Assembly (NCBI GenBank): GCA_963700635.1
Contig: CAVOYH010000003.1
Location: 128,001-192,000 of the forward strand
DNA: 64,000 nucleotides
Origin: an uncultured Bacteroidota bacterium
GTDB lineage: Bacteria > Bacteroidota > Ignavibacteria > UBA10030 > UBA6906
Direction: 5' to 3'
Numbering within the stretch: position 1 is the first letter of the stretch; the number at the start of each line of letters is the position of its first letter. The notes under the pieces are model-generated. The model was not told the origin of the DNA. It searched no databases and saw only the letters and a program-made list of their open reading frames with translations. The position numbers and the translations under genes were made by a program. This document shows, one piece after another, positions 1 to 64,000 of this stretch.

Positions 1-1178
1 TTGTCATTGGAATGCCCGTGGAAGTGCACGATCAGATTCACGCCGTCCGGACCCGGCTTCAGGCCGTCGGGAACAAAAACCACGATACTACTGTCGCTGT
101 AATGCGGGAAGAGCGGATACCGCGTGCTATCGTTGCGGACCATACCCCGGGCCCGGTCGGGATGCGGAAATGGCGCCGCGGGGGAACGCCAGATTCCCCA
201 CTTGCCGCCGGGAATGACATTCCAGTCGACGTGTGCGGTGTGTGCGGTGCCGGCCGTGTATCCCGTCATCCCGGTGAAGTGGTTCCAGATGGCACGGGCG
301 ACATGCGCGGCAAGCAGAACGGCCCCGTTATTTCCCCCGTCCCCGTGATCCGGATGCTTGTCGACCAGAATCGCGACAGCCATGTCGAGTTTGTCGGAAA
401 GCACCAGCCCGGCGTCGGTCTTTGTCTCCTGCACCCCGCCGGTCTTGTGTGCCACCGCAAACGCGGCGCACTCCTGTGCGGGCAGGAAGCGCGGGATCAT
501 GGTATTGTACATCTGATCTTTCAGGATGCCGAGCATCTCCCCCGATGCCTGTTCGCTGACAAGCGATTTTCTGTACAGGGCCTCTGAAAGGGTGACCATA
601 TCTTCCGGCGTGGTTACGCCGATCCCGTAGCGTATACCTTCCGGCGTCCGCTGTTTGGTGTCCCAGGAATAGAGCCTGTTTAATAACCGTGTGTTCTTGA
701 GACCAACCGTTTTCACAAAATCATTCACATAGGCGAGACGTTCACTGTGGCTCTCCGCCAGCCGGTCAAGGACGAGATTAGTAGCCGTGTTGTCGCTCAG
801 GATGATCATCAGCCGCACAACATCCCGGAGAGAAAGAGTCGCTCCCTCATCCAGCCCCTGAAGAATCCCCGAACCGGTTTTTTTGTCTGCGGCCGTGAGT
901 CTGATGCTCATGTCGGGTTTCACGCGTCCTTCAGCGACGGCCTGGAAGTACGCCGCCATCACAGGGTATTTGATCAGACTTGCCGTGGGAAAACGTTCCT
1001 CGGCATTATACCGGACCGTTTCACCGGTCCGGAGGTTTTTCGCCATAACGCCAAGGTGGCCTCCGTACTGACCTTCGAGGCGCTGTATCTCGGCAATCAC
1101 GGATGCTGAATCCGAACCTGCTGCGGCGATTGAGGCCATAGAGACTATCGTCAAGAGGAGTACCAGGAACCGGGACAT
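1..1178 (-). CDS. Secreted class A beta-lactamase-fold serine hydrolase fused to a second C-terminal domain (probably alpha/beta-hydrolase-like); runs off the left edge
   Basis: Not in the ORF track because it has no stop in the window. Translated by hand from ATG 1178: MSRFLVLLLTIVSMASIAAAG (signal peptide)...FPTASLIK (SxxK)...LSDNTATN (SDN)...AHKTGG (KTG), then ...SIVVFVPDG...VNLIVHFHGHSND at the edge. Confidence 0.85.
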   Translation of the reverse strand, partial: MSRFLVLLLTIVSMASIAAAGSDSASVIAEIQRLEGQYGGHLGVMAKNLRTGETVRYNAEERFPTASLIKYPVMAAYFQAVAEGRVKPDMSIRLTAADKKTGSGILQGLDEGATLSLRDVVRLMIILSDNTATNLVLDRLAESHSERLAYVNDFVKTVGLKNTRLLNRLYSWDTKQRTPEGIRYGIGVTTPEDMVTLSEALYRKSLVSEQASGEMLGILKDQMYNTMIPRFLPAQECAAFAVAHKTGGVQETKTDAGLVLSDKLDMAVAILVDKHPDHGDGGNNGAVLLAAHVARAIWNHFTGMTGYTAGTAHTAHVDWNVIPGGKWGIWRSPAAPFPHPDRARGMVRNDSTRYPLFPHYSDSSIVVFVPDGLKPGPDGVNLIVHFHGHSND

Positions 1179-1248
1179 AACGAACAACTCTTTTGTTGGA
1201 GATCTTTTTACAGCCGCCACCGGCCCGTCCGGATTGCCCGCATATGTC

Positions 1249-2394
1249 TTATACCTTCAAGAACCACTTCTTCTTCCACATATACCAGACAACAACAAAC
1301 ATGGTGGTAATAAATGTGACGGCAAAGAGTAACGAGGCATTCACCGGACTCGCCAGAGGCACAAACACACTCTGATAGATCCAGACTTGTACGTTCATCT
1401 TCGTTCCATCCCCCGTGGTCCACCTGATGAGGTACATTGTCTTGGCGACCAGGCCTGAGAGCACAAACACCGTGATGGCATTCATTCCATAGATCACAAA
1501 CGGTGTGGCCCACTTCTTTACTTCTTGCACGTCGATCAGCCAGTAGAACATGGCAAGACAGACGTTTGCCCATCCTGCCATAAAAATCGCGTACGAGCTG
1601 GTCCAGAGATTCTTGTTTATCGGCAGCCACATATCGAGCACAGCGCCGAGGAGGAGCAGGACATTCCCTGCCACAAACATCCAGGCCGTTTTTTCTTCCC
1701 GCGACCGGTCCGAACGAAGCCAATGACCTGTGAGGACTCCCAAAAGTGTCGTGCCGATGGCCGGTATCGTGCTGAAGATCCCTTCCGGATCAAAGCCCGG
1801 CACCGGCGCGCCTCGCCAGGTATGCCCACCCAGCAGGTGTGAATCGATGTACCAGCAAAGATTTCCCGTCGGTTCCAGCCCCCCCGCGCCAAATCCCGGA
1901 ACGGGAATGAGCTTGATCATAAGCCAGTAGGAGACCAGAAGTCCGACGATCCAGTACACCTGGCCCTTTACATCCGTATACATAAAAATCGTGCTGGCGA
2001 TAAGGTAGCAGACGGCGATCCGCTGAAGGACGCCCGGGATTCGTATTGTCGCCCAGGAGAACTCATGCGTGGGAAGGAGTCCGAACGGAAACCCGTTGAG
2101 AAAGATTCCGAGTCCGAAGATGATTGCCGCCCGCCTGAAGACATGCAGCAGGAGTTGCGGCTTGTTGGCTCCCTCCTGAACACGGCGGGCAAACGAGAGC
2201 GTCATGGCTACCCCGACGATCCAGAGAAAGAACGGGAAGATAAAGTCTGTGAATGTCCAGCCATGCCATGCCGCATGGCGGAGCTGGGGATAGATATCGC
2301 TCCACGTGCCCGGGTTGTTTACGAGAATCATGCCGGCAATCGTTGCACCGCGGAAGGCATCAAGCGATACGAGGCGTTGCTGAGTCGAGGCCAT
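1249..2394 (-). CDS. DUF5009 / heparan-alpha-glucosaminide N-acetyltransferase (NagX/HGSNAT-like) membrane protein
   Basis: RLVSLDAFRG, LRHAAWHGWTFTDFIFPFFLWIVG, RIPGVLQRIA, FDPEG, PINKNLWTSS motifs; many TM helices; ATG 2394 follows AGGA (GTG 2412 is an alternative start). Confidence 0.9.
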   Translation of the reverse strand: MASTQQRLVSLDAFRGATIAGMILVNNPGTWSDIYPQLRHAAWHGWTFTDFIFPFFLWIVGVAMTLSFARRVQEGANKPQLLLHVFRRAAIIFGLGIFLNGFPFGLLPTHEFSWATIRIPGVLQRIAVCYLIASTIFMYTDVKGQVYWIVGLLVSYWLMIKLIPVPGFGAGGLEPTGNLCWYIDSHLLGGHTWRGAPVPGFDPEGIFSTIPAIGTTLLGVLTGHWLRSDRSREEKTAWMFVAGNVLLLLGAVLDMWLPINKNLWTSSYAIFMAGWANVCLAMFYWLIDVQEVKKWATPFVIYGMNAITVFVLSGLVAKTMYLIRWTTGDGTKMNVQVWIYQSVFVPLASPVNASLLFAVTFITTMFVVVWYMWKKKWFLKV

Positions 2395-2447
2395 TCTTTT
2401 CCTGCTGTTCACATCCGTGTATGGTGTCTTCCGGACCCGCCCGGCGC

Positions 2448-3635
2448 CTACTGAACAGGCACCACCCCGATGCCCGGACGGTCAGGCAGTGTCACTTTCC
2501 CGTCAACAATTGTCGCACCGTCAAAGATGTCGTTCTTGATGAGCACGGCGCCGTCCAGATCGGCCCACTCCGCTAGGGGTGACATCTGGGCGGCGGCTGA
2601 GATGGCACATGACGTTTCGGTCATACACCCCAGCATCACTTTCATGTCCAGCGCGCGGGCGAGGGTAATCATCTTGTACGCTTCACGCATCCCGGTGCAT
2701 TTCATCAGCTTGATGTTGATACCGTCATACACTCCCCATGCCTTCTTCACATCCGGCAGGCGTTGTACGCTTTCGTCACCGATAATCGGCAGGGGGCTCT
2801 TCTCGCGCAGCCACACGATGTCGTCGATCTGTTCTTTTGGCATCGGTTGCTCGACAAACAGAATATTTTTCTTTGCAAGCCATTCGATCATCTGTAACGC
2901 ATCCGTCTTGTCCTTCCATCCCTGGTTCACATCCACCGAGATCGGCGTGTCGGTAACTTCCCGGATGGTTTCGATCATCATCTTGTCCGTATCGCGTCCG
3001 AGTTTGACCTTGAGCACCTTGTAGATGCTCGCTTCTTCGGTCTTCTGGCGCACCACCTCTTTGGTATCAATCCCGATGGTAAACGAAGTCACCGGGGTCT
3101 TTGTTGGATCGAGCCCCCAGATGCGGTACCATGGCTGACCGATCTTCTTCCCCACCCAATCGTGGAGAGCGATATCAACGGCCGCTTTTGCCGCGGGATT
3201 TCCGGGGAGGATGAGGTCGATTGACCTCAGCACATCTTCGAGCTGGAAGGGGTCGGGAAATGCCGACAGGTCGACCATCTCAAGGAACGCGCGTGCCGAC
3301 GCCTGGCTCTCCCCGAGATAAGGGGGCATGGACGCCTCTCCATACCCCACAATCCCGTCCTTTGCCACCTGAACCATCATCGCCGGTGTGGTCGTGCGGG
3401 AACTGGTGGCGATGGTGAAGGTATGTTTGAGCTCGAGGGTGTAGGGATAAAATTCCAGTTTCATGTCATTAACCGAAAGAGTGAATGGAGATGAACCGGC
3501 ACGGGAACCGAACGTCACGGCAACACCGGCAAGAGAAAGAAATCGGAGCACGTCCCGGCGGGTCGTGCCTCCGGCCGGGACAGGGGATACGCCGCTCAGG
3601 CCCGGGAGGAAACGCTGAAGAAGTGAGTTACTCAT
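2448..3635 (-). CDS. Dipeptide epimerase (L-Ala-D/L-Glu epimerase, enolase superfamily) with a Tat-like signal
   Basis: YGEAS, AAVDIALHD, LKVKLG (KxK), DVNQGW, EQP, DES, NIKLMK, GCMTE, DLDG; N-terminus TRRDVLRFL followed by a hydrophobic stretch. Confidence 0.92.
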   Translation of the reverse strand: MSNSLLQRFLPGLSGVSPVPAGGTTRRDVLRFLSLAGVAVTFGSRAGSSPFTLSVNDMKLEFYPYTLELKHTFTIATSSRTTTPAMMVQVAKDGIVGYGEASMPPYLGESQASARAFLEMVDLSAFPDPFQLEDVLRSIDLILPGNPAAKAAVDIALHDWVGKKIGQPWYRIWGLDPTKTPVTSFTIGIDTKEVVRQKTEEASIYKVLKVKLGRDTDKMMIETIREVTDTPISVDVNQGWKDKTDALQMIEWLAKKNILFVEQPMPKEQIDDIVWLREKSPLPIIGDESVQRLPDVKKAWGVYDGINIKLMKCTGMREAYKMITLARALDMKVMLGCMTETSCAISAAAQMSPLAEWADLDGAVLIKNDIFDGATIVDGKVTLPDRPGIGVVPVQ

Positions 3636-3661
3636 GAGTATTTCCGTAGTATGGCAGGTCT

Positions 3662-4846
3662 TTAAGGTCGCCGCACTCCCACCGCCTCTCCCAGTCCGAT
3701 AATTCTTCTGGCCCGGAGGAATGTCTGTTCTCTGAACTGGCTGTAGTCGGTGTCGGCGGAAGCCAGGCTGTTGATGCGGACATCGGAGGACGCATGGATA
3801 AACCGTTTGCCTCCGAGCGAGATGGCGACATGCGTTACGCGTTCCTTCCGCTCGGGCGTGGCCCGGAAACCGAAGTACAGGAGGTCACCCGGACTGAGGT
3901 TGATCCCCCCGGTTGTGTCAACGAGTTCGCCCACGTTCACCTGCTGGCTTGCGTCGCGGGGGAGGAGGATACCATTGAGAAAAAACACGGTTTTCGTGAA
4001 CCCCGAACAATCCATCCCCTTGGCGGATGTCCCGCCCCACAGGTATGGAATCCCCATAAAACGTTTAGCCGTTGCGAGAATCGTTTCCGGTGTTTCGTGG
4101 GCCTGTTCCAGCCAATCGCCATAACGTTGCCCCATCTCCTGGGGAAGAAACGCAACACGCCCGTCGGGGTACTCCACGGTATAGTACCCGGCGGCCTGCT
4201 CCTTCAGCGCAAGGATGCTCCCGGCCACCACATCACTGACAACCTGCGATGAACGGTCTCCGGATTGTCTGGTGAACGCGATCTCGGTGGTGACAAGCAG
4301 CTTCGGTTTTGCGGACCAGACAGCGGATTGATCCGGATCCATCATCACCACGTGGTCATCGGTCCAGCCAAGATAGTCATCCGGGGTCTGGACGTAATAC
4401 CATCCGCGTTCCTTCTTAAGAATCCTGAGCGGGGTCCCGAGAAGTGCCTGTGTGCCCATCTCGGCGGCATGGTCCGGCCTCGTACGAATATTGGCGACGC
4501 TGATGCTGACGATACCGGTTGTTTTGTTTCCGAGTGCAGGGTGCGGGAGTACAAGAATGCTGTCTTCGATGGTCACTGCGGCGTGGTCTCGCACGTATGT
4601 GAGGAGTTCTTTTTTGAGTTCGGAAGAGTGAATTTCCCCCTTGAGGACGACGGTTGAGCCATGATGTTCCTGGCGCACATCAAACACCACGGTACGCCGA
4701 TCAGGTGCAAATTTCAACCGGGCCTCCTTGAGCACATCATCCATTATACTGCTCCCCTGCTCCTGAGACGAGGCTGAAGTCGGCCAGACTATGATCGCAA
4801 GAAATAGGCCACAGAGTGGCACTCTGATACATCGAAGTGCATGCAT
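3662..4846 (-). CDS. NlpC/P60 (C40) peptidase with SH3b domains; YkfC-like gamma-D-glutamyl-diamino acid endopeptidase
   Basis: Signal peptide; EMGTQALLGTP...VQTPDDYLGW (SH3b); PYLWGGTS.GMDCSG (catalytic Cys), LPRDASQQ, THVAISLG..RFIHAS; lies next to the epimerase as in ykfB-ykfC. Confidence 0.92.
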   Translation of the reverse strand: MHALRCIRVPLCGLFLAIIVWPTSASSQEQGSSIMDDVLKEARLKFAPDRRTVVFDVRQEHHGSTVVLKGEIHSSELKKELLTYVRDHAAVTIEDSILVLPHPALGNKTTGIVSISVANIRTRPDHAAEMGTQALLGTPLRILKKERGWYYVQTPDDYLGWTDDHVVMMDPDQSAVWSAKPKLLVTTEIAFTRQSGDRSSQVVSDVVAGSILALKEQAAGYYTVEYPDGRVAFLPQEMGQRYGDWLEQAHETPETILATAKRFMGIPYLWGGTSAKGMDCSGFTKTVFFLNGILLPRDASQQVNVGELVDTTGGINLSPGDLLYFGFRATPERKERVTHVAISLGGKRFIHASSDVRINSLASADTDYSQFREQTFLRARRIIGLGEAVGVRRP

Positions 4847-4917
4847 AACAATTCCTTTCAGCAGATACTGTACTCATCGTATACTACGACCCGGACCATC
4901 CATAGACCATATGCGGG

Positions 4918-7299
4918 TTATCGGAGCAACAACATCCGCTTTGTGTCCACAAACCCGCCACTCTGCATTCTGTAGAAGTACGTCCCGCTTGCCGCACGGG
5001 ACGCGTCCCAGGCGACCGTGTATGTTCCGGCGGGCATTTCGCTGTCCACGAGAGTCGTCTCCTCTCTGCCAAGCAGATCAAACACCGTGATCAGCACCCG
5101 GCCGGCATTGGGGACGGAAAAACGGATGCGCGTGGTCGGATTAAACGGATTCGGAAAGTTCTGACTCAATCCGTACGACGACGGGAGTTCGGGTTCCGCC
5201 GCGATGTCCGACACCTGTACGGTCCGGAAGCGGAACGCAGGAGACCAGGGACTTGTACCGAGTCCGCTCGTAGCACTGACCCGCCAGTTGTAAATACGAT
5301 TCAACTGCAATCCGGTCACGTCGAGTGTGGTGTCCGCTATATTTGATGAATCCAGGAGGAGCACAGAAAAATCGGCCACAATCGAAAGCTGGAACCGGTA
5401 TGACGACGCCGTGGCCGACATGTTCCAGGAAAATGTCAGCGCGAGCGGGACGTCCAGCAGCAGGTTTGCTGGTGAAACCGGGACCGGGCTGGCCGGGAAG
5501 CCGGTCGTAAACGAATGTACGGAGGAATACGAGCCTGTGCCCGCAGCGTTGGCGGCACGCACGCGCCAGTAGTAGGTTGTATGCCCATCCAGTCCGGTTA
5601 TGGCGTACGATGTATCCGTGACGGTGGAATCATCGATCGCCACGCCGGACACAAACGTCGAATCAACGGCAACCTGCAGCCGATACCCGGATGAGGGTGA
5701 TGTGGGCGACCAGGTGAAACGTGCCACATCTGCTATACCGGTACTGCCGTTTGCGGGATACACGGCAAGCGGCGGCGTCGGGGGCGCGACAAGAAGCACG
5801 TTGCTTGTATCACCCTCGTTATGATTACGGTCCAGCGCGGTGACGACGTAGTAGTAGGGACCGCCGGGAGGAGGCGCAGGCGGGATACACAGGCGTTCCC
5901 CCACCACGGAGATGATGTTGGCCGGATTGTCGAGCTCAGCCGCAGCAGGCGGGTGGTCAAAACGATACACCACATAACGGTTTGCACTATCTCCATCGGC
6001 CGCAACCAGAGGAAGGTCCCATTGTATCGCGGCCGGACCGGTCCCGCCGATCCGGGCATACCGGATGGCGCGGGGGGGATTCGGCGCCACGACGCCCTTC
6101 CAGGGCATCACGGGACTCAGGGCGATCGAGGTATAATACCTGTCTCTCAGGCTGTCAGCGAAGCCGAGAGAGTTGCTCACCAGCTGTGCCGCGCGGAAAT
6201 AGACCTCTCCATGCACTTTGGCGTTCGCGCGCGCAAGTTTTAGCTGGTTCGGGAGTTCCGGGTTCGTGTAGGTGGTCCCGAAGATGTGTCCGGGATAATA
6301 ATGCCGTGAGTGCACAGCAATAGAATCCGCCCACCACGGCATAAGCTTACTGTAGTCCTGGCTGCCTCCGATTTTCCAGTACAACTGCGGCGTGAAGTAG
6401 TCCACGGATCCATCCCGCAACCATGCAATCGCGTCGCCATAGATCGTGCCGTAGGCGTCAAGTCCGGTGATGCCGGGCGGTACGCCGTTTTTCCAGATGC
6501 CGAACGGACTCATACCAAACCGTACATACGGTTTGATGACATTGATGCTGTCCATGATCTGTTTCATCAGGAGGTTCACATTGTCGCGGCGCCAGTCGCC
6601 GATGTCAGAGAACCCGCGGTTGTATGTGGAGAAGGTGGCCGCATCCTGGTTTGTGATTGCCTGGGGCGGGTACGGATAGAAGTAGTCGTCCGCATGGACA
6701 CCGTCGACGTCGTATCTCCGCACGATATCGGCCACCACACGCGCCACGTGATTCCGCACATCCGGAATGCCGGGGTTCAGGATGTTGAGTGGACCCGTGC
6801 TGCCCGATGCTGCAAACGTGAGAATCCAATCGGGATGCTGATTGACCACATGCGTGGAGGCAAGTGTATAATTGCCAACTAGCCGTTCGGCCCGGTAGGG
6901 ATTAAACCAGGCGTGAAGTTCCATCCCCCGCTTGTGGGCCTCTTCGACGGCAAATTCCAGCGGATCCCAGAATGGGACGGGGGCCGCGCCCTGCGACCCG
7001 GTGAGCCACCTGGACCATGGTTCAAGACTCGAATTGTAGAGCGCATCACACTCCGGGCGGATCTGAAATATGATGGCGTTGAAGCCCATCCCCTTCAGCG
7101 ACTCAATAATGCCCACGAGCTGGTCCCGCTGAGCCTGGGGAGGAAGCGAAGGTGTCGGCCAGTCCAGGTTGACGACCGTCGCAACCCACGCCGCCCGGAA
7201 TTCTCGTTTGGGAGGCGGCTGAGCGGTCAGGGACACAACGAGGGAAAAAAGGAGTACCACAACGGGCAACATTCTCAGAGAGAGGGTCATGATGGGCAT
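4918..7299 (-). CDS. Glycosyl hydrolase-like family 10 (YddW/DigH-type) protein with FN3 domains and T9SS C-terminal domain
   Basis: REFRAAWVATV.NLDWP, FQIRP..DALY.S, ELHAWFNPYR, YDVDGVHADDYFYPY, DYFTPQLYW; FN3 repeats (TYYWRVRA, IYNWRVSA); LSQNFPNPFNP...KRMLLLR CTD. Confidence 0.9.
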   Translation of the reverse strand: MPIMTLSLRMLPVVVLLFSLVVSLTAQPPPKREFRAAWVATVVNLDWPTPSLPPQAQRDQLVGIIESLKGMGFNAIIFQIRPECDALYNSSLEPWSRWLTGSQGAAPVPFWDPLEFAVEEAHKRGMELHAWFNPYRAERLVGNYTLASTHVVNQHPDWILTFAASGSTGPLNILNPGIPDVRNHVARVVADIVRRYDVDGVHADDYFYPYPPQAITNQDAATFSTYNRGFSDIGDWRRDNVNLLMKQIMDSINVIKPYVRFGMSPFGIWKNGVPPGITGLDAYGTIYGDAIAWLRDGSVDYFTPQLYWKIGGSQDYSKLMPWWADSIAVHSRHYYPGHIFGTTYTNPELPNQLKLARANAKVHGEVYFRAAQLVSNSLGFADSLRDRYYTSIALSPVMPWKGVVAPNPPRAIRYARIGGTGPAAIQWDLPLVAADGDSANRYVVYRFDHPPAAAELDNPANIISVVGERLCIPPAPPPGGPYYYVVTALDRNHNEGDTSNVLLVAPPTPPLAVYPANGSTGIADVARFTWSPTSPSSGYRLQVAVDSTFVSGVAIDDSTVTDTSYAITGLDGHTTYYWRVRAANAAGTGSYSSVHSFTTGFPASPVPVSPANLLLDVPLALTFSWNMSATASSYRFQLSIVADFSVLLLDSSNIADTTLDVTGLQLNRIYNWRVSATSGLGTSPWSPAFRFRTVQVSDIAAEPELPSSYGLSQNFPNPFNPTTRIRFSVPNAGRVLITVFDLLGREETTLVDSEMPAGTYTVAWDASRAASGTYFYRMQSGGFVDTKRMLLLR

Positions 7300-7362
7300 C
7301 TTCTTCTGGACATTTCACAGACCGGATTTCAGGAACAAGGCTTCTGTAATATACGGAATCCT

Positions 7363-7408
7363 CCGTTAAAACGAGAGGCATCCGTCAGATGACCGACGGA
7401 TGCCTCTC
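7363..7408 (-). terminator. Intrinsic terminator after the 7495-8856 gene
   Basis: Perfect 14-bp inverted repeat GAGAGGCATCCGTC (7373-7386) / GACGGATGCCTCTC (7395-7408), followed on the minus strand by GTTTT. Confidence 0.75.
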
Positions 7409-7494
7409 CTTACGTCCTCCCACAAGTCCGAAAAGCACCGCTGTGTGTCGTGCGTGTGATGCGTGTCTTTCCGTCTTTGTGAGCAACAGGCAAC

Positions 7495-8856
7495 TTACTT
7501 CACGAGCATCATCTTCTTGTTCATCCGGAAGTCACCCGTCACGAGCGAATACACATAGGTGCCGGATGCCAGGTTGTTGGCATTAAACCCGATCTTGTAC
7601 GAGCCCGCATTCAGGTTCTCGCTCACAATCGAAGCAACTTCACGGCCGAGCAGGTCATACACTTTCAGCGTCGTAAAACCGGCCTTCGCGATCGCAAACT
7701 GGATTTCCGTCGTGGGGTTAAACGGATTCGGGTAGTTCTGTGAGAGCGAGAAGCCGTTGGGGATACCGTCACTCGTCGGCTGGACGCTGGTCACGATCTT
7801 CTTGTACCACCGGACACCCGGGTTGTTCCGTTCGCCAAAGACGATCACATACGCTGTGTCGCCGGAAACGCTGAAGTCGATCCCACGTGGACGTTCGTTG
7901 GCATTCCGGGGTTTGTTGAACACCCACTTCAGACTGTCAATCACTGTATTGGTGAATGTGTTGTACCCGTACCACATGGCCGTATCCCATCCGGTGATCG
8001 TGCCGGGGAAGCTGTTCGGCAGCGGTGCGTTGTAGGAACCGGAACTGACCCACAGAAGTCCGGTTTTCTTCTGCCACCCGAATGTCTCCACAACCATGCC
8101 CCTTAACAGGGTATCCGCCAGCTCATATGTTAGAGAGGTGGGATTGTAGGTGAATTTGCCCACGTAACTCGCATCGTACCCGGCATGGAATATGTCATTC
8201 CCGTCCTTTGAAACTTCAATGGCACGGGAAAAATTCTTTGCCGTGTCCAGAGCGTTGCCGATAAGCACAAGGTCTTTATCATAGATCTTGAGTGGCGTAC
8301 CCGGACCGACCGAACGCCAGTAGACATAACCCAGACTGTCGATGCCGACCGAAACGCCGGTCAGGTTCGCGCCTGTAGCAGTTGGTGCGGCCGCCTGAAC
8401 CTTCGCCAGTCCGGCTCCGGTCTTGTAGTCGATCTTGTAGAGCATGTCACGATAGGTTGCGTAGATGTTCCCATCGGGACCGGTGCGCAGTCCGGCGCCG
8501 GCTTTTGCAGTCCATGCCCCAGCGGCGGTGGTGAACCCTCCGAGCGTGTCAGTCGTGGCGCCGACCGTGACAAACCTGATCGGAGAAAACGCAGCCTGTT
8601 GTCCATTCGGAAGATGAACGTACAGAACACGGATGGCAACAACCTTGTTCTGGTCTGACCCGACATACATGCTGTCCCGTGTGTAGGTGGAATAATTCTG
8701 AATCCACACTTTACCGTCCGGGTCCACGGCAATGCCGTGCACGTAGGAATCGTGGATCGAATCCGGCGGGAAGACTCCCATGTGCTGCCACTGCGCGGAA
8801 GCCGTGCCGGATACGAGCACGATTGCAAGCAGTGTAACAGTAACGATTGCCTTCAT
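7495..8856 (-). CDS. T9SS cargo protein, probable beta-propeller, function unknown
   Basis: AAGGAG upstream of ATG 8856; signal peptide ending ASA-Q; propeller-like blades (HGIAVDPDGKVWI, PRGIDFSVSGDTAYV); LSQNYPNPFNP...KKMMLVK CTD. Confidence 0.8.
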   Translation of the reverse strand: MKAIVTVTLLAIVLVSGTASAQWQHMGVFPPDSIHDSYVHGIAVDPDGKVWIQNYSTYTRDSMYVGSDQNKVVAIRVLYVHLPNGQQAAFSPIRFVTVGATTDTLGGFTTAAGAWTAKAGAGLRTGPDGNIYATYRDMLYKIDYKTGAGLAKVQAAAPTATGANLTGVSVGIDSLGYVYWRSVGPGTPLKIYDKDLVLIGNALDTAKNFSRAIEVSKDGNDIFHAGYDASYVGKFTYNPTSLTYELADTLLRGMVVETFGWQKKTGLLWVSSGSYNAPLPNSFPGTITGWDTAMWYGYNTFTNTVIDSLKWVFNKPRNANERPRGIDFSVSGDTAYVIVFGERNNPGVRWYKKIVTSVQPTSDGIPNGFSLSQNYPNPFNPTTEIQFAIAKAGFTTLKVYDLLGREVASIVSENLNAGSYKIGFNANNLASGTYVYSLVTGDFRMNKKMMLVK

Positions 8857-8926
8857 GATGCACTCCTTAAGTAGTGAGATGGTGGTGTGATTGATGAATC
8901 GTATCATGGCATGGTGCAAGCCATCC

Positions 8927-10166
8927 TCAGGGCCTGCCGTAGTACGGAGCCCCTTGTTTCTGTGTGTTGACTCTTGATGACCCGCTTGCCGGACCCATCC
9001 GTTGCGGGACCGGTACGCGAGAGATAGAGTTCCTTGCCGTTGCTGTACGTGAGGAAGAGATTGTCCAGTGTAAGCAGGCCAGGATAGAACGGTTCGGCGG
9101 TCTTGTCCGGATGCACCAGCAGAAGTGAGGATGCGCCGGAAGTCGTGGCGATGAACATGTCGCCATCGAGCGAGAAGGTGATGCCGTTTACACTCGCACC
9201 GTAGTAGTTGGCCGTAAGATCGTAGTACTTCTCCGCAGCACCCAAGGTGTCACCCGCAAGCGGGAAACGCCAGACACCTTCCACTGTGTCGATCCGCCCG
9301 CCGACATAAAGGTGGCTGTTGTACACCCGGACAGAACGGATATTAGCGGAAAAGGGGAATGTTCTCTGAGTCTTGTCCGGTTTTACGCGGATAATATTTG
9401 GCATATTGCCACCCACCCACATGTTGCCCGCGGGGTCGATATCAAAGTCATAGGGCACGATCCGCCCGAGCCCCACAAACGAGGCCGGGGTTCCGCCGCC
9501 TGCAGGAATCTGGTAGATGGCCCCGTCACGGCCGACAACCCCGCAGGCATACAGCGCGCCTCCCGTGCCAAACTTCAACCCGGTCCACTTCAGCACACCC
9601 GCGATAGGCGCACCGTACGTTCCGGCATCTGTCGTTCCGTTGGATTGAATACGTTTAATCCCTCCGGCCACATTATTTGTCACGATTGCCACATACACGT
9701 TCCCCGCCGCATCACAGGTGATAGCAAATGGTTCGCTTCCGCTGCCGAGATTTCCGAACACTCCGACCGCTTCTTCAAGCTTGTAGACAAACGCCGGCGC
9801 ACTGATCGCATCGGCACCGACAACGGAAACCCGGACATTGATGGAGTCCTTGATCAGTTTCGGGGCCAGCACCTGCAGCTGCGTTGCCGATGCCTGGAGG
9901 ACCTCTGCCATTGTGGCATCGAAAAACACAAGGTTTTCGCTGCGCACAGCGGAAAAATTCTGCCCGGTGAGCGTGATCCGTGTAACACCCGCCAGACCAC
10001 CGCCGGAAGGACTGAGGGAGCTCAGCACAGGGGTCAGCTTGCTCGCCGAGTTGTAGGTGGCATCATCATAGATGCTGACCGGGGGATCTTCCTTGCAACT
10101 GCTGAGCAATCCCGTCGAGAGCAGCACCAGGGCCACCCGGACCAGATGAGTCATAGAAGGTTTCAT
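8927..10166 (-). CDS. IPT/TIG-domain lipoprotein with NHL/SMP-30-like propeller; +1 frameshift about 45 nt before the end
   Basis: Lipobox LLSSC; TPVLSSLSP..G.AGVTRITLTGQNF (IPT/TIG); PFAITCDAAGNVYV blades. Near 8972, ATC AAG [A] GTC AAC: removing one base gives ...VIKVNTQKQGAPYYGRP* ending at 8927. Confidence 0.8.
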
Positions 10167-10214
10167 GCGTACGATCCTATCCATCGTCTCGTTTCTATCG
10201 CGCGTTCAGTACCG

Positions 10215-11249
10215 CTACAACGAAAACTGAAATGAGAACCGGTGCACATTATTAAATATTCCGAAGGGAGTGATACAGTAGTCCACGGCGAGCCCCACGC
10301 CGCCGAGATCCTTACGAAGTCCGACGCCGTAGGTCATGGTGTATTCATCGCCGCCGCTGACGTATCCCGCCCGCAGGGCAACCAGGTCCATAAACAGGTA
10401 TTCCCCGCCGACACGGATCTGTTCCTGAAAATCACGCGGATGCTCTGCGTCAATGGCGAGCAGAAACTGGTGTTCGCCGGGATCAAGGTCCGTGAGATCC
10501 AGCACGTTCATCGACATCCCGATCCTGAATGTCAACGGAAGCTGGAACCCGTCCTTGATGTAGGTTACCTCTCTCGAGAAATTCCGCACTGTCATGCCGA
10601 AGGCCAGACTCTTGTACCCGGTATGGTAGAGAATGCCAAAGTCAAAGGCGAACACCCCGGTGCTGTTCGATGCCCGCACCGGATTGCCGCTTTCATCCAG
10701 CAGCAATGCCCCGCCGCTGCCCAATGCATTGACAACATCTCCGAGTGACTGGTTCACATACTTCACATTGCCGCCGATGGAGAATTTATCGTTTAGCGCG
10801 CGCGCATACCCCACGCCGAACATGTAACTTGTCGGTTTGAACGTGCCGAGGTCGAGATATCCCCGGTCATTGGGCCACCGGACAGTCTCCTCGAATGTCC
10901 CGTAGTTTGCCACCTGCAGCATAACACCCAGCACCCCGTACTCGCCTTCAAACGGATTAAATGCTGCAGAGGCGTACATATAGTTGATGTCCGCAATCCA
11001 GTTTGTCCGGGAGAGAAACACCGACGAGGCCCCTTGTAGTCGGGACATCCCCGCTGTGTTATAGAAGAGGGAAGACGACGTGCCCTCCACTGACGTAAAG
11101 GCTTCACCCAGCGCAACGGCCCGCGCATCCGGCAGAACATTCAGAAATTTCATGCCGGTTTGTGCGAGTTTCTTCTGTGCCACCGCCTCAGAAGGAAAGG
11201 CCCCGGCACAGAAGATCACCAGCACAAGACTTGTTACAATCGTTCTCAT
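10215..11249 (-). CDS. PorV/PorQ-family outer-membrane beta-barrel (module 1)
   Basis: Signal peptide; KLAQTGMKFL...ARAVALGEAF...YNTAGMS, WIADINY, FAFDFGILY, LPLTFRIG, EHPRD; ends in a barrel strand FSFQFSL. Confidence 0.88.
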   Translation of the reverse strand: MRTIVTSLVLVIFCAGAFPSEAVAQKKLAQTGMKFLNVLPDARAVALGEAFTSVEGTSSSLFYNTAGMSRLQGASSVFLSRTNWIADINYMYASAAFNPFEGEYGVLGVMLQVANYGTFEETVRWPNDRGYLDLGTFKPTSYMFGVGYARALNDKFSIGGNVKYVNQSLGDVVNALGSGGALLLDESGNPVRASNSTGVFAFDFGILYHTGYKSLAFGMTVRNFSREVTYIKDGFQLPLTFRIGMSMNVLDLTDLDPGEHQFLLAIDAEHPRDFQEQIRVGGEYLFMDLVALRAGYVSGGDEYTMTYGVGLRKDLGGVGLAVDYCITPFGIFNNVHRFSFQFSL

Positions 11250-11267
11250 GGGAAGCTCCGCTTTCCG

Positions 11268-13364
11268 TTAGCGTATCACAGACAATTTCTTGATCACGCG
11301 TTCACCGGTCCGGGTGTTCTCAAACACCACAATGTAGATTCCGCTCACGATCACCTGATTCGATGATGTCACGGAATTCCAGTACGCATCGCCGCTCCCG
11401 TCGGTGTGGTCAATCTCTTTGATCAATTCGCCCAGTTCGGTGTAAATCCGGATCTTGCAGTATCCGGGAATGTTGAAGAACGCAATCTTGTCCGGCTCCT
11501 GGTCGAACCGGAGTGTGGCAGCCGTTGAGGAGATACTGAACGGGTTGGGGACAATACGGATATCATTCATGGTCCAGCGGCCGTTTGTCCAGGTATTCGA
11601 CGTATCCTGATCCCCTGCCTGGCGCTTCAGGTAGGCGGGGTCAAACGACTGGGCATAAAGACGGCTGCTTGTGAGTGCGACGCCGGCCGGAGTGAGTCCG
11701 CCTCCTGTGTTAAGAGCGGGATCTCCCACAACCAGCACGTGATAGTAGTATGCCGGACCCCGGGCAGCGGTCATGTCATTGTAACTCCGGGCCGTCGATG
11801 GCAATTCGGCAAGCATGGTGTAGTCACCATCGTACCGTCCTTGAGCGCGGTAGACTCTGAATCCCTTCATGTTCGGATCGCCCGCATCGTAGACTTCCCA
11901 TTCCAACCCGATCTTGTCTCCCTGGGATGTAATCGTCAGAGATTTCGGGGGCATGGGGGGAGCGGCGAGGGTGTAGCCGGATTTGAAATTTGCCAGGGCC
12001 CGCCGGAAAGTCTGGAAGAGGGAGTCTTTTCCTGTGAGCACCGCGGTGTTCTTGATGAGGGCCTGGGCCGGGGTGGGGTTCGCCTTGTAGGCACGGCCAA
12101 CAGCAATCTGATTTTCGCGATCGAGACCGGACACGCCTTCGGCGAGCACGATCCGGACATCCTGTCCGGGCTCAAGTGTGTAGGGTCCGTAGCCATTTGC
12201 ATTGGACCAGCCGCCCGGCGTGCCGAGTGCGGGGTCGCCTGTCGGGGTAGCGAAGGCGCCGGTTGGCTCCACCCTGTCGGCGTGGCGCACAACATGTCCC
12301 TTCCGCATCCACCCCCACTTGGCCGTCATGCGGGCGGCGTTAAACATGTCGGCGTCAGGATTCGCCAATGGCTCATCGGAGCCCTCGTGCGAAGTCGTCG
12401 ATGGCTGGCTCAGATCATCCGTCGAGTCGGTCGCCGACCTGTCAGCATGTAACGTCACGATCCCGGCAAACTGCGAGGCACCCAAGCGTCCGACGGTATC
12501 CCGGGTATCGCCATACAGACTTGTTGCAGCAGGCGTCCAGATCGGCCCGCCAAGATTATCGTATTGTGTGAAGCCGGGATACTTGCCGTGCCAGGCATAC
12601 TGAACGCGCATATGCGGGGCGGTGTAGACGCCCGGGACATTCACGGCATCGTCCGGGTCATTCTTTACGCCGTCACCACGGACATCCAGCATCGTGTTGA
12701 TTCCCCAGCCTGTCGCATTGCCGATGACATAACGTGTCGTGGCGCATACCGCCAGACGGTACTGAAAATATACCACCACCGAGTCGAGCCGCTTGCCCGA
12801 TGTATTTGTAAACCGGTAGTCGCTGATGATGTAGTTGTCATGATACTGCTGGCTGAACTGAAAGATCTTCCGGGTCATGTCCAGACCGATGGAGGTCTTG
12901 ACCTCATTGAGAATCATCCGGTCGCCGGTAATGGTCGGGTCGATCCGTTTGATGTCAACAAGCTTGCCGTAGGAGACGACGCCGTCCACCGTGACCACAG
13001 GCGGCTCAAATCGTGAGACCAGCTCAAACTTCTGCGGGATAAAGGTATTACTCCCGCCGTACCGCGGGCCGACGCTGATCACCTTGTGCGGATAGACCGT
13101 GCCGTCAGCATCCTGATAGTTGGTGGTGCCAATCCACATCCCTTTTGCAGCCTGCATGTCCTGGTTTGTATAGATGGCGTTCCACTGGAGTCCGTCCTGC
13201 TGCTTCAGCACCCTCCCCTCCTCCTTTTCACACCCCATGTTCGCATACCAATTGTGCAGCGTGCCGACCGACATCCAGGTGGTCTCGTAATTCTGCGCCC
13301 ACGATGCCGGAGTAGTCACCAGAAGAACAATCCCGGGGACCAGAAACCTAACGAGGTTTTTCAT
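11268..13364 (-). CDS. Large secreted protein with FN3-like domain and atypical T9SS-like CTD (module 1 cargo)
   Basis: GAGG upstream of ATG 13364; signal peptide ASWA-Q; PPMPPKSL...LEWE...GFRVYRA...YYYHVL (FN3); C-terminus IRIVPNPF...FFNIPGYCKIRIYTELGELI...SGIYIV...KKLSVIR. Confidence 0.8.
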   Translation of the reverse strand: MKNLVRFLVPGIVLLVTTPASWAQNYETTWMSVGTLHNWYANMGCEKEEGRVLKQQDGLQWNAIYTNQDMQAAKGMWIGTTNYQDADGTVYPHKVISVGPRYGGSNTFIPQKFELVSRFEPPVVTVDGVVSYGKLVDIKRIDPTITGDRMILNEVKTSIGLDMTRKIFQFSQQYHDNYIISDYRFTNTSGKRLDSVVVYFQYRLAVCATTRYVIGNATGWGINTMLDVRGDGVKNDPDDAVNVPGVYTAPHMRVQYAWHGKYPGFTQYDNLGGPIWTPAATSLYGDTRDTVGRLGASQFAGIVTLHADRSATDSTDDLSQPSTTSHEGSDEPLANPDADMFNAARMTAKWGWMRKGHVVRHADRVEPTGAFATPTGDPALGTPGGWSNANGYGPYTLEPGQDVRIVLAEGVSGLDRENQIAVGRAYKANPTPAQALIKNTAVLTGKDSLFQTFRRALANFKSGYTLAAPPMPPKSLTITSQGDKIGLEWEVYDAGDPNMKGFRVYRAQGRYDGDYTMLAELPSTARSYNDMTAARGPAYYYHVLVVGDPALNTGGGLTPAGVALTSSRLYAQSFDPAYLKRQAGDQDTSNTWTNGRWTMNDIRIVPNPFSISSTAATLRFDQEPDKIAFFNIPGYCKIRIYTELGELIKEIDHTDGSGDAYWNSVTSSNQVIVSGIYIVVFENTRTGERVIKKLSVIR

Positions 13365-13419
13365 TCGCGCCTCAAGAAAAATACACATGTGGCTCCCGTA
13401 TGCACCCACAGGGAGCCTC

Positions 13420-16400
13420 TTAGAGATCTATCGAAAAACGGATTCCGTAAAAGATGTTCCGCGGGTTCAGAAACGTGAAGGTCTCCTGATTCGGCATGTC
13501 AATGTAGGCCTTGTCTTCAAGCGCCTGCCCGAGCTTGCCGGGATCCGCAGGTCCCATCTGTCCGTTTGCGAACTGATAATACTGTCCGTTCTCCGCAACG
13601 TAGTAGAACGGCCGTGTATGCTGGTTTTCGGCTTTCTGGAGATCCGAGAGAAGTCTCACCGCTACAATCGGCTGGAATGCAACACCTTCTTTGCGGACTG
13701 CGCCGGGACGATCATCACCGGGGACATTCACATACCCGACGGCTGTTCTGAATTGTTCCGGGAAGTCTGGCAGATGCAGTGACTTCATGTAGTTGTTGTA
13801 ATCATACGTGCCGAAGAACCCGTACGTTCCGGGAAAATACCGGAAATTCAGCAGGTTGGATACGTCCATGAAGAACTGCACGTTTGTCGGGCCAACTTTA
13901 AAATTCTTGCTGAGCCGCATGTCCACGTTCCAGTAATCCGTCCACTGCACATTGTATTCGAGTCCAGGGATTGAACCTCCGCCAGCCCATGTCGCGTACC
14001 GGCCGGAAGACCAGGTGCCCACGAGGTTCAGGCGCCATTCCCCGAGCAGAGACAGGCCGAGAAATTCCGGGCCGAGATTCGAGGGAGTGAAAAAATCCAC
14101 ATTCGCCCGGGCGAAAGGCCGCGGGATTGGTTTCTCCTGATACACATTCGACCGTTCGTAGTTCCGCTGCTCCACCGCACTCTCGTAGTAGGTGCCAAGT
14201 CCGAAGTAGCCCGTGGTGCGGACATCGTAGGTATAGTTAAAGAAACCCTGCACCCAGTTACCACGGTTCTTGTTCACCTGGATTTCGAAACCGCGGATAT
14301 CCTGATACTGATTGCTTGTCCGCTGGGTATAACTGACAAGCGAATTACGGCCGTAGTAGTTTACCGTTTTCGCCTGATTTGACACGTCTTTGTAGTAGGC
14401 AGCAATCCTCAGCAGATACTCGTCAAACAGACTGTGTTCGTATCCCAGTTCATACTGTACGGTTCTGGGGAACGGCGCTCCCGGATCAGCGATACTCATC
14501 ACCTGTCTTGTGTCGGTGTACCTGCGGATCAGGAAGAGGTTCAGCGGATCCGGAATCTGACGGAAGTGCCCGTAATTAAAGAACAGCTTTGCCTCATCGG
14601 AGATCGGGAACGCAATCGCAAGCCGCGGGCTCACCGTCAGCGTGGTCGGAGCTGAGACTCTCACCAGCGCGGTGTCGAGCAGGCTCTGGCCGGAAAAAGC
14701 GCTGTTGAACATGTCATCGGCGTATTCATACCAATCCCCGTTGGGATTCAAATACTCCAGTCTCAGTCCGACATTCGCAATCATCCCTTCGAATTCGAGT
14801 TTGTCCTGGAGATAGAGAGCGGCCCGGATTGGATAGTTGTGCCATGCGGTGTTGTAGCGGCCGCTTGGCAATGCGATATCTTCATTCCGTGACCGGACCC
14901 AGTTGTCCGTGTAGGCAAACTCCACGCCCGCTTTGACCTGATTATACTTGTCGAACTGTGTGGTCAGATCGAATTTCAGGCTCCATGTCGCCACGAGACT
15001 CGTATCACGGGAGTTGCTCATCCCAACACCGGTTCTCATGCCGGTGATTCCGGAACTCTCCGTATTATATGGCCAGTACCCGAATGGCGTTTCGTCAACG
15101 AAGTATCCGGGAACGATTTCGTACTTCTTCTCCTTGTCACGCAACGAACCGGGATTTGTGTTTGTCCCCTGGGAGTACTTCTGAAACGTGGCTTCGTAAA
15201 AGGTTACCGGACCGATTGCGTGTGAGAATTTTGCTCCGAGCATCTCGATGTCTGTTGTCGTCGGAGCCCAGTAGTCCGTCCCGAAAATCCTCGCATCGAC
15301 GTAACCCGACACAGAGTTGAGAGAGGTGAGCGCTTCTGCAATACTTGAGGCCGACTGGAAGATTCCTGGATTTCCGAGATTGTTGTCGTTGGTACCCTGC
15401 ATCTGGGCGCGCAGGTAGGAGCCCATCAGCTTCATGCCCGGCCCAACGTCGGATGTCAGCTTGATCTGGCCGCTGTATTCACGGTATGCCGGACGGGAGA
15501 GGGGAATAAGATACTGTGTTGCCTGCTGACGGTATGAGGCAAAGAACCGCAGGTTGCCGAGTTGCTTCCGATACTGCCGGGACCGGACCCCCAAAACCCA
15601 TATCCACGTCCCAGTCAGGATCTTTGATTTCCGGCTGACGACGGTGCTCCCAGAGCCACAGTTTCTGGACCGCCGAGGGGGAAAGATCATTAGTGGGATC
15701 TGCGTCACTCAACAATTTCCTTGAAATACTCTTCCATCCTTCAAAATCCGCGTACTGATCACGCGTCCACCTGTCCCATGAGGGTTGTCCATCGGAACCA
15801 AGCGAAGCCTGCGTTCCATCCCAGCATACGGCATCATCAACAAACGGACGGATCCAGTACGAGTTAAAATCGTAAATGGATGGGCCAAAATGTTTGGGGG
15901 CGGCCGGACGGTACCGGCCGATAAAATTAAAACTGTATTTGCTGGTGCTGCCTTCGCGGGTCACGACGTTCACAACGCCTGAACGGAGGTTGCCGTACTC
16001 TGCGTTGAACCCTCCGGTCTGAACCTGGACGTCCTGTATCGAACTGATACTGATCCCGGTGAACGGCTGGTTCGTACGTTCATCGCGCAGGGTCATCCCG
16101 TCCACAACAAACGCAGCCTGGTCAGCTCCACTGCCGCGGATCACAAGCCCCCCCTGAATACCCGCCTGAAGGGTGACCACACTGGCGACGTCGGTGACCG
16201 GGAGTTTCTCAATCTCATCGATCTCGATATTCGCCCGGCTGGCCGCGACGTCCCGTTGAACGACCGGACGCGTCGCAACGATGGTCACTTCTTCACCGGC
16301 TATGACCTCTTCGCCAAGGCGCAAGTTCAGGTCGGTTGTCTGGTCAATATCGACCCGGACGCCTGTCATGGATGTTGCCTTGTATCCCACCAGGGCAGCG

Positions 16401-16624
16401 GTAATTCTGTAACGTCCCGGGGGGATATTCAGTATGACGAAATACCCGTCAGGATTTGTCGCTGCGCCGAGCAGTGTCCCTTCGATCACAACATTCACGC
16501 TGGGCAACGGCTCACCGGTCTGTGCGTCACGCACCGTCCCAGCAATTTTTCCCGTTGTGCCGGCAAAACTGATCGATGAGACAACGATCAGGGCAGCACT
16601 GCAAAGAGTAAGGCACACTCTCAT
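13420..16624 (-). CDS. TonB-dependent receptor (CarboxypepD_reg-like N-domain, plug, barrel), module 1; one +1 frameshift near 15568
   Basis: Track ORFs 15479-16624 and 13420-15708 are two halves. GTTGKIAGTVRD, EEVTIVA (TonB-box position), IRGSG, GGFNAEYG; YLQDKLEF...NVGLR, SPRLAIAFPI, YGIRFSIDL. Junction GTA TCG [G] AAG CAA CTC restores GGPVPAVSKQLGNLRFF. Confidence 0.88.
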
Positions 16625-16747
16625 AGATGCTCCTGAAATGGTAGGTCCTGATATAGTGCTGAGGAATGGTCCGAGGTGCCGACTTGTCTGCGCGCAGGCT
16701 GGTAAGAGGACGGTGAGCAGACAATGGACAGTTATGACTTGTGAACG

Positions 16748-16776
16748 AATTTACAAAACACAACTTGTATTGTCAA
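16748..16776 (-). promoter_or_regulatory. Sigma70-type promoter for the module 1 operon
   Basis: Minus strand TTGACA-N17-TAAATT, about 120 nt upstream of the TBDR start. Confidence 0.7.
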
Positions 16777-16822
16777 GAAAACTGATGCGAGTAAAGATTC
16801 AAAGAACGAACGTGTAAACCCT

Positions 16823-17827
16823 TTATTCATAGTCACTTACATGGATTTCGCGCTGATGGCCGGAATTCCGGAACAGGATAGTTCCATCACGGGACGATAT
16901 GTGCGCAGGTGTGTCATTACTCCCGGCAAATGATTCCCTCACTATCTCTCTTCCCCCTTCCGTAACAACATGGAGCGTGGGATCTGCATAACGAATACCC
17001 TCTGCCCCTGCCAGAATCCGTTCCATGACAAATCCTGCCGAAGTGCCTGCGCACGTCACACCGGTGATCACGCTCCCGCCGGGCGGTGATGTCCATTGAG
17101 AACACTCTCCGGATGGATCCAGCGGTCCGAACATCACTTCGTTTCGATCTGCCACAACAAAACGCCCGCTGCGAGCGTCAACAGCGGCGTTCCTCATCAG
17201 CAGCGGAAGAACTCTGACGCTCGCTCCCCGGACATCAAGAATTTCCGTCGCAACGGTTGGCAGCCCGGATCCCGACGCATAGGAAGAAACTATCACGGTG
17301 GCCCCATCACCGGATAAATAGATTTCGGAACCCGACTCAAAAGCGAGCACACCGGTCCAGAGCTCCTCCCCGGCCACCGAGTACATCACCACCCGTGCGC
17401 GATCGAAGGAAGGTCCGGAAACCAGAAAGACCATCCGGTCTCCGGCAACCGAACACTTGAGTATCCGTTCATGGTCCGGGGCGGCATCACCGAACGGGCG
17501 CCAGATGTTCACAGTGTTTCCCCGCGCATCAAGGAACTCAACGACTCCCGCGAACGCATCCACAACAACGGCTTCACCGGCATTGTCGCTCACCAGCACA
17601 CCGGGAAAGGGAGAGCCATACGGCACTAATTTTTCTATGGTATGCAGCAGAACGCCGGAGCGGGTGAGGATTCGCGCACTCCAGCGGCTGGCTTCAGGTT
17701 CTCCTTTTATCCCTTCGGTCGTCACCAACGATTTAATCCGGAAATTCCCGCGGCGTGATTCCAGATCCTCAGCAGAAAGTACGGCTGAGACGCCGAGAAC
17801 AACACACAGCATCAGAACAGGTTTCAT
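16823..17827 (-). CDS. Exported hypothetical protein, beta-rich/propeller-like, no CTD
   Basis: ATG overlaps the TGA of the M23 gene (ATGA, 17824-17827); signal peptide MKPVLMLCVVLGVSAVLSA. Confidence 0.7.
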   Translation of the reverse strand: MKPVLMLCVVLGVSAVLSAEDLESRRGNFRIKSLVTTEGIKGEPEASRWSARILTRSGVLLHTIEKLVPYGSPFPGVLVSDNAGEAVVVDAFAGVVEFLDARGNTVNIWRPFGDAAPDHERILKCSVAGDRMVFLVSGPSFDRARVVMYSVAGEELWTGVLAFESGSEIYLSGDGATVIVSSYASGSGLPTVATEILDVRGASVRVLPLLMRNAAVDARSGRFVVADRNEVMFGPLDPSGECSQWTSPPGGSVITGVTCAGTSAGFVMERILAGAEGIRYADPTLHVVTEGGREIVRESFAGSNDTPAHISSRDGTILFRNSGHQREIHVSDYE

Positions 17828-20127
17828 CGTACGAGCACCATTCGTATTGTCGCAGTCTGTAAACCGGCGGACAGCCGGCAATAATAGATACCACTTGCAG
17901 CGTTCTCGGCACGCCACTCTCTGGTGTGCTCACCGGCATTATGCATCTCATTTGCAAGAGTCACAACCACCCTGCCCAGAACATCGTACACCTGAAGCCT
18001 GACGTGGTCCTGCGTTTCTATGGCGTACCGGATGGTCGTGGAGGGATTAAAGGGATTGGGATAATTCTGCTGGAGTCCGAAGTGCACCGGTTGAGTCTCC
18101 GGACTGTCCCCTGCCGCCACTTCCGTCACGCCCCCGAAAAACAGGAAGATCCTGGCCATGAGCGAGTCCCGCTGCGCCGCGCTCACAACAGTCTCAATGG
18201 GGAATCCAAGAGTCACCACGGCTCCCGGAGTACTCCCGCCAGAGAAGATCCCCTGATACCCTACACCGGCTGTGCCGCCCGTCCCTGAGAGATTATACAA
18301 CAGAATGCTCTGGGATCCTCCCCATGTGACCAGCACGTCCGGCCAGTCTTCTTCGTAGGGTGATCCTTCACCGACCACACCATATCGGAAGTTCATTCCG
18401 GAAAACACCGAGGTTCCATTTCCGATTACGGTGTACTCGTTTGCATCGTCGGACAGATATCCGGCCTTCAGAAAATCATGCAAAAAATCCCGGTCGGCTT
18501 GAGTTGGACCGGAACTACGATCCAGGTCGTATCCGATTTCCGATCCGCTCACCAGAAGTCTCCCGCCCTGGTGGAGATAGGTCCGGACTAATCCCTGTTC
18601 CTGTGCCGAGAATGTCTCGTCATTTGTCGATTCATCCCCCAGCACCCAGATCACCCTGGCATAACCCGGTAATAAGAAAGAGCTGTCGAGCAGCGCTTCA
18701 TTGGCGCATGTTTCGAAGTCGCCGGGCACGGAAGACCCATGCGTCATGGCAAAGGGGTGGGATGGTCCATGGTAGCTTCCCGATGCTTCGGTCCGGTCAA
18801 AGCCGTCCACAATAAGTGTCTTGTCCGGGGAACTGTTCAGTCGCAAGCCGTACACATCACTGTACCCGCTGACATTTGTGGGAGAGGCGGAATCCACAGC
18901 CACCATCCGGAAGAAGATCCGGCCCGAGCGGATATTATCATAGGAGATGCGCGTGACGTCTTTTCCCAACCGTTGTTCGTTTTCCCGTTGCGACCATGTT
19001 GTCCCGTCGTTCGAGAAGTATAACCGGTACCCGAGAAGATCTGCCTCCATGTTGGGAAACCAGGAAATACTGACCCGGTTGATGGAGTCGTTCACCACCG
19101 ACCGGAGCACCGGTGGTGCCGGCGCAATCAGGTCACCCCGTTCCACCGTCACAGCAACGTAATCTGTGTCCGTCCAGCCACGGGTGTCGGCGGTAAAAAT
19201 CATCACCCGGTACGGACCGGTCGGCAGTAACTCGGTGTTCCAGAAGTTGTTGGGAACGGAACCCGTTGCGTGTATGGCATCAGCGCCATTGCCGTTGGTC
19301 ACCGAATAGATGTGGGTGGAGAGGTCCGACCCGGTGGCAAACACACGGTGGACATCGGAATTGTACGGCTTCCGGTCGAACCTGAACCTGACGCCGGCTG
19401 CGGGGGGTTCATACACAACGGCTGTCCCGTCGCTCGAAAGAATTTTGTACCCGAGGATGTATGTGCCGTTGTTCGTGGTTGATGAGGATAGCTCCCAGGA
19501 CTGTGAGGCGTTTGTCTCCTGGACGTGGACCCTGATATCCACGGCCCCGCTCAGACGCCCGCCCAGGAATTCCGTTTCCCCTTCGTCCACGAAGAAGCGT
19601 ATCGACATGATCCGCGGCGGATAGTTGTCAATGTATGGCGTGAAACCGCCGACGGGCCGGATGGCATTTATCTCCGAGCCGGAGAGCCCGTGCGTGAAGT
19701 GTACGTGCCCCAGACCGGGAAGAATTGTCCCAAGGACCGTCTGATAGGCAAGCACCGGATCGCCCACCCTGAGAGCCGGATTCGGGCTGATATGCACGTA
19801 TGCATCACTCTTGGAGAGCCCGCTCACGGAATACCACACGCGCACATAGGCATTAGTCCCCTGATCTTGTGTCGTCCCGATGGCCGTGATGGTCCCGTTG
19901 TACACGGAATAGACGGGAGAGCCATCCGGCATGGGGATATCGACGCCATTGTGGAAGTGGTCGCTGGTGAGCGTATTACGAAATTCACAAAATGTACCGG
20001 TGATCGGGTGTGATGAGAAAAACTGCAGCACGGGCCACCCGTGGGTTGTCGTGTCAGTCTGTGCAGGGAGTATCCCGAACCCGGACAACACCAGTATCAT
20101 CAAGAACCAACCTGATCTCTTTTTCAA
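17824..20127 (-). CDS. M23-family metallopeptidase + Ig-like + FN3 + alpha/beta domain + T9SS CTD
   Basis: FCEFR...HFHNGVDI (HxxxD), YVHI, GHVHF (HxH); LQQNYPNPFNP...RMVLVR. Likely TTG start at 20127 after AGGAG (the track uses ATG 20181). Confidence 0.88.
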   Translation of the reverse strand: MKKRSGWFLMILVLSGFGILPAQTDTTTHGWPVLQFFSSHPITGTFCEFRNTLTSDHFHNGVDIPMPDGSPVYSVYNGTITAIGTTQDQGTNAYVRVWYSVSGLSKSDAYVHISPNPALRVGDPVLAYQTVLGTILPGLGHVHFTHGLSGSEINAIRPVGGFTPYIDNYPPRIMSIRFFVDEGETEFLGGRLSGAVDIRVHVQETNASQSWELSSSTTNNGTYILGYKILSSDGTAVVYEPPAAGVRFRFDRKPYNSDVHRVFATGSDLSTHIYSVTNGNGADAIHATGSVPNNFWNTELLPTGPYRVMIFTADTRGWTDTDYVAVTVERGDLIAPAPPVLRSVVNDSINRVSISWFPNMEADLLGYRLYFSNDGTTWSQRENEQRLGKDVTRISYDNIRSGRIFFRMVAVDSASPTNVSGYSDVYGLRLNSSPDKTLIVDGFDRTEASGSYHGPSHPFAMTHGSSVPGDFETCANEALLDSSFLLPGYARVIWVLGDESTNDETFSAQEQGLVRTYLHQGGRLLVSGSEIGYDLDRSSGPTQADRDFLHDFLKAGYLSDDANEYTVIGNGTSVFSGMNFRYGVVGEGSPYEEDWPDVLVTWGGSQSILLYNLSGTGGTAGVGYQGIFSGGSTPGAVVTLGFPIETVVSAAQRDSLMARIFLFFGGVTEVAAGDSPETQPVHFGLQQNYPNPFNPSTTIRYAIETQDHVRLQVYDVLGRVVVTLANEMHNAGEHTREWRAENAASGIYYCRLSAGLQTATIRMVLVR

Positions 20128-20189
20128 AAGCCGCTCCTGTCCGATGTGCTCTCTCCTGCGCACGATTCTTCGCGCAGTCATTGCTGATC

Positions 20190-22706
20190 TTATTTTAGCA
20201 CAACCATTTTTCGCATGGTCGTCTTCCCGCCCATAAACAGAACGGCAAAATAGGTGCCGCTCGGCAGGTGCGTCGCGTCAAACATGACGCTGTGATCCCC
20301 CGCCGGTTTTTCTTCGTTTACAAGGACACCCACTTCCTGTCCGAGCAGATCAAACACCTTTAACGTCACAACACCCGGTTGTGAGAGTGTGTATTCGATC
20401 GTGGTCCGGGGATTAAACGGATTGGGGAAGTTCTGGCGCAGCTCCCAGATGCCCGGAACGGCATGATCTCCGGCCACGGCAGAGATCCCTTCGAAATACC
20501 CCAGCACCTTTCCGATCAGATTCGCCCTCCGTGCCGGTGACCCGATGGTCTCGACGGCAAATCCGATGTAGATCAGTTTCCCCGTCGCCGTTCCGGATCC
20601 AAACGGTCCGGCATACTGAACGGCGGCGGTACGTGATGCCGAATAGATCAGCGCCGCAAGGGATCCTCCTGTCGGGGTGATGTAGTCCGGATAGTCTTCG
20701 GGATACACCTCCCCGAAGGTTCCGCTCTCGCCGTGAAATGCCGACCCGGCGACCCCGGTGTATGTCAGTGTCCCCGCATTATCGCCTGCATACGTCGCCT
20801 TAAGATAGCCGGAATAGAATGCCGGGGCATAATTCGCCGAAACACTCCGGCCAAGATCGTATCCGATCTCCGAGCCGGTGATACACAGATGACCTCCGTT
20901 CTGAAGGTATGTCTGGAGAAGAGTCTGTTCAACGGAATTCAGGGAAAGGTCAGCAACAGATTCGTCGCCGAGGAACCAGAGAAGCCCGGCGTACGACGGA
21001 AGTGACACGATGGCGCGTTGCACAGCATCATTGTCCGCCGCATCCGATTGCCATCCATTCTCCCCCAGGGCTCTTACGTACTGTGCTGCAAAATTGTGGT
21101 GGCGCCGGCTGTAGCTCCCCGTCACCCGGTCGAACCCGTCAATGACAAGATACCGTTGTCCGGTCCCGGTCCGCACGGCGTAGGTGTCGGACGTATCACT
21201 CAACCGTATGCGTGAGCTATCCACCGCCAGCATCCGGACATAATAAGTGGTCTTGTCTGCAAGCTTCGGGATCACAGCCGAGCGGCGCTCGGGAGTAAGA
21301 ATACTTTCATCCAGATGGGGTGTGGCCGGCCAGACATCCGGGTTCTGACTCACGAACAAACGGAACCCGCCCAGAAACTGTTCTCCCGCCGATTCCCATC
21401 GAACAAGAATTCTGGATTCGGAAGGTGTTGAACTATCTTTTACCGCCGCAAGCACGGGCGCGGATGGAATCCGCGGCACATACCCGGAATCCGTCATGTA
21501 CTGGGCAAGGACGTTCCAGATATCCTGATTACCCGCATCCATTCCCAGAGCCCACATCCCGACTCCCCCCAGGTCACGGTCCAGTACAAACTGGTACTTG
21601 TGACTCATACTCTCGGGATCGTCGTACCATCCCTGATACCATTGCGTGCCCGCCTGGTAACGGAACCATGCGTTGAGGGCTGACTGCTCCCAGAGCCGGC
21701 CATACGTTCCAATATATCCCAGGGCATCGGGATAGTATATGACCGTGCCCGAACCCTGCGTCAGCGCCTTTGGATCGCCGGAGGCGGCCGGCCATCGGTA
21801 CCCGAAGTGGGGAACGCCCAGAATTATTTTGCCGGCAGGAATCCGCGCCTGCACAAAATCGATGAACGTGGTGATATTCAGACTTCCCCAGAAACTGTTG
21901 TTCGGCAGGAGCCCGACGGGACGGGTTGTGCTGGTGCCCGACCAGCCGTAGCCATATCCCTGGAAGAAGAAGAGATCCACTGAACCGTAGAGAGCCACCA
22001 GATCCCAGTCGCCGGCGCGGGTATCAAAATCCGTCGGCGCACACGAGACCTGCGACCCCGGCATCCGGATGTGGAAACTGTCCGCCAGAACCTGCATAAA
22101 CTCCGTCAGCGCATCCCTGCTGCCGCTGTTGATCCCTTCGAAATTGATGTTGATCCCATCGCCGTTTCCGGCCTGGACAATGGCAAGGGCCTGCTGGATG
22201 AATGTGGTCCGATAGAGGGGAGTGTTTACAAGCGCGTCGATGTCGCTGGAACTGAAGTTGGTAAAGCAGAGCACTACCTTTACGCCGTTTGTGTGGGCGG
22301 TGTTGATCATGCTGATCACATCAGCAACCGCCGCGGGGTCGCCCGGATATCGAGGCCAGCCGTGGGTGTCACCGATCGATCCATCGGTATTAATCTCCCC
22401 GCTGAAGTAGGCGATGGTGCTCACGAGCCGGTAGTTGAGCTGTGTCCATCTGGACCGGAACCAGTACGGCAAATACCCGAACACTTCACGAGTAAGCGAG
22501 ATGTTTTTCTGGGAGAGATCAAGAGGCAGGATGGTATACCCCGCCGGTGCGATTTCAACGGACGCGGTTTTCTCCGTTTCCCTGTACATGCGGGCAAACA
22601 TCCCGTGCACACTGGAATCAGCCGGAAGAATCTCGGGGAATGATACGGTGGGCCAGAGCAGACACAGGAAGATAAAAAGGTTGCGCCGGCCGCTGCGATG
22701 TGACAT
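20190..22706 (-). CDS. GH18-family glycoside hydrolase (putative N-acetylglucosaminidase) + FN3 + alpha/beta domain + T9SS CTD
   Basis: EVFGYLPYW, AHTNGVKV, DGININFE, QGYGY, KIILGVPHFGYRW, WYDDPES..HKY...LGGVGMWALG; LRQNFPNPFNP...RKMVVLK. Confidence 0.88.
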   Translation of the reverse strand: MSHRSGRRNLFIFLCLLWPTVSFPEILPADSSVHGMFARMYRETEKTASVEIAPAGYTILPLDLSQKNISLTREVFGYLPYWFRSRWTQLNYRLVSTIAYFSGEINTDGSIGDTHGWPRYPGDPAAVADVISMINTAHTNGVKVVLCFTNFSSSDIDALVNTPLYRTTFIQQALAIVQAGNGDGININFEGINSGSRDALTEFMQVLADSFHIRMPGSQVSCAPTDFDTRAGDWDLVALYGSVDLFFFQGYGYGWSGTSTTRPVGLLPNNSFWGSLNITTFIDFVQARIPAGKIILGVPHFGYRWPAASGDPKALTQGSGTVIYYPDALGYIGTYGRLWEQSALNAWFRYQAGTQWYQGWYDDPESMSHKYQFVLDRDLGGVGMWALGMDAGNQDIWNVLAQYMTDSGYVPRIPSAPVLAAVKDSSTPSESRILVRWESAGEQFLGGFRLFVSQNPDVWPATPHLDESILTPERRSAVIPKLADKTTYYVRMLAVDSSRIRLSDTSDTYAVRTGTGQRYLVIDGFDRVTGSYSRRHHNFAAQYVRALGENGWQSDAADNDAVQRAIVSLPSYAGLLWFLGDESVADLSLNSVEQTLLQTYLQNGGHLCITGSEIGYDLGRSVSANYAPAFYSGYLKATYAGDNAGTLTYTGVAGSAFHGESGTFGEVYPEDYPDYITPTGGSLAALIYSASRTAAVQYAGPFGSGTATGKLIYIGFAVETIGSPARRANLIGKVLGYFEGISAVAGDHAVPGIWELRQNFPNPFNPRTTIEYTLSQPGVVTLKVFDLLGQEVGVLVNEEKPAGDHSVMFDATHLPSGTYFAVLFMGGKTTMRKMVVLK

Positions 22707-22865
22707 GGGTGACAGGATCGTGCTTTCTTTTAAGGAGACGAATGCCGGGGAAAATGTCAACAGAGCACCCCACTCCGGCGACCTTCTTTCAGAAGAACGG
22801 CTGCAGAAGGACCTAACCGGGAGCGCCTGACTCCCGGGTGGTAATACTGAAAGAAAGAGGTCCGC

Positions 22866-22902
22866 TGAAACAGAGCCCCCCGCCAGAAAAAAAGCGGGGG
22901 GC
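22866..22902 (-). terminator. Probable intrinsic terminator after the 22998-24464 gene
   Basis: GCCCCCCGC (22875-22883) / GCGGGGGGC (22894-22902) stem followed on the minus strand by a weak TCTGTTTC tail. Confidence 0.55.
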
Positions 22903-22997
22903 AATATACGGGCGGCGTTCACGTTGGGCGGAACCCGGAACGTACCGCCGCCGGTCTGGGTCCGGTGTATCGGACCACCGGCGGACCCGGAATATCC

Positions 22998-24464
22998 TTA
23001 CTTCAGAATCACCATCTTCTTTACTGCGGAATACGATCCTGCCTTCAGCGTATAAAAATATGTTCCGCTGGGCAGGTTTGCTGCGTCAAACGTGGCGCGA
23101 TACGTTCCCGCACCTTTTTCCTGGTTTATCAGCGTCGCGATTTCCTGGCCGAGGACATCAAACACCTTCAACGACACAAAGCCTGACTGCGGGATGGTGA
23201 ATTCAACGGTCGTCGTCGGGTTAAACGGATTGGGGTAGTTTTGCGACAGGGTATAACCCGATGGCAGTTCTCCGCCTATCTCTTCTACGCCGGTCGTGAA
23301 GCTGGGTAGTGTCCCGTTGTATTTCCACTTCTCAACGGTCCACCCGTAATACGATTGGCTGTAGAGGTTCTCGTTCTGATCCCATTTTACGTCGTAGGTG
23401 GAGGCGTACGCAGAAACGTTTCCCGGAATGTCTCCATCACCGCGCGATGAGTAGCTTCCGGTGATCGCAAAGGCCCAGGCGGCCTGATCGATCGTATTCA
23501 TGCTCGTGTCCGGAGAAATGAACGCGCCGGTGTTGCCGTTCAAGAGATAAATCCTTCCGTAGGAGTAGTTGGTCCCTCCGGACGGTTTCCACATCGAATC
23601 ACATGCCACAGCGAGGATGTTTTTTGATGCGAGATGAGCCAGCCCGATCGGTCCCGTACGCGATGGGGCTAAGGTACCGGTCAAGGTATCTTTGGGGCCC
23701 ATGCTGAAGCTGAATCCCGGTGCAAGAGTGTAACCGGTCGCGGGTGTCCCCACGTACTTTATCACCCTGAAATTTTTGTAGTCTGCGATGAATATTGCGT
23801 TCCCACTGGACGTCACGGCGATCCCTTTATAGACGCCGTCGGGAAGGTTGATTGTCGTGATCGGCGCATCGGTGTGTCCTGCAGGTGTCCACTGGGCAAT
23901 GGGGCGATACACTTTCAGGTCTGCGGTGACGCCCGTTGTCGAGTCGTTACACACGTAGACGTAACCGTTGGCGTCAACATCAATACCAAAAATGTTGTTC
24001 GTGCCGGTTTGCTGGCGGGGGAACGGGTCCACAATAGTGATCGTATCTGCTGTGTATTTGAACACCAGCACATTGTGGTCCGGATCATTATTTGCAACGT
24101 AGATCAGACTGTCCGGTGTTGCTTTGATTTTATACGCATTCAGCATCGGCACCTGGTCGAATCCGCCGTCGGTCCAGACCTGATAGATGCCCGATGTGAC
24201 TCCGGACCCGTACCCGTAAAAGTACTTTCGCCCGAGTCCGGAATCCGCATTAACGTAGGGGACCATAAAATTCCGGGTATTCCGGGTTGTCACGAGCGCA
24301 ACGAACATGTTTTCTTTGATCACACCCACACCCATGACCTGGTGCCCCGTGCCGTTGGCTTCGTTATCCCACGTTGCGTACAGGCAGTTCCACTGGGCGT
24401 CGGCGGAAGCGCCGAGTACCAGCATGAGTACAACCAACAAGCCGAATTGTAGGAATTGTTTCAT
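22998..24464 (-). CDS. T9SS cargo protein, NHL-like beta-propeller, function unknown
   Basis: GGAGG upstream of ATG 24464; signal ADA-Q; FGIDVDANGYVYV, KGIAVTSSGNAIFIADY; LSQNYPNPFNP...KKMVILK. Confidence 0.82.
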   Translation of the reverse strand: MKQFLQFGLLVVLMLVLGASADAQWNCLYATWDNEANGTGHQVMGVGVIKENMFVALVTTRNTRNFMVPYVNADSGLGRKYFYGYGSGVTSGIYQVWTDGGFDQVPMLNAYKIKATPDSLIYVANNDPDHNVLVFKYTADTITIVDPFPRQQTGTNNIFGIDVDANGYVYVCNDSTTGVTADLKVYRPIAQWTPAGHTDAPITTINLPDGVYKGIAVTSSGNAIFIADYKNFRVIKYVGTPATGYTLAPGFSFSMGPKDTLTGTLAPSRTGPIGLAHLASKNILAVACDSMWKPSGGTNYSYGRIYLLNGNTGAFISPDTSMNTIDQAAWAFAITGSYSSRGDGDIPGNVSAYASTYDVKWDQNENLYSQSYYGWTVEKWKYNGTLPSFTTGVEEIGGELPSGYTLSQNYPNPFNPTTTVEFTIPQSGFVSLKVFDVLGQEIATLINQEKGAGTYRATFDAANLPSGTYFYTLKAGSYSAVKKMVILK

Positions 24465-24535
24465 CGTTCCTCCTGATTGTTGCATGGCGTGAATGGCTGC
24501 CGGAATGACAGGCAAAAAGGCGCAGTCCTTCAATG

Positions 24536-24563
24536 AAGTTAACACAAACAATGTAAAAATCAA
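24536..24563 (-). promoter_or_regulatory. Putative promoter (extended -10) for the 22998-24464 gene
   Basis: Minus strand TTGATT-N16-TAACTT, with TGT directly before the -10. Confidence 0.5.
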
Positions 24564-24573
24564 GGATTCCGGC

Positions 24574-24602
24574 TTGACTAAGGATGGGGGTTTGTCTATA
24601 TT
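24574..24602 (+). promoter_or_regulatory. Sigma70-type promoter for the module 2 operon
   Basis: TTGACT-N17-TATATT. Confidence 0.7.
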
Positions 24603-24726
24603 TTTACACAGTAACGGTGATCCTAGCCCCTCCGTCACATCCACAGATTTGCAGGAATGAGACCTTTTTTTCCCTTCTCAATCTCCCAGTAGACGAATGG
24701 CATTAACATCAACTAGAAGGTACACC

Positions 24727-27567
24727 ATGAGCATCCTTACCCGATGTGTGGCGGTTCTGCTCGGCCTTTGCCTCTGTATCCCCACGCTGTTTGCCGGGAC
24801 TTCCGGCAAGATTTCCGGCACAGTCCGGGATTCCAGGACAAAGGAACCACTTCCCGGGGTGAACCTCATTGTTGAGGGAACAACGCTCGGCGCATCAAGC
24901 TCCATCGACGGCCGGTATGTGATCCTCAATGTCCCGCCGGGGCGCCACAAGGTAATGGCCTCATTGATCGGTTACCGCCGATTTGAGGTAAACGAACTGC
25001 GCGTATCGGTGGATTTTACCACTCCCCTTGACATCGATCTGGTGGAGGGGAGCGTGGAACTTGACGCGGTGGTAATTCAGGCCGAGCGTTCGCCGCTCAT
25101 CCGCCAGGATCTCACCAACCCGGTGGCTTCCATCTCTTCGGAGGCCATCGAAGCCCTCCCGGTGACGGATATCAGCGAGGTGATCGGGCTACAGGCGGGG
25201 ATTACCGTCGATGACGACGGCAGTATCCATATCCGCGGCGGTTTGGGCAATGAGATCGCCTACACCCTGAACGGTATGAACATCAATAACCCGTATGGCA
25301 ACACCCGCTCGGTCGGCGTCGCCACCAATGCCGTCCGGGAGGTTTCCGTTTCCAGCGGCACGTTTAGTGCCGAATACGGCAGCGCCCTGAGTGGAGTGGT
25401 AAATTATGTTACCCGGGACGGCGGATCCAGGTGGGCTGGCAGCGCGAAGTATTACACCGGCGACCACGTCAGCAGCCACAAGGATCTCTTCTTTAATATT
25501 GACAATTTCAACCCCGCAAATGTGAACCGGACAGAGTTTACGATCGGCGGTCCCGTCGTGGGTGACAACCTGATGTTCTTTGCTTCAGGCGTCTACAACT
25601 GGAGCGGCGGACACCTGTACGGCCAGCGGATCTATCTCCCCACCGATTCGTATCTCTCACGGGAGGGGTTCCCTTCCGACGATCCGCGGCGCGGCACGGC
25701 GTCCTCTCCCTACTATTTCGGCCCGGTCGGTCACGACACGACGGACACGGTTGGTCTGCCCGGGGGTGACGGCAGTACCGTCTCCCTGAACTGGAGCCGT
25801 TCTTATAATATCCAGGGAAACCTGAGCTGGCGCGTTTTCCCTGAGATGAAGTTGAAGTACGAGTTTATTGTAAATTTTGATGAATCACCGGATGTAAACC
25901 CCTTCGCTGCCCGGTACAAACCTGACGGCATCGCTCTTGAACGTTATGAAGGGTACATGCACGCGGTGGAGTTCACACACACGGTGAGCCCTTCGATGTT
26001 CTACACGGTGAAGGGATCGTTTATCACGGATAAAGGACGTAGCTGGGCGTACGATAGCCCCACCGACCCGCGCTATGTCCCGTCATTTTATTCCCGCACC
26101 TTTCCCAATACGTCATACCTGACCGGCGGCACAGATCCCGATCGCTTCAGCCGGAAAACTGAGACTCTGGCGGGCAAGGTGGACCTCGTGGCGCAGCTAT
26201 TTGGCAACCATGAAGTAAAAGCCGGTATAGAAGTGCGGAGCCACCACCTGACGGTCGAGTCGTACACACTCCAGTTCCGCGATCCGAACGACCCGAGCGC
26301 GGAACCCAGCTTCACCAATGCCATCGGGAACGGGAATGTCTTCCTCCCCTATATCCCGACCGTTGAGGGGGGCTACACCGCCTATGACAGGAAGCCGCTG
26401 CAAATGGCCGCCTATGTGCAGGACAAGATCGAGCTCTTCCAGTCTATCATCCTCAACCTTGGCGTCCGTTACGAATACTTCGATCCGGCAGCCAGGTACA
26501 ACAACAACCTGAGCCAGGAAGTGACCGATTCGAACACGACGTTTATTCAGGCTAACCTCGCCGATGCGTCAGTCAAACACATGGTCAGCCCCCGTATCAG
26601 CGTTTCGTATCCCATTACGGATCAGGGGACCATTCGATTCTCCTACGGACATTTTTACCAGATTGGTTCTCTCTCCAGTCTGTACAGCAATCCCAACTTC
26701 CGCGCACCACAGGGCTCGACTCCGTCATTCGGCAATCCGGACGTGCGTCCTCAAAAGAGCGTACAGTATGAACTCGGCCTGCAGCAGGGGTTGACTGAGG
26801 ACCTGAAAATAGAACTCTCGGGTTATTACAAGGACGTGCGCGACTACATATACTCGCAGCGCGTGATCACCGCCCGGGGCGACAAGCAGTACAACCTGCT
26901 CACCAATTTGAGTTATGCCAACACCCGCGGTATCAGCATTTCGCTGCTCAAGCGGCGTTCTGTTGATGACCTCCTCTCGGCCACACTTGACTATACCTTC
27001 CAGGTGGCCGAGGGGAACCGCACACAGCCCACGGATGAGATTTTCTTTAATGAGCAGCAGGGGAGGCTGAGTCAGACCTATCTGGTGCCGCTGAGTTTCG
27101 ACCGGAGCCACACGATTACCAGCACGGTCTCTCTTTCACAACCCAACGACTGGTCCGTGAGTATGATCGGCTATCTGCGCACCGGCACCCCGTACACTCC
27201 GGAGTTCCCGTCGAACGTGATTCCTATCTCGTTCGTGCAGAACAGCGACCGCCAGCCGATGCAGTGGAATGTGGACCTGAAGGTTGAGAAGTTCTTCACC
27301 TTCGGTCCGTTTTCCTATTCCGTGTTCGTGCAGGTGGATAATCTGTTCGACGCCCAGAATGAGCTCTACGTCTACGTGAATTCCGGCCGCGCGCTCTACA
27401 ATATCTCCCAGACACTGCAGCCGGAGCTCCTTTCCGACCTCAGAAACCGGATCACTCGGGACGACCCGGGGATGATTCCGTTGAGCGGCGTGGACAACTA
27501 CTATGCTAATCCGGGAAATATCAGCACCCCGCGGTTGATCCGCGTTGGTGCATCGATCCTATTCTAA
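24727..27567 (+). CDS. TonB-dependent receptor (module 2)
   Basis: Signal LFA-G; GTSGKISGTVRD, DAVVIQA, HIRGG, GTFSAEYG, YVQDKIEL...NLGVRYEYF, SPRISVSYPI, PRLIRVGASILF. Confidence 0.92.
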   Translation: MSILTRCVAVLLGLCLCIPTLFAGTSGKISGTVRDSRTKEPLPGVNLIVEGTTLGASSSIDGRYVILNVPPGRHKVMASLIGYRRFEVNELRVSVDFTTPLDIDLVEGSVELDAVVIQAERSPLIRQDLTNPVASISSEAIEALPVTDISEVIGLQAGITVDDDGSIHIRGGLGNEIAYTLNGMNINNPYGNTRSVGVATNAVREVSVSSGTFSAEYGSALSGVVNYVTRDGGSRWAGSAKYYTGDHVSSHKDLFFNIDNFNPANVNRTEFTIGGPVVGDNLMFFASGVYNWSGGHLYGQRIYLPTDSYLSREGFPSDDPRRGTASSPYYFGPVGHDTTDTVGLPGGDGSTVSLNWSRSYNIQGNLSWRVFPEMKLKYEFIVNFDESPDVNPFAARYKPDGIALERYEGYMHAVEFTHTVSPSMFYTVKGSFITDKGRSWAYDSPTDPRYVPSFYSRTFPNTSYLTGGTDPDRFSRKTETLAGKVDLVAQLFGNHEVKAGIEVRSHHLTVESYTLQFRDPNDPSAEPSFTNAIGNGNVFLPYIPTVEGGYTAYDRKPLQMAAYVQDKIELFQSIILNLGVRYEYFDPAARYNNNLSQEVTDSNTTFIQANLADASVKHMVSPRISVSYPITDQGTIRFSYGHFYQIGSLSSLYSNPNFRAPQGSTPSFGNPDVRPQKSVQYELGLQQGLTEDLKIELSGYYKDVRDYIYSQRVITARGDKQYNLLTNLSYANTRGISISLLKRRSVDDLLSATLDYTFQVAEGNRTQPTDEIFFNEQQGRLSQTYLVPLSFDRSHTITSTVSLSQPNDWSVSMIGYLRTGTPYTPEFPSNVIPISFVQNSDRQPMQWNVDLKVEKFFTFGPFSYSVFVQVDNLFDAQNELYVYVNSGRALYNISQTLQPELLSDLRNRITRDDPGMIPLSGVDNYYANPGNISTPRLIRVGASILF

Positions 27568-27597
27568 CAATTTCATTCTTAATCAGCGGGATTCCGT

Positions 27598-30500
27598 ATG
27601 AAGAAGACGATGATCATGCTCCTCGCGTTCCTGGCCATTGTGGTGCTGCGCACCGCGGCCACGGCACAGGAGATTGACTGGAAGACGTTTGATCCCAAAC
27701 GGGCGACCCCGGATGAATGGCAGCGCGTCCTGAGTTTTATGGAACAGAATGAGCGGCGCCTGGCTAAAACAACAGGCGAAGCGCGTGAGATCCGCAGCCT
27801 GATCATCCGCGGCAACAAGATTACCACCGTCGTCTATAATTACGGGAGTATAACCCGTCCGAATACGCTCGGCAACGTGGCGGACCTAGTGTGGAACCGC
27901 CTGGGATACGGGTTTGAGTTTACTCCTCTGGTCGGCGCAACGGTCACCGACACCAGCGGCAGGCAGGTCAGCATTCTTAATGACGGCATGTGGCTGGCCA
28001 ATCAGGGGGGGTATTCTCCCGACAACACGGTCAAATGGGGATGGCTCCCGAAGGCCGGTTATGCAGCTTCCGGCCAGAATGATATCGCCGCATGGAGTCA
28101 CCGGTCCGATGTGGGTGGCGACCTGACACGCCGGCCCCACAGCTGGCCGGAGTCATGGTACAACCAGACACTCGGACGGTATGTCTGGCCGGCATTCCTC
28201 GGAAACGATGCAACTGCCCCGGACGAAGAGGCATATTTTGTTGTGGACGATTACACCAATGCCAAGTATCCATACTATCCGTTTCCCGATGATTCATCAA
28301 AGCGCGGCCTGGGTCTGGATATGGAGTGCCGTTTCTTCCAGTTCAACAACCCTCTGGCCGAAGACATCATTTTCCTCGTCTATCGTGTAACGAACAAAAG
28401 TCCAAAAACCATCAACAAGGTCTACTTCGGCATGTACGGTGACCCGCATGTCGGTGGTCCAGCCGATTACGGAGATGACCTCGCGTATTTTATCCCCCCC
28501 AGGGGGGTGCTCGCCGACCCGTTTCCCCAGCGCGCACGATCCATGGTCTATGCCTGGGATGACAATGGGACGGGGGACGGCGGTCTGACCTGCGGTTACT
28601 TCGGGTTCAAATTTCTCGAATCGCCGACCAACTCCGCCAACGGGCGGGACGATGACGACGACGGGATCAACGATGAAAGTCCGTTTAATGACGCAGGATT
28701 CTATATTGACGGTGTGACGTTCCCCCTGAACACGGGAATCGAGGACACGATAAAATACATCAAAGTGTTCGGAAAAATCAAAGCCCGGTGGGCGGGCGAC
28801 GAGGATGGCGACTGGGATCCTGAAAAAGACGACGTCGGCATCGATGGTATCGCCGGCACCGGGGATTTCGGCGAGGGGAACAAGAAACCGGACATCGGGT
28901 ATGACGCCAACGGCATCCTGGTCTCCGAACCGCACTTCGGCATCCGTGACGTTGACGAGTCGGATCAGATCGGTCTGACCAGCTTTAATGCCCTCGGCTA
29001 TACCAACGGCGTTCCGAATGTCCCGAAGAATGACGTCTTCTTCTACCAGCTGCTGTCTTCCGACAGTATTGCCATTGACCAGGTGCTCTTCCGGACGCCG
29101 AGCGACAACATCTTCCTCTACGGCTCCGGACCATTCCCGCTGGCTCCGGGCGGGACCCAGCGGTTCTCGATCGCGCTGATGATGGGGGAGAATCTGCCCG
29201 ATCTGCTCCTGAATGCAGAAACTGCACAGCGTGTGCTTGAAGCCAACTACCTGTTTGCCCAGCCCCCGCCCAAACCAAACGTTCGTGCAATCCCCGGCGA
29301 CCGAAAGGTAACCCTCTACTGGGACGCTGCGCCGGAAATTGCCGTGGATCCGCTTACCGCCACGCAAGATTTTGAAGGGTACAAGATTTACCGGAGCGAG
29401 GACTATACCTTCAGTGATGTCTACACCATCACCGACGCGAACGGCGCGGCATTCCTGCCGAATGCGATGATCGATGCGACCGGGCAACGCGCGCAGTTTG
29501 ATCTCGTGAACGAGTGGTCCGGCCTGCATCCTGTGGAGTACATCGGCCGCGGCGTGAAGTACAACCTTGGCAACAACTCCGGCCTCGTCCACGAGTTTGT
29601 GGACTCAACCGTCACCAACGGCAAGACCTATTACTACGCCGTGGCGTCCTACGACCATGGCTTCGACAGTCTCGGTGTACAACTCCCTCCGACAGAGTCG
29701 CAGATCGCAATCACGAAGGACCCCGTGACCGGCGTGCTGTCTTTTGACCAGAACACGGTCTCCGCCGTGCCGGGACCGCTTCCATCGGGTCAGACAAAAG
29801 CGATAGTCGACAATGACTTTATGCCCAGGCGCGTGAAGGGGATCTCCACCGGTTCCATGACTGTGAAGGTCATGGAGGATGTGGCTGTCCTCGATGGCGC
29901 TCAGTACAATATCGATTTCCGCACAGCGGCCTCGAAGGTGGTCTATGATATTCAATCCCTCACCTTCCACACCGACAATTTCATCTCTCGCGACACGGTG
30001 TTCGTTCCGCTGAGCAGGAAAAACCTCATTACTTCCACCGTTACGGTAAAAGATGCTGCCGGTGCAACCGTTAACCCGTCGCTCTATCGTATTGATGTTC
30101 CGGGAGGAAGGATCCGCGGTGTTGCGCCCGGCAACCTTCCGGCTAATGCGGCATTCAGCATAACGTATCAGTACTACACCGTGTTCGAAAGCAACCGGCT
30201 TGCCGCGGAAGATGATAACGCGGTATTCGACGGTATGCGCGTGTATGTCAAAGATGTGCCGCTGGGGATTGATTCGGCCAACAGCGGCTGGGCAAGCAAG
30301 AATAATACATCCCTCACCGCACGTGTGCACAAGACCATTGCCCTGCCAACCGCACCGTTCCGGCCGGCCCCGCTCGATTTCCAGATTCAGTGGAACAGAA
30401 CTGACACGACGGCCAACGGCAAGTGGGCATTCCCGGGTGACACGCTCCTGAACAATTCCGGCCGCCGTGTGGTGGTCTGCCCGTTCAGAATCATCAACGT

Positions 30501-31095
30501 CACCGATACCTCAACCATCCGCGTACTCGTGGACAAGGCCCAGACGGATAGTATGTGGAGACCGGGACGGGAGATTGTCATCGTCACACCGCCCAAATAC
30601 GCTCCCCAGTCCCCCATCCCTGTGCTGGTCTCAGTCACGTTCTCCGCAACCCCCGGACAGGCATTAGTCCTTCCCACACAGGGTAACGTGTTCGAGGTCA
30701 AGACCTCGAAACCGTTTGCGGCCGGGGATCAATACACCTTCACGAGTACGTCGTCCAAATTTGATGCCGCCCGGGCCACCAATGCCCTGGATCAGATTCG
30801 TGTGGTCCCGAATCCCTACGTCGGCTACAGCGACATAGAGCAGCCGGGAGCAAGCTCGATCCGCCGCGGAGAAAACAAACTGCAGTTCCGCAATCTCCCT
30901 CCAAAGTGCACGATTCGTATCTACTCGCTTGTGGGTGAACTCGTCGATACAATCGTGAAGGATGATGGCAACAGTTATGTTGACTGGCAGTTGCTCTCCT
31001 ACGAAGGCCAGCGGCTTGCCTACGGCGTGTATATCTATCATGTGGATGTGCCCGGTGTGGGCGAGAAGATCGGCCGGTTGGCGCTGATTAAGTGA
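27598..31095 (+). CDS. Large secreted protein with Asp-rich Ca-binding repeats, FN3-like domain and atypical T9SS-like CTD (module 2 cargo)
   Basis: Signal peptide; GFKFLESP, DDDDDGINDE, DEDGDWDPEKDDVGIDG, DESDQIGLTSF, PPPKP...VTLYWD...FEGYKIYRS...NGKTYYYAVASYD; IRVVPNPY...FRNLPPKCTIRIYSLVGELV...YGVYIYHV...RLALIK. Confidence 0.85.
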   Translation: MKKTMIMLLAFLAIVVLRTAATAQEIDWKTFDPKRATPDEWQRVLSFMEQNERRLAKTTGEAREIRSLIIRGNKITTVVYNYGSITRPNTLGNVADLVWNRLGYGFEFTPLVGATVTDTSGRQVSILNDGMWLANQGGYSPDNTVKWGWLPKAGYAASGQNDIAAWSHRSDVGGDLTRRPHSWPESWYNQTLGRYVWPAFLGNDATAPDEEAYFVVDDYTNAKYPYYPFPDDSSKRGLGLDMECRFFQFNNPLAEDIIFLVYRVTNKSPKTINKVYFGMYGDPHVGGPADYGDDLAYFIPPRGVLADPFPQRARSMVYAWDDNGTGDGGLTCGYFGFKFLESPTNSANGRDDDDDGINDESPFNDAGFYIDGVTFPLNTGIEDTIKYIKVFGKIKARWAGDEDGDWDPEKDDVGIDGIAGTGDFGEGNKKPDIGYDANGILVSEPHFGIRDVDESDQIGLTSFNALGYTNGVPNVPKNDVFFYQLLSSDSIAIDQVLFRTPSDNIFLYGSGPFPLAPGGTQRFSIALMMGENLPDLLLNAETAQRVLEANYLFAQPPPKPNVRAIPGDRKVTLYWDAAPEIAVDPLTATQDFEGYKIYRSEDYTFSDVYTITDANGAAFLPNAMIDATGQRAQFDLVNEWSGLHPVEYIGRGVKYNLGNNSGLVHEFVDSTVTNGKTYYYAVASYDHGFDSLGVQLPPTESQIAITKDPVTGVLSFDQNTVSAVPGPLPSGQTKAIVDNDFMPRRVKGISTGSMTVKVMEDVAVLDGAQYNIDFRTAASKVVYDIQSLTFHTDNFISRDTVFVPLSRKNLITSTVTVKDAAGATVNPSLYRIDVPGGRIRGVAPGNLPANAAFSITYQYYTVFESNRLAAEDDNAVFDGMRVYVKDVPLGIDSANSGWASKNNTSLTARVHKTIALPTAPFRPAPLDFQIQWNRTDTTANGKWAFPGDTLLNNSGRRVVVCPFRIINVTDTSTIRVLVDKAQTDSMWRPGREIVIVTPPKYAPQSPIPVLVSVTFSATPGQALVLPTQGNVFEVKTSKPFAAGDQYTFTSTSSKFDAARATNALDQIRVVPNPYVGYSDIEQPGASSIRRGENKLQFRNLPPKCTIRIYSLVGELVDTIVKDDGNSYVDWQLLSYEGQRLAYGVYIYHVDVPGVGEKIGRLALIK

Positions 31096-31106
31096 GAGAC
31101 GCTGTG

Positions 31107-31138
31107 CCCCCTCCCCCGGACTGACGAGCGGGAGGGGG
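31107..31138 (+). other. Intergenic stem-loop without U-tract between cargo gene and porV-like gene
   Basis: CCCCCTCCC (31107-31115) / GGGAGGGGG (31130-31138). Confidence 0.5.
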
Positions 31139-31195
31139 GATACGCAGAGAAGGACAGAGAATTGATGTTCACTACTGAAAGCGTATGGAGGTTGT

Positions 31196-32251
31196 ATGAA
31201 TAGTAGCTACTGCACACGGGGCACACAGGCGGTGGTGCTTCTGCTGGCGTTCGCTGTTCTGAGCACCGCTTCTGCGGATGCCCAGCTGTTCCGCAGCACC
31301 GCGAAGGTCGGCACGACAGCAGCCCAGTTCCTGAAGATCGGTGTCGGCGCCCGCGCCCTGGGCATGGGCGGGGCACAGGTGGGAGTCACGGGCGACATCA
31401 GCGCCATCTACTGGAACCCCGCCGCTCTCTCGCGCATGAACGTGGTCAGCGAACTGACCTTTAACCATGCAAACTGGCTCGCCGACATCAACTACGACTT
31501 CGCCGCAGGCGTGATGCCAATCGGCGACCTGGGCACGTTCGGACTCTCGGTCATCTCCCTCCGCGTACCCGAAGAGATCGTCACCACCGTCGCCAACCCC
31601 GACGGCGACGGCCGGCGCTGGGACGCTTCCTCACTCGCGTTCGGACTCACCTACGCGCGGAACCTGACGGACCGCTTCTCCATCGGGCTCAACTTGAAAT
31701 TTATCCATGAGAGTATCTGGAGCGAGAGTGCATCCGGGTTTGCCATCGACGTCGGCACACTGTATATCACGGAGATTCCCGGCCTCACGATCGGGGCGTC
31801 GATCGCGAACTTCGGCACAAAAATGCAGCTCGACGGCCGTGATCTCAATTTTAACTACGATCCGGACGACAATGCCGGCACAGGGCCGAACAACATCCCC
31901 TCCAAACTCGAAACCGGAGCGTATGACCTTCCGCTCACCTTCCGGATTGGTCTTGCCTGGGACCTCTACCCCGTTGATGAGTTCAGAACAACATTTGCGG
32001 TGGATGCAACACATCCGAATGACAATGTCGAATATGTCAACTCGGGCCTTGAAGTTGCATGGCAGGAAATTCTTTTCGGCCGGATCGGGTACAAATCACT
32101 CTTCCTGCGCGACACCGAGCAGGGGCTTACATGGGGACTCGGCGTTCACTACGGCATTCCAAACGTGGCAACAGTAAAACTGGACTACGGTTTTGCGGAT
32201 TACGGCAGACTGAAGAACGTGCAGTACTTTTCGCTGGGAGTACGACTGTAA
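31196..32251 (+). CDS. PorV/PorQ-family outer-membrane beta-barrel (module 2)
   Basis: KVGTTAAQFLKIGVGARALGMGGA, YWNPAAL, WLADINYD, FAIDVGTLY, LPLTFRIG, HPNDN; ends FSLGVRL. Confidence 0.9.
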   Translation: MNSSYCTRGTQAVVLLLAFAVLSTASADAQLFRSTAKVGTTAAQFLKIGVGARALGMGGAQVGVTGDISAIYWNPAALSRMNVVSELTFNHANWLADINYDFAAGVMPIGDLGTFGLSVISLRVPEEIVTTVANPDGDGRRWDASSLAFGLTYARNLTDRFSIGLNLKFIHESIWSESASGFAIDVGTLYITEIPGLTIGASIANFGTKMQLDGRDLNFNYDPDDNAGTGPNNIPSKLETGAYDLPLTFRIGLAWDLYPVDEFRTTFAVDATHPNDNVEYVNSGLEVAWQEILFGRIGYKSLFLRDTEQGLTWGLGVHYGIPNVATVKLDYGFADYGRLKNVQYFSLGVRL

Positions 32252-32285
32252 CGAAGCAGTAGTCAGGACATCAGGGTACACACAA

Positions 32286-32326
32286 CAAAGAGAGAAGAAC
32301 CGGCACGTTCTTCTCTCTTTGGTTTT
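32286..32326. terminator. Terminator between convergent modules 2 and 3, possibly bidirectional
   Basis: Perfect 15-bp inverted repeat CAAAGAGAGAAGAAC (32286-32300) / GTTCTTCTCTCTTTG (32307-32321), followed by GTTTT. Confidence 0.75.
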
Positions 32327-32420
32327 CCGCACTCGTCGGCGATTGCGGCCGTCTTCCTCCATGACAGTCCGACGGGCCCGGCCGTCACCGATGCCGCTCT
32401 GCACTCATCTCACCCGCATA

Positions 32421-34679
32421 TCATTTCACGAGCATCATCTTCTGCGTCACGGTTCTCCCCTCCCATTCCATCCTGGTGAAATACGCCCCGCTCGCAACGC
32501 CTTCCCCGCTAAAACGAACCCTGTAGACACCCGGCTGATGAATCCCGTCGGCAAGTGTCGCGACGAGCTGTCCGACGATGTTGTAAACACGCACGGCGAC
32601 GTGTGATTGTTTCCCCACCGTGTACCGGATGGTCGAGGATGGATTAAACGGATTCGGGTAGTTCTGTTCCAGGAGGAATTCTCTCTCGGCTCCCGACGCA
32701 GAAGTCAGCTCCAGCACTGCAGCGTTGCTGACCGTAAACCGGAACTCTTCCCCCTGCCGGATCGGCCGCACGGTCAAGACGACGTTCGTGTCTCCCGGAC
32801 CGGGCAGCACCGCGGCACCCGCCGGTGCTGTCGGACGGACCTCGGCGTGCGTGTTGTTCGTCGCACTTCGATAGGCCGGAGGTGTCAGGAAAATGATCCG
32901 TTCGCCTATGGTCCACCGTTTGTTGACCACTGACTCCACAACCAGCAGGTCCATCCGCTGGCCGTCCGTGATGTTCCATCCAAAAAATGGAACGACCACC
33001 TCCCTTTTTCCGGTTGTCCCGAGCGCTGTGTCGAGTACAGCCGAATAACTCCCATCGGCAAGTGTATCGGTGCTTCCCCACACAAGTGCCACATCGATGG
33101 GCGCTGTCCGTTGTGTGCCCGCCGAGGGGATATTCAGGATGAAGTTCAGATTGGTGCCTGAACGGTTGATCATGGACGACCGGGCAAAGTCGATGGCGAG
33201 ATCAAACTCCGGAATCACCTCCAATGCAACACCCTGGAAGGTGGGCGTCAGGTAGAACACCCCCTCACCCCGGTCGATCAGAAAGGAGCGAACAAGCGTG
33301 TCACCCGTGGTGAGATTGTGTACCGAAAGTGCGGCGCTGGCCGGAGAGAGAGAATCGAAGATCGCGGCATAGGTCTGGCCCGTTAATGCAAGACTGTCAA
33401 GGACATGGACGATGACGCTGCTGGTCGTCCGCCCGGAATGGTGCGCGAGTGAATTGGGATCAAGGTGGCCCTGCGGGCGGGAGGGTGAGAGGATCCGGGC
33501 AACGATCTCATAATCTTTTCCTGCCTGGCCCCAACTTGACCATACCGCCATAAGAAAATCTCCGTTGAGTTGGACGGCGTCCGGTTCCCATTGAAAACTC
33601 TCCGTGGTGGTGTTACAGCGTGTTTCAAATGAGCGCCTTCCCCCTGAACTGTCGAACACTTGCAGATACACGCCTTCCCGGCTTCCATCCTGTTTCCAGC
33701 TCGACCAGACCACGGCAAACCCATCATCCTCAATCCGGCGAATTCTGGGGAGCCACTGATAGTATGCGGTTGTGGTGTTCACAATCTGTTCGCTTCCGAT
33801 CTTGGTTCCGTCAGGTCCGAATCTTTGCAAAACGATACTGCCATCGGCTCCATCTTGTTCCCAGCTGCACCATACCACAACAAACGTGTTGTCTGAAAGC
33901 GTCTCCACATCCGCGTACCACTGGTAGTCAGCGGTATAGGTGTTTGCCGGGATCTCTCCTGTGCGCGGTGTCCCCGTGCTGTCAAACAACCGCGTATAAA
34001 CTCCATACCCCCCTGTTTCGTCCTGCGACCAGGACTCCCAGACGACGACAATCCCGCCATCCGGCAGAAATTTCACCGCGGGCCTGGCCTGGCTGAAGGC
34101 GGTGGTGGTATGGACGCGAATCTCTCCGGTGGCGGGAACACCATCGGCCGAATAGACCCTCATGAACACGTCGCGGTCATCAGAGGGGGTCCAGCTGTTC
34201 CAGACGACAACAAACCGTCCGGACTCGCTGACCGCTACATCCGGTTCGGTCTGGGTCCGGGCCACTGTCGTATTAACCAGGAACTCCTCACCCGGGGGGA
34301 GAGAAGTCGTGAACCGCCGAGCCCTGATATCATAGGCCGAATCAAGGTGTGTCAGTGATGCCCAGGCCACCACAAGCGCCCCGGAAGAATTCATGCTGCA
34401 TGCCGGCTTTTCCTGATCTCCGTGCACTGTTGTGTTCACCCTGATTTCCCCGCCCACGGCCGCTCCGCCGGGGGCATACCTCTGCATCACGATGTCTCCT
34501 TTGCTGTCGGGCCCTGCGTGATTTTCCGCATTCCACACGATTGCGACGTTGCCGGAACCATCCCGTTCAATCTGAGGGTCTCGCTGTGTGGAGTCGCGTT
34601 GGGTGTTCACGATGAACTCTCCCTGGGCAAAAAGGGGATGGCTGACAGCAAAGAAGAGAAAGAACCAAAGGGCTTTCAT
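32421..34679 (-). CDS. T9SS cargo: about 7 tandem ~57-aa repeats (beta-propeller) + domain shared with module cargo proteins + CTD
   Basis: Signal LFA-Q; repeats E(F/I)xVNTTxxxxQxxPxVxxxxxGxFVVVWxSW; LEQNYPNPFNP...QKMMLVK. Confidence 0.82.
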   Translation of the reverse strand: MKALWFFLFFAVSHPLFAQGEFIVNTQRDSTQRDPQIERDGSGNVAIVWNAENHAGPDSKGDIVMQRYAPGGAAVGGEIRVNTTVHGDQEKPACSMNSSGALVVAWASLTHLDSAYDIRARRFTTSLPPGEEFLVNTTVARTQTEPDVAVSESGRFVVVWNSWTPSDDRDVFMRVYSADGVPATGEIRVHTTTAFSQARPAVKFLPDGGIVVVWESWSQDETGGYGVYTRLFDSTGTPRTGEIPANTYTADYQWYADVETLSDNTFVVVWCSWEQDGADGSIVLQRFGPDGTKIGSEQIVNTTTAYYQWLPRIRRIEDDGFAVVWSSWKQDGSREGVYLQVFDSSGGRRSFETRCNTTTESFQWEPDAVQLNGDFLMAVWSSWGQAGKDYEIVARILSPSRPQGHLDPNSLAHHSGRTTSSVIVHVLDSLALTGQTYAAIFDSLSPASAALSVHNLTTGDTLVRSFLIDRGEGVFYLTPTFQGVALEVIPEFDLAIDFARSSMINRSGTNLNFILNIPSAGTQRTAPIDVALVWGSTDTLADGSYSAVLDTALGTTGKREVVVPFFGWNITDGQRMDLLVVESVVNKRWTIGERIIFLTPPAYRSATNNTHAEVRPTAPAGAAVLPGPGDTNVVLTVRPIRQGEEFRFTVSNAAVLELTSASGAEREFLLEQNYPNPFNPSSTIRYTVGKQSHVAVRVYNIVGQLVATLADGIHQPGVYRVRFSGEGVASGAYFTRMEWEGRTVTQKMMLVK

Positions 34680-34723
34680 CCTGGCCTCATTGATTGGGCC
34701 CGAACCTCCTGCAGAGGCCCGGG

Positions 34724-35335
34724 TTATTTCAACTGGAAATCCAACAGGGGGTTGGTCAGCGAAGGGCCGTACTGGTAGTGCCACCATTCCGCGGCGTATC
34801 GGGTGAGTCCGCCTACATTTTCCATCATGGCGAGCAGCAATTCGCGGTTGGCAACCTGCTCGGCCGACATCCCGATCGTCCACCCGTGACGTGCCGCATC
34901 GCCAAAATAGTCAAAGACTGTCGGCATCACCAGTTCCTGCCCCGTGGCAAGGTGGACGAGTGATACGTCCACCGCGCCGCCGCGATTGTGGTTTGAGCCG
35001 CTTGCCGGGTCGGCCACGTAGACGGGATTGGGGAATATCTCGAACATAAGATATTGCACGGCCCGCGGCCTGTACCCATCGAAAATCTTGAGCCCGAGTC
35101 CTCTCAGACGCAGACTGTCCTGAACGATCTTCAGGCGTTTGACGGTACCGTGCGCCAGCAGACATTCATCGGTCGTGTAGAGTTTTTGCTGGAAAAAATT
35201 GTCCGTCGTATTGTACTTCAAATCCAGCACAATATCGGGGATAAGTTCTTTGACGTTGACAAGTTCGCTGTCGGATGATTGCGCAACGACGAGACAGGGA
35301 AGGAAAAGTACAACGGAGAGAAGAGAACATTTCAT
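34724..35335 (-). CDS. ddpX: D-alanyl-D-alanine dipeptidase (M15D, VanX/DdpX family) with Sec signal peptide
   Basis: DLKYNTTDNF, LKIFDGYRP, SNHNRGGAVD (SxHxxGxAxD), MPTVFD, EWWH. Confidence 0.93.
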   Translation of the reverse strand: MKCSLLSVVLFLPCLVVAQSSDSELVNVKELIPDIVLDLKYNTTDNFFQQKLYTTDECLLAHGTVKRLKIVQDSLRLRGLGLKIFDGYRPRAVQYLMFEIFPNPVYVADPASGSNHNRGGAVDVSLVHLATGQELVMPTVFDYFGDAARHGWTIGMSAEQVANRELLLAMMENVGGLTRYAAEWWHYQYGPSLTNPLLDFQLK

Positions 35336-35376
35336 GGAACACCTCCGGGGAGAGAGGAAGAGTCAGGATCGGGTGG

Positions 35377-36411
35377 TCAGAATTTTACCCCGAATGTCAG
35401 ATAGTGGACATTCTTCAGCCGTCCCCAATCCTGGTAGGCATAGTCCACTTTGAGTTTAAATTCCCCCACGATCCGGTAGTGTACCCCGATACCTGCGGTG
35501 AACCGTTGTTCCGTATCCCGTTCGAACAGCGACTTCCATCCGCCGCGCAGGAACACGATTTCATTCCAGGCATATTCCACACCGGCATTGATGTACTCGG
35601 TATTATCGTTCGGATGTACGGCGTCGATGGCCGTTGTCAGGCGGTGTTCATCCGCCTTGACGACATCCGCCGCGACCCCGACCCGGAAGATAAGCGGAAG
35701 GTCAAACGATTCGAGCTGAACATCGGTATTGATGAGGTTTCCCTCCCCGCCTCCCACCTGTGTTATCATCAGGTTGTCGCGCCCCTCGAGTTTCATCTTC
35801 GTGCCGAAGTTCGAGATACTCGCCGCGAGACGGAATTCATTGAGTATCGGGATTTTGTAGAGTGTACCGATATCCAGGGCCACTCCCGTCGCCGACATAT
35901 TCCAGAGGTATTCGCGAAGGTATTTCACATTAAGCCCCAGGGAGAACTGATCGGTCAGGTTACGGGCATAGCTGATCCCGATGGCCATGGCGCCCGCGGA
36001 GAAGTACTCTCCTGTCCCTTCCGGTTGGGCTGTGGTCCGTACCAGCATCTCGTCCATCGACAACACACTGACAAATGCGCCCAGTGTCCCGACATCGGGC
36101 AGATAGGTGGCAAACGCGGCATAGTCAAAATTGACGTCAGCTATCCACCGGACATGATTAAATGTCGCCTCGCTTGAGTACAGATTTGCCATCCCGCCGG
36201 GATTCCAGTACATCGCAGTGATATCGTCGGCGACCGCCGTAAAAGCACCGCCCATGCCGATGGCCCGTGAACCAACGCCGATCTTAAGGAACGGCGCTGC
36301 AGACGTCCCCGTTTTCGTAAGGTTCTGCGTCAGTGCGACTGGCAGGAGGACCAACACCAGACACGCGGTCATGGCAACAACCCTCATTCCCCTGCTTCCT
36401 GTGCTCTTCAT
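35377..36411 (-). CDS. PorV/PorQ-family outer-membrane beta-barrel (module 3)
   Basis: KTGTSAAPFLKIGVGSRAIGMGGAF, YWNPGG, WIADVNFD, ALDIGTLY, LPLIFRVG, HPNDN; ends LTFGVKF. Confidence 0.9.
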   Translation of the reverse strand: MKSTGSRGMRVVAMTACLVLVLLPVALTQNLTKTGTSAAPFLKIGVGSRAIGMGGAFTAVADDITAMYWNPGGMANLYSSEATFNHVRWIADVNFDYAAFATYLPDVGTLGAFVSVLSMDEMLVRTTAQPEGTGEYFSAGAMAIGISYARNLTDQFSLGLNVKYLREYLWNMSATGVALDIGTLYKIPILNEFRLAASISNFGTKMKLEGRDNLMITQVGGGEGNLINTDVQLESFDLPLIFRVGVAADVVKADEHRLTTAIDAVHPNDNTEYINAGVEYAWNEIVFLRGGWKSLFERDTEQRFTAGIGVHYRIVGEFKLKVDYAYQDWGRLKNVHYLTFGVKF

Positions 36412-36453
36412 ATGTTTATCTCCAGGGTGCATTCTGTGTGCGATGCAGTGACA

Positions 36454-36503
36454 ACTCCGCCCCCTCTCCCCGTGCCACGACACGGGAAAAGCGGGAGCGG
36501 AGT
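36454..36503 (-). other. Long intergenic stem-loop without U-tract between cargo gene and porV-like gene
   Basis: Minus strand ACTCCGCTCCCGCTTTTCCCGTGT-CGTG-GCACGGGGAGAGGGGGCGGAGT folds into a ~22-bp stem with G.U pairs that form only on the sense strand. Confidence 0.55.
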
Positions 36504-36507
36504 GGCA

Positions 36508-39500
36508 TTACTTGATCAGCGCAAACTTAAGAATTTTCTCTCCAATTCCGGGCGCGTCGATATGGGCGATATAAACGCCGTAGGCAACGCCAAAACCATC
36601 CCGGTTCAGGAGGTTCCAGTACTCGCGTCCGCTCTCCATCCCCGACTCATGCTCGATCGTCTGCACAACATCCCCGTTGATCGTGAAGATCCGGATGGTA
36701 CAGCGTGATGGAAGATGTTCGAAATATATCCGACGTTCACCGCGTGTTGCGCCGGGGAGTCGGTTTGTGGGCTCAATGTCGCTCAGGCCGACGTACGGGT
36801 TAGGCACCACGTAAATGTTGTCCATCCGCGAGGAGGCAAGAGTATTGTCCACACTCGCACCTTCTGTTTTCAAGGTGAAGGTATCCGACGCATCAAACGG
36901 ACGGCGGGTGGCTATGAGCAGAATGTCGCCATCACCGGGAATTCGTGGCGTAATGCTGGTGTCAGCGGGTTTTGTGATCACGACACCCCAGGTTGTGGTA
37001 TCCGTGGGGAGACCTGTGGCCCCGGGCTTGAAGAGCACTATTTCCTCCCCCGTACTCCATTGCAGATCCCGCGTAGCCGAGTTCTCCGCAAGAAACGTCT
37101 GAATACGCCGGGGCGAGCCGGTCGTCACATCAACTACGGCATACCGCACCGGCACGCGAATGAGTCCGCCGCTCTGCACGAGCGCCGTATCGATATTCTG
37201 GGAAGAGAACCGGATTTCGTAGTCCGCCGGCCAGAGGCGTTTCCGCGTCCCGATGGACGTGAGTTTCGCAATGAAGTTATAGTTGCTTTTGCCTTCAATC
37301 CAGCGCGAGCGGACTGAGTCGTATGCCAGGACCGGATGGTCCTCGATTTGTAATGCCACCCCATCAAACACCGGATTGGAATCTTCTGCCTTAAGGGAAC
37401 GGCTCTCAAACACAGGGTAATACCGATATGTCACGGTATATGTTCCGTTGGCCGGCATCGCGCTTGCGGCTGTCCGGCGGATGGCCCCGCGCTGGAAATT
37501 CATAAGATAGTCCACGCCGTAGGTGTACGTCGTGCCGTTTACACCGGTCACCCTGAAGAAACTGTCGTTGGCTATGTTCGGACGCGACAGTGCCGAGTAG
37601 TTCGTGTCGAACGGCACAAACGTCTCAGTAGTGCTTCGTGTGTCAAGCACCGAATAGTTCTTGCCACGATCCCTGCGGTTTCCATTCTGGAATGAATCTG
37701 CAAAACTGATCTGATACTGACCCCCGCTCCGGATCGCGAGATCGTTCAGAATCCGGAATTGCACCGGACCCGTTCCGATCCCCCGATCATGGGTGATGTC
37801 TTGTGAAAGGATCGCCGGGGCCTTATAACCGCTCGTGCGCGGGCCGGGCACAACCTGGGCGGTGTTCACATCAAATTTGAGTGTTGATGTGATGGGATCC
37901 ACGGTGATCTTCTTTGTGGTTTCGGTGGGAGGAATCCCGACCGAATCACCATGATCATACGCAACAACGGCGTAGTAATACGTCTGTCCGTTGATGACGT
38001 TATTCGAATCCACGAACGAATGCACCAGGCCACGGTTGTTGCCCAGAAAGTACTGGATGCCGCGGTCCTGATATGGGACGGGGTGATATCCTTTCCAGGG
38101 GTCATCCACTTCCTCGGACCACCTGCCGTCTTTGTTGATGTCTACAAAGGGTTCACCAGCATCATATCTGCCATTGTTGTTCAGATCCGTGTACTTCTCC
38201 TGGCGTCTGGCGATGTCCCACTTCGCCTCAACGCCGCTCAGTTCAGTCAGGGGCCTGGTGAGGAATCGGGATCCTTTTCCGTCAGTGACGGTCTGAATGT
38301 CATTAAAGCCCGGGTCCGTGCTCCGGTAGACCACATAGCCCTCAAAATCTTCTCCGGTTATCGGGTCAACACTTTCCTCGGCTATGGTATCCCAGTAGAG
38401 TGTGACTTTTTTGTCGTCCGGCACGGCGGTCATGCGCGGCGTGTTCGGGGGCCGGAAGAACTGGTAGTTCTTGTTATAGATGGTCTGCACCGTTTTCGCC
38501 GTGGTAAGGAGGCCGTCAAGATTTTCGGCAAGGAGAAGTGCCATGGAGATCCGTTTGGTTTCGGCACGCGCAAGAGAAATATATCCCGAGCCAAAAATAA
38601 AAACGATGTCTGCGCTCTGCTGGATCGCCCCGAAGTTGCGCGGGATGGAGCGGTTCCACATGGATTCGTCGTTGGAGATCCTGTCGGTATTCCATGACCA
38701 GCTGTTGAAGCTCGTGAGCCCGATCTGATCTGATTCGTCCAGGTCGGTGAGTTCAAAATTGGGTTCCCCCGGATACAGGGGATCAAGTGATCCGTCAGGC
38801 AGGCGTCTTCCTGCATCGGGAACACCGTTGCCTTCTCCCTGATCCTGGGAGTTGGGCACACCGTCGATCCCGACGTCATCCGATATCGGACTCCAGTCCC
38901 CATCGTTGTCAATCCCGTCATCCTGCCGTTCGTCGATAAGCCCGTCGCCGTCGTCATCTCTGCCGTTGTCCGGATCACCGGGACTCTCGAGAAACTTGCA
39001 GCCCAGGTACCCCAGGGGAAGACCTCGCGCCCCGGTCATATCCGGATCCCAGAAATACACAAGACTCCTCGAGTAGACGGGGATATCGTCCACCCGGCCG
39101 AGTGTATCATAGGGCGGGATAAAAAAACCGTTGTCGTCCGTGTTCTCCGGCGACCCACCTCCCAGATCGGGATCACCATAGATGCCGAAGAACAGACTGT
39201 CAAGATCCTTCTCGCTCGTATTGGTGATTGTGTAGACGAAGAAGATGGTGTTCTCTGCGAGAGCATTACTCCATTGGAACGCGCGCCCGTCAATCTGGAT
39301 GCCGATCCCTTTCCGTGCGGAATCACTCGGAAACGGAAAGTATGGGAATTCCGTGTTGAACCGGTCGTCCATCGCCCAGAACACTTCGAGATCGGAACTC
39401 AACACATCCTGAGAGAGGTAGCCGGGCCAGACGTACCTGCCGAGTGTCGGATTGTACCAGCTGCGCGGCCAGCTGTCCGGTTTGCCGTCGCCATTAACAT

Positions 39501-40075
39501 CATCCGCCGGATTTGAGGCAATACGCGGCTGATCCGGGTCAGCGTATCCCGGTAATGGTTGCCACTGCCAGAGAGTATCGCCGGTAGGATTCACTTCCCG
39601 CAGGGCGGGGTAGTCCCAGAGTGCATCGGAGATGATGTGGAGGCGGCGGGCAGGGTCGCCGGCAGAGGGAACGGATGCCCCCACAATCGGACAGAACTGA
39701 AATGCGTAGTCCAGATTCCGCCAGACGAGGTTATTCACCGACCGGAGTGCATCGTAGCCGGGCGCAATGCCTCCGTAATTGTAGAGTTCAACCGCAATTT
39801 TGTTCCCGTTCATAAAAAAAGACTTGCGGTCCTTCTGTGCCGTTACGGCGGTGGTTTTTGCCGGTGGTCGCTGATCGGGCTTCATCTGCGTGTCCGGGAC
39901 TCCGGCAACGGGCGTCGTGGACTGTGAAGATGCCGTCGTTCTCATGTACTCCTTCACCGCCCGCTGGGCGCGCTCAGAATTGCTCGTCCGGCGTCTCGGC
40001 GCTTGCGCCGCCGATTACGACACCCAGTGCCACAGCCAGCAACCAATTAAACCGGGTACCTGCTGAAGTTTTCAT
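36508..40075 (-). CDS. Large secreted protein, paralog of 27598-31095 (module 3 cargo); +1 frameshift just after the signal peptide (~39976)
   Basis: ATG 40075 after AAGGA gives MKTSAGTRFNWLLAVALGVVIGGASA-ETPDEQF; TTC [T] GAG joins it to track ORF 36508-39957. Motifs GCKFLESP, DDDGDGLIDE, DESDQIGLTSF, FEGYVVYRS, IYVVPNPY...KFALIK. Confidence 0.85.
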
Positions 40076-40148
40076 TCACATTCTTCCTTTTTGCCTGCTT
40101 GCTTCATCCTTCGAATCCTCTCTGCCTTCGACCATCATGAGCGGGTTG

Positions 40149-42911
40149 CTAGAATTCCACGTTCATGCCTATTCTCACTTCACGGGGCGGGGCGTAGTAG
40201 TCCGGCCGCGCAAACCACTCGCTGGCGGGATGGATGCCGGGAATCTCTCGCGCAATCTTGTCCGTCTGCTGGGCAGTTCCCTGGTTCTCCACGAGGGTGT
40301 AGGTCGCCCGGCCGGTGTCAGTATACACAAACCGTTCAATCAGACTGTCAAACAGATTGTAGACCTTCAGGAAACCGGTGATACGGAGTCCGTACACGGC
40401 AAAGGTCTTGTCCGCCAGGAGGTCAACACGGACCTGTGCCGGCTTGCGCGCGCTGTTTGTTTGCAGGTACACCGTCTGGGTGAGGATCTGCGGCGTATAT
40501 GGCAGGCCCGTACCGACCCGGCCAACGAGCGTCACGTTCCAGTCGTTCGACTCTCCAACCGATACCGTTGCATTCAGCGTGTGCGATTGATCCCAGTCAA
40601 GATAGACCGGCACTTTCTCACTCTGCCGGCCCGAAGACAGGTCCACAAAGAATGCATTCACATCCGTCTCGTTGCCTTCCGCAACCTGGAAGGTGTAATC
40701 CAGCGTAGCCCCGACAAGGTCACCGGGCGCACGACGTTTCGTGATGGAAAAGGTCAGCCCCTTGACGTTGCTGTAATCCTTGTTGACATATTTATAGTAT
40801 GTTTCATCTCCGCTGATGCGGATCTGCTGCTGGGCAAGGAGGTCACGCACATCCTTGTAGAAGCCCGTCGCCGTGAACGAAAGATTGTCCAGAAGTTGCT
40901 GTTGCAGACCGATTTCGTATGTCACGGTTTTCTGCGGATTCAGGTCGGCATTCCCGAAGCTCGGCGTCCCGGTGGAGAAACTGTACTTGAAGTCCGGGTT
41001 GGCGTAGAGGTAGGAGAAAGGCGGCATCTGGAAAAAGTGCCCGTATGAAAAGTGAATGATTCCCCTGTCCGTAATCGGAAAGGAAACGCCGACACGAGGA
41101 CTCCACTGATGCTTGCCTTTGGCCTTTGCAAGAAGAGTCGTGGGATCCACCGTGGACGGAAGAGTGGGACTGTTCGGCGAGGGATAAAAGATGTCTGTCG
41201 AATGGCTGGCGTCCGCGCTGAAATAGTCGTAACGGAGACCGACGTTGAGGATCAGACTCTCGAACTCCATCTTGTCCTGCAGGTACGCAGAAAATTCCGT
41301 CGGCTTACGTGTATAGGCGTCATGGTTGGACGTGTTGGTGCCGGGGATAGTAGGGGTGAAGTACCGTACGGTATCGCGCAGAACAACAAAACTGTCATAG
41401 TACAGCGCATGCGCTTTGTATTCGGCCCCGAGTTTTACCTCGTGATTTGACGTCAGCTGGCTGGTCACATCAAACTTGCCGCTCCAGGTGGCGGACCGCT
41501 GATAGTAGTGTCCGGGCCTGGTGCCGCCGGAGAGGAACGTATACGGCGCCACAGCCACATTTTTGTAGTCCGGCTGGTAGCGCGGATCCGCGTGGAGGGC
41601 GCCAAGGTCCATGCCGGTCCCGGCCGAATATTCCACCGGACTTCCCGAGGCATCCAGCAGGGGATACAGGTACTGTTTATAGTCATTCAGATTCAGGGAG
41701 CCACGCAGCGAATAATATGTCGTCGTGTTGAGCGTATGTCGCAGCTCGAGGGCGTTCAACAACCCCCATTCATTGTTGTTGTAGTTCGCATCAGGGTTGT
41801 ACTTGTAGCTGTGGGAATATCCCTTCCAGGAAGATCTTGAATAGAGCACATCGTAACGGATTTTTGCCGTCGAAAAAGGTGAAAAAGTCAGTTTTGCCGT
41901 TCCACTGAATTCACGGCTGGGGTTCATCGGAACAAGTGCACTGTCGCCGGTCTGATACACCGTAATGTCGTTGGGATTCAGAGGATTCTTGTTGGCATAG
42001 TCCGCCGGTGTGTGCTGGCGGATCCCGTACAGCCATCCTTTTTCGTCGTCAAAGCGTCCGGAGACAAAAAAGGTGAGCGCGTCAGAGACAACCGGCCCGT
42101 TAAACGTGAGTTCGGTGACCGAGTGGCTGAACGGCTTGATATTATCAATATTGGTGAAGATCTCCTTGTGGCTGCTCACATAGTCGCCGGTATAGAACGA
42201 GAGACTCCCTCCAAACCGGTTGCCTCCCTCTTTGGTGACGGTATTCACGACCCCGCTGAGCGCGTTCCCATATTCGGCATTAAACGTTCCGCTGACCACG
42301 GACAGCTCCTGGATGGCGTTGGTCGCGATCTGAACGGTCTTGGTGTTGTCAAACGGATTGGAAATCGAAACGCCGTTAACCGTGTACGAGATCTCATTGG
42401 ACCGGCCGCCACGGATATGGAGCTCGCCGCCGGCACCCTGCGTGATCCCGGCCTGCAGCGAAAGGATCTGTGTAACACTTTCCACGGGAAGCGCCTCGAT
42501 GGACGCGGCGTCGATGTTGGTGTGCGAGGAAGTCAGGTCCCGGCGAATCATCGGCGCCTCGGCCTGAATCTCCACCGTTTCGAGCGCGATCACATCGGTG
42601 GAGAGCCGGACATCCAGCCGCGTGGTGAAGTCGACTGACACCTTCACATTCGAAAACCGCTTTTTCTGATACCCCACGCCGGATGCGACAACCGTATAGA
42701 CGCCCGGAGGGATGTTGATAATCACGTACTCGCCTTCCACATCCGTGCTTGCACCCATCGTGGTGCCCTCGATGAAGACACTGACACCCACCAGCGGTTC
42801 GCCGGTCTCAGTAGCCTGCATACGCCCGGCGATTTTGCCGGTCGTGCCGGAGAGAACAAACACGGGAAGAAGGAGAATCAAGAGAAGTACAGAACAGATA
42901 CGTCGTGGCAT
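40149..42911 (-). CDS. TonB-dependent receptor (module 3)
   Basis: GTTGKIAGR, ETVEIQA, HIRGGR, GTFNAEYG, YLQDKMEF...NVGLRYDYF, SPRVGVSFPI, PREVRIGMNVEF. Confidence 0.92.
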   Translation of the reverse strand: MPRRICSVLLLILLLPVFVLSGTTGKIAGRMQATETGEPLVGVSVFIEGTTMGASTDVEGEYVIINIPPGVYTVVASGVGYQKKRFSNVKVSVDFTTRLDVRLSTDVIALETVEIQAEAPMIRRDLTSSHTNIDAASIEALPVESVTQILSLQAGITQGAGGELHIRGGRSNEISYTVNGVSISNPFDNTKTVQIATNAIQELSVVSGTFNAEYGNALSGVVNTVTKEGGNRFGGSLSFYTGDYVSSHKEIFTNIDNIKPFSHSVTELTFNGPVVSDALTFFVSGRFDDEKGWLYGIRQHTPADYANKNPLNPNDITVYQTGDSALVPMNPSREFSGTAKLTFSPFSTAKIRYDVLYSRSSWKGYSHSYKYNPDANYNNNEWGLLNALELRHTLNTTTYYSLRGSLNLNDYKQYLYPLLDASGSPVEYSAGTGMDLGALHADPRYQPDYKNVAVAPYTFLSGGTRPGHYYQRSATWSGKFDVTSQLTSNHEVKLGAEYKAHALYYDSFVVLRDTVRYFTPTIPGTNTSNHDAYTRKPTEFSAYLQDKMEFESLILNVGLRYDYFSADASHSTDIFYPSPNSPTLPSTVDPTTLLAKAKGKHQWSPRVGVSFPITDRGIIHFSYGHFFQMPPFSYLYANPDFKYSFSTGTPSFGNADLNPQKTVTYEIGLQQQLLDNLSFTATGFYKDVRDLLAQQQIRISGDETYYKYVNKDYSNVKGLTFSITKRRAPGDLVGATLDYTFQVAEGNETDVNAFFVDLSSGRQSEKVPVYLDWDQSHTLNATVSVGESNDWNVTLVGRVGTGLPYTPQILTQTVYLQTNSARKPAQVRVDLLADKTFAVYGLRITGFLKVYNLFDSLIERFVYTDTGRATYTLVENQGTAQQTDKIAREIPGIHPASEWFARPDYYAPPREVRIGMNVEF

Positions 42912-43032
42912 ACAGGCCTCCGTGGATGCTCACACGTCTGGGTGACCGGGGAAGGGGGTGCAACAGCGCACGACCCGCTGACTGGAGTCACGCTCGCAAC
43001 GCCCGTTGGTCTACCCCATGCCGGATGAGTAC

Positions 43033-43068
43033 AAAAAAGGGCCGTGAACGGTTTTCCATTCACGGCCC
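43033..43068 (-). terminator. Strong intrinsic terminator between the FG-GAP gene and the module 3 TBDR
   Basis: Minus strand GGGCCGTGAATGG-AAAA-CCGTTCACGGCCC-TTTTTT. Confidence 0.85.
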
Positions 43069-43105
43069 GGTGGTCATGCAGCTGCGCTAGAATCCGGTGA
43101 ACGGA

Positions 43106-44998
43106 TTACCGGACCAACATCATTTTTTGTGACTTGCTGAAGTTGCCGTGCTTCAGAGTGTACACGTAGCTGCCGCTGGCGACACCCTGCCCGGCGTTGT
43201 TCGTGCCGTCCCATTCCACCTGGTAGGCCCCCTTCGCCGTCTCCTGGCTGGCGATCAGGGTCTTTACTTCACGGCCGACCATGTCGTAGACAATCAGAGA
43301 GATGGTGTTGTCCGCCGGCAGACTAAACCGGATGGAGGTCGAGGGGTTAAACGGGTTGGGATAATTCTGTTCCAGAACATACTGTTCCGGGGTCACGATC
43401 GTCAAATCGATCGGGGCAAACGTGGTTCCGGTCCACTCAAGCATCCGCAGGTTCGTCGCGACCACATTAACCTGCTTCCATGTGCTGTCCGTCCGGAACT
43501 GGTCAGGAGTCATCGTCGTGTCCCAGATGCGGCGGGTATATGACACAGAATCCGCCACACTCTGGTAGGACAGCATCACTTCGACCTTGCCATTGCCGTT
43601 GACATCCGCACCTGCGAACATCTTCGAAACAAACGGGCTCTCAGCGTAACTCGTATCCTTCACGCCAAGCGAATCGCGGTACTCCACCTCATGGAAGAAC
43701 GCCGGTTCGCCCGGGTAGTAGATCGTGCTGGTGTAGCTCGAGGGGCTGGTCAGACTGCCCGTGCCTTTGTACTCTAGCGCGATCACATTGTAGTCTGCCG
43801 ATCCGCCGATCAGGATTTCTTCACGGCCGTTCCCGTTGAAGTCGTATGCGCCGATCCCCCAGTGAGATCCTGCCGTTTTGCCGGCAAGGGTCCAGAGGTT
43901 TTCGCCGATGATGCCAAACTGGGTGCTGTCTTTCCAGACATAGACGCCCGTGTCGCCCTTGGCAATAGTGTTGAGCACCACCTTATAGTTGTAGTCGCCT
44001 GCGCCGATGTAGAGGATGCCTGCAATCTCCTTGGTTCCGTCACCGTTCACATCGACCGGCTGGACACCCATGTACGCCACCGCATCTTCATTAACCGACT
44101 TCATATACTCAAAGTAGAAGTTTTTCGCCTTGGGATTGGTCAGGGTGTCGACACCCGGTGTCGGATAACGATAGGAATCTGGGCCCTTGGGGTCAATGGA
44201 CCAGAAACCGTAATAATTCCAGTAGTGGTTGACGATTTCCTTCTGGCCGTCGCCGTCGATGTCGGCAGGAATGGACTGCCACCAGGATCCGCCTGAAAAC
44301 CGGTTCTCAGGATGTACTGAAGGATCTCCACCTTCAAGGTCCCAGGATCCGAAACCACCGATGTCGCCTATGACTCCGATGATATAGACCTTGTTGTCCT
44401 GATTGGCCATGATCAGCTCATCCCGGCCATCACCGTCAACGTCTTCAACCGTACCGGTTTCACGGTCCATACGTATTGCGGATGTTGCGCCAAGAAGGGC
44501 GGTGAACTGGGTCGCAGGAAGTTCAAGATCTGCAAACCCGGGCAGGGCGCCATATCCGTTGTCCGTGCCGTTGTATTCAAAAACGACCACCTTGCCGGTG
44601 TAGCGTGGGCCTACCGGGAAAATAATTTCACGATTTCCGTCGCCATCCAGATCGCCATCTCGCACCCAGCGGGGAGTGGAATTGGGATTGGACTGGTACA
44701 TATTGGGGGATGACCAGACGAGCTCCAGGATGTCCGGGCTTTTGAACTCGAACACGTGCACGCGTCCGCCGTTGGCATAGTCGGTTGAAACGATCTCCGG
44801 CTTGCCGTCTTTGTCCATGTCCGTCGTTACCCACGCACTCCGGATACCCTGGTCGTTCCGGTACGGCTGGGTGCTATCGGGTCCGGTCCAGTTGGCCTTG
44901 GTCTGATAGGAGTTGTGCGTGGAGACGCTGGTTAACTGCGCGAACGCAGTGCCGGCCGCCAGCACAAGAACGATCAACATCGTAATGGTTCTGCTCAT
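43106..44998 (-). CDS. T9SS cargo with FG-GAP/VCBS-type Ca-binding repeats (integrin-alpha-like propeller) and FlgD-like CTD
   Basis: Seven DxDxDGxxE-type loops (DMDKDGKPE, DLDGDGNRE, DVDGDGRDE, DIDGDGQKE, DVNGDGTKE, DFNGNGREE, DVNGNGKVE); LEQNYPNPFNP...WDGTN...QKMMLVR. Confidence 0.88.
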   Translation of the reverse strand: MSRTITMLIVLVLAAGTAFAQLTSVSTHNSYQTKANWTGPDSTQPYRNDQGIRSAWVTTDMDKDGKPEIVSTDYANGGRVHVFEFKSPDILELVWSSPNMYQSNPNSTPRWVRDGDLDGDGNREIIFPVGPRYTGKVVVFEYNGTDNGYGALPGFADLELPATQFTALLGATSAIRMDRETGTVEDVDGDGRDELIMANQDNKVYIIGVIGDIGGFGSWDLEGGDPSVHPENRFSGGSWWQSIPADIDGDGQKEIVNHYWNYYGFWSIDPKGPDSYRYPTPGVDTLTNPKAKNFYFEYMKSVNEDAVAYMGVQPVDVNGDGTKEIAGILYIGAGDYNYKVVLNTIAKGDTGVYVWKDSTQFGIIGENLWTLAGKTAGSHWGIGAYDFNGNGREEILIGGSADYNVIALEYKGTGSLTSPSSYTSTIYYPGEPAFFHEVEYRDSLGVKDTSYAESPFVSKMFAGADVNGNGKVEVMLSYQSVADSVSYTRRIWDTTMTPDQFRTDSTWKQVNVVATNLRMLEWTGTTFAPIDLTIVTPEQYVLEQNYPNPFNPSTSIRFSLPADNTISLIVYDMVGREVKTLIASQETAKGAYQVEWDGTNNAGQGVASGSYVYTLKHGNFSKSQKMMLVR

Positions 44999-45194
44999 GC
45001 GATGACTCCTTGAATTAAGTTAGGGTTGGTTGATTTTCAGGTCTGGTGTGTCCAAGGGATCTCACGGCTTTGGGAGACTGCGTGATCCGGGTAGCCCACA
45101 ACACACGAAATTTCCCACGCCACAATAACCGCTTGCGACAAGGGAATAATTACGGTGATTACATCGGGTGGAAGCGGGCTGACATGTCGTATAA

Positions 45195-45223
45195 AATATA
45201 GCGATATTGGCCAGGAATGTCAA
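45195..45223 (-). promoter_or_regulatory. Sigma70-type promoter for the FG-GAP gene / module 3
   Basis: Minus strand TTGACA-N17-TATATT. Confidence 0.75.
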
Positions 45224-45284
45224 GGGGCGCAGTGATCTGCCGTTGGTAGTATTCGTCCATGGAACTTCCAATCAGGGATCACAC

Positions 45285-45312
45285 TTGCCTTTTTGTCCTC
45301 GAATGTTAACTT
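45285..45312 (+). promoter_or_regulatory. Putative promoter (extended -10) for the 45362-48031 gene
   Basis: TTGCCT-N16-TAACTT, with TGT directly before the -10. Confidence 0.5.
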
Positions 45313-45361
45313 GGATATGTTGTACTCTCACCCCTTTTCACCTACTAAACAGGAGGCTTCC

Positions 45362-48031
45362 ATGAGGGTTCTCTATTCCCTTTGCCTGGCAACCCTGGCA
45401 CTCGGCTTGTTACTTGCCCCGGGGAACCAGGCGTCGGCAGACGTTTTTGCACACAACATCCGGATCACGCAACCCGATTCCGATGCACCGTTCGACGCAA
45501 AGTTTAACGACGGATCGGGCGCTGCAATCCGGTTTGTTCTTTCCGACCGCGCGGATTCAGTCGTCATCATGATCAACTCCCCGACGGAGACCGTCCGCGT
45601 CCTCCGGGCAACCGATCTGGTTTCCGGGGATACCGTGGTGGTATGGGATGGCAATAATACATCCGGAACCCCCGTTCCATCCGGAGACTATAGCCTGAAG
45701 TTCACCGCATACGACAAAGGTTATTCTCTTTACACAGAAATCTTCTACGATCAACCGGCTATTTTCACCCGTGGGGTTACCACGATCCGGAATACCGATC
45801 TCAAGAATTTTGGATTTATCTACGCCGCAGACAACGGCGGCTATGCCACCGGCGTCGCACGCCATTCAGCCGATGTACGGCAGTGGGGAAACAGCAAGGG
45901 CGTTGCCAAATTAGATAATACCGGCGCCGTTGTTGGACCCGCCAACCTTCGCTATTCATCCGAAGCTGATGAGGCCGGGTATGTGTACCTCATCGGACGG
46001 GATAAGAAGGAAATTTACCGGTATCACACCGATACGATGTTTGTGGCACTGTTTGATTCCGGTGGTTATACCACCAATCTGGAAGGGCTTGCTGTTGCGG
46101 GCACCGGGAGCGGACGCGTTATAGCAGTTGCCGGACAGAGCAAAGTGTATTTTATGCCCGTCGGCGATAACCCTGGCTGGTTCCAGCCGAAGACCATTGC
46201 CGTGGACGGTGATACCTCAGTGATCTACTGGGATGCAGCGTTTGGACAGGATTCGGTCCTTTATACCACGTTTTACGGTGCGAAAGACGATATCCGGCCC
46301 GGCGTCGCAAAGTTTGATTTCACCGGATGGGACGGGACCACCCCGAAAAAACTCGCCGATGCGGTCTGGACCGCAACACTTGACAGCGGCCGCGCCAACA
46401 CGATGGCACTCGATTTCGGCCGCGACACCACCGACGTTGACGACGTGCTATACTTCACGATCGCACGCAGGAAATCCGCCGATGTCAACGTCCGGCAGAA
46501 CATCTACCTCCTCAAGAACCTGAACGCTGTCACGCCGATGCTGGACACGGCGTACATCGACAGGGGCAACAACATGACCCAATCCCGGTCCGATATTGCC
46601 GTGGATGCGGTGGGCAACATCGTCTATTTTGAAAACTCAAACGAAGAGACCGTCCTCATCTCTCCTCCAACCGGACCCAACAGCTTCATGACGCCGGCCC
46701 AGGTGAAGGTGAAGGTCATCATCTCCGAAACGATCGCGGCCGCGCGGCGTAGCACGGTAGATTACTACAAACCGGACCGGTTAAACGATACCGTAACGGT
46801 CATAGGCACAGTCAACTCCGTCAATCCTGTTGCCTCTGCGAATCGTTTCTCCTACTTCATCCAGGATGAAACAGCCGGCATCAACATCACCAAGGGCAGC
46901 GTCACAGGTGGTGGTCCCGTCTACAAGATCGGTGACCGGCTTGTTGCAAAAGGCGTGATCGGTCAGTTCCGCGGAACAACACAAATGAACATTGTCTCGC
47001 TGACAGACGTTGTGCTTCTCGACTCAGGCAACGCCGTGACACCATTCGTGCTTACAATGGATCAGTTCCTTACGGATCCTGAAACCTATGAAAGCCGGTT
47101 CATCAAGTTTAATGGTGTTGCAAAGACCGCGGCTTCGCCGGCCTGGCCCGGAGCCGGAGCCGATGCCAACATGATGATCTGGGACGGATATCGTGAGCTC
47201 ATCCTCCGCCTTGATCAAGACACCGACATTGATGGAACCACGGAACCCGTGTATCCCATGAATGTCCAGGGTGTCGCGACACAGTACACGTCGTTATCCA
47301 CCGTGTTTAATGACGGTTACCAGATTACGCCGAACATGTACACGGATATGACCGGCGGCGTCAATTCGCCACCGAACCGGTACTTTGCACTGCTGAGCCC
47401 TTCCCATACGTCCCGTATCGTGCTGAACGACACGGCACAGACGGTGACATTCCGGTGGGCCGCAGCGGTGGATCTGAACGGCGACAATGTGATTTACCAG
47501 TGGGTCCCCATGGGTTTCTCCGCAGTTCCCACGGGAAATGCAGCGCGTGATACGTTCCTCGTCCGGACCGGCAAACAGCTGCTGACCTATCTGGCCACCT
47601 CGGACTCTGTCGTCCTCAAGTGGCTTGTCGCAGCAAAAGATCCGACCAACGCGGTTGTGTACAGCAGGGATACTCTCTCTGTGACGCTGGTACGCGGAAC
47701 GATCACGGGCGTGGACGGACTCTATGAGATTCCGACACGGTTCTCCCTTGATCAGAACTATCCGAACCCCTTCAATCCGTCCACCACAATCCGCTTCGGG
47801 CTTCCGTCGGCGGCCTCTGTACGCCTTACGGTGTACGATGCCCTCGGACGGGAAATTGCCACACTGCTCAATGAAGAGCGTGCGGCGGGATACATCACCC
47901 TGACGTGGGATGGCGTGAATGGTTCGGGAACACGGGTAGCAAGCGGCATATACTTCTACCGGATCCAGGCGCAGCCTGTGGGCGGTGGTGTGCCGTTCGT
48001 CGAATTAAAGAAGATGATACTCGTGAAGTAA
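45362..48031 (+). CDS. T9SS cargo: N-terminal FlgD-Ig-like, beta-propeller, OB-fold-like domains, CTD
   Basis: AGGAGG upstream of ATG 45362; signal ASA-D; VVWDGNNTSG..VPSGDY (FlgD-like); TVTVIGTV...YFIQDETAGI...IGDRLVAKG (OB-like); LDQNYPNPFNP...KKMILVK. Confidence 0.82.
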   Translation: MRVLYSLCLATLALGLLLAPGNQASADVFAHNIRITQPDSDAPFDAKFNDGSGAAIRFVLSDRADSVVIMINSPTETVRVLRATDLVSGDTVVVWDGNNTSGTPVPSGDYSLKFTAYDKGYSLYTEIFYDQPAIFTRGVTTIRNTDLKNFGFIYAADNGGYATGVARHSADVRQWGNSKGVAKLDNTGAVVGPANLRYSSEADEAGYVYLIGRDKKEIYRYHTDTMFVALFDSGGYTTNLEGLAVAGTGSGRVIAVAGQSKVYFMPVGDNPGWFQPKTIAVDGDTSVIYWDAAFGQDSVLYTTFYGAKDDIRPGVAKFDFTGWDGTTPKKLADAVWTATLDSGRANTMALDFGRDTTDVDDVLYFTIARRKSADVNVRQNIYLLKNLNAVTPMLDTAYIDRGNNMTQSRSDIAVDAVGNIVYFENSNEETVLISPPTGPNSFMTPAQVKVKVIISETIAAARRSTVDYYKPDRLNDTVTVIGTVNSVNPVASANRFSYFIQDETAGINITKGSVTGGGPVYKIGDRLVAKGVIGQFRGTTQMNIVSLTDVVLLDSGNAVTPFVLTMDQFLTDPETYESRFIKFNGVAKTAASPAWPGAGADANMMIWDGYRELILRLDQDTDIDGTTEPVYPMNVQGVATQYTSLSTVFNDGYQITPNMYTDMTGGVNSPPNRYFALLSPSHTSRIVLNDTAQTVTFRWAAAVDLNGDNVIYQWVPMGFSAVPTGNAARDTFLVRTGKQLLTYLATSDSVVLKWLVAAKDPTNAVVYSRDTLSVTLVRGTITGVDGLYEIPTRFSLDQNYPNPFNPSTTIRFGLPSAASVRLTVYDALGREIATLLNEERAAGYITLTWDGVNGSGTRVASGIYFYRIQAQPVGGGVPFVELKKMILVK

Positions 48032-48056
48032 TGGCAGGCTGATTCTACTCTTGCAG

Positions 48057-48092
48057 GTAGGGACGCCCGGTCGGGCGTCCCTACTTTTTTTT
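48057..48092 (+). terminator. Intrinsic terminator overlapping the stop codon of the convergent symporter gene
   Basis: GTAGGGACGCCC-GGTC-GGGCGTCCCTAC-TTTTTTTT. Confidence 0.88.
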
Positions 48093-49535
48093 CACCGCTC
48101 CCAACATACCCATTCCCCATCCGATCGTCACTGCGGCAAGAACCCCGATCATCGTGTACCACGTCCAGGCAACGATGTTAAGTGAGATGACCGTCACCAT
48201 GACAAGGATACCCCCGACAAACCCGGCGAGCGCATCTTCCTGTGTCGGGCGCTTGAAGAGCACTCCGAGCAGGAATGTCCCCAGCAATCCGCCATAGGTG
48301 AAGGATGCGATGCTGAGGGCGAGCTCCACCACGGCCTGGCTTGTATTCATGAAGAAGAGTGCGGAGCAGACCAGAAGCACGGCCCAGAATGCGGTCACAA
48401 GGCGGGAGAGGCGGAGTTCTTTCTCGGGCGTGAATCGGGCCCCGGCACGCGGCTTGTAGAGATCCATCACCGTTGATGATGCCATCGAGCTCATGGAACC
48501 GGCCAGCGTCGATAACGCAGCTGCAAAGAGCCCGGCAATGATAAATCCTGACACGCCCGGCGGAAGTCCTTCGATAATGTACCGTGGAAAGATCTCGTCA
48601 GCTCTGCGGAGCCCCAGTTCTGCCAATCCCGCCCCGCCATAGTGGCCATACAGCAACACTCCCACCACCAGGAAGAGCGCAAACTGAACAATGATAATCA
48701 AACCACTTCCGATGAGTGCCTTCCGTCCGGCACGGACAGATTTTGTCGCGAGGATCCGCTGGACAATAAGCTGGTCGGTTCCGTGTGATGCCATGGAAAG
48801 GAATCCCCCGCCAAGGATCCCGGCAAAAAGCGTGTAGGGTGTCTTCCAGAAATCCGGACCAAATCCAAGATTGAAGACGTCGAATTTCCCGGCCTCCTGA
48901 GCCAGATGGGTGATCCCCGTCCACCCACCGTCATACGAAGTAATCAGCACAACCGCCGAGAGAATTGCCCCCCCCAGGTAGATGAACATCTGGATGGCAT
49001 CCACCCAGATGACACCCCGGACTCCGCCCATATACGTGTAGCCGAGCGCCACGACTGCAAGGATGATAATTGCCACGGGGTAGTCGATGCCGAGGGCAAA
49101 TTTCAGGGGGATGGCCGTGGCAAAGAGCCGCACACCGTCAGCGGCGATCCGAGTGAATAAAAACACAATCGAGGCAAAACTCCGGGTCTTTGATCCGAAC
49201 CGTCGTTCCAGAAACGCATACGCCGTGGAGAGTTCGCCCGTGGCGTACGCGGGAAGAAAAAGATAACTCACCGCAACCCGCCCGAGCAGATATCCCAGGG
49301 TTACCTGCAGAAAATTCAGGTTCGCCAGGTAGGCAAGTCCGGGTATGCTGATGAAGGTGAGGGTGCTTGTCTCTGCCGCAACAATCGAAAAGCAGACAAC
49401 CCACCAGGGAATGGTATCCCTGCCCAGGAAATAATCATTGGCGGATCGTTGTTTGCCACCCCGCCAGACGCCGAAGAGTGCGATCGCGGCAAGGTAGACG
49501 AGAACAATACCATAGTCGAGTGGTGTGAAGCCCAT
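48081..49535 (-). CDS. Sodium:solute symporter (SLC5/SSS family)
   Basis: DYFLG...PWWVVCFSIVAAETSTLTFISIPG, LERRFG, GGVRGVIWVD, SHGTDQLIVQR, AAALSTL; about 13 TM helices. Confidence 0.93.
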   Translation of the reverse strand: MGFTPLDYGIVLVYLAAIALFGVWRGGKQRSANDYFLGRDTIPWWVVCFSIVAAETSTLTFISIPGLAYLANLNFLQVTLGYLLGRVAVSYLFLPAYATGELSTAYAFLERRFGSKTRSFASIVFLFTRIAADGVRLFATAIPLKFALGIDYPVAIIILAVVALGYTYMGGVRGVIWVDAIQMFIYLGGAILSAVVLITSYDGGWTGITHLAQEAGKFDVFNLGFGPDFWKTPYTLFAGILGGGFLSMASHGTDQLIVQRILATKSVRAGRKALIGSGLIIIVQFALFLVVGVLLYGHYGGAGLAELGLRRADEIFPRYIIEGLPPGVSGFIIAGLFAAALSTLAGSMSSMASSTVMDLYKPRAGARFTPEKELRLSRLVTAFWAVLLVCSALFFMNTSQAVVELALSIASFTYGGLLGTFLLGVLFKRPTQEDALAGFVGGILVMVTVISLNIVAWTWYTMIGVLAAVTIGWGMGMLGAVKKK

Positions 49536-49793
49536 GGGGTCAGGAGATTGTGGATGTCGGTGAATGTTCGATTCTTCGGTCTGTCGCACACAAAGAGGCG
49601 AACGTGTGGGGATCAAGATACACTGATTGCCGGAGGCATGCAACTGGAGGGCATCGAAAAACACGGACTGCAGAGTGCAGTCGCCGGATCATCCGGAAGG
49701 AGAAACTTGATTTTCAGGATAGAATCGGGTAGGTTCGATCGTACCGGCGGGGATACCGCACATCCTTCTTTCACAACCGAATATCAAAGAGCC

Positions 49794-50285
49794 ATGGCCA
49801 TACGCATTTTTGTGACCGGCGGCACATTCGACAAAGAATACAACGAGCTTGAGGGCAAGCTCTTTTTCCAGGACACACATCTTCCGGAAATGCTTACGCT
49901 CGGGCGCAACAGGGTAGAGATCGCACTCAGGACATTAATGATGGTCGACAGCCTGGAGATGACCGATGCTGACCGCACACTGATCGTGGAACAATGCCGG
50001 CGAAGCAAGGAAAACAAGATCGTGATCACGCACGGCACGGACACAATGGACATTACCGCGCACACTCTGGGAAAGACCATCACGGACAAGACCATCGTCA
50101 TCACCGGGGCGATGGTTCCCTACAAGTTTGGCAGTTCGGATGGCCTTTTTAATCTTGGCAGCGCCCTCGCGTTTGTGCAGGTGCTTCCGCCGGGCGTCTA
50201 TATCGCCATGAATGGCAGGGTGTTTCACTGGGACAACGTGAGAAAGAACAAGAAGACAGGGGTGTTCGAGGAGCGCCCCGGTTAG
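49794..50285 (+). CDS. Short-chain L-asparaginase (N-terminal domain only)
   Basis: IFVTGGTFDKEY, DSLEMT, ITHGTDTM, ITGAMVP, FNLGSA, GVYIAMNG. Confidence 0.88.
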   Translation: MAIRIFVTGGTFDKEYNELEGKLFFQDTHLPEMLTLGRNRVEIALRTLMMVDSLEMTDADRTLIVEQCRRSKENKIVITHGTDTMDITAHTLGKTITDKTIVITGAMVPYKFGSSDGLFNLGSALAFVQVLPPGVYIAMNGRVFHWDNVRKNKKTGVFEERPG

Positions 50286-51178
50286 TACCGTTCCACCGTG
50301 ACACTTGACACACCGGCTTCGATATCCAGCGAGATCGTGCTCCGGGTGGTGCCGAAATTCTCGGTCCGGTATGTGCGGTCCCCGGTTTTCGTAAATCCCG
50401 CAAAATGTTTTGAAGAGAGCGCCGTCTCCACGTGGATTTCGCACGAAGCGGATTCGGGGACCAGGATCCGTATCGAGGATGCTCCCGCCGAAATATGCGC
50501 TGTCGTCTGAGGGGATCGGTCGCCAAGCGTGATCTTCATGCTTGATGCGCCGGCATTAACCTCCAGCCGTTCCACAATAAACGGCGTCAGATCACATGCC
50601 AGCTTTGCTGCGCCAATGTTGAGTTCCAGGTCCCAGACGGGCGCGGTGTGCAGCTTTGCGGTCACACGGTTGGCATAGTTCCCCAGCCTCCATCCCTTTT
50701 TCTTCCCTTCAAGTGATACGGTAAATGAGCGGCCATCCGCTGATTCAAACCGGTCGAGCGAATACTTCCCGATATTCGTCGTCGCCTGTATCGAGAGGAG
50801 ATCTCGCGAAGTGTCGGCAAGAGTAAACGCCCCCGCTCCCGATTCCAGAATGAACGAAGCCCGCCGCACGGAACTGTCCGCCGATTCCGTCAGAATCTGG
50901 GTTTCCGGAACCTGATCCCGGGACCAGTCAGGCCCGCATGACGACAGATTAAACAATGCCACGAAGAGAAACGCCAGGACAAAACCCGTAATTCCGGCGG
51001 CGACGGAGCGGATGACCTTTCCGCCGACAAGCAATGTAATACCCCAGAACAGAAGGACCAGGGGCCACAACCCCAACGCCACACCCCATTGCGCTGACAG
51101 GATGTCCACCTTCTCGGCGAACACCAGGAGACCGAGGGCGACAAAAAAGACCCCCCAGAAAAGCCGGCCGGATTTCAT
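50282..51178 (-). CDS. DUF5668 (LiaF-like TM domain) protein with beta-solenoid adhesin-like C-terminal region
   Basis: LFWGVFFVALG...LWPLVLLFWG; repeated xxxGAxxxxL motifs (NIGAAKL, NAGASSM, SAGASSI, EAGVSSV); AGGAGG before ATG 51178. Confidence 0.8.
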   Translation of the reverse strand: MKSGRLFWGVFFVALGLLVFAEKVDILSAQWGVALGLWPLVLLFWGITLLVGGKVIRSVAAGITGFVLAFLFVALFNLSSCGPDWSRDQVPETQILTESADSSVRRASFILESGAGAFTLADTSRDLLSIQATTNIGKYSLDRFESADGRSFTVSLEGKKKGWRLGNYANRVTAKLHTAPVWDLELNIGAAKLACDLTPFIVERLEVNAGASSMKITLGDRSPQTTAHISAGASSIRILVPESASCEIHVETALSSKHFAGFTKTGDRTYRTENFGTTRSTISLDIEAGVSSVTVERY

Positions 51179-51189
51179 TGTCTGCCTCC

Positions 51190-51405
51190 TCACTCTTTTC
51201 CATCTTCGCGGGAACGCCAGAGAAGTCCGGCCCCTATGGCAACAAGAACTAACGGCCAGAAATCACTAAAACGAACGTCCAAGAAATTGTCCGCAAGGAA
51301 AAGAAGTCCGAGCACGATGAGCACAAGACCCCCGATAACGCTCCCCCTGTCCCTCTTCCGCGGGGTTGTTGACGGCGTGGTGGATACCATGAACATGCCT
51401 TTCAA
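51190..51405 (-). CDS. Small LiaI/LiaF-like (DUF5668) two-TM membrane protein; start codon uncertain (51390/51396/51405)
   Basis: GGLVLIVLGLLFLADNF...DFWPLVLVAIGAGLL. Confidence 0.8.
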   Translation of the reverse strand: MKGMFMVSTTPSTTPRKRDRGSVIGGLVLIVLGLLFLADNFLDVRFSDFWPLVLVAIGAGLLWRSREDGKE

Positions 51406-51448
51406 TTGAACCTATGTGTAAAAAAGATAGAACCATCTCCGTTTGGTA

Positions 51449-51473
51449 TACGTAGAGCCGGCACAGATGTTGC
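51449..51473 (-). promoter_or_regulatory. Putative ECF-sigma promoter for the DUF5668 pair
   Basis: Minus strand GCAAC-N16-CGTA, matching the AAC-N16-CGT(A) layout of SigW-like ECF promoters. Confidence 0.6.
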
Positions 51474-51475
51474 TT

Positions 51476-54400
51476 CTACCGGACGATCTTTACCTTACCC
51501 AGTCCGGACGTTGAGGAATAGCGCCCATCGTACATCGCCTCCGCGACAACCGGTGGATAGACAAAATCTCCGGCCGTGACTGCCCGGACCGCATAGTAAA
51601 ACACCTGCTGCCGTTTGCCGCCCCGGAACGCGGTATACAGGTTGATCCGATCGTCACGGATGTCCATATACTCGGGGTGGGAGGCATTTTTCACGAACGG
51701 GTATTGAGTCGCCTCGGTCAGACGCGGGTTCTCTATTTCGAACCCGGCCGGCAACAAATCGCTCACCGCCACAAAATCAAGACGATCCACAGTGGACGTC
51801 ACCGTCAGCTTTATGACAAGCAGATCGTTCTGCCGGATTGCGGACAGATTTGCAGTCCCACCGGTACGTGTCAGGACTTCGCGGCGGACCTGAAGGTTCC
51901 GGTCTTCCATTTCAATTCTGCCGTCACTGCGGATCCCCTCGACCACCAGCGTATAATAAACACGGCCTGAGCCCTGGAGCGCAATCGTGACCGTCTTGCC
52001 CCATGGTTCCAGGTCTATCCGTTGCGTTCCTCCGTTGTACGCGATCTCCCGGGCACCGATCGATATTCTGCCGGTTACTTTTGTTGCCGCGGCCATCCGG
52101 GCGGCCTTGCCGAAGGCGAGGAGGGTAAACGCGTTGTCCTGCGTACTGTACCACCGGTCTCCCCGGTACGCTCTGGATAGATATTCCATCAGACGCGGGA
52201 CGTGTGGATTGTTGAGGTCGGACTCCAGAAGCACATTGAGCATGACCGCGGCGCACCGAACCGGCGAATCAAAACTGCCGCCGGAACTCCGCGATGGTTC
52301 GTCCACAGAGAATTGAGGCGGAAGGATATCGGCATAGGTCCGCCGGTCTCCGCTTAACGCGTACGCCCCCGCAAGCAGGTAGCGCGTATCCGTGGTGAGC
52401 AGATGACGCTCGTTACGATAGAAGCTCATGACAGACTGTTCAGGTTTTTTCGCCAGGGCCAGGACATACAGAGCATACAGGCAGCTCTTTGCAGCAATAC
52501 GCCGTACCACCGTGCGATTACCGTCGGCATACGTATAGTCTTCCGACTTCTTGTCCCGTGCAATCCTTGACAAAGCTCCCAGTGCGGCGTTCAGTGTGCC
52601 GTCCATGACCGCATACCCTGCCTTTCGCGCCTCGAGCAGGAAGTGCGTTGCATAGACTGTCGTCCAGTCATTACTTTCCGTTCCACCGGGCCAGTATGCA
52701 AAAGATCCGTCATGCAACTGTAACCCGGCGGTTTTCGTGATGGCTTCGTTTACAAAATACGTCGGGCTCCCGCCTGCCAGGGCGGCAGGAGAGAGAACAG
52801 ACGCGATGTCGCGCAGATATATTTGTGGGAATGCCCTGGAGACGGTCTGTTCGAGACACCCGTGCGGGTATCCGAGAAGATGTTTTAATTCACGCGCAAA
52901 GGAAGAGACCGGAAACGGGCTCAGAGCGAGATACGCCTGCCGGCCTGCAGGAAGATACACATCGGGCACCGTGTGCGCAACGGAAGTTCCTCCATCCACA
53001 AAACCCGCCTCTATGTCCGCCGCATACGGTGCAATGGGCCGCACGGGAATGTCGGATCTGGATTCCACGATCTCACCGAAAACTTTGGTCCGGATTGTGA
53101 CCGTTGCCTTGCCGATCTCCGGGCCGGCCGTCAGTTGAACCGGCACGAACCGTTCCTGGTTGGCGGCGATCTCAAGTTCAGGATTCTTCTGTGCAGCGCT
53201 CAGACTCCCCGTTGTCCCCACATCAAAGAGAAGGGTCGTGGACCGTGCTGTGGTATTAAAGGCAGTAAGCGGCATGATGAATACATCACCCGGACTGGCA
53301 AAACGGGGAAGCGCCGGCGTGATAACGATCGGGTCGGAGACCTTCATAGCCTTCTCCGCCGAGCCAAAGCGGTCTCCTTTATAGGCAAATGCCATAAGGC
53401 GAAGCTCGCCGCTGAATTCAGGGATATCCAGCGGGATCACCGCCTCTCCACCGCCATCTGTTTTTATGATCCCTGACCAGAGGGCCAGCGGCTTGAATCG
53501 TTGTACACCGAGGGGATTTGTCCGCTTCCCGACCTCCGCCTCACCGCCGCCTGTACTGCTGCTGCGTTTTCCCTTCCCGGGTTCCGGCAAGAGGTGTTTG
53601 AAAAAATCATAGGTTTCCGTCTCGAGTGCCTTGCGCGCATAAAAATAGCCGTATGGATCGGGAGTCTTGTAGTTCTTCACCTGACAGATTCCCTCATCCA
53701 CGGCGGCAAGCGTTAACGTCACCCCTGACTCACCGGCTATTGCCACCGTTACCGTCTGCGTCGTCTTCGGCCGGATTTTCTCGGGGGCCCTGATCTGTAC
53801 GTCCAGTTTGTTCTTCGGCTTTTCAACCATAAGAGGCGTAAAACCGTGTCCCGCCAGAAGGGGGATGGAAAGATCGGTAATCTTGCGGAACAGGACGGCA
53901 GACACGTAGACCGTCGGGAGATGCTGATCTTCAATGTCCATCTCCATGGAGGCGGCATTGTTCACAACATCCAGATACCGAAAGCTGAACACGCGGTTCC
54001 GTTCGACGGTGACGAGCATACGCCCGCTGAATGGCGTCTGGAAGAGAATGCGCGCCTTGTCGCCGGGAGCGTACACCTTCTTATCAAGCACGATATCTAC
54101 CCGGGCTTCCGGATCCACTTCGAACGATGTCACGTCCGATGTCCCCCAGCTGTAGGAATAGAACTGAATCTGGTTGTACCCGCTTTCTCCATCTTTGCCT
54201 ACCCGGAGTGCGTAGTCACCGGAACGCGGAACGCTGTACGAGTAGTCAACCGGGTTCTCCCCGAGTATAATCCGGTCGGACCTCACCGGAATTTCGCGGC
54301 GTTCGGAGACATACCGGAGGTTCTTTGTCTGCGGGTGCTGGCGGAGAATCGAGTGCCATTCATAGCGTACCAGGTTGACCCGCGCCGAGAATCCGCGGAG

Positions 54401-56918
54401 TGGCCGGTCTTCGGCGTCAACCGCTACAATCTGTACCTTCTGCGTCGTGTTCGGTGCCATGTAATACGGCCCGGTATTCCGGAGTCCGATAAAATAGGGC
54501 TTGGGGTAGACGAGTGTCTGGGCGATCTGATAGACGGGACGCCCCGATTCATCAAATACCCCCACACGCCCGCGTGCCCGTAGAAGACCGGTCGTCGTGA
54601 GTCCCGGGGGAATCGGAAACTCCACAACCGCTCCCCCCTCTGCGTCCGTACGTCCATTCACGACAAACGGGTCTCCTACGGTATTGTTTGCCGCATCATC
54701 CCAGAAACGGAATTCCGGAAATCGTTTTGACGTAAAGGGGACGACCGTGAACACACCCTCAAATTCCCAGTTACGGTCGGCGGCGGGAGGGCCGAAGAAG
54801 TTGGTTGCCTGGACGGTGTACTCAACGGTCTCTCCGGGTTTGGCCTTTTCTACCGAGGGATTCAGGTTCACCCGGAGCCGGTCCGGCACAAAATCCTCAA
54901 CGCTCACCCTGTAGGTCGTCAGAAATATTCCACTACCAGTGTAGAGTTCATATCTGTAATCACCGGTCGCAGATGACGAAGACGTACCGGTGGAGGTTTC
55001 AAAAGATCCTTCCTGATTCAGGATATGCTGGGTCTCCTGCAGGAGGGCTCCCCGGGGGCTGAACAGCTTCAGATGCACCGGCATTCCCGCCGGAACCGGT
55101 TGTGTTATATTCCGGACAACCCCTGCGACCACCATCCGTTCGCCGGGCCGGTAGATGCTCCGGTCGCCATACAGCAGTGCGTCAAACGGTCCACCCACAT
55201 CGCGCTTTCCGGCCACATCAAAACGTGATGTCTCAACACGATAGTCTTCCAGATTGAGAAAGTTGAAGTCGTTGTCAGCCTCGGCAGTCACCAGCTTAAG
55301 GGGGAATTCCTTGAACTTGTCCGTCAGGCCGGTAAAGTGCGCAACCCCACCTTCATCAGTTTTCCCCGAAATGATCACCTGGTTGTTCACTGACACCAGC
55401 GATACCGCTACATTTGCCATGGGCATGGTCGTCTGCAGATGCGTTGCGAACACCATTGCGCCATCCCGGTGCACTTTCACGATGAGGCCGATATCGGATA
55501 TGGAGATGAGTTTTGCCGTTGAACGCCACGCTTCTTCAGGATTGGCAATCTCAACGAGATAGAACCCCTTGTATCCCGTAGTAAGAAAAGGGGTCAACGT
55601 GAACGATGTCGTCATTTCACGGTTTGGCGGACTTGCGATGGTGAGTGTGTCGTACGACAGTTGTCTGCCGTAGTTGCCCACATAGTACCGATACTTCCTG
55701 ACCCAGGACTGGCTGCTTCCCTCTTCGTCTCCGTACTCTCCGTAGTACGAGTAGTCGTAAAACCTGCCGCCGTTCAGGAAGAAGACAAGGTTGTTCTGGA
55801 ATATCTGACTTACCCGTACAGCGAGCCGGGGGAGATTCACCGTCTTGAGCTCGATCGTTTTTTCTCCACCAAGCATCATATACATGCCGCTTGAGGAGAC
55901 AAAGCTGAAGGACGGGGCGATATTACCGATCACCAGATCCGCTTCATACTCATGGTCCGTTTTGCCCCCCAGAACGCTTGTCAGGCCGCTCCTGACCCGT
56001 ATCCGGAACGTCGCCCCCGGTTCGAACGTGCCCAGAAGAGTAAAGCCGTCACCATCATTCCGTACCGTGAACTCCCGGGTCGGTTCGAGTGTCACCGCTG
56101 CGCGGGCTACGTCAGAATCCACTTCCTGCGACGTCCGGATCTTGATCCAGCCATTTGTCCCGTCGGATCCAAAATCGTGACCCAGAATCTTGAGTTCTCC
56201 GAGCGGGGGCATACGATACACGAATGGTTCGGCCATCCGTATACGCGTTTGTGTTTCCGGGGATGTGAGGTCTCCGGCAAATGTTACCGCGATGGTCCGC
56301 TCCCGTTCAAATTGTGTTACGGTGCCGATCTCCAGTGCGATCACCGTGCTCTGTCCGGTAGTCACAACGCCTGCGATCGCGCGTTGTTCATTGTCAACCG
56401 TTACGCGGATTGCCGGAACAATATCCTGCGCATTCACCGCATAGGTGAACTCGAGATTTGCCCGGATGCCGATCTCTCGCCGCTCGCCGATGCGGTCGTA
56501 AAAAAACTCTGCGGTCTTCAACGTGAAGCTCTGCGGTGGCAAAAGAAAACTCGTCCGGTCCGTCAAACCCGGTCGCCCCGGAAAGCTGGGTAAGAAGAGC
56601 GGTATTTAACCGCGCGGTGAACCGTGCATCGCCGGGGAGCTGGCCGTCGGGACTGAATACCAGGCGTGTCGTGTCCTCCCAGATAAACTTGCCGGGAATG
56701 TCCGGCGAGAACCGGATGTACGGTGTTGAGGTCCATTGATTCATGGAATCCGGCGGCACCACTCCCCGGGAAAACGCAACGGGGAGAACAGCATCTCTGC
56801 CGAGAATGCCTGACGGCAGTGTCGTCGTAACACGGAGCAAGGCGGTATCCGGTCCGCCGCAACTAAAAAACAGAAATGCCAGGAACAGTGCGCACGGAAT
56901 ATGGACATGACGATTCAT
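51476..56918 (-). CDS. yfhM: Bacterial alpha-2-macroglobulin lipoprotein; one +1 frameshift near 56535
   Basis: Track ORFs 56394-56972 (lipobox FFSC, ATG 56918) and 51476-56566 join at GCC ACC [G] CAG AGC; SDIGL, DRSIYRPGE, AAVDEGI, YPHGCLEQT (thioester CxEQ), YSTQDNA, DLLPAGFEIEN, AEAMY. Confidence 0.92.
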
Positions 56919-56974
56919 AGGTTCTCCCGATTCACCGTAGGTGTGAGTACTCTTCGGTAGTGCACGTAACACAT

Positions 56975-59287
56975 TTAGAGCGCGTATTTCACGGCGATTC
57001 TCACCGTGGAGAGTCTTCCACGATCATCCAGACAGGATACTGCATGTGTTCCTTCATCAAGAGCGAAAAAAATCTTCTCCCCCGGTCGCTTGATCCCCAC
57101 ATAATGGTCATCAACATACCAGCGATGTTCCCGGACATCAACACTCGAGCCGGCCTGCAGGAGAAACTGCTGGCCGCGAGAGACCACGTAGTAGGTCATA
57201 CCTTCTGTCGGGCTGAGAATGGTGGGTCCTTCACCGGCAAACACGCGCGCGCAGTCAGGATTGTGTGGCGGGGCAACATCCTGTTTCACCCCCCGTGTCC
57301 GCCAGAAGTGGAGCAATTCCGCAGGATACTGTGCAAGTACTCGCGCGTGGTACGGGTGCGCCGCGAGGCACGTTGCGCAGTACGTGGTGCTCCCGTCCGT
57401 GGAAACAAGGAATTCCGTACAAATGTCGCATGGTGTTGTTCCGGACTGCCGTGCTGCATACATGTCCTCGATGAACCGCGAACAGAACGGTCCCGGTGGA
57501 CGGCCGCTCAGCGCGCAGACCCGCCGTACCAGTATTTCCGGAGGAACTGCGAGGATATGCTTCTGCGATGGTGTGGAGATCGAGCTAAGAATGTCGAGAA
57601 GCAACGGGGCGGCAGCCCGGCTTCCGACAAGCTCCGGATTCCCTTCGTTGGTCACGTTGCCAATCCAGACACCCACGGTATACCCGGCGGAGTACCCGAC
57701 GCACCAGGCATCGCGTCTTCCGTAACTTGTTCCCGTTTTGTATGCCACCCGCGGAAGGTGCATCGCGTACTCGAAGTTGTTCGGAAGATCGGGCCGCTGC
57801 AACCCCGAGAGAATGTGGGTAACCATGTACGCAGTTGCATTTGAGAACACCCTGCGCACTGCCGGGGTATCCGGTGCTTCCCGCTCCAGGAAGGTAAGCG
57901 GTTTCCATATCCCTCCCCGGGGAAACGTTGCGTAGGCGTTCGTGAGTTCGTCCAGCCGGACGCCGCATCCGCCCAGTATCATGCTCAGGCCAACCCGATC
58001 GCGCTGTCCCCGGAGAGAGACAAACCCGTGCCGGTCGAGGAATTTCTGGAATTCCGGCAACCCGGCCTGTTTCAGCATCCGCACCATCGGGACGTTGAGC
58101 GATCGCTGTAACGCCTCATCGGCATACACTACGCCGTCGTACCCGCCGTCATAATTTTCCGCATAGAAGCCCTCGGCATCATAGGGAGTATCGAGCACGA
58201 CGGTGCGGGGCGTAAGCTCACCCCGTTCGATCTGCAGCGCATACAACAACGGTTTTAGAGTCGACCCGGGTGACCGTACTGCCATTACCGCATCCACCTG
58301 CCCTCTTGCCGCGACATCATCGAAGTCTTCTGACCCGACATACGTCCGCACAGCACCGCTCGCATTTTCGACAACCACCACCGCTCCATTTCGCACTCCC
58401 AGCTGCTTCCATGGTCTCAGGTGATTGCTCAGCAGTTTTTCAACCCTGTCCTGCATATCCAGATCGATTGTGGTCCGGACGACGGCTGCTGACGGTGACA
58501 AACGGAATACACGCCATGCAAGATGGGGAGCACGCCTGGGAGGAAGCATACGGGTGGCCGAAGCAGGTGTGGCCCAGATGACCAGTGAATCCTGCGCGGT
58601 CAGGAACCCCTTTGTGATCCACCGCAGCGATTGCCGGCACCGCTCTTCGCGCAGACGATCCCCCCCCCTGTCCGGCCTCAACGCATTGGGATTGTTGGGG
58701 ATCAGTATGAGGTCCAGCAATTGCGCAATGTTCAACCGTTCAAGCGGTGTTTGATAGTACAACAACGAAGCAGACATGAGCCCTTCGATGTTCCCTCCGA
58801 GGGGCACCGTCGAAAGGTACATTTCGAGCAACTGATCCTTTGAATACATCCACTCAAGCTGAATCGCACGCACCATTTCAAAAATCTTATTCGGGATCGT
58901 GCGCTCTTTGGGTTCAAGAAGCCGCGCGAGCTGCATGGTTATTGTTGATGCACCGGAAACGCGACGACCGGCATAGAGATTCTGCACCGAAGCACGGAAA
59001 AGTGAAAACGGATTTACGCCTGGATGATAGTAGAACCAGCGGTCCTCTTTTTCAAGCAGAATGGTTTTCAGGCGTTCCGGAATTTCGTCCGGTGAGGTTT
59101 TGAGCCTCCAGACGCCGTCGGCAGCACGAAACGCGTGGACAAACCGCCCCTGACGGTCTTCCACCAGAAGGGAATACGGTTTGGGGTGCGGAAGCGGAAA
59201 CAGAATCCACCACGACCACACCAGGAGCCCGCCGGCCAGAAGCAGACCGGCAGACAAAAGGACGTGGCGGATGTATTTCACGGGCAT
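56975..59287 (-). CDS. pbpC: Penicillin-binding protein 1C
   Basis: EDRWFYYHPGVNP, GASTITMQ (transglycosylase); GSTLKP, SLNVP, KTGTS (transpeptidase fold); PBP1C-type C-terminal domain; adjacent to alpha-2-macroglobulin. Confidence 0.93.
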   Translation of the reverse strand: MPVKYIRHVLLSAGLLLAGGLLVWSWWILFPLPHPKPYSLLVEDRQGRFVHAFRAADGVWRLKTSPDEIPERLKTILLEKEDRWFYYHPGVNPFSLFRASVQNLYAGRRVSGASTITMQLARLLEPKERTIPNKIFEMVRAIQLEWMYSKDQLLEMYLSTVPLGGNIEGLMSASLLYYQTPLERLNIAQLLDLILIPNNPNALRPDRGGDRLREERCRQSLRWITKGFLTAQDSLVIWATPASATRMLPPRRAPHLAWRVFRLSPSAAVVRTTIDLDMQDRVEKLLSNHLRPWKQLGVRNGAVVVVENASGAVRTYVGSEDFDDVAARGQVDAVMAVRSPGSTLKPLLYALQIERGELTPRTVVLDTPYDAEGFYAENYDGGYDGVVYADEALQRSLNVPMVRMLKQAGLPEFQKFLDRHGFVSLRGQRDRVGLSMILGGCGVRLDELTNAYATFPRGGIWKPLTFLEREAPDTPAVRRVFSNATAYMVTHILSGLQRPDLPNNFEYAMHLPRVAYKTGTSYGRRDAWCVGYSAGYTVGVWIGNVTNEGNPELVGSRAAAPLLLDILSSISTPSQKHILAVPPEILVRRVCALSGRPPGPFCSRFIEDMYAARQSGTTPCDICTEFLVSTDGSTTYCATCLAAHPYHARVLAQYPAELLHFWRTRGVKQDVAPPHNPDCARVFAGEGPTILSPTEGMTYYVVSRGQQFLLQAGSSVDVREHRWYVDDHYVGIKRPGEKIFFALDEGTHAVSCLDDRGRLSTVRIAVKYAL

Positions 59288-59294
59288 GGCCGGC

Positions 59295-60083
59295 TCACAT
59301 ATTCTCGCCGCGGCGGATGGTCCAGAAGTCGTCGGAGAGATTTCGATCATCAAGATATGCGTACGGCATCGTGTAGTACCCCTTCTTCCCCCACCGGACA
59401 CCCCAGGAGTTGCGTACAAGGAAATGCTGCGCGGAAGTATCGTACCCCACGGCCATGACCGCGTGCCCTCCCAGAAGACGCTCCTCAGGGCCCGGCATCA
59501 CGGCGATCCCCGTCGTGGCAACATCACCTGCTTCAAAGCTCTCGTACACGGAAAAACCGAAGACAAACGGAAAACCGTCGGCAAGACAATCGAGCATTTC
59601 GTTGAGTGTCAGGAGACGTTCGTACAACGTGATCTGATGATCCATCCCCTCTTTGTAGCATGCCTTGGTGGGTTTGCGCCTGAAGCGGCTGATCGTATGC
59701 GGCCACAGTTTCTCGGAGCACACACCCTGAGCGGCAAGCGTTTTGATGCCGTCCCGCAATGTCGCACCTGAGTCCCACCGCGTAGTTCCGATCAGGGCTC
59801 GTTCATTATAATAGACGAACAACCGGCTGAGGTCCTTGAATACCACCTGATCCTTGAGTTCGAGATATTCCATTGCGCCGACGAGTGCCTGCGCGGTGCA
59901 ACTCCCGAGTGATCCCTGATCTTCGATGGGTGAGCAGTGTGTTCGAAGATCAACCGAGGAGGGTAAAGCCGGCGGCACCGCATGCCGGACACCGTACAGA
60001 AAATCCCGTTGATCGGGGAGGTCGGGTAACCATCCGAACGTATGGCGGCGCGGTGTGCGGCGGGAACGGGATCGTCTGGGCAT
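59295..60083 (-). CDS. C1 (papain-like, xylellain-type) cysteine peptidase
   Basis: GWLPDLPDQRD, VDLR, DQGSLGSCTA (Gln, Cys), SRLFVYYNER, GGHAVMAVGY (His), RNSWG (Asn). Confidence 0.93.
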   Translation of the reverse strand: MPRRSRSRRTPRRHTFGWLPDLPDQRDFLYGVRHAVPPALPSSVDLRTHCSPIEDQGSLGSCTAQALVGAMEYLELKDQVVFKDLSRLFVYYNERALIGTTRWDSGATLRDGIKTLAAQGVCSEKLWPHTISRFRRKPTKACYKEGMDHQITLYERLLTLNEMLDCLADGFPFVFGFSVYESFEAGDVATTGIAVMPGPEERLLGGHAVMAVGYDTSAQHFLVRNSWGVRWGKKGYYTMPYAYLDDRNLSDDFWTIRRGENM

Positions 60084-60106
60084 AAACGCCTCCGGGAGGT
60101 TCTCCG

Positions 60107-60135
60107 AATATAGGCAAGGGAGGAGGGGAAGTCAA
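60107..60135 (-). promoter_or_regulatory. Sigma70-type promoter for C1 peptidase-pbpC-A2M
   Basis: Minus strand TTGACT-N17-TATATT. Confidence 0.7.
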
Positions 60136-60147
60136 TACAACGGTATT

Positions 60148-60176
60148 TTGCAATTCGTTTCATTTCTTCGTAATTT
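60148..60176 (+). promoter_or_regulatory. Putative divergent sigma70-type promoter for the aminotransferase operon
   Basis: TTGCAA-N17-TAATTT; supports a start at ATG 60200 rather than 60176. Confidence 0.55.
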
Positions 60177-60199
60177 TGGTCGATGAGTACACGAGACGT

Positions 60200-61405
60200 A
60201 TGACTCTTCTTCCCCGCCCCCTTCTTGATCGCGCACGGTCCCTCTTCCCCTACCTGGCCGGCGGCCGAATCTACCTGAACCATGCAGGAACAAGTCCGCT
60301 CTCAACACGCGTTGCTGATGTTCTGTCAAAACATGTGCAGGAGCGTGTAACTGGCGGGCTTGACACGTACGAGGCGGACATTGCCATGGTACAATCGTGG
60401 CGAAAGGTGGTGCAAGAACTGATCAATGCGGAGGCGCCGGAACGTATCGCATTCCAGATGAATACATCCGATGCGCTCAATCTCGTGGCCGCCGGACTCC
60501 CCTGGCGCGACGGAGACCATGTGCTCCTCAATGATGCGGAATTCCCTGCAAATCTTTATCCGTTTCTGCATTTGCGACGCCATGGCGTCCGCGTGGATAT
60601 GCTCCCCACCATTGATGGAGTTGTCACAGCGGATGTCATTGCCCGTGCACTTACCCCCGGAACCCGGCTTCTCTCCCTGAGCGCCGTTCAGTTTCTTTCC
60701 GGGTACCGCGCAGACATGCGTGAAATAGGTGAGTTATGCCGTTCGCGGGGAGTCATTTTTGTCGTGGATGGTATTCAGGCGGTTGGTGCGGTGCCGGTCG
60801 ATGTACAGCACCTGCGCATTGATGCCCTCGCTGCCGGTGCACAAAAATGGCAGATGGGCCCTCAGGGAACGGGGTTCCTCTATGTTTCCGAAGATCTTCA
60901 GGAACGGATCCAGCAACAGCACAGGGGATGGCTTTCGGTTGCATCTCCCTGGAACTTCCGTCACCTGGAACAACCCCTCGCCCCATCAGCCCGGCGTTAC
61001 GAAGGAGGGACGCTGAACATCGCCGGCATGTATGCGATGCGGGAGGCTATCACAATCCTCCAGGAATTCGGTATCAACACGATTGCCGATCAGATTTGCG
61101 GGCTGACGGAGGTCCTTATGCGCGAACTCGCCATACTCCCCGGCGTCCGGATCATCACACCACCTGATTCCGTCCACCGCGCAGGCATTGTCACCGTACA
61201 ACCACCCGACGGTGCGCATGCGGAACGTATCGCCGGGCAGCTCAAAACACGGGGTATTACCATCGCCGTGAGAGAAGGGCTTCTCCGGTTCTCGCCCCAC
61301 TTTTACAATAGTGCGGAGGAGATGCTCCGAACTGCCGACGAGGTGAGGAAAATCCTGGAATCAAAAACAGAGGCGTCAGAGGCGGAACACGGGGGGCGAC
61401 AATGA
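60200..61405 (+). CDS. Class V aminotransferase-fold PLP enzyme (no desulfurase catalytic Cys evident)
   Basis: IYLNHAGTSP, NTSDALN, EFPAN, VVDGIQAVG, AGAQKWQMGPQGTG (PLP Lys), RRYEGGT, LRFSPHFYN. Confidence 0.9.
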   Translation: MTLLPRPLLDRARSLFPYLAGGRIYLNHAGTSPLSTRVADVLSKHVQERVTGGLDTYEADIAMVQSWRKVVQELINAEAPERIAFQMNTSDALNLVAAGLPWRDGDHVLLNDAEFPANLYPFLHLRRHGVRVDMLPTIDGVVTADVIARALTPGTRLLSLSAVQFLSGYRADMREIGELCRSRGVIFVVDGIQAVGAVPVDVQHLRIDALAAGAQKWQMGPQGTGFLYVSEDLQERIQQQHRGWLSVASPWNFRHLEQPLAPSARRYEGGTLNIAGMYAMREAITILQEFGINTIADQICGLTEVLMRELAILPGVRIITPPDSVHRAGIVTVQPPDGAHAERIAGQLKTRGITIAVREGLLRFSPHFYNSAEEMLRTADEVRKILESKTEASEAEHGGRQ

Positions 61406-61761
61406 AATTTGGAGCGCGCATTCTGGTCATCGACGACAATCCTGAAGCCCGCGAACTTCTGAAGGTGGTTCTGGAGGAAAAAGGCTATTCCATTATGGAA
61501 GCGGAGAATGGGGAGCAGGCGCTTGATGTGATGAGCAAGACGCTGGTCCACATGGCTATTGTGGACCTTGACATGCCCAGGATGAACGGCATTGAGTTCT
61601 CCAAACGCGCCAAGGCAGCCAACCCCGCCTTCCCCATTATTATGGTCACGGCGTATTCACAATTTTATTCTCCGGCCGAAATTCTCGCCTCCGGCATTGA
61701 TGCGTTTCTGCAGAAACCCATCGACCTCAATCGGCTCCTCAAGGCCATCGAACAGTTGTAG
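61402..61761 (+). CDS. Single-domain response regulator (CheY-like receiver)
   Basis: ILVIDD, DLDMPRMNG, IIMVTAY, FLQKP; ATGA overlap with the upstream gene. Confidence 0.92.
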   Translation: MKFGARILVIDDNPEARELLKVVLEEKGYSIMEAENGEQALDVMSKTLVHMAIVDLDMPRMNGIEFSKRAKAANPAFPIIMVTAYSQFYSPAEILASGIDAFLQKPIDLNRLLKAIEQL

Positions 61762-61765
61762 AAGA

Positions 61766-62632
61766 CTACTTCCTCATCACAATAAGCACCACTCCCACAA
61801 CGATAATAAGCGCGGAGACGATTATTCTCCCGGTCATCTCCTCGCCTCCCAGGGTCCACCCGAGCACAACCGCAATAACCGGATTCACATAGGCGTAGGT
61901 TGAGACCCGTGCAGGCGTCGAGACACCGAGCAGCCACGTATAGGCAGTAAATGCCAGGAGAGAGCCGAAGAGGAAAAGATAGCCCAGTGCGAGCAACGAC
62001 TTGGCTGACACCGTTGCAGGGTCGAGGCGAAATGGTTCACCCACGATTGTGCTGAACACCAGCAGCATGCCGCCGCCGGCCAGCATTTCGATTGCCGTGG
62101 CCATAAACGGCGACGATGGTAACACTGCGCGCCGTGAATAGAGCGAGCCCCACGCCCAGGAAATGGTCGCAATCATCAGCACCAGGATGCCGCTGATCGG
62201 GAATCCACCGCCGGTCAGAATGCGGTCCGGTCCGATGAGCAACACAACTCCGCACAAACCGATGATCAGTCCTATGACAATGTGCCGGCTGGGCCGGACG
62301 CCGCCGAAGAAGAGCCAGTCAATCACGACAAACCAGAACGGGGTGGTGCTGATCAGCAAGGCCGTAACGCCGGACGGAATACTCTGTTCGGCCCATGTGA
62401 CGCCGCCGTTGCCCACGAGCAGAAGAAGACTCCCTATGACTGCGGCTGATCGCCATTGGAGGAGCGTGGGCAACGGAGAACCACGGCGCAACTCCCAGAG
62501 AAACAACAAAGATCCGGCGAGCACAAACCGGACGCCCGCCATCAGAAACGGGGGCAAGGTCTCAACACCAAACCGTATCGCAAGATACGTGGAACCCCAG
62601 ATGACGTACACCGTCACGAAGGCCAGGAGCAC
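61766..62632 (-). CDS. EamA/DMT family transporter (YedA-like); the start may lie further upstream
   Basis: VYVIWGSTYLAIR, PPFLMAGVRF, GNGGVTWAEQ, STYAYVNPVIAV; about 10 TM helices. Confidence 0.92.
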   Translation of the reverse strand: MLLAFVTVYVIWGSTYLAIRFGVETLPPFLMAGVRFVLAGSLLFLWELRRGSPLPTLLQWRSAAVIGSLLLLVGNGGVTWAEQSIPSGVTALLISTTPFWFVVIDWLFFGGVRPSRHIVIGLIIGLCGVVLLIGPDRILTGGGFPISGILVLMIATISWAWGSLYSRRAVLPSSPFMATAIEMLAGGGMLLVFSTIVGEPFRLDPATVSAKSLLALGYLFLFGSLLAFTAYTWLLGVSTPARVSTYAYVNPVIAVVLGWTLGGEEMTGRIIVSALIIVVGVVLIVMRK

Positions 62633-62705
62633 CTTTACCTGTGAAGGTGCGGCAGCGTTATCAGCGGGTGGTATGATGTGCGCGGCTCCGTTCTACCTGT
62701 CGTGT

Positions 62706-64000
62706 TTACTTTTCCGGATTAAGGATCTTTGTGATCCGGTACCTGCAATCCTGGATGTGTGCGCGCATCTCGCGGTCCGCGGCGTTTGGCAACGCACTGG
62801 CAAGGAGCGCATCCAGGTCGTGCAGTTCAGCCCGCATGATCGCGCGTGCTTCTCCTGGCAGCGGGGTGCTCATGCTCATCACCACTGCCGCCGGCATGCC
62901 CGCCGGGGCAGACGGGACCGGTGGCGGATTCAGCTTCGTGTTCAGCAGGTCCAGATAAGCGCGCTGCAGATTCCGGCGATAGAGGTCCGCAGACACCTTC
63001 CTGCCTCCCAGTTCGGTCCAGATCCCTGTGCGCACGTCAGCCATCATCTCACTTAACCGGTACGGCCGGTACGATGTTCCGGGAAGCGCCTGTATGTTCA
63101 CGATGCGGGCCAGCCGCCCGTTGTCCAGCAGGGTGGCAAGCACGTTCCGTTGGCCCTGCAACACACGCTCGGCGGTCCCGCTGGGTTCGATGAGCGCAAG
63201 GATGTCAGGTTTCAGGATTTCCAGGGGGGTACGAAACGCATCAGTAACAAGGAGACCCACGGCTTCCTTCTGCTTTTCGCGCGGGACAGGGTCATACACA
63301 GCGCCCTGCTGCCCCGCTACCCGTCGGGTCCGGGTCACCCCGCCCACAACATTCGCCACGTGACCGAGTTCCCGGTTTCGTTGACCGATCAACTCCTGGT
63401 ACAGCTCGCGCAGCAGACTGTAGTCTTCTCCCTCCTCCGTTGTTGCAGAAAGCAGAAAGTCCGCAACACGCGCAATATTCTTCAGACCATACCGTGTTGC
63501 CGCAACGGCGTCTGCCCCCAGGTCTTCCGTTTGTGCGGACGGATCAACGCCGTCTGCGTCGCCGAAACGCAAATAGGGCTCTGTTTCCTGACGTGCAGCA
63601 ATGCGGTTAAGATGTGGACGTTCCTCATCCGGAGTGTCGACGCCCCGGAAGGGTCTGTATCCCCATTCGACGGCGAACAGATCATACGGACCAATTTTCG
63701 GAATCAGATATGCGTCATCACCCGGTTGCGCGATATAGTTGAACCGGCCATAATCCATGATCGACGCTTCCGTACCATAGTGTTGCGTAAAGGTGCGGCT
63801 TCGCAGGCTGTCCACCGGATACATCGATGTTGCCTTCATGTTATGGGGAAAGCCGAGGGAATGCCCGACCTCATGCGCGGCAATATACAGCAGCAGTTCT
63901 CCCAGCAAATCATCGGGCAATGGGAGCTTCTGCGCCCGACGGTCAACCGCACCCGCCTGCACCATATACCAGTTGCGGGCGAGACTCATGACATTGTGGA
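62706..64000 (-). CDS. Zinc-dependent metalloprotease (Met-zincin, DUF4953/EcxA-like); N-terminus lies beyond the right edge
   Basis: AHEVGHSLGFPHNM (HExxHxxGxxH), ASIMDY (Met-turn), IGPYD.FAVEWGY. Confidence 0.88.
   Translation of the reverse strand, partial: HNVMSLARNWYMVQAGAVDRRAQKLPLPDDLLGELLLYIAAHEVGHSLGFPHNMKATSMYPVDSLRSRTFTQHYGTEASIMDYGRFNYIAQPGDDAYLIPKIGPYDLFAVEWGYRPFRGVDTPDEERPHLNRIAARQETEPYLRFGDADGVDPSAQTEDLGADAVAATRYGLKNIARVADFLLSATTEEGEDYSLLRELYQELIGQRNRELGHVANVVGGVTRTRRVAGQQGAVYDPVPREKQKEAVGLLVTDAFRTPLEILKPDILALIEPSGTAERVLQGQRNVLATLLDNGRLARIVNIQALPGTSYRPYRLSEMMADVRTGIWTELGGRKVSADLYRRNLQRAYLDLLNTKLNPPPVPSAPAGMPAAVVMSMSTPLPGEARAIMRAELHDLDALLASALPNAADREMRAHIQDCRYRITKILNPEK

Follow-up and report, generated by a model that had tools for sequence, protein, structure and literature searches.

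Organization of the locus

The locus occupies about 50 kb of the window, the 64,000-nucleotide stretch of an uncultured Ignavibacteria-like bacterium that we analysed. It is confirmed as real: Pfam searches of 34 open reading frames (ORFs) and NCBIfam searches of 33 placed at the coordinates given here every feature named in an earlier, sequence-only reading of this DNA. That reading had described three uptake triads. Three exist (10215-16624, 24697-32251 and 35377-42911), each made up of a TonB-dependent receptor (TBDR), a large unannotated protein (BIG) whose CTD forms a subtype of its own, and a PorV/PorQ-family paralogue dedicated to the triad; they are without SusD, a family matched by no ORF. 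Orthologues are named by survey locus (L001, L004 and L005).

10215..11249, minus: PorV/PorQ-family barrel, triad 1 (NF033709 195.9 bits against a cut-off of 90; equivalog cut-offs for PorV and PorQ not reached)
11268..13364, minus: BIG1, ~700 aa, BIG-type CTD (no Pfam family; orthologues in L001 and L004)
13420..16624, minus: TBDR1 (CarboxypepD_reg, Plug and barrel), in two frames with the switch at 15563-15567
24697..27567, plus: TBDR2 (TonB_dep_Rec_b-barrel 102.7 bits; Plug 43.7)
27598..31095, plus: BIG2, 1165-aa all-beta multidomain protein, BIG-type CTD (no Pfam family; model pLDDT 83; Foldseek)
31196..32251, plus: PorV/PorQ-family barrel, triad 2 (NF033709 211.2 bits)
35377..36411, minus: PorV/PorQ-family barrel, triad 3 (NF033709 225.2 bits)
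36508..40070, minus: BIG3, 38% identical to BIG2 (signal peptide in another frame upstream of 39957)
40149..42911, minus: TBDR3, 40% identical to TBDR2 (Pfam; pairwise identity)

TBDR1 and BIG3 are apparently frameshifted; in both L001 and L004 the orthologue of TBDR1 is encoded by a single ORF. BIG1 and BIG2 have only a 121-column C-terminal domain in common (prob 99.6, E 6.6e-25), and the BIG-type CTD is related to the type A CTDs of the window (prob 79 and 93). Models of the triad-2 barrel with the BIG2 tail scored 0.91, 0.91 and 0.90, compared to 0.00 for the best of 3 controls, with at least 70% of contacts agreeing between runs and a partner pLDDT of 75-78; 58 of 80 solved complexes attain the docking mark, as do 2 of 110 mismatched pairs. 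The barrel is thus predicted to bind BIG2 residues 1040-1165. Since a PorV-substrate complex has already been solved (PMC10994853), this docking pass may reflect likeness only. We infer that the BIG proteins lie at the cell surface.

Secreted and periplasmic enzymes

The cut-off for the T9SS type A sorting domain (TIGR04183, NCBIfam) was reached by 8 of 33 proteins, so that the CTDs earlier assigned to GHL10, GH18 and M23 stand, while the carriers number eight rather than three.

about 4918..7299, minus: GHL10 with fn3 and T9SS CTD, candidate glycan-strand cleaver (GHL10 225.9 bits, Pfam)
7495..8856, minus: secreted protein, function not assigned, T9SS CTD by profile (conserved-block member; orthologues in L001, L004 and L005)
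8904..10184, minus: IPT/TIG-domain lipoprotein (TIG 42.2 bits; lipobox LLSSC; conserved-block member; orthologues in L001 and L004)
16823..17827, minus: exported protein, 334 aa (signal peptide)
17824..20181, minus: M23 metallopeptidase with domain X and T9SS CTD (M23 profile; motifs)
about 20190..22922, minus: GH18 (YaaH/YdhD-like) with domain X and T9SS CTD (GH18 79.4 bits)
22998..24485, minus: secreted protein with T9SS CTD (weak NHL match)
32421..34679, minus: secreted protein with T9SS CTD (~280 aa in common with the C-terminal part of BIG2/3)
43106..44998, minus: FG-GAP repeat protein with T9SS CTD (Pfam, NCBIfam)
45293..48031, plus: FlgD_ig-domain protein with T9SS CTD (Pfam, NCBIfam)

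Although the GHL10 family assignment held, the closest solved relative of this domain is not DigH, as had been suggested, but Cwp19 (5oq2, 288.3 bits), described as a lytic transglycosylase (PMC6016235). The 120 homologues listed retain the ~790-aa architecture at identities of at least 50%, and homologues carry the name 'lipoprotein YddW' in one source. The family is not peptidoglycan-specific, because Deinococcus DogH, a member, is reported as active on starch (PMC9967864). The M23 domain scored 26.1 bits, below the Pfam cut-off of 28.7, and bears the motifs HxxxD (residue 77) and HxH (residue 159). YdhD was the top solved match of GH18 (55.7 bits), with YdhD/SleL among its nearest relatives, and the close clade of this GH18 has NFE in place of DFE. 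Fold and sequence searches ranked chitinases and SleL/YdhD alike, and by this ranking the GH18 substrate may be either peptidoglycan or chitin. The 7495..8856 product may be a beta-propeller (atlas leads all at or below 0.86), and the 16823..17827 product matched no family, with all PDB matches at E >0.001.

The remaining genes encode stem-peptide enzymes, an acetyltransferase and a symporter.

about 3..1220, minus: class-A beta-lactamase-fold serine enzyme, Sec signal, C-terminal extension off the left edge (Beta-lactamase2 189.9 bits; Peptidase_S11 35.5 bits)
1249..2412, minus: NagX/HGSNAT-like inner-membrane acetyltransferase (NF046061 213 bits)
2448..3635, minus: dipeptide (L-Ala-D/L-Glu type) epimerase, Tat-like signal (MR_MLE_C/N)
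3662..4846, minus: YkfC-type NlpC/P60 and SH3b gamma-D-Glu-diamino-acid endopeptidase, Sec signal (NLPC_P60, SH3_16)
34724..35335, minus: D-Ala-D-Ala dipeptidase (DdpX/VanX type), Sec signal, in the triad-3 gene string (Peptidase_M15 112.5 bits)
48081..49535, minus: sodium:solute symporter, SSS (SSF 140.1 bits)

The first of these is a candidate PBP-A-like DD-peptidase: its best solved matches are 4ewf and Tll2115 (83 bits), it carries SxxK (81), SDN (142) and KTG (259), and a regex search of residues 1-330 found no ExxxN. The YkfC-type peptidase matches 3npf (254.8 bits) and 3pvq, 'dipeptidyl-peptidase VI' (246), while the epimerase, whose N-terminus reads TRRDVLRFL, matches 3iji (487.9 bits) and the L-Ala-D/L-Glu epimerase 1jpd (124.9). 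DdpX scored 141.4 bits against a PRK10178 cut-off of 176. The NagX-like protein falls below the equivalog cut-off of 480, yet aligns with positions 2-369 of the 369-position profile; its orthologues (43-44% identical) adjoin GHL10 in L004, L007 and L052, and those in L004 and L052 match Pfam HGSNAT_cat. The symporter, a candidate inner-membrane importer, has 5nv9 as its nearest solved relative (195.5 bits). Within the window, Pfam and NCBIfam found no amidase, NagZ, NamZ, MurQ, AnmK or sugar kinase, in agreement with the earlier reading as regards amidase, NagZ, AnmK and MurQ.

The top place of chitinases in the GH18 fold search, together with a NagX name that derives from GlcNAc/chitin pathways, would suit a locus for chitin or another GlcNAc polymer, in which GH18 and NagX would stand for the classical chitin pathway, with the peptide enzymes as bystanders. 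We give this explanation hardly any credence: the 34 ORFs contain neither GH20, GH19 or LPMO nor any chitin-binding module, stem peptides with D-amino acids are the specific targets of four enzymes, Cwp19 is the closest solved relative of GHL10, syntenic loci hold NamZ and a MurNAc-L-Ala amidase, and one source gives the name 'spore germination protein YaaH' to 21 of the 120 GH18 homologues listed. Eight of the about 25 genes in the locus belong to cell-wall families, which by our estimate is far above an assumed genome-wide share of ~1%.

Conservation around GHL10

At least 80 GHL10 loci, those listed, were surveyed with twelve peptidoglycan-linked queries. The order TBDR-BIG1-PorV-TIG-unknown-GHL10 is kept in L001 (Ignavibacteriota) and in L004 (Balneolota), and in part also in L005 (Fidelibacterota), three phyla in all. 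The locus is more than chance, given that other phyla show the identical order of genes. Beside the block, L004, a Balneola MAG, encodes GH3, NamZ, NagX and Amidase_3 (a MurNAc-L-Ala amidase); the NagZ-type GH3, NamZ and amidase are functions missing from the window. L001 additionally encodes Amidase_3, a member of the BadF-type sugar kinase family and a pair of two-component proteins, and in L003 (Algivirga) giant T9SS proteins fuse GHL10 to Amidase_3 and a PF00144 beta-lactamase. Other GHL10 neighbours are DdpX in L007 and NagX in L052. Among the loci listed, the block is absent from 3 of 6 full-length CTD-type GHL10 loci with flanks (L006, L026 and L059). Of the 80 loci listed, 60 lacked all of the twelve peptidoglycan-linked queries: 55 of these held GHL10 only, L056, L054, L061 and L066 held the BadF-type kinase family alone, and L064 only the non-catalytic part of the GH18 query.

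Bacteroidia carry a GHL10-YkfC-epimerase trio without CTD in housekeeping contexts, and the trio alone therefore does not prove a foreign substrate. GHL10 adjoins NlpC/P60 and an epimerase in L053 and an epimerase in L045. These Bacteroidia loci, in which a CTD-less GHL10 of ~510 aa occurs with NlpC/P60 and epimerase amid housekeeping genes, and the periplasmic or membrane location of five enzymes here, would fit enzymes that remodel or recycle the sacculus of the cell itself, a task known elsewhere from DigH, MepS-type and DdpX-type enzymes. However, the sorting domains of GHL10, GH18 and M23 score above the curated cut-off and direct these enzymes beyond the outer membrane, the presence of three TonB-dependent receptors implies that material is imported from outside, and the CTD-bearing and CTD-less forms of GHL10 have different architectures. 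We consider own-wall turnover very unlikely.

The claim of a single ~50-kb locus fared unevenly: block 4918-16624 is conserved across the three phyla, while no relatives of BIG2, unk820, NHL548, FG-GAP or FlgD912 occur in or near the 80 GHL10 loci listed. DdpX is the sole link to peptidoglycan for triads 2 and 3 and the FG-GAP, FlgD_ig and NHL proteins. The locus might be a mosaic of neighbouring operons, in which only string 3-16624, and perhaps the GH18/M23 string, handles peptidoglycan. Triads 2 and 3, together with the FG-GAP, FlgD_ig and NHL proteins as their cargo, would then serve to import other polymers (e.g. proteins, glycoproteins) and be adjacent since such modules are dense in this genome. 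Conservation of block 1 only, gene strings on different strands, and a BIG2 family that is general because it is large (4400 representatives, E up to 0.001) fit this account. In contrast, DdpX lies in the triad-3 string itself, between PorV3 and a CTD protein, and the GH18 and M23 genes sit right between triads 1 and 2. A mosaic is, on balance, unlikely, though it deserves real weight.

Known systems and the proposed route

E. coli DigH/YddW is a periplasmic division enzyme. GHL10 shares a catalytic family with it and with Clostridioides difficile Cwp19 (288 bits), but here fn3 and a T9SS sorting domain follow GHL10 within a receptor operon, which sets it apart from both the S-layer autolysin and the periplasmic division enzyme. 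The YkfC-type peptidase and epimerase adjoin, as they do in L053, and very strongly resemble (255 and 488 bits) the DPP VI and epimerase of 3pvq/3npf and 3iji, which we take to be of Bacteroides origin and encoded by adjacent genes; here, in contrast, a receptor triad and a secreted GHL10 precede the pair, and a Tat-like leader is present on the epimerase. PorZ-PorQ and PorU-PorV are T9SS cargo-shuttle pairs. PorV is described with type A CTDs, and PorP/SprF-like shuttles as encoded beside type B cargo (PMC12618676). The window likewise sets the gene for a CTD-bearing protein beside a barrel predicted to bind its CTD, but the barrel is PorV/PorQ rather than PorP/SprF, the CTD is related to type A yet distinct from it, and every such pair comes with a TonB-dependent receptor.

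As in the SusC/SusD loci of Bacteroidota, a SusC-like receptor (CarboxypepD_reg, Plug and barrel) is encoded with surface proteins and with secreted or periplasmic hydrolases for one polymer. In contrast to those loci, SusD is lacking, the receptors, at 60-77 bits, fall below the SusC/RagA cut-off of 368, the genes next to them encode a large protein with a CTD and a PorV/PorQ-like barrel, and the window holds no hybrid two-component or ECF regulator. The salvage clusters of Tannerella forsythia (namZ1-murTKQ-ampG; bioRxiv 10.1101/2021.12.02.470905) and Bacillus subtilis (amiE-nagZ-namZ-murQRP; PMC7670621) also treat cell wall, exogenous or released, as a resource, and NamZ, GH3 and Amidase_3 adjoin the conserved block in L004. 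However, NamZ, NagZ, AmiE, MurQ, MurK and AmpG are absent from the window, and the available portions of these reports describe the clusters without TonB-dependent receptors or T9SS-secreted hydrolases.

The signal peptides agree with the compartments assigned in the following route. Enzymes with type A sorting domains would reach the surface or medium via the type IX system, where the Cwp19-like GHL10, and perhaps GH18, would cut glycan strands and M23 cross-links, outside the cell. Fragments would then cross the outer membrane through the SusC-like TonB-dependent receptors, each encoded with a large all-beta BIG protein whose special CTD would dock on its dedicated PorV/PorQ-like barrel, BIG and barrel forming a surface capture device in SusD's place. 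In the periplasm, the PBP-A-like DD-peptidase and DdpX would remove and split D-Ala-D-Ala, the YkfC-type peptidase would cut the gamma-D-Glu-diamino acid bond, and the Tat-exported epimerase would convert L-Ala-D-Glu to L-Ala-L-Glu. NagX may re-acetylate glucosamine residues, and the SiaT-like sodium symporter may import an acidic N-acetyl sugar.

The core of the sequence-only reading, in which secreted peptidoglycan hydrolases are followed by TonB-dependent import, periplasmic trimming and inner-membrane uptake, drew support from the nearest solved relatives, the signal peptides and the Balneola MAG neighbours, and sequence comparison appears to support peptidoglycan as the substrate. Taken together, these findings make it reasonably probable that this Ignavibacteria-like bacterium of the FCB group uses the cluster to catabolise exogenous peptidoglycan. 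Its outer-membrane uptake module has not previously been described, and the cluster as a whole looks built for digesting foreign bacterial cell wall outside the cell and importing the pieces.

Organization of the locus

Scans of the 64 kb window, which has a G+C content of 56%, returned no tRNA and no Rfam match. Annotation with Pfam (34 ORFs) and NCBIfam (33 ORFs) placed 25 genes in four strings between position 1 and ~49.6 kb. These domain calls and the four strings bore out the contents observed in the sequence-only reading, namely three uptake triads lying among glycosidases, peptidases and a symporter.

Gene strings of the locus (TBDR, TonB-dependent receptor; BIG, large unannotated protein with a BIG-type CTD; PorV, PorV/PorQ-family barrel; CTD, T9SS C-terminal sorting domain)
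16624 to 3, minus strand: string A, in order TBDR1, BIG1, PorV1, TIG lipoprotein, CTD protein without assigned family, GHL10-fn3-CTD, NlpC/P60-SH3b, MR/MLE epimerase, NagX-like, class-A beta-lactamase-fold protein (crosses the left edge)
~24485 to 16823, minus strand: string B, NHL-like CTD protein, GH18-CTD, M23-CTD, exported protein without family
24697-32251, plus strand: string C, TBDR2, BIG2, PorV2
44998 to 32421, minus strand: string D, FG-GAP CTD protein, TBDR3, BIG3, PorV3, D-Ala-D-Ala dipeptidase, CTD protein without family
Beyond string D: FlgD_ig CTD protein (plus strand), then sodium:solute symporter (minus strand)

Eight proteins carried a T9SS type A sorting domain (TIGR04183, 29.7-47.9 bits vs a cut-off of 23). 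NamZ, NagZ, amidase, MurQ and MurK/AnmK were absent from the window ORFs searched with Pfam (34) and NCBIfam (33), and the earlier statement that amidase, NagZ, AnmK and MurQ are not seen here held in these searches. The window's locus yielded no regulator. Several products remained without assignment: a PDB sequence search gave 0 matches for that of 32421-34679, matches only at E > 0.001 for that of 16823-17827, and FlgD_ig only for the FlgD_ig protein (45293-48031). Atlas look-alikes of the 7495-8856 product were propeller-type families at scores up to 0.86, which are weak leads.

Three reading frames appeared to be interrupted. TBDR1 switches frame at 15563-15567, by tblastn through a single-base indel; its orthologues in a Melioribacter MAG (L001) and a Balneola MAG (L004) are single uninterrupted ORFs, and the switch is either an assembly error or the mark of a pseudogene. 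A signal-peptide-like start of BIG3 (MKTS...GGASA, ~39960-40070) is out of frame with the main ORF and runs into a stop; the five BIG2 homologues that were inspected each begin with a signal peptide. The third apparent frameshift lies outside the locus, in an alpha-2-macroglobulin gene (51476-56972, 1696-aa ORF): the part encoding the lipoprotein N-terminus (ORF 56394-56972) is out of frame with the rest. This gene adjoins that of PBP1C (56975-59419), a known pairing for bacterial alpha-2-macroglobulin. Three apparent frameshifts within 64 kb of a 1.92-Mb contig suggest assembly indels, while the three genes may instead be pseudogenes. Also right of the locus are a C1 peptidase of the papain family whose N-terminus is rich in Arg (59295-60083) and a DUF4953 Met-zincin (62706-63989), neither with a visible tie to it.

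Predicted cell-wall enzymes

The GHL10 domain scored 225.9 bits vs a curated Pfam cut-off of 27.9, and its nearest solved structure in a PDB sequence search was Cwp19 (288.3 bits over residues 31-399), which its authors demonstrated to be a peptidoglycan lytic transglycosylase (PMC6016235). Starch activity has been reported for another GHL10 member, DogH (PMC9967864). For the window's enzyme, genomic context supports peptidoglycan as the putative substrate. The GHL10-fn3-CTD architecture (~790 aa) was kept at 50-82% identity among 120 listed homologues, those with names belonging to Ignavibacteria, KSB1 and 'Bacteroidota' MAGs; the window's copy sits on the 1.92-Mb contig. A GHL10-fn3-CTD gene was also seen on a 1988-bp contig (L049) binned as Methanobacterium, an assignment that is probably a binning artefact.

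The GH18 domain (79.4 bits in Pfam) reads DGININFE at the position of the family motif DxxDxDxE. Its homologues follow DG(V/I)N(I/V)(D/N)FE, with NFE in the close clade (Asp of the preceding residue replaced by Asn), and the motif Glu was kept in all 30 listed variants, representing 91 of 120 aligned homologues. GH85 enzymes operate with Asn-x-Glu. By sequence, YdhD ranked first at 55.7 bits vs 45.3 for a chitinase, SleL and YaaH also matched, and 21 of the 120 listed homologues bear the name 'spore germination protein YaaH' in one source. With the predicted model (pLDDT 83), Foldseek ranked ChiW, other chitinases and SleL alike, so the putative substrate may be chitin or peptidoglycan. A chitin locus was weighed as a rival explanation of the whole and set aside, as was recycling of the cell's own wall. 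The M23 domain was weak (26.1 bits, below the Pfam cut-off of 28.7; 20 bits to 5kqb), and both zinc motifs were present, HxxxD at residue 77 and HxH at 159.

Residues 486-822 of the GH18 protein and 354-700 of the M23 protein were 36% identical, defining a common region of ~340 aa that we call domain X.

Occurrences of domain X
18127-19120 (window): M23 protein
20472-21465 (window): GH18 protein
8711-9712 and 14445-15662 (locus L003, Algivirga): two giant T9SS proteins

The Algivirga giants also carry Amidase_3 or beta-lactamase along with GHL10. The GH18 model predicts for domain X a beta-sandwich and, after it, an alpha/beta domain; Arg, Ser-Glu, Asp and Glu positions are invariant. Pfam at E up to 1 assigned it no family, returning chance-level matches only, as it did for BIG1 and the products of 32421-34679 and 16823-17827. 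An Atlas look-alike of GH18 residues 486-825, fn3 at 0.91, is a weak lead; in Foldseek on the whole GH18 model, GH18 matches dominated.

The remaining enzymes point to the stem peptide. The NlpC/P60 protein scored 255 and 246 bits to two 'dipeptidyl-peptidase VI' structures and combines, as YkfC-type enzymes do, an N-terminal SH3b domain with a Cys-bearing GMDCSGF, the Cys presumably being the nucleophile; it is a predicted YkfC-type gamma-D-Glu-diamino acid endopeptidase. The epimerase has the MR/MLE fold; 3iji scored 488 bits, and the structures named as dipeptide or L-Ala-D/L-Glu epimerases scored 125-142 bits, from 1jpd at the low end to 3jva at the high end. It fell below the NCBIfam equivalog cut-offs (141 vs 343; 207 vs 400 for DgcA) and is predicted to be an L-Ala-D/L-Glu (dipeptide) epimerase. 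The DdpX/VanX-type D-Ala-D-Ala dipeptidase reached 112.5 bits for Peptidase_M15 vs a cut-off of 27, and 141.4 bits for the DdpX equivalog PRK10178, under the cut-off of 176.

The beta-lactamase-fold protein at the left edge (3-1178) has 4ewf and Tll2115, the latter of which we take to be PBP-A, as its nearest solved structures. SxxK, SDN and KTG are present and ExxxN was not found by a simple pattern search, a combination consistent with a PBP-A-like DD-peptidase, for which the protein is a candidate. More than 100 aa lie past its beta-lactamase domain (window 3-330), reaching ...NLIVHFHGHSND at the window edge; this extension suggests a second domain clipped by the edge. At their N-termini, the beta-lactamase-fold protein, the NlpC/P60 protein and DdpX have Sec signals and the epimerase has a Tat-like TRRDVLRFL, so stem-peptide trimming would be periplasmic. 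The symporter's nearest solved structure was 5nv9 (195 bits), which we take to be the sialic-acid symporter SiaT, and we infer that it may import MurNAc or a like sugar. MurT of T. forsythia was rejected as its counterpart, the passages describing it as a novel family leaving SSS membership unstated (PMC7670621).

The uptake triads

Triads 2 and 3 are paralogous (40% identity for the TBDRs, 38% for the BIG proteins and 51% for the PorV-like barrels), and triad 1 is distant from both. As in SusC/SusD polysaccharide utilization loci, degradative enzymes for one polymer are co-located with receptors. In contrast to such loci, the window lacks a SusD lipoprotein, with no match to SusD_RagB or SusD-like families in 34 ORFs at E up to 0.001 (Pfam), and the TBDRs scored 60.3, 77.1 and 72.7 bits for the SusC/RagA subfamily TIGR04056, below its cut-off of 368. 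A SusD-type locus was set aside for want of SusD. An N-terminal CarboxypepD_reg plus Plug architecture is present in the TBDRs.

PorV1-3 fit the family model NF033709 (196-225 bits vs a cut-off of 90) and fell below the equivalogs for PorV (73-81 vs 250) and PorQ (86-93 vs 220). Assignment as core T9SS PorV/PorQ was rejected on these cut-offs; judged by profile scores, they are paralogues of PorV/PorQ, not core components. PorV2-like proteins shared 64-89% identity over 120 listed.

BIG2 had no Pfam family. At E up to 0.001, 4400 of the 50%-identity representatives were relatives of it, 496 of these at E up to 1e-30. Its model is all-beta and multidomain (pLDDT 83, pTM 0.76). Foldseek placed PorZ first at E 8.5e-6 but with TM of at most 0.13, and the N-terminal part resembled GH94-type sandwiches (prob 1.0, TM ~0.2), too weakly to name a function. 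The BIG2 alignment (27598-31095) contains Asp-rich DxDxDG-like runs (consensus DGIDNDxDGxIDE ... DEDGDW), which to our eye recall calcium-binding repeats. Profile comparison showed that BIG1 and BIG2 have only their last 121 columns in common (prob 99.6, E 6.6e-25). This BIG-type CTD, marked by PNP(Y/F), IRIYT..GEL and a terminal (K/R), is related less closely to the window's type A CTDs (prob 79 and 93), and the BIG1 tail matched the PorZ C-terminus in NCBIfam (E 3.3e-4).

When PorV2 was modelled in complex with residues 1040-1165 of BIG2, the scores were 0.91, 0.91 and 0.90, vs 0.00 for the best of three controls. Among solved complexes 58 of 80 attained the mark applied, and among mismatched pairs 2 of 110, a calibration that is rough here with custom alignments. 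At least 70% of contacts agreed between runs, and partner pLDDT was 75-78. The prediction supports binding of the BIG2 CTD by PorV2. The structure of a T9SS translocon carrier protein with bound substrate has been determined (PMC10994853), so this result may reflect likeness to that complex. Precedent for a dedicated shuttle beside its cargo comes from PorP/SprF-like proteins and substrates with type B CTDs, in an account stating that all type A CTDs are recognised by PorV (PMC12618676). The shuttle gene stands beside that of its cargo there as PorV does beside BIG here, where the binding is predicted.

We infer that each triad would pair a receptor with a capture protein that the T9SS exports and that is held on a barrel of its own, and would in this way replace SusD. 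Once exported, the large surface protein would remain attached to the PorV/PorQ-like barrel by a CTD subtype dedicated to this. The bodies of BIG1 and of BIG2 and BIG3 are unrelated but their CTD is common, so this CTD with its barrel would amount to a transferable anchor, one that would turn T9SS cargo into receptor-associated capture proteins. It is possible, and we propose it tentatively, that SusD-less FCB bacteria (Ignavibacteriota, Balneolota, Fidelibacterota and relatives) have an undescribed module of SusC-like TBDR, docked T9SS protein and PorV/PorQ-like barrel, here dedicated to foreign peptidoglycan.

Conservation and interpretation of the locus

Species-representative genomes were searched with GHL10 alignment A1, and 80 of at least 598 stretches were kept, the window's genome not being among those listed; 33 window proteins were compared with the 80 loci by tblastn, and ORFs of 11 loci by Pfam. 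The order TBDR-BIG1-PorV-TIG-unknown CTD-GHL10 was identical in the Balneola MAG. This block was kept in the Melioribacter MAG with GHL10 shifted to the front, and in part in a Fidelibacterota MAG (L005), the three belonging to three NCBI phyla. Conservation in relatives, the check proposed in the sequence-only reading, was partial: the block stood in these genomes, and it was absent at three of six full-length CTD-type GHL10 loci with flanks (L006, L026, L059).

Beyond the block, the Balneola locus encodes a metallophosphoesterase, a NAGPA-type phosphodiester glycosidase, NagX, GH3, NamZ and AMIN-Amidase_3, and the Melioribacter locus Amidase_3, a second GHL10, a BadF-type sugar kinase family protein and a sensor kinase/LuxR pair. 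Through NamZ, GH3 and Amidase_3 in the former and Amidase_3 and the BadF-type kinase in the latter, functions missing from the window are thus tied to the block elsewhere. The Melioribacter pair, a Reg_prop/Y_Y_Y histidine kinase and a LuxR-type response regulator (5990-9797), lies directly upstream of the GHL10-TBDR block. Algivirga pacifica encodes its two ~1900-aa T9SS proteins as an Amidase_3-GHL10 fusion and a PF00144 beta-lactamase-GHL10 fusion. At Bacteroidia-type loci, the neighbours of a CTD-less GHL10 (~510 aa) are NlpC/P60 and the epimerase in L053 and, in L045, only the epimerase; GHL10 adjoins DdpX in L007 and NagX in L052.

Within 10 kb of GHL10 in the 80 listed loci, descriptive counts with no matched background were 10 for Amidase_3, 3 each for NamZ and NagX, 2 each for GH3 and epimerase, and 1 each for NlpC/P60 and DdpX. 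The M23 query was near GHL10 in one of the 80 (Algivirga), through its non-catalytic part, the beta-lactamase-fold protein was found by tblastn in none, and in 55 GHL10 was the sole window query matched. These figures, like the loci that lack the block, weigh against the peptidoglycan reading.

The locus is real and its core is coherent. The main rival, which we consider rather unlikely, is a mosaic whose cell-wall-related part comprises strings A and B only; string C holds a triad alone, and string D includes the D-Ala-D-Ala dipeptidase. Capture and catabolism of foreign peptidoglycan is the best explanation of the locus, and a fairly probable one. If true, this would be a peptidoglycan utilisation locus, perhaps with an undescribed outer-membrane uptake module. 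The literature searched, mostly without subscription journals and supplementary files, yielded no account of a peptidoglycan locus linked to a receptor, none of TBDR-PorV-like triads, and no paper with the phrase 'peptidoglycan utilization locus'.

In sediments and deep water, a large reserve of organic carbon and nitrogen is bound up in peptidoglycan. In the reports at hand, use of this polymer has been inferred from single enzyme families, e.g. GH23 and M23 (PMC11044484; PMC13601601), and a defined gene block would serve as a genomic marker of cell-wall scavengers. The locus would also supply testable enzymes in the secreted GHL10, the GH18 (putatively acting on chitin or peptidoglycan) and domain X, and its triads would offer an answer to how SusD-less FCB bacteria couple surface capture to TonB-dependent import.

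Follow-up and report, generated by a model that had tools for sequence, protein, structure and literature searches.

PorU and PorZ of Porphyromonas gingivalis are T9SS cargoes whose C-terminal domain (CTD) is retained and stays on a barrel of the PorV/PorQ family, in the pairs PorU-PorV and PorZ-PorQ, according to the available part of one review (PMC10202324). In the same excerpt, type B cargo genes are clustered with the gene of a dedicated PorV-like barrel, PorP/SprF, as in PG1035-PorP and SprB-SprF, and a retained CTD is hypothesised to be protected and held by its cognate PorV-like barrel. Binding of type B cargo to the PorP/SprF barrel, as a proposed anchor, is described in the accessible portion of another report (PMC9143113).

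The literature searched yielded no description of a triad of receptor, T9SS cargo and PorV-like barrel. Such a triad, conserved yet undescribed, may stand in for the SusC/SusD pair in nutrient capture by Ignavibacteria-type bacteria. Its new element beyond the published cognate-barrel hypothesis is the link to the receptor.

Layout of the triads and their receptors

Three triads were found in the window (the whole 64-kb stretch of DNA analysed), each on a single strand and each in the order receptor, middle protein (MID), PorV/PorQ-family barrel. T1, on the minus strand, comprises a receptor at 16624..13420, MID_1 at 11268-13409 and PorV-like_1 at 10215-11249; T2, on the plus strand, a receptor at 24697-27567, MID_2 at 27598-31095 and PorV-like_2 at 31196-32251; and T3, on the minus strand, a receptor at 40149-42911, MID_3 at 36508-40075 and PorV-like_3 at 35377-36483. 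T2 and T3 are convergent neighbours. The first-pass annotation had described this order and these strands, and all three triads lie where it placed them. The start that it gave for the T2 receptor, 24727, is an internal Met; the ORF begins at 24697.

Ahead of T2 lies a promoter-like site with 10 of 12 consensus matches (24574..24602, plus strand); such sites are no more numerous in the region than in shuffles, and only the position of this one is suggestive. A terminator-like hairpin with a 15-bp stem (32286..32321) follows PorV-like_2 by 35 bases, between the convergent genes, and the number of such hairpins is likewise not above shuffles. Two of the nine triad genes, the T1 receptor and MID_3, show an apparent 1-base frameshift. 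These are probably assembly errors; if they are real, T1 and T3 could be decaying.

The T1 receptor (~1068 codons) is read from two overlapping ORFs, 15479-16624 and 13420-15708, in frames one base apart, with the frameshift located within 15479-15708. Its N part holds a CarboxypepD_reg-like domain (CarbopepD_reg_2, 69.1 bits) and passes the Pfam Plug model (35.2 bits), while its C part, the barrel, has no Pfam match; its identity with the barrel regions of receptors 2 and 3 is 26-28%. The T2 receptor (956 aa) is made up of a CarboxypepD_reg-like N-terminal domain (CarbopepD_reg_2, 61.1 bits), a Plug (43.7 bits) and a barrel (PF00593, 102.7 bits), the scores of the T3 receptor (920 aa) being 62.4, 47.1 and 106.6 bits, respectively; both pass the Pfam Plug and TonB_dep_Rec_b-barrel models. 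These family models show that the first triad gene encodes a true TonB-dependent transporter, made up of an N-terminal domain, a plug and a barrel. The N-terminal domain profile matches the NTE of the SusC homologue 9hfj_A (E 2.7e-5). SusC/RagA identity was rejected for the receptors, which score 60-77 bits on TIGR04056 (T2 77.1, T3 72.7) against a cut-off of 368.25.

Family scans covered 32 non-overlapping ORFs, taken from 73 ORFs of at least 150 aa and including all such ORFs within 10215-42911. No SusD-type match occurred among these 32, in agreement with the earlier remark that no SusD-like lipoprotein follows any receptor, and the plug motifs are present as first read (GGFNAEYG in T1, GTFSAEYG in T2, GTFNAEYG in T3). 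The copies are also divergent, as had been noted, being only 28-51% identical between triads: PorV-like_2 and 3 share 51%, PorV-like_1 shares 28-30% with either, receptors 2 and 3 share 40%, and MID_2 and MID_3 38% over their full length. The three components diverge in parallel across the copies, which number only three.

Middle proteins, their CTD and the adjoining barrel

MID_1 was studied by AlphaFold model, Foldseek and PDB profile search. It likely starts at the Met at 13364, giving 698 aa, and consists of an SPI signal peptide, a beta-supersandwich (~28-415), a helical hairpin (416-461), an FN3 module (473-549) and the CTD (603-698). The model (pLDDT 90.9, pTM 0.87) predicts an all-beta fold unlike SusD. 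In Foldseek it partly resembles the beta-sandwich region at the N-terminus of GH94 and GH116 enzymes (TMq 0.22-0.25), and also FN3 modules; by sequence profile, its FN3 resembles those of pectate lyases and of one CBM6 protein. Among 27 longer relatives scanned, an ordinary type A CTD passes the cut-off in 16, BNR/Sortilin-type propellers occur in 8 and beta-helix/DUF1565 domains in 9.

MID_2 (1165 aa) is ordered as an SPI signal peptide, an N-terminal region of ~700 aa bearing acidic D-x-D-G-type repeats, an FN3-like segment, beta-sandwich domains and the CTD. No Pfam family matched MID_2, and the large N-terminal part of MID_2/3 gave no fold or family match. Its AlphaFold model is poor (pLDDT 46, from an alignment of 9 sequences), with good confidence only at about residues 730-1060 and CTD blocks at ~30-65. 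The signal peptide of MID_3 is encoded apart from the rest of the protein (36508-39957), by a small ORF at 39974-40075 whose frame is shifted by one base against that of the main ORF (36508-40014). The SusD/TPR fold that had been named as speaking against the idea is disfavoured for MID_1, the sole well-modelled middle protein, by its predicted all-beta fold.

MID_1 and MID_2/3 represent two unrelated passenger families with the CTD alone in common (hhalign of the MID_1 CTD against the MID_2/3 family: E 8e-21, probability 99.3, 123 columns), and homology beyond this domain was rejected. A CTD that is the sole part shared by two unrelated passengers is what would be expected if the functional link ran through the pairing of CTD and barrel. 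The MID_1 CTD (11271..11558, minus strand) has the PorZ C-terminus as its best NCBIfam match (E 1e-5), and its family profile matches the PorZ CTD in PDB entry 5m11 (E 6.6e-4). The MID_2 CTD (30793..31092, plus strand) matches the PorU (E 9e-4) and PorZ (E 4e-3) C-termini, and in Foldseek the substrate CTDs of T9SS complexes, 8glk_D (TMt 0.65) and 8gl6_D (TMt 0.64), with probability 1.00. The MID_3 CTD (~36511-36810, minus strand) again matches the PorZ C-terminus (E 3.7e-5). All these PorZ and PorU library matches are far under the model cut-offs, 12.8-24.2 bits against 260 and 420. The type A class was rejected (17.9 bits for MID_1 and 14.2 for MID_2, cut-off 23), as was type B (Pfam CHU_C, 14.3 bits for MID_2 against 27). 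An HMM built for the triad CTDs gives these 101-130 bits and the type A cargoes of the window 19-35 bits, the high scorers being members of its training set; between 40 and 80 bits, the ORFs of the window and of 80 loci yielded a single match, at 40-50 bits. The middle proteins do end in an atypical T9SS-type CTD, as proposed at the outset, by the T9SS fold match, the missed type A and B cut-offs and the nearness of PorZ and PorU. The profile scores support a separate subfamily nearest the CTDs of these two proteins.

The three barrels pass the NCBIfam PorV/PorQ family model NF033709 (cut-off 90) with 195.9 bits for PorV-like_1 (344 aa), 211.2 for PorV-like_2 (351 aa) and 225.2 for PorV-like_3, whose real start is probably an internal Met ~24 codons in. 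All three equivalog models failed (for PorV-like_1, PorQ 92.7 against 220, PorV 73 against 250 and PorV2 45.9 against 325), and orthologue status was rejected; the barrels are members of the PorV/PorQ family, as first assigned, and not orthologues of PorV or PorQ. Against F. johnsoniae PorV, 6h3i_F, the PorV-like_2 sequence by itself gives E 5e-10 and its family profile E 9.4e-21. The BamG model is matched weakly by PorV-like_2 and 3 (27.6 and 27.8 bits against 250). To speak of private paralogs presupposes a general PorV elsewhere in the genome, outside the window.

A complex model of PorV-like_2 (30-351) with the MID_2 CTD (1040-1165) scored 0.92, against 0.00 for the best of three unrelated controls, and since PorV-CTD complexes are already solved (8gl6, 8glk and others) this pass may stem from those structures and speaks for likeness, not binding. 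The predicted arrangement sets the CTD on its adjoining barrel, with runs agreeing in at least 89% of contacts and partner pLDDT of at least 75. Of solved complexes, 58 of 80 clear the mark applied, as do 2 of 110 mismatched pairs, counts that are only rough because own alignments were used. The initial claim that each T9SS cargo is held by its own PorV paralog is partly supported, as regards family, CTD subfamily and, as likeness, the complex model; the CTD may be retained, as in PorZ and PorU. There is reasonable support for an anchoring of the cargo by a PorV paralog of its own.

The barrel might instead be a dedicated shuttle, for which we see perhaps a modest chance. It would collect its neighbour's CTD at the T9SS translocon, the cargo being then cleaved, released or attached elsewhere, and the receptor would import whatever the released protein binds or makes. 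The CTD-barrel evidence applies equally here, because transient and permanent binding are indistinguishable by it. PorV has been described as a shuttle (in a reference cited in the available text of PMC12578637), and secretion of type B cargo needs the clustered PorP/SprF protein, as SprF for SprB (PMC10202324, excerpt). MID_1 relatives with ordinary type A CTDs also exist, so this passenger can work without a private barrel. However, the nearest CTDs belong to two cargoes known for CTD retention, the clustered barrel of a type B cargo proved to be an anchor in the accessible portion of PMC9143113, and genes that stay paired one to one in 70 of 70 loci speak rather for a stable partner.

Conservation and genomic setting

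A neighbourhood survey covered the best 80 of 387 relatives, each from a different species' genome and all of them MID_2/3 orthologues (38-82% identity). Within these best 80, a receptor gene lies upstream of MID in 74/74 testable loci and a PorV-like gene downstream in 70/70; where both sides were testable, all 66 loci of other species keep the full triad and its order, a count inflated by shared ancestry, as all are MID_2/3 orthologues and nearly all come from Ignavibacteria-type MAGs. Median intergenic gaps are 16 and 32 bp. Pairing also follows the paralog, with MID_2-type proteins beside a PorV-like_2-type barrel in 70/70 cases and MID_3-type beside a PorV-like_3-type barrel in 7/7.

That the window holds only three copies, two of them convergent neighbours, might suggest fortuitous adjacency or a recent local triplication without functional linkage. 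This is hardly credible: it is contradicted by the 66 loci with their conserved order, short gaps and changing flanks, by the low identity between copies, and by the unrelated passenger of T1, which shares the CTD and both partners.

The receptors combine a CarboxypepD_reg-like N-terminal domain with, in receptor 2, a partial match to Pfam OMP_b-brl_4 (63.9 bits), an architecture that we take to be linked to Oar-type proteins. Together with a receptor gene that always immediately precedes the cargo gene, this would suit a T9SS-independent secretion unit in which the TonB-dependent barrel exports MID and the PorV-like barrel receives it. A TonB-dependent transporter needed for protein secretion is documented in Myxococcus, Oar for PopC (PMC6434023, in the part available). 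This reading is nevertheless very improbable: the cargo ends in a T9SS-fold CTD homologous to type A CTDs, and T9SS cargo abounds in the window (TIGR04183 is passed by eight type A CTD proteins), so that T9SS export is simpler than receptor export. To our knowledge, PopC has no such partner barrel.

Triad flanks vary between lineages. Among 55 upstream flanks examined were 21 phosphohexomutase-type genes, 12 for an NHL-CTD protein, 5 RodA, 3 amidase, 5 others and 9 unassigned; the 65 downstream flanks comprised 31 HhH-GPD glycosylase, 18 T9SS-CTD protein and 16 unassigned genes. Most other genomes have the T2-type triad amid housekeeping genes (mreBCD-PBP2-rodA, polA, glycosylase) and not in a degradative locus, and Pfam annotation of 8 loci placed mreBCD-PBP2, MurJ and alanine racemase nearby. 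A core envelope role would suit this context no less than nutrient capture. An adhesin, surface layer or envelope-biogenesis module, with the TonB-dependent barrel as structural or energised partner, would agree with such neighbours, with the presence of the T2-type triad in all 80 species' genomes kept (best 80 of 387 relatives), and with the very large, multidomain beta character of MID_2/3 and its acidic, calcium-site-like repeats. BamA-BamG-BamH also shows a FadL-type barrel tethering a surface protein for biogenesis (PMC12578637, available text). A role other than uptake nonetheless seems unlikely, given receptors with ordinary plug and barrel and a conserved plug motif, a MID_1 passenger family joined elsewhere to glycan-enzyme-type domains, the catabolic genes behind T1, and flanks whose conservation in related genomes may be mere inherited synteny.

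T1 stands at the head of a run of ten genes on one strand, devoted to the catabolism of murein peptides and amino sugars, and its substrate here may be cell-wall debris. The first of the seven genes that follow T1 encodes a lipoprotein (8904..10184, minus strand; lipobox LSSC then KEDPP, IPT/TIG domain), 30 bp after PorV-like_1. The catabolic run is not kept in other genomes. A T1-type receptor beside MID_1 was seen in this window alone; pairing of MID_1 with PorV-like_1 in other genomes has indirect support from 18 exact coincidences of longest-contig size (119 versus 119 non-self rows, compared by eye), 8 of them on contigs of at most 8.5 kb.

The proposed module and known systems

Each triad would constitute a self-contained outer-membrane module of three genes. 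The second gene product, with its SPI signal peptide, would be exported by Sec and then presumably by the T9SS; its CTD would not be removed but noncovalently held by the adjoining PorV-family barrel as a dedicated membrane anchor. The anchored passenger may work with the adjacent transporter, capturing or processing a surface macromolecular substrate, as gene order suggests. In T1 it would offer a beta-supersandwich and FN3 module of a kind that is also joined to sialidase-like propellers and pectate-lyase-like beta-helices in T9SS proteins. Physical coupling of cargo to receptor is likewise read from gene order, and a SusD-like lid role is possible, the weakest step. The reading as a whole, a transporter coupled to a T9SS cargo that is anchored by the adjoining barrel, is given a probability of about one half.

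Like PorU-PorV and PorZ-PorQ, the triads join CTDs whose best library and PDB matches are those of PorZ and PorU to barrels of the same NCBIfam family. They differ in barrels that fail the PorV and PorQ equivalogs, in passengers unrelated to PorU or PorZ, and in having barrel and cargo genes side by side behind a TonB-dependent receptor, in at least three sets per genome. From the type B pairs they are set apart by a CTD that fails the type B model, by barrels matching PorV and not PorP/SprF models, and by the receptor, which the known pairs lack.

BamA-BamG-BamH of Bacteroides also sets a FadL-family barrel against a larger barrel, with a surface protein held by extracellular loops (PMC12578637, in part). 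Unlike the triads, it serves biogenesis and not transport, BamH is a lipoprotein and there is no CTD. The Slam or type XI loci of Proteobacteria (DUF560 barrel, TonB-dependent receptor, TbpB-like or hemophilin cargo) share the three-gene logic: a receptor, a co-receptor or capture protein with N-terminal effector and C-terminal targeting domain, and a dedicated surface-delivering barrel (PMC8406197, available portion). The families are unrelated and the phyla differ, DUF560 and TbpB_B_D having no match in the 32 ORFs scanned in the window; the triad barrel is of FadL/PorV type, with the T9SS as the presumed export route.

As in SusC/SusD (RagA/RagB), the gene of a transporter with the same type of N-terminal domain is directly followed by that for a surface-exposed partner, and T1 heads its catabolic run as SusCD pairs do. 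The triad receptors, however, stay far below the SusC/RagA cut-off, and the partner is not a lipoprotein, is predicted to be all-beta and not TPR (MID_1 model), and is CTD-delivered, with a third gene required.

Three triads and their conservation

Three triads (T1, T2 and T3) were found by ORF calling within 10215-42911, each lying on one strand in the order TonB-dependent receptor, signal-peptide middle protein (MID, the cargo) and PorV-like barrel, in keeping with the first-pass annotation. T1 occupies the minus strand, with its receptor at 16624..13420, MID_1 at 13409..11268 and PorV-like_1 at 11249..10215. T2 is on the plus strand (receptor 24697-27567, MID_2 27598-31095, PorV-like_2 31196-32251) and T3 on the minus strand (receptor 42911..40149, MID_3 about 40075..36508, PorV-like_3 36483..35377). 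The genes of a triad are separated by 10 to ~100 bases, and the G+C content of the window is 56%. Identity between T2 and T3 amounts to 51% for the barrel, 40% for the receptor and 38% for the cargo over its full length, and T1 is the outlier for barrel, receptor and cargo alike, a parallel divergence that covers the three window copies only. T2 is directly preceded by the top-scoring promoter-like match of the region; a hairpin with a 15-bp stem lies 3' of PorV-like_2 and a second strong hairpin 5' of T3. In the scan of the triad region, the number of promoter- and terminator-like sites was not above that of shuffled sequence.

Two genes are interrupted by apparent single-base frameshifts. 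The T1 receptor ORF is broken into two overlapping frames, offset by one base, at 15479-15708, and the MID_3 signal peptide is found as a small separate ORF, offset by one base from the main ORF, at 39960-40020. Comparable breaks of these genes occur in six of the retrieved loci and the source contig is 1.92 Mb long, which makes assembly indels the likeliest cause. Both frameshifts are thus likely assembly errors; alternatively, T1 and T3 may be genuinely decaying.

A scan of species-representative genomes with the MID_2/3 alignment yielded 387 relatives, of which the best 80 loci were retained. These all come from metagenome-assembled genomes, with titles mostly of Ignavibacteria, Ignavibacteriales, Melioribacteraceae or 'Bacteroidota bacterium'; relatives titled Ignavibacterium album and Melioribacter sp. 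were also listed. Neighbours were classified by ORF calling followed by phmmer against the proteins of the window itself, and a locus was taken as testable when it had at least 600 bases of flank on the side examined, the others ending too near the gene. Among these best 80 of 387, a receptor was directly upstream of the MID gene in 74/74 testable loci and a PorV-like gene directly downstream in 70/70. Both partners were present in all 66 loci testable on both sides, with median gaps of 16 and 32 bases, which rules out chance adjacency and upholds the conservation expected from the first reading. The survey is a narrow one, covering orthologues of one class at 38-82% identity; within it, the three families keep a conserved order. 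Paralog pairing was also constant: MID_2-type genes occurred with PorV-like_2-type genes in 70/70 cases, and MID_3-type with PorV-like_3-type in 7/7.

The surroundings of the triad vary. The upstream flank (n=55) held a phosphohexomutase-type gene in 21 loci, an NHL-repeat T9SS cargo in 12, RodA in five, an amidase in three, other genes in five and unassigned ones in nine, while the downstream flank (n=65) held an HhH-GPD glycosylase in 31, proteins with a T9SS C-terminal domain (CTD) in 18 and unassigned genes in 16; Pfam annotation of flanks covered eight loci. Since the order of the triad is kept while its flanks vary, the three genes travel as a unit. The HhH-GPD base-excision glycosylase gene lies on the same strand just 3' of the PorV-like gene (e.g. 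L025, L036, L049, L058 and L069), and the phosphohexomutase-type gene of 21/55 loci lies upstream on the opposite strand. These HhH-GPD and phosphohexomutase flanks are probably inherited synteny.

For T1, indirect indications of the same pairing elsewhere come from the homologues of MID_1 and PorV-like_1, which, compared by eye, share 18 exact values of longest contig, eight of them from contigs of 8.5 kb or less. The source names of MID_1 homologues include candidate division KSB1 and Melioribacteraceae bacterium 4301-Me.

Cargo proteins and their C-terminal domains

The middle proteins match no Pfam family; they carry SPI signal peptides and no lipobox. Cleavage of the predicted signal peptides, read by eye, exposes an N-terminal Gln in MID_1, MID_2 and PorV-like_1 to 3; such a 'Q-rule' is described for Bacteroidetes in excerpts of PMC5837995.

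The passenger, the portion ahead of the CTD, differs between the two cargo families. The MID_1 model (78-row alignment; pLDDT 90.9, pTM 0.87) predicts, in order, a signal peptide, a beta-supersandwich (about 28-415), a helical hairpin, an FN3 domain and the CTD. Partial Foldseek matches were to FN3 tandems and, with TMq 0.22-0.25, to the N-terminal beta-sandwich regions of GH116 and GH94 phosphorylases; by sequence, the FN3 domain matches FN3 modules in pectate lyases and in a CBM6 protein. An exhaustive representative search for MID_1 homologues recovered 2045 cluster representatives at 50% identity (E <= 0.001), some of which match in the passenger only and have an ordinary type A CTD. When 27 longer relatives of this passenger were scanned, 16 scored above cut-off for an ordinary type A CTD, eight had BNR/Sortilin-type propellers and nine a right-handed beta-helix or DUF1565. 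The MID_1 passenger is thus a module found in T9SS proteins of a glycan-active kind. The special tail is carried by only some members of this passenger family.

For MID_2, the model (9-sequence alignment, pLDDT 46) gave no usable fold over residues 50-732, so that, of its Foldseek matches, only those of the CTD carry meaning. The MID_2/3 profile had no match in the PDB (best E 0.69), and both passenger regions matched only unnamed clusters in the ESM Atlas, whose listed taxa serve as leads only. The first reading had held that a SusD/TPR fold in the middle proteins would speak against its proposal of a T9SS-assembled alternative to SusCD. The predicted model rules out a SusD-like fold for MID_1, which is all-beta bar the one helical hairpin; the fold of MID_2/3 is unassigned over residues ~50-730.

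What MID_1 has in common with MID_2 and MID_3 is the last ~125 residues (33% and 30% identity). An hhalign comparison of the 78-sequence MID_1 with the 67-sequence MID_2/3 alignment matched the tail only (123 columns, probability 99.3, E 8e-21). Homology beyond the CTD was considered from short collinear BLAST patches (E 3e-5 and 2e-4) and rejected; since the hhalign alignment is confined to the CTD, the two passengers are treated as unrelated. The models support a T9SS CTD fold, in the wide sense, for this tail at the extreme C-terminus: the MID_2 tail, a model region of moderate confidence only, matched the substrate CTDs 8glk_D and 8gl6_D in Foldseek (TMt 0.65 and 0.64, probability 1.00), PorZ was the top match overall, and the MID_1 CTD is a high-confidence predicted structure.

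Established CTD models do not capture the tail. For type A TIGR04183, MID_2 scored 14.2 and MID_1 17.9 bits against a cut-off of 23, MID_3 not being listed; PF18962 was listed for none of the three, and type B PF13585 for MID_2 only, at 14.3 bits against 27. The best matches of the CTDs in the NCBIfam library were the C-terminus of PorZ (E 1e-5, 3.7e-5 and 4e-3) and PorU (9e-4 and 0.016), and the CTD of PorZ is the sole solved CTD with E <0.001 to the MID_1 family profile. With a CTD HMM, the three triad proteins scored 101-130 bits, the high scorers having belonged to its training set, and the type A cargoes of the window 19-35 bits (E 1e-4 to 7e-10); across the window and the 80 loci there was one match at 40-50 bits and none at 50-80. 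The tails thus form a separate CTD class common to unrelated passengers. It spans two cargo families with at least 1795 and at least 1098 matches, and has thousands of members.

A single Cys in the CTD motif C-T-I-R-I-Y is kept in 67/67 MID_2/3-family and 64/78 MID_1-family sequences (residue 1104 of MID_2, window about 30907-30909; residue 636 in the 698-aa form of MID_1). A disulphide with a partner was ruled out, as no Cys is conserved in the alignments of the barrels or the receptors.

Eight proteins of the window pass the type A model, and a T9SS is therefore presumably present in the source genome. The cargo would be exported by this route. A rival proposal is export by the receptor itself, after the precedent of Oar with PopC (reported in part of PMC6434023); the gene order, with a receptor next to each cargo, is compatible with it, and the CTD fold at the cargo's C-terminus points to the T9SS.

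Barrels, receptors and the missing SusD

All three barrels pass the PorV/PorQ family model NF033709 (195.9, 211.2 and 225.2 bits; cut-off 90) and fall below the cut-offs of the equivalogs PorV (NF033710, 73-81.2 against 250 bits), PorQ (NF033711, 86.1-92.7 against 220) and PorV2 (NF052325, 45.9-103.4 against 325). The family profile matches the solved Flavobacterium PorV 6h3i_F with E 9.4e-21. A complex was predicted from PorV-like_2 residues 30-351 (68-row alignment) and the MID_2 tail 1040-1165 (67-row alignment). It scored 0.92 versus 0.00 for the best of three controls, which were unrelated proteins, so that the score does not separate cognate from non-cognate pairing. Contact agreement between runs was at least 89% and partner pLDDT at least 75. 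The mark used for this score was reached by 58/80 solved complexes and 2/110 mismatched pairs, counts that are only rough given the custom alignments supplied. PorV-CTD complexes have already been solved (8gl6, 8glk and others), and the score may reflect those known structures. The prediction supports binding without demonstrating it for this copy; what it brings out is the resemblance of PorV-like_2 and the MID_2 CTD to PorV with a CTD.

The cargo would then be held at the surface, its retained PorZ/PorU-like CTD being bound by the neighbouring PorV-family barrel. As a rival, the PorV-like barrel could be a shuttle only, to which its likeness to PorV lends itself; the closeness of the CTDs to those of PorZ and PorU and the constant pairing of cargo and barrel types are in keeping with retention. 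T9SS export followed by retention on the neighbouring barrel has fair support.

The receptors consist of a CarboxypepD_reg-like N-terminal domain, a Plug and a TonB-dependent barrel (Pfam). Receptors 2 and 3 pass the cut-offs for both Plug and barrel; in receptor 1, Plug is passed by the N part, and the C part, which has no Pfam match, shares 26-28% identity with the barrels of receptors 2 and 3. The plug motifs quoted in the first-pass annotation are present in the receptors. Against SusC/RagA TIGR04056 the receptors scored 60.3, 77.1 and 72.7 bits (cut-off 368.25), mostly from the N-terminal part. Among the 19 PDB matches of the receptor profile were PhuR, CirA and a SusC homologue represented by its N-terminal domain alone; a full-length SusC-type chain was absent from them.

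In SusC/SusD systems, SusD is a TPR-fold lipoprotein encoded directly after the receptor, whereas the triads have no such gene. No SusD family match was found by Pfam or NCBIfam among 32 scanned ORFs, which included all non-overlapped ORFs of the triad region, and the absence of a SusD partner noticed at first sight was thus borne out. Nor was there a Pfam match to DUF560 or TbpB_B_D, the families sought for a Slam/type XI system, among the 32.

Substrate, mechanism and comparison with known systems

T1 is followed downstream on the same (minus) strand by a run of seven genes (3-10184): an IPT/TIG lipoprotein (lipobox LSSC, then KEDPP), a T9SS-CTD protein, a GHL10+FN3+CTD protein, an NlpC/P60+SH3 peptidase, an L-Ala-D/L-Glu epimerase-type enzyme, NagX and a class A beta-lactamase-fold protein. 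Taken together, the run resembles a locus for the use of murein peptides and amino sugars, with the triad at its head. The genes between triads, at 17824-24644 and 34724-35335, share a cell-wall-degrading theme, with type A cargoes bearing M23 peptidase, GH18 and NHL repeats and a cytoplasmic-type D-Ala-D-Ala dipeptidase. Together, the T1 run and the inter-triad M23 peptidase, GH18 enzyme and dipeptidase suggest cell-wall debris as food here, a lead only as regards the triad substrate in the window. A substrate read from this context is not transferable, since the flanks of T2-type triads differ between lineages. The T1 receptor and the M23 cargo are separated by an ORF of 364 codons (16823-17917, minus strand) whose start resembles a signal peptide; it matched no Pfam or NCBIfam family. 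Farther along, a bacterial alpha-2-macroglobulin (1696 aa) adjoins penicillin-binding protein 1C (TIGR02073, 641 bits) at 51476-59419 on the minus strand, a typical gene pairing.

Judging from gene order, the anchored passenger may serve the adjacent receptor, as a capture or processing subunit for the receptor encoded ahead of it. A SusD-like lid may be one form of such a partner, and is the least supported one. The triad could instead be a surface structure without an uptake role; the ordinary plug and barrel of the receptors count against this. We put the chance that the full mechanism, from T9SS export to service of the receptor, holds at about one half. A broader proposal is more doubtful: that SusD-poor FCB lineages (Ignavibacteria and KSB1, with Zixibacteria and Fidelibacterota as weaker leads) in general use the triad, assembled by the T9SS, in place of SusCD. 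A 'retained' CTD class would there be read by private PorV paralogs, so that interchangeable capture modules dock beside TonB-dependent transporters; CTD and barrel would together act as a modular adaptor for surface display, and receptor, barrel and cargo would form a stable three-protein complex in the outer membrane.

In Bacteroidia, TonB-dependent transporters catch their substrates via lipoproteins at the cell surface, such as SusD and BtuG. The triad is a testable candidate for substrate capture in related phyla that have a T9SS and no SusD. It also offers an annotation rule for 'hypothetical proteins' adjoining 'PorV/PorQ family proteins', the names that its parts bear in public records, and, should CTD and barrel together prove a portable anchor, a possible surface-display handle. 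A description of the receptor-cargo-PorV-paralog unit was not found in the open full-text literature, subscription journals and supplements being outside that scope.

Parts of the arrangement have precedents. The holding of a retained CTD by a cognate PorV-like barrel has already been proposed (excerpts of PMC10202324), and retention of cargo by a barrel was shown for type B CTDs with PorP/SprF (part of PMC9143113). In BamA-BamG-BamH, a surface protein is tethered by a FadL-type barrel next to a larger barrel (PMC12578637, in part), and in Slam/type XI loci of Proteobacteria a receptor is encoded together with a two-part cargo and its dedicated barrel (PMC8406197, in part); both make a three-part outer-membrane unit plausible. 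The cargo-specific PorV-like barrel and the receptor with a surface partner are thus known already, and the conserved combination of both, with a separate CTD class, appears to be new. PorQ and PorP/SprF are known PorV-like barrels of this cargo-specific kind, to which the triad would add a large new CTD class.
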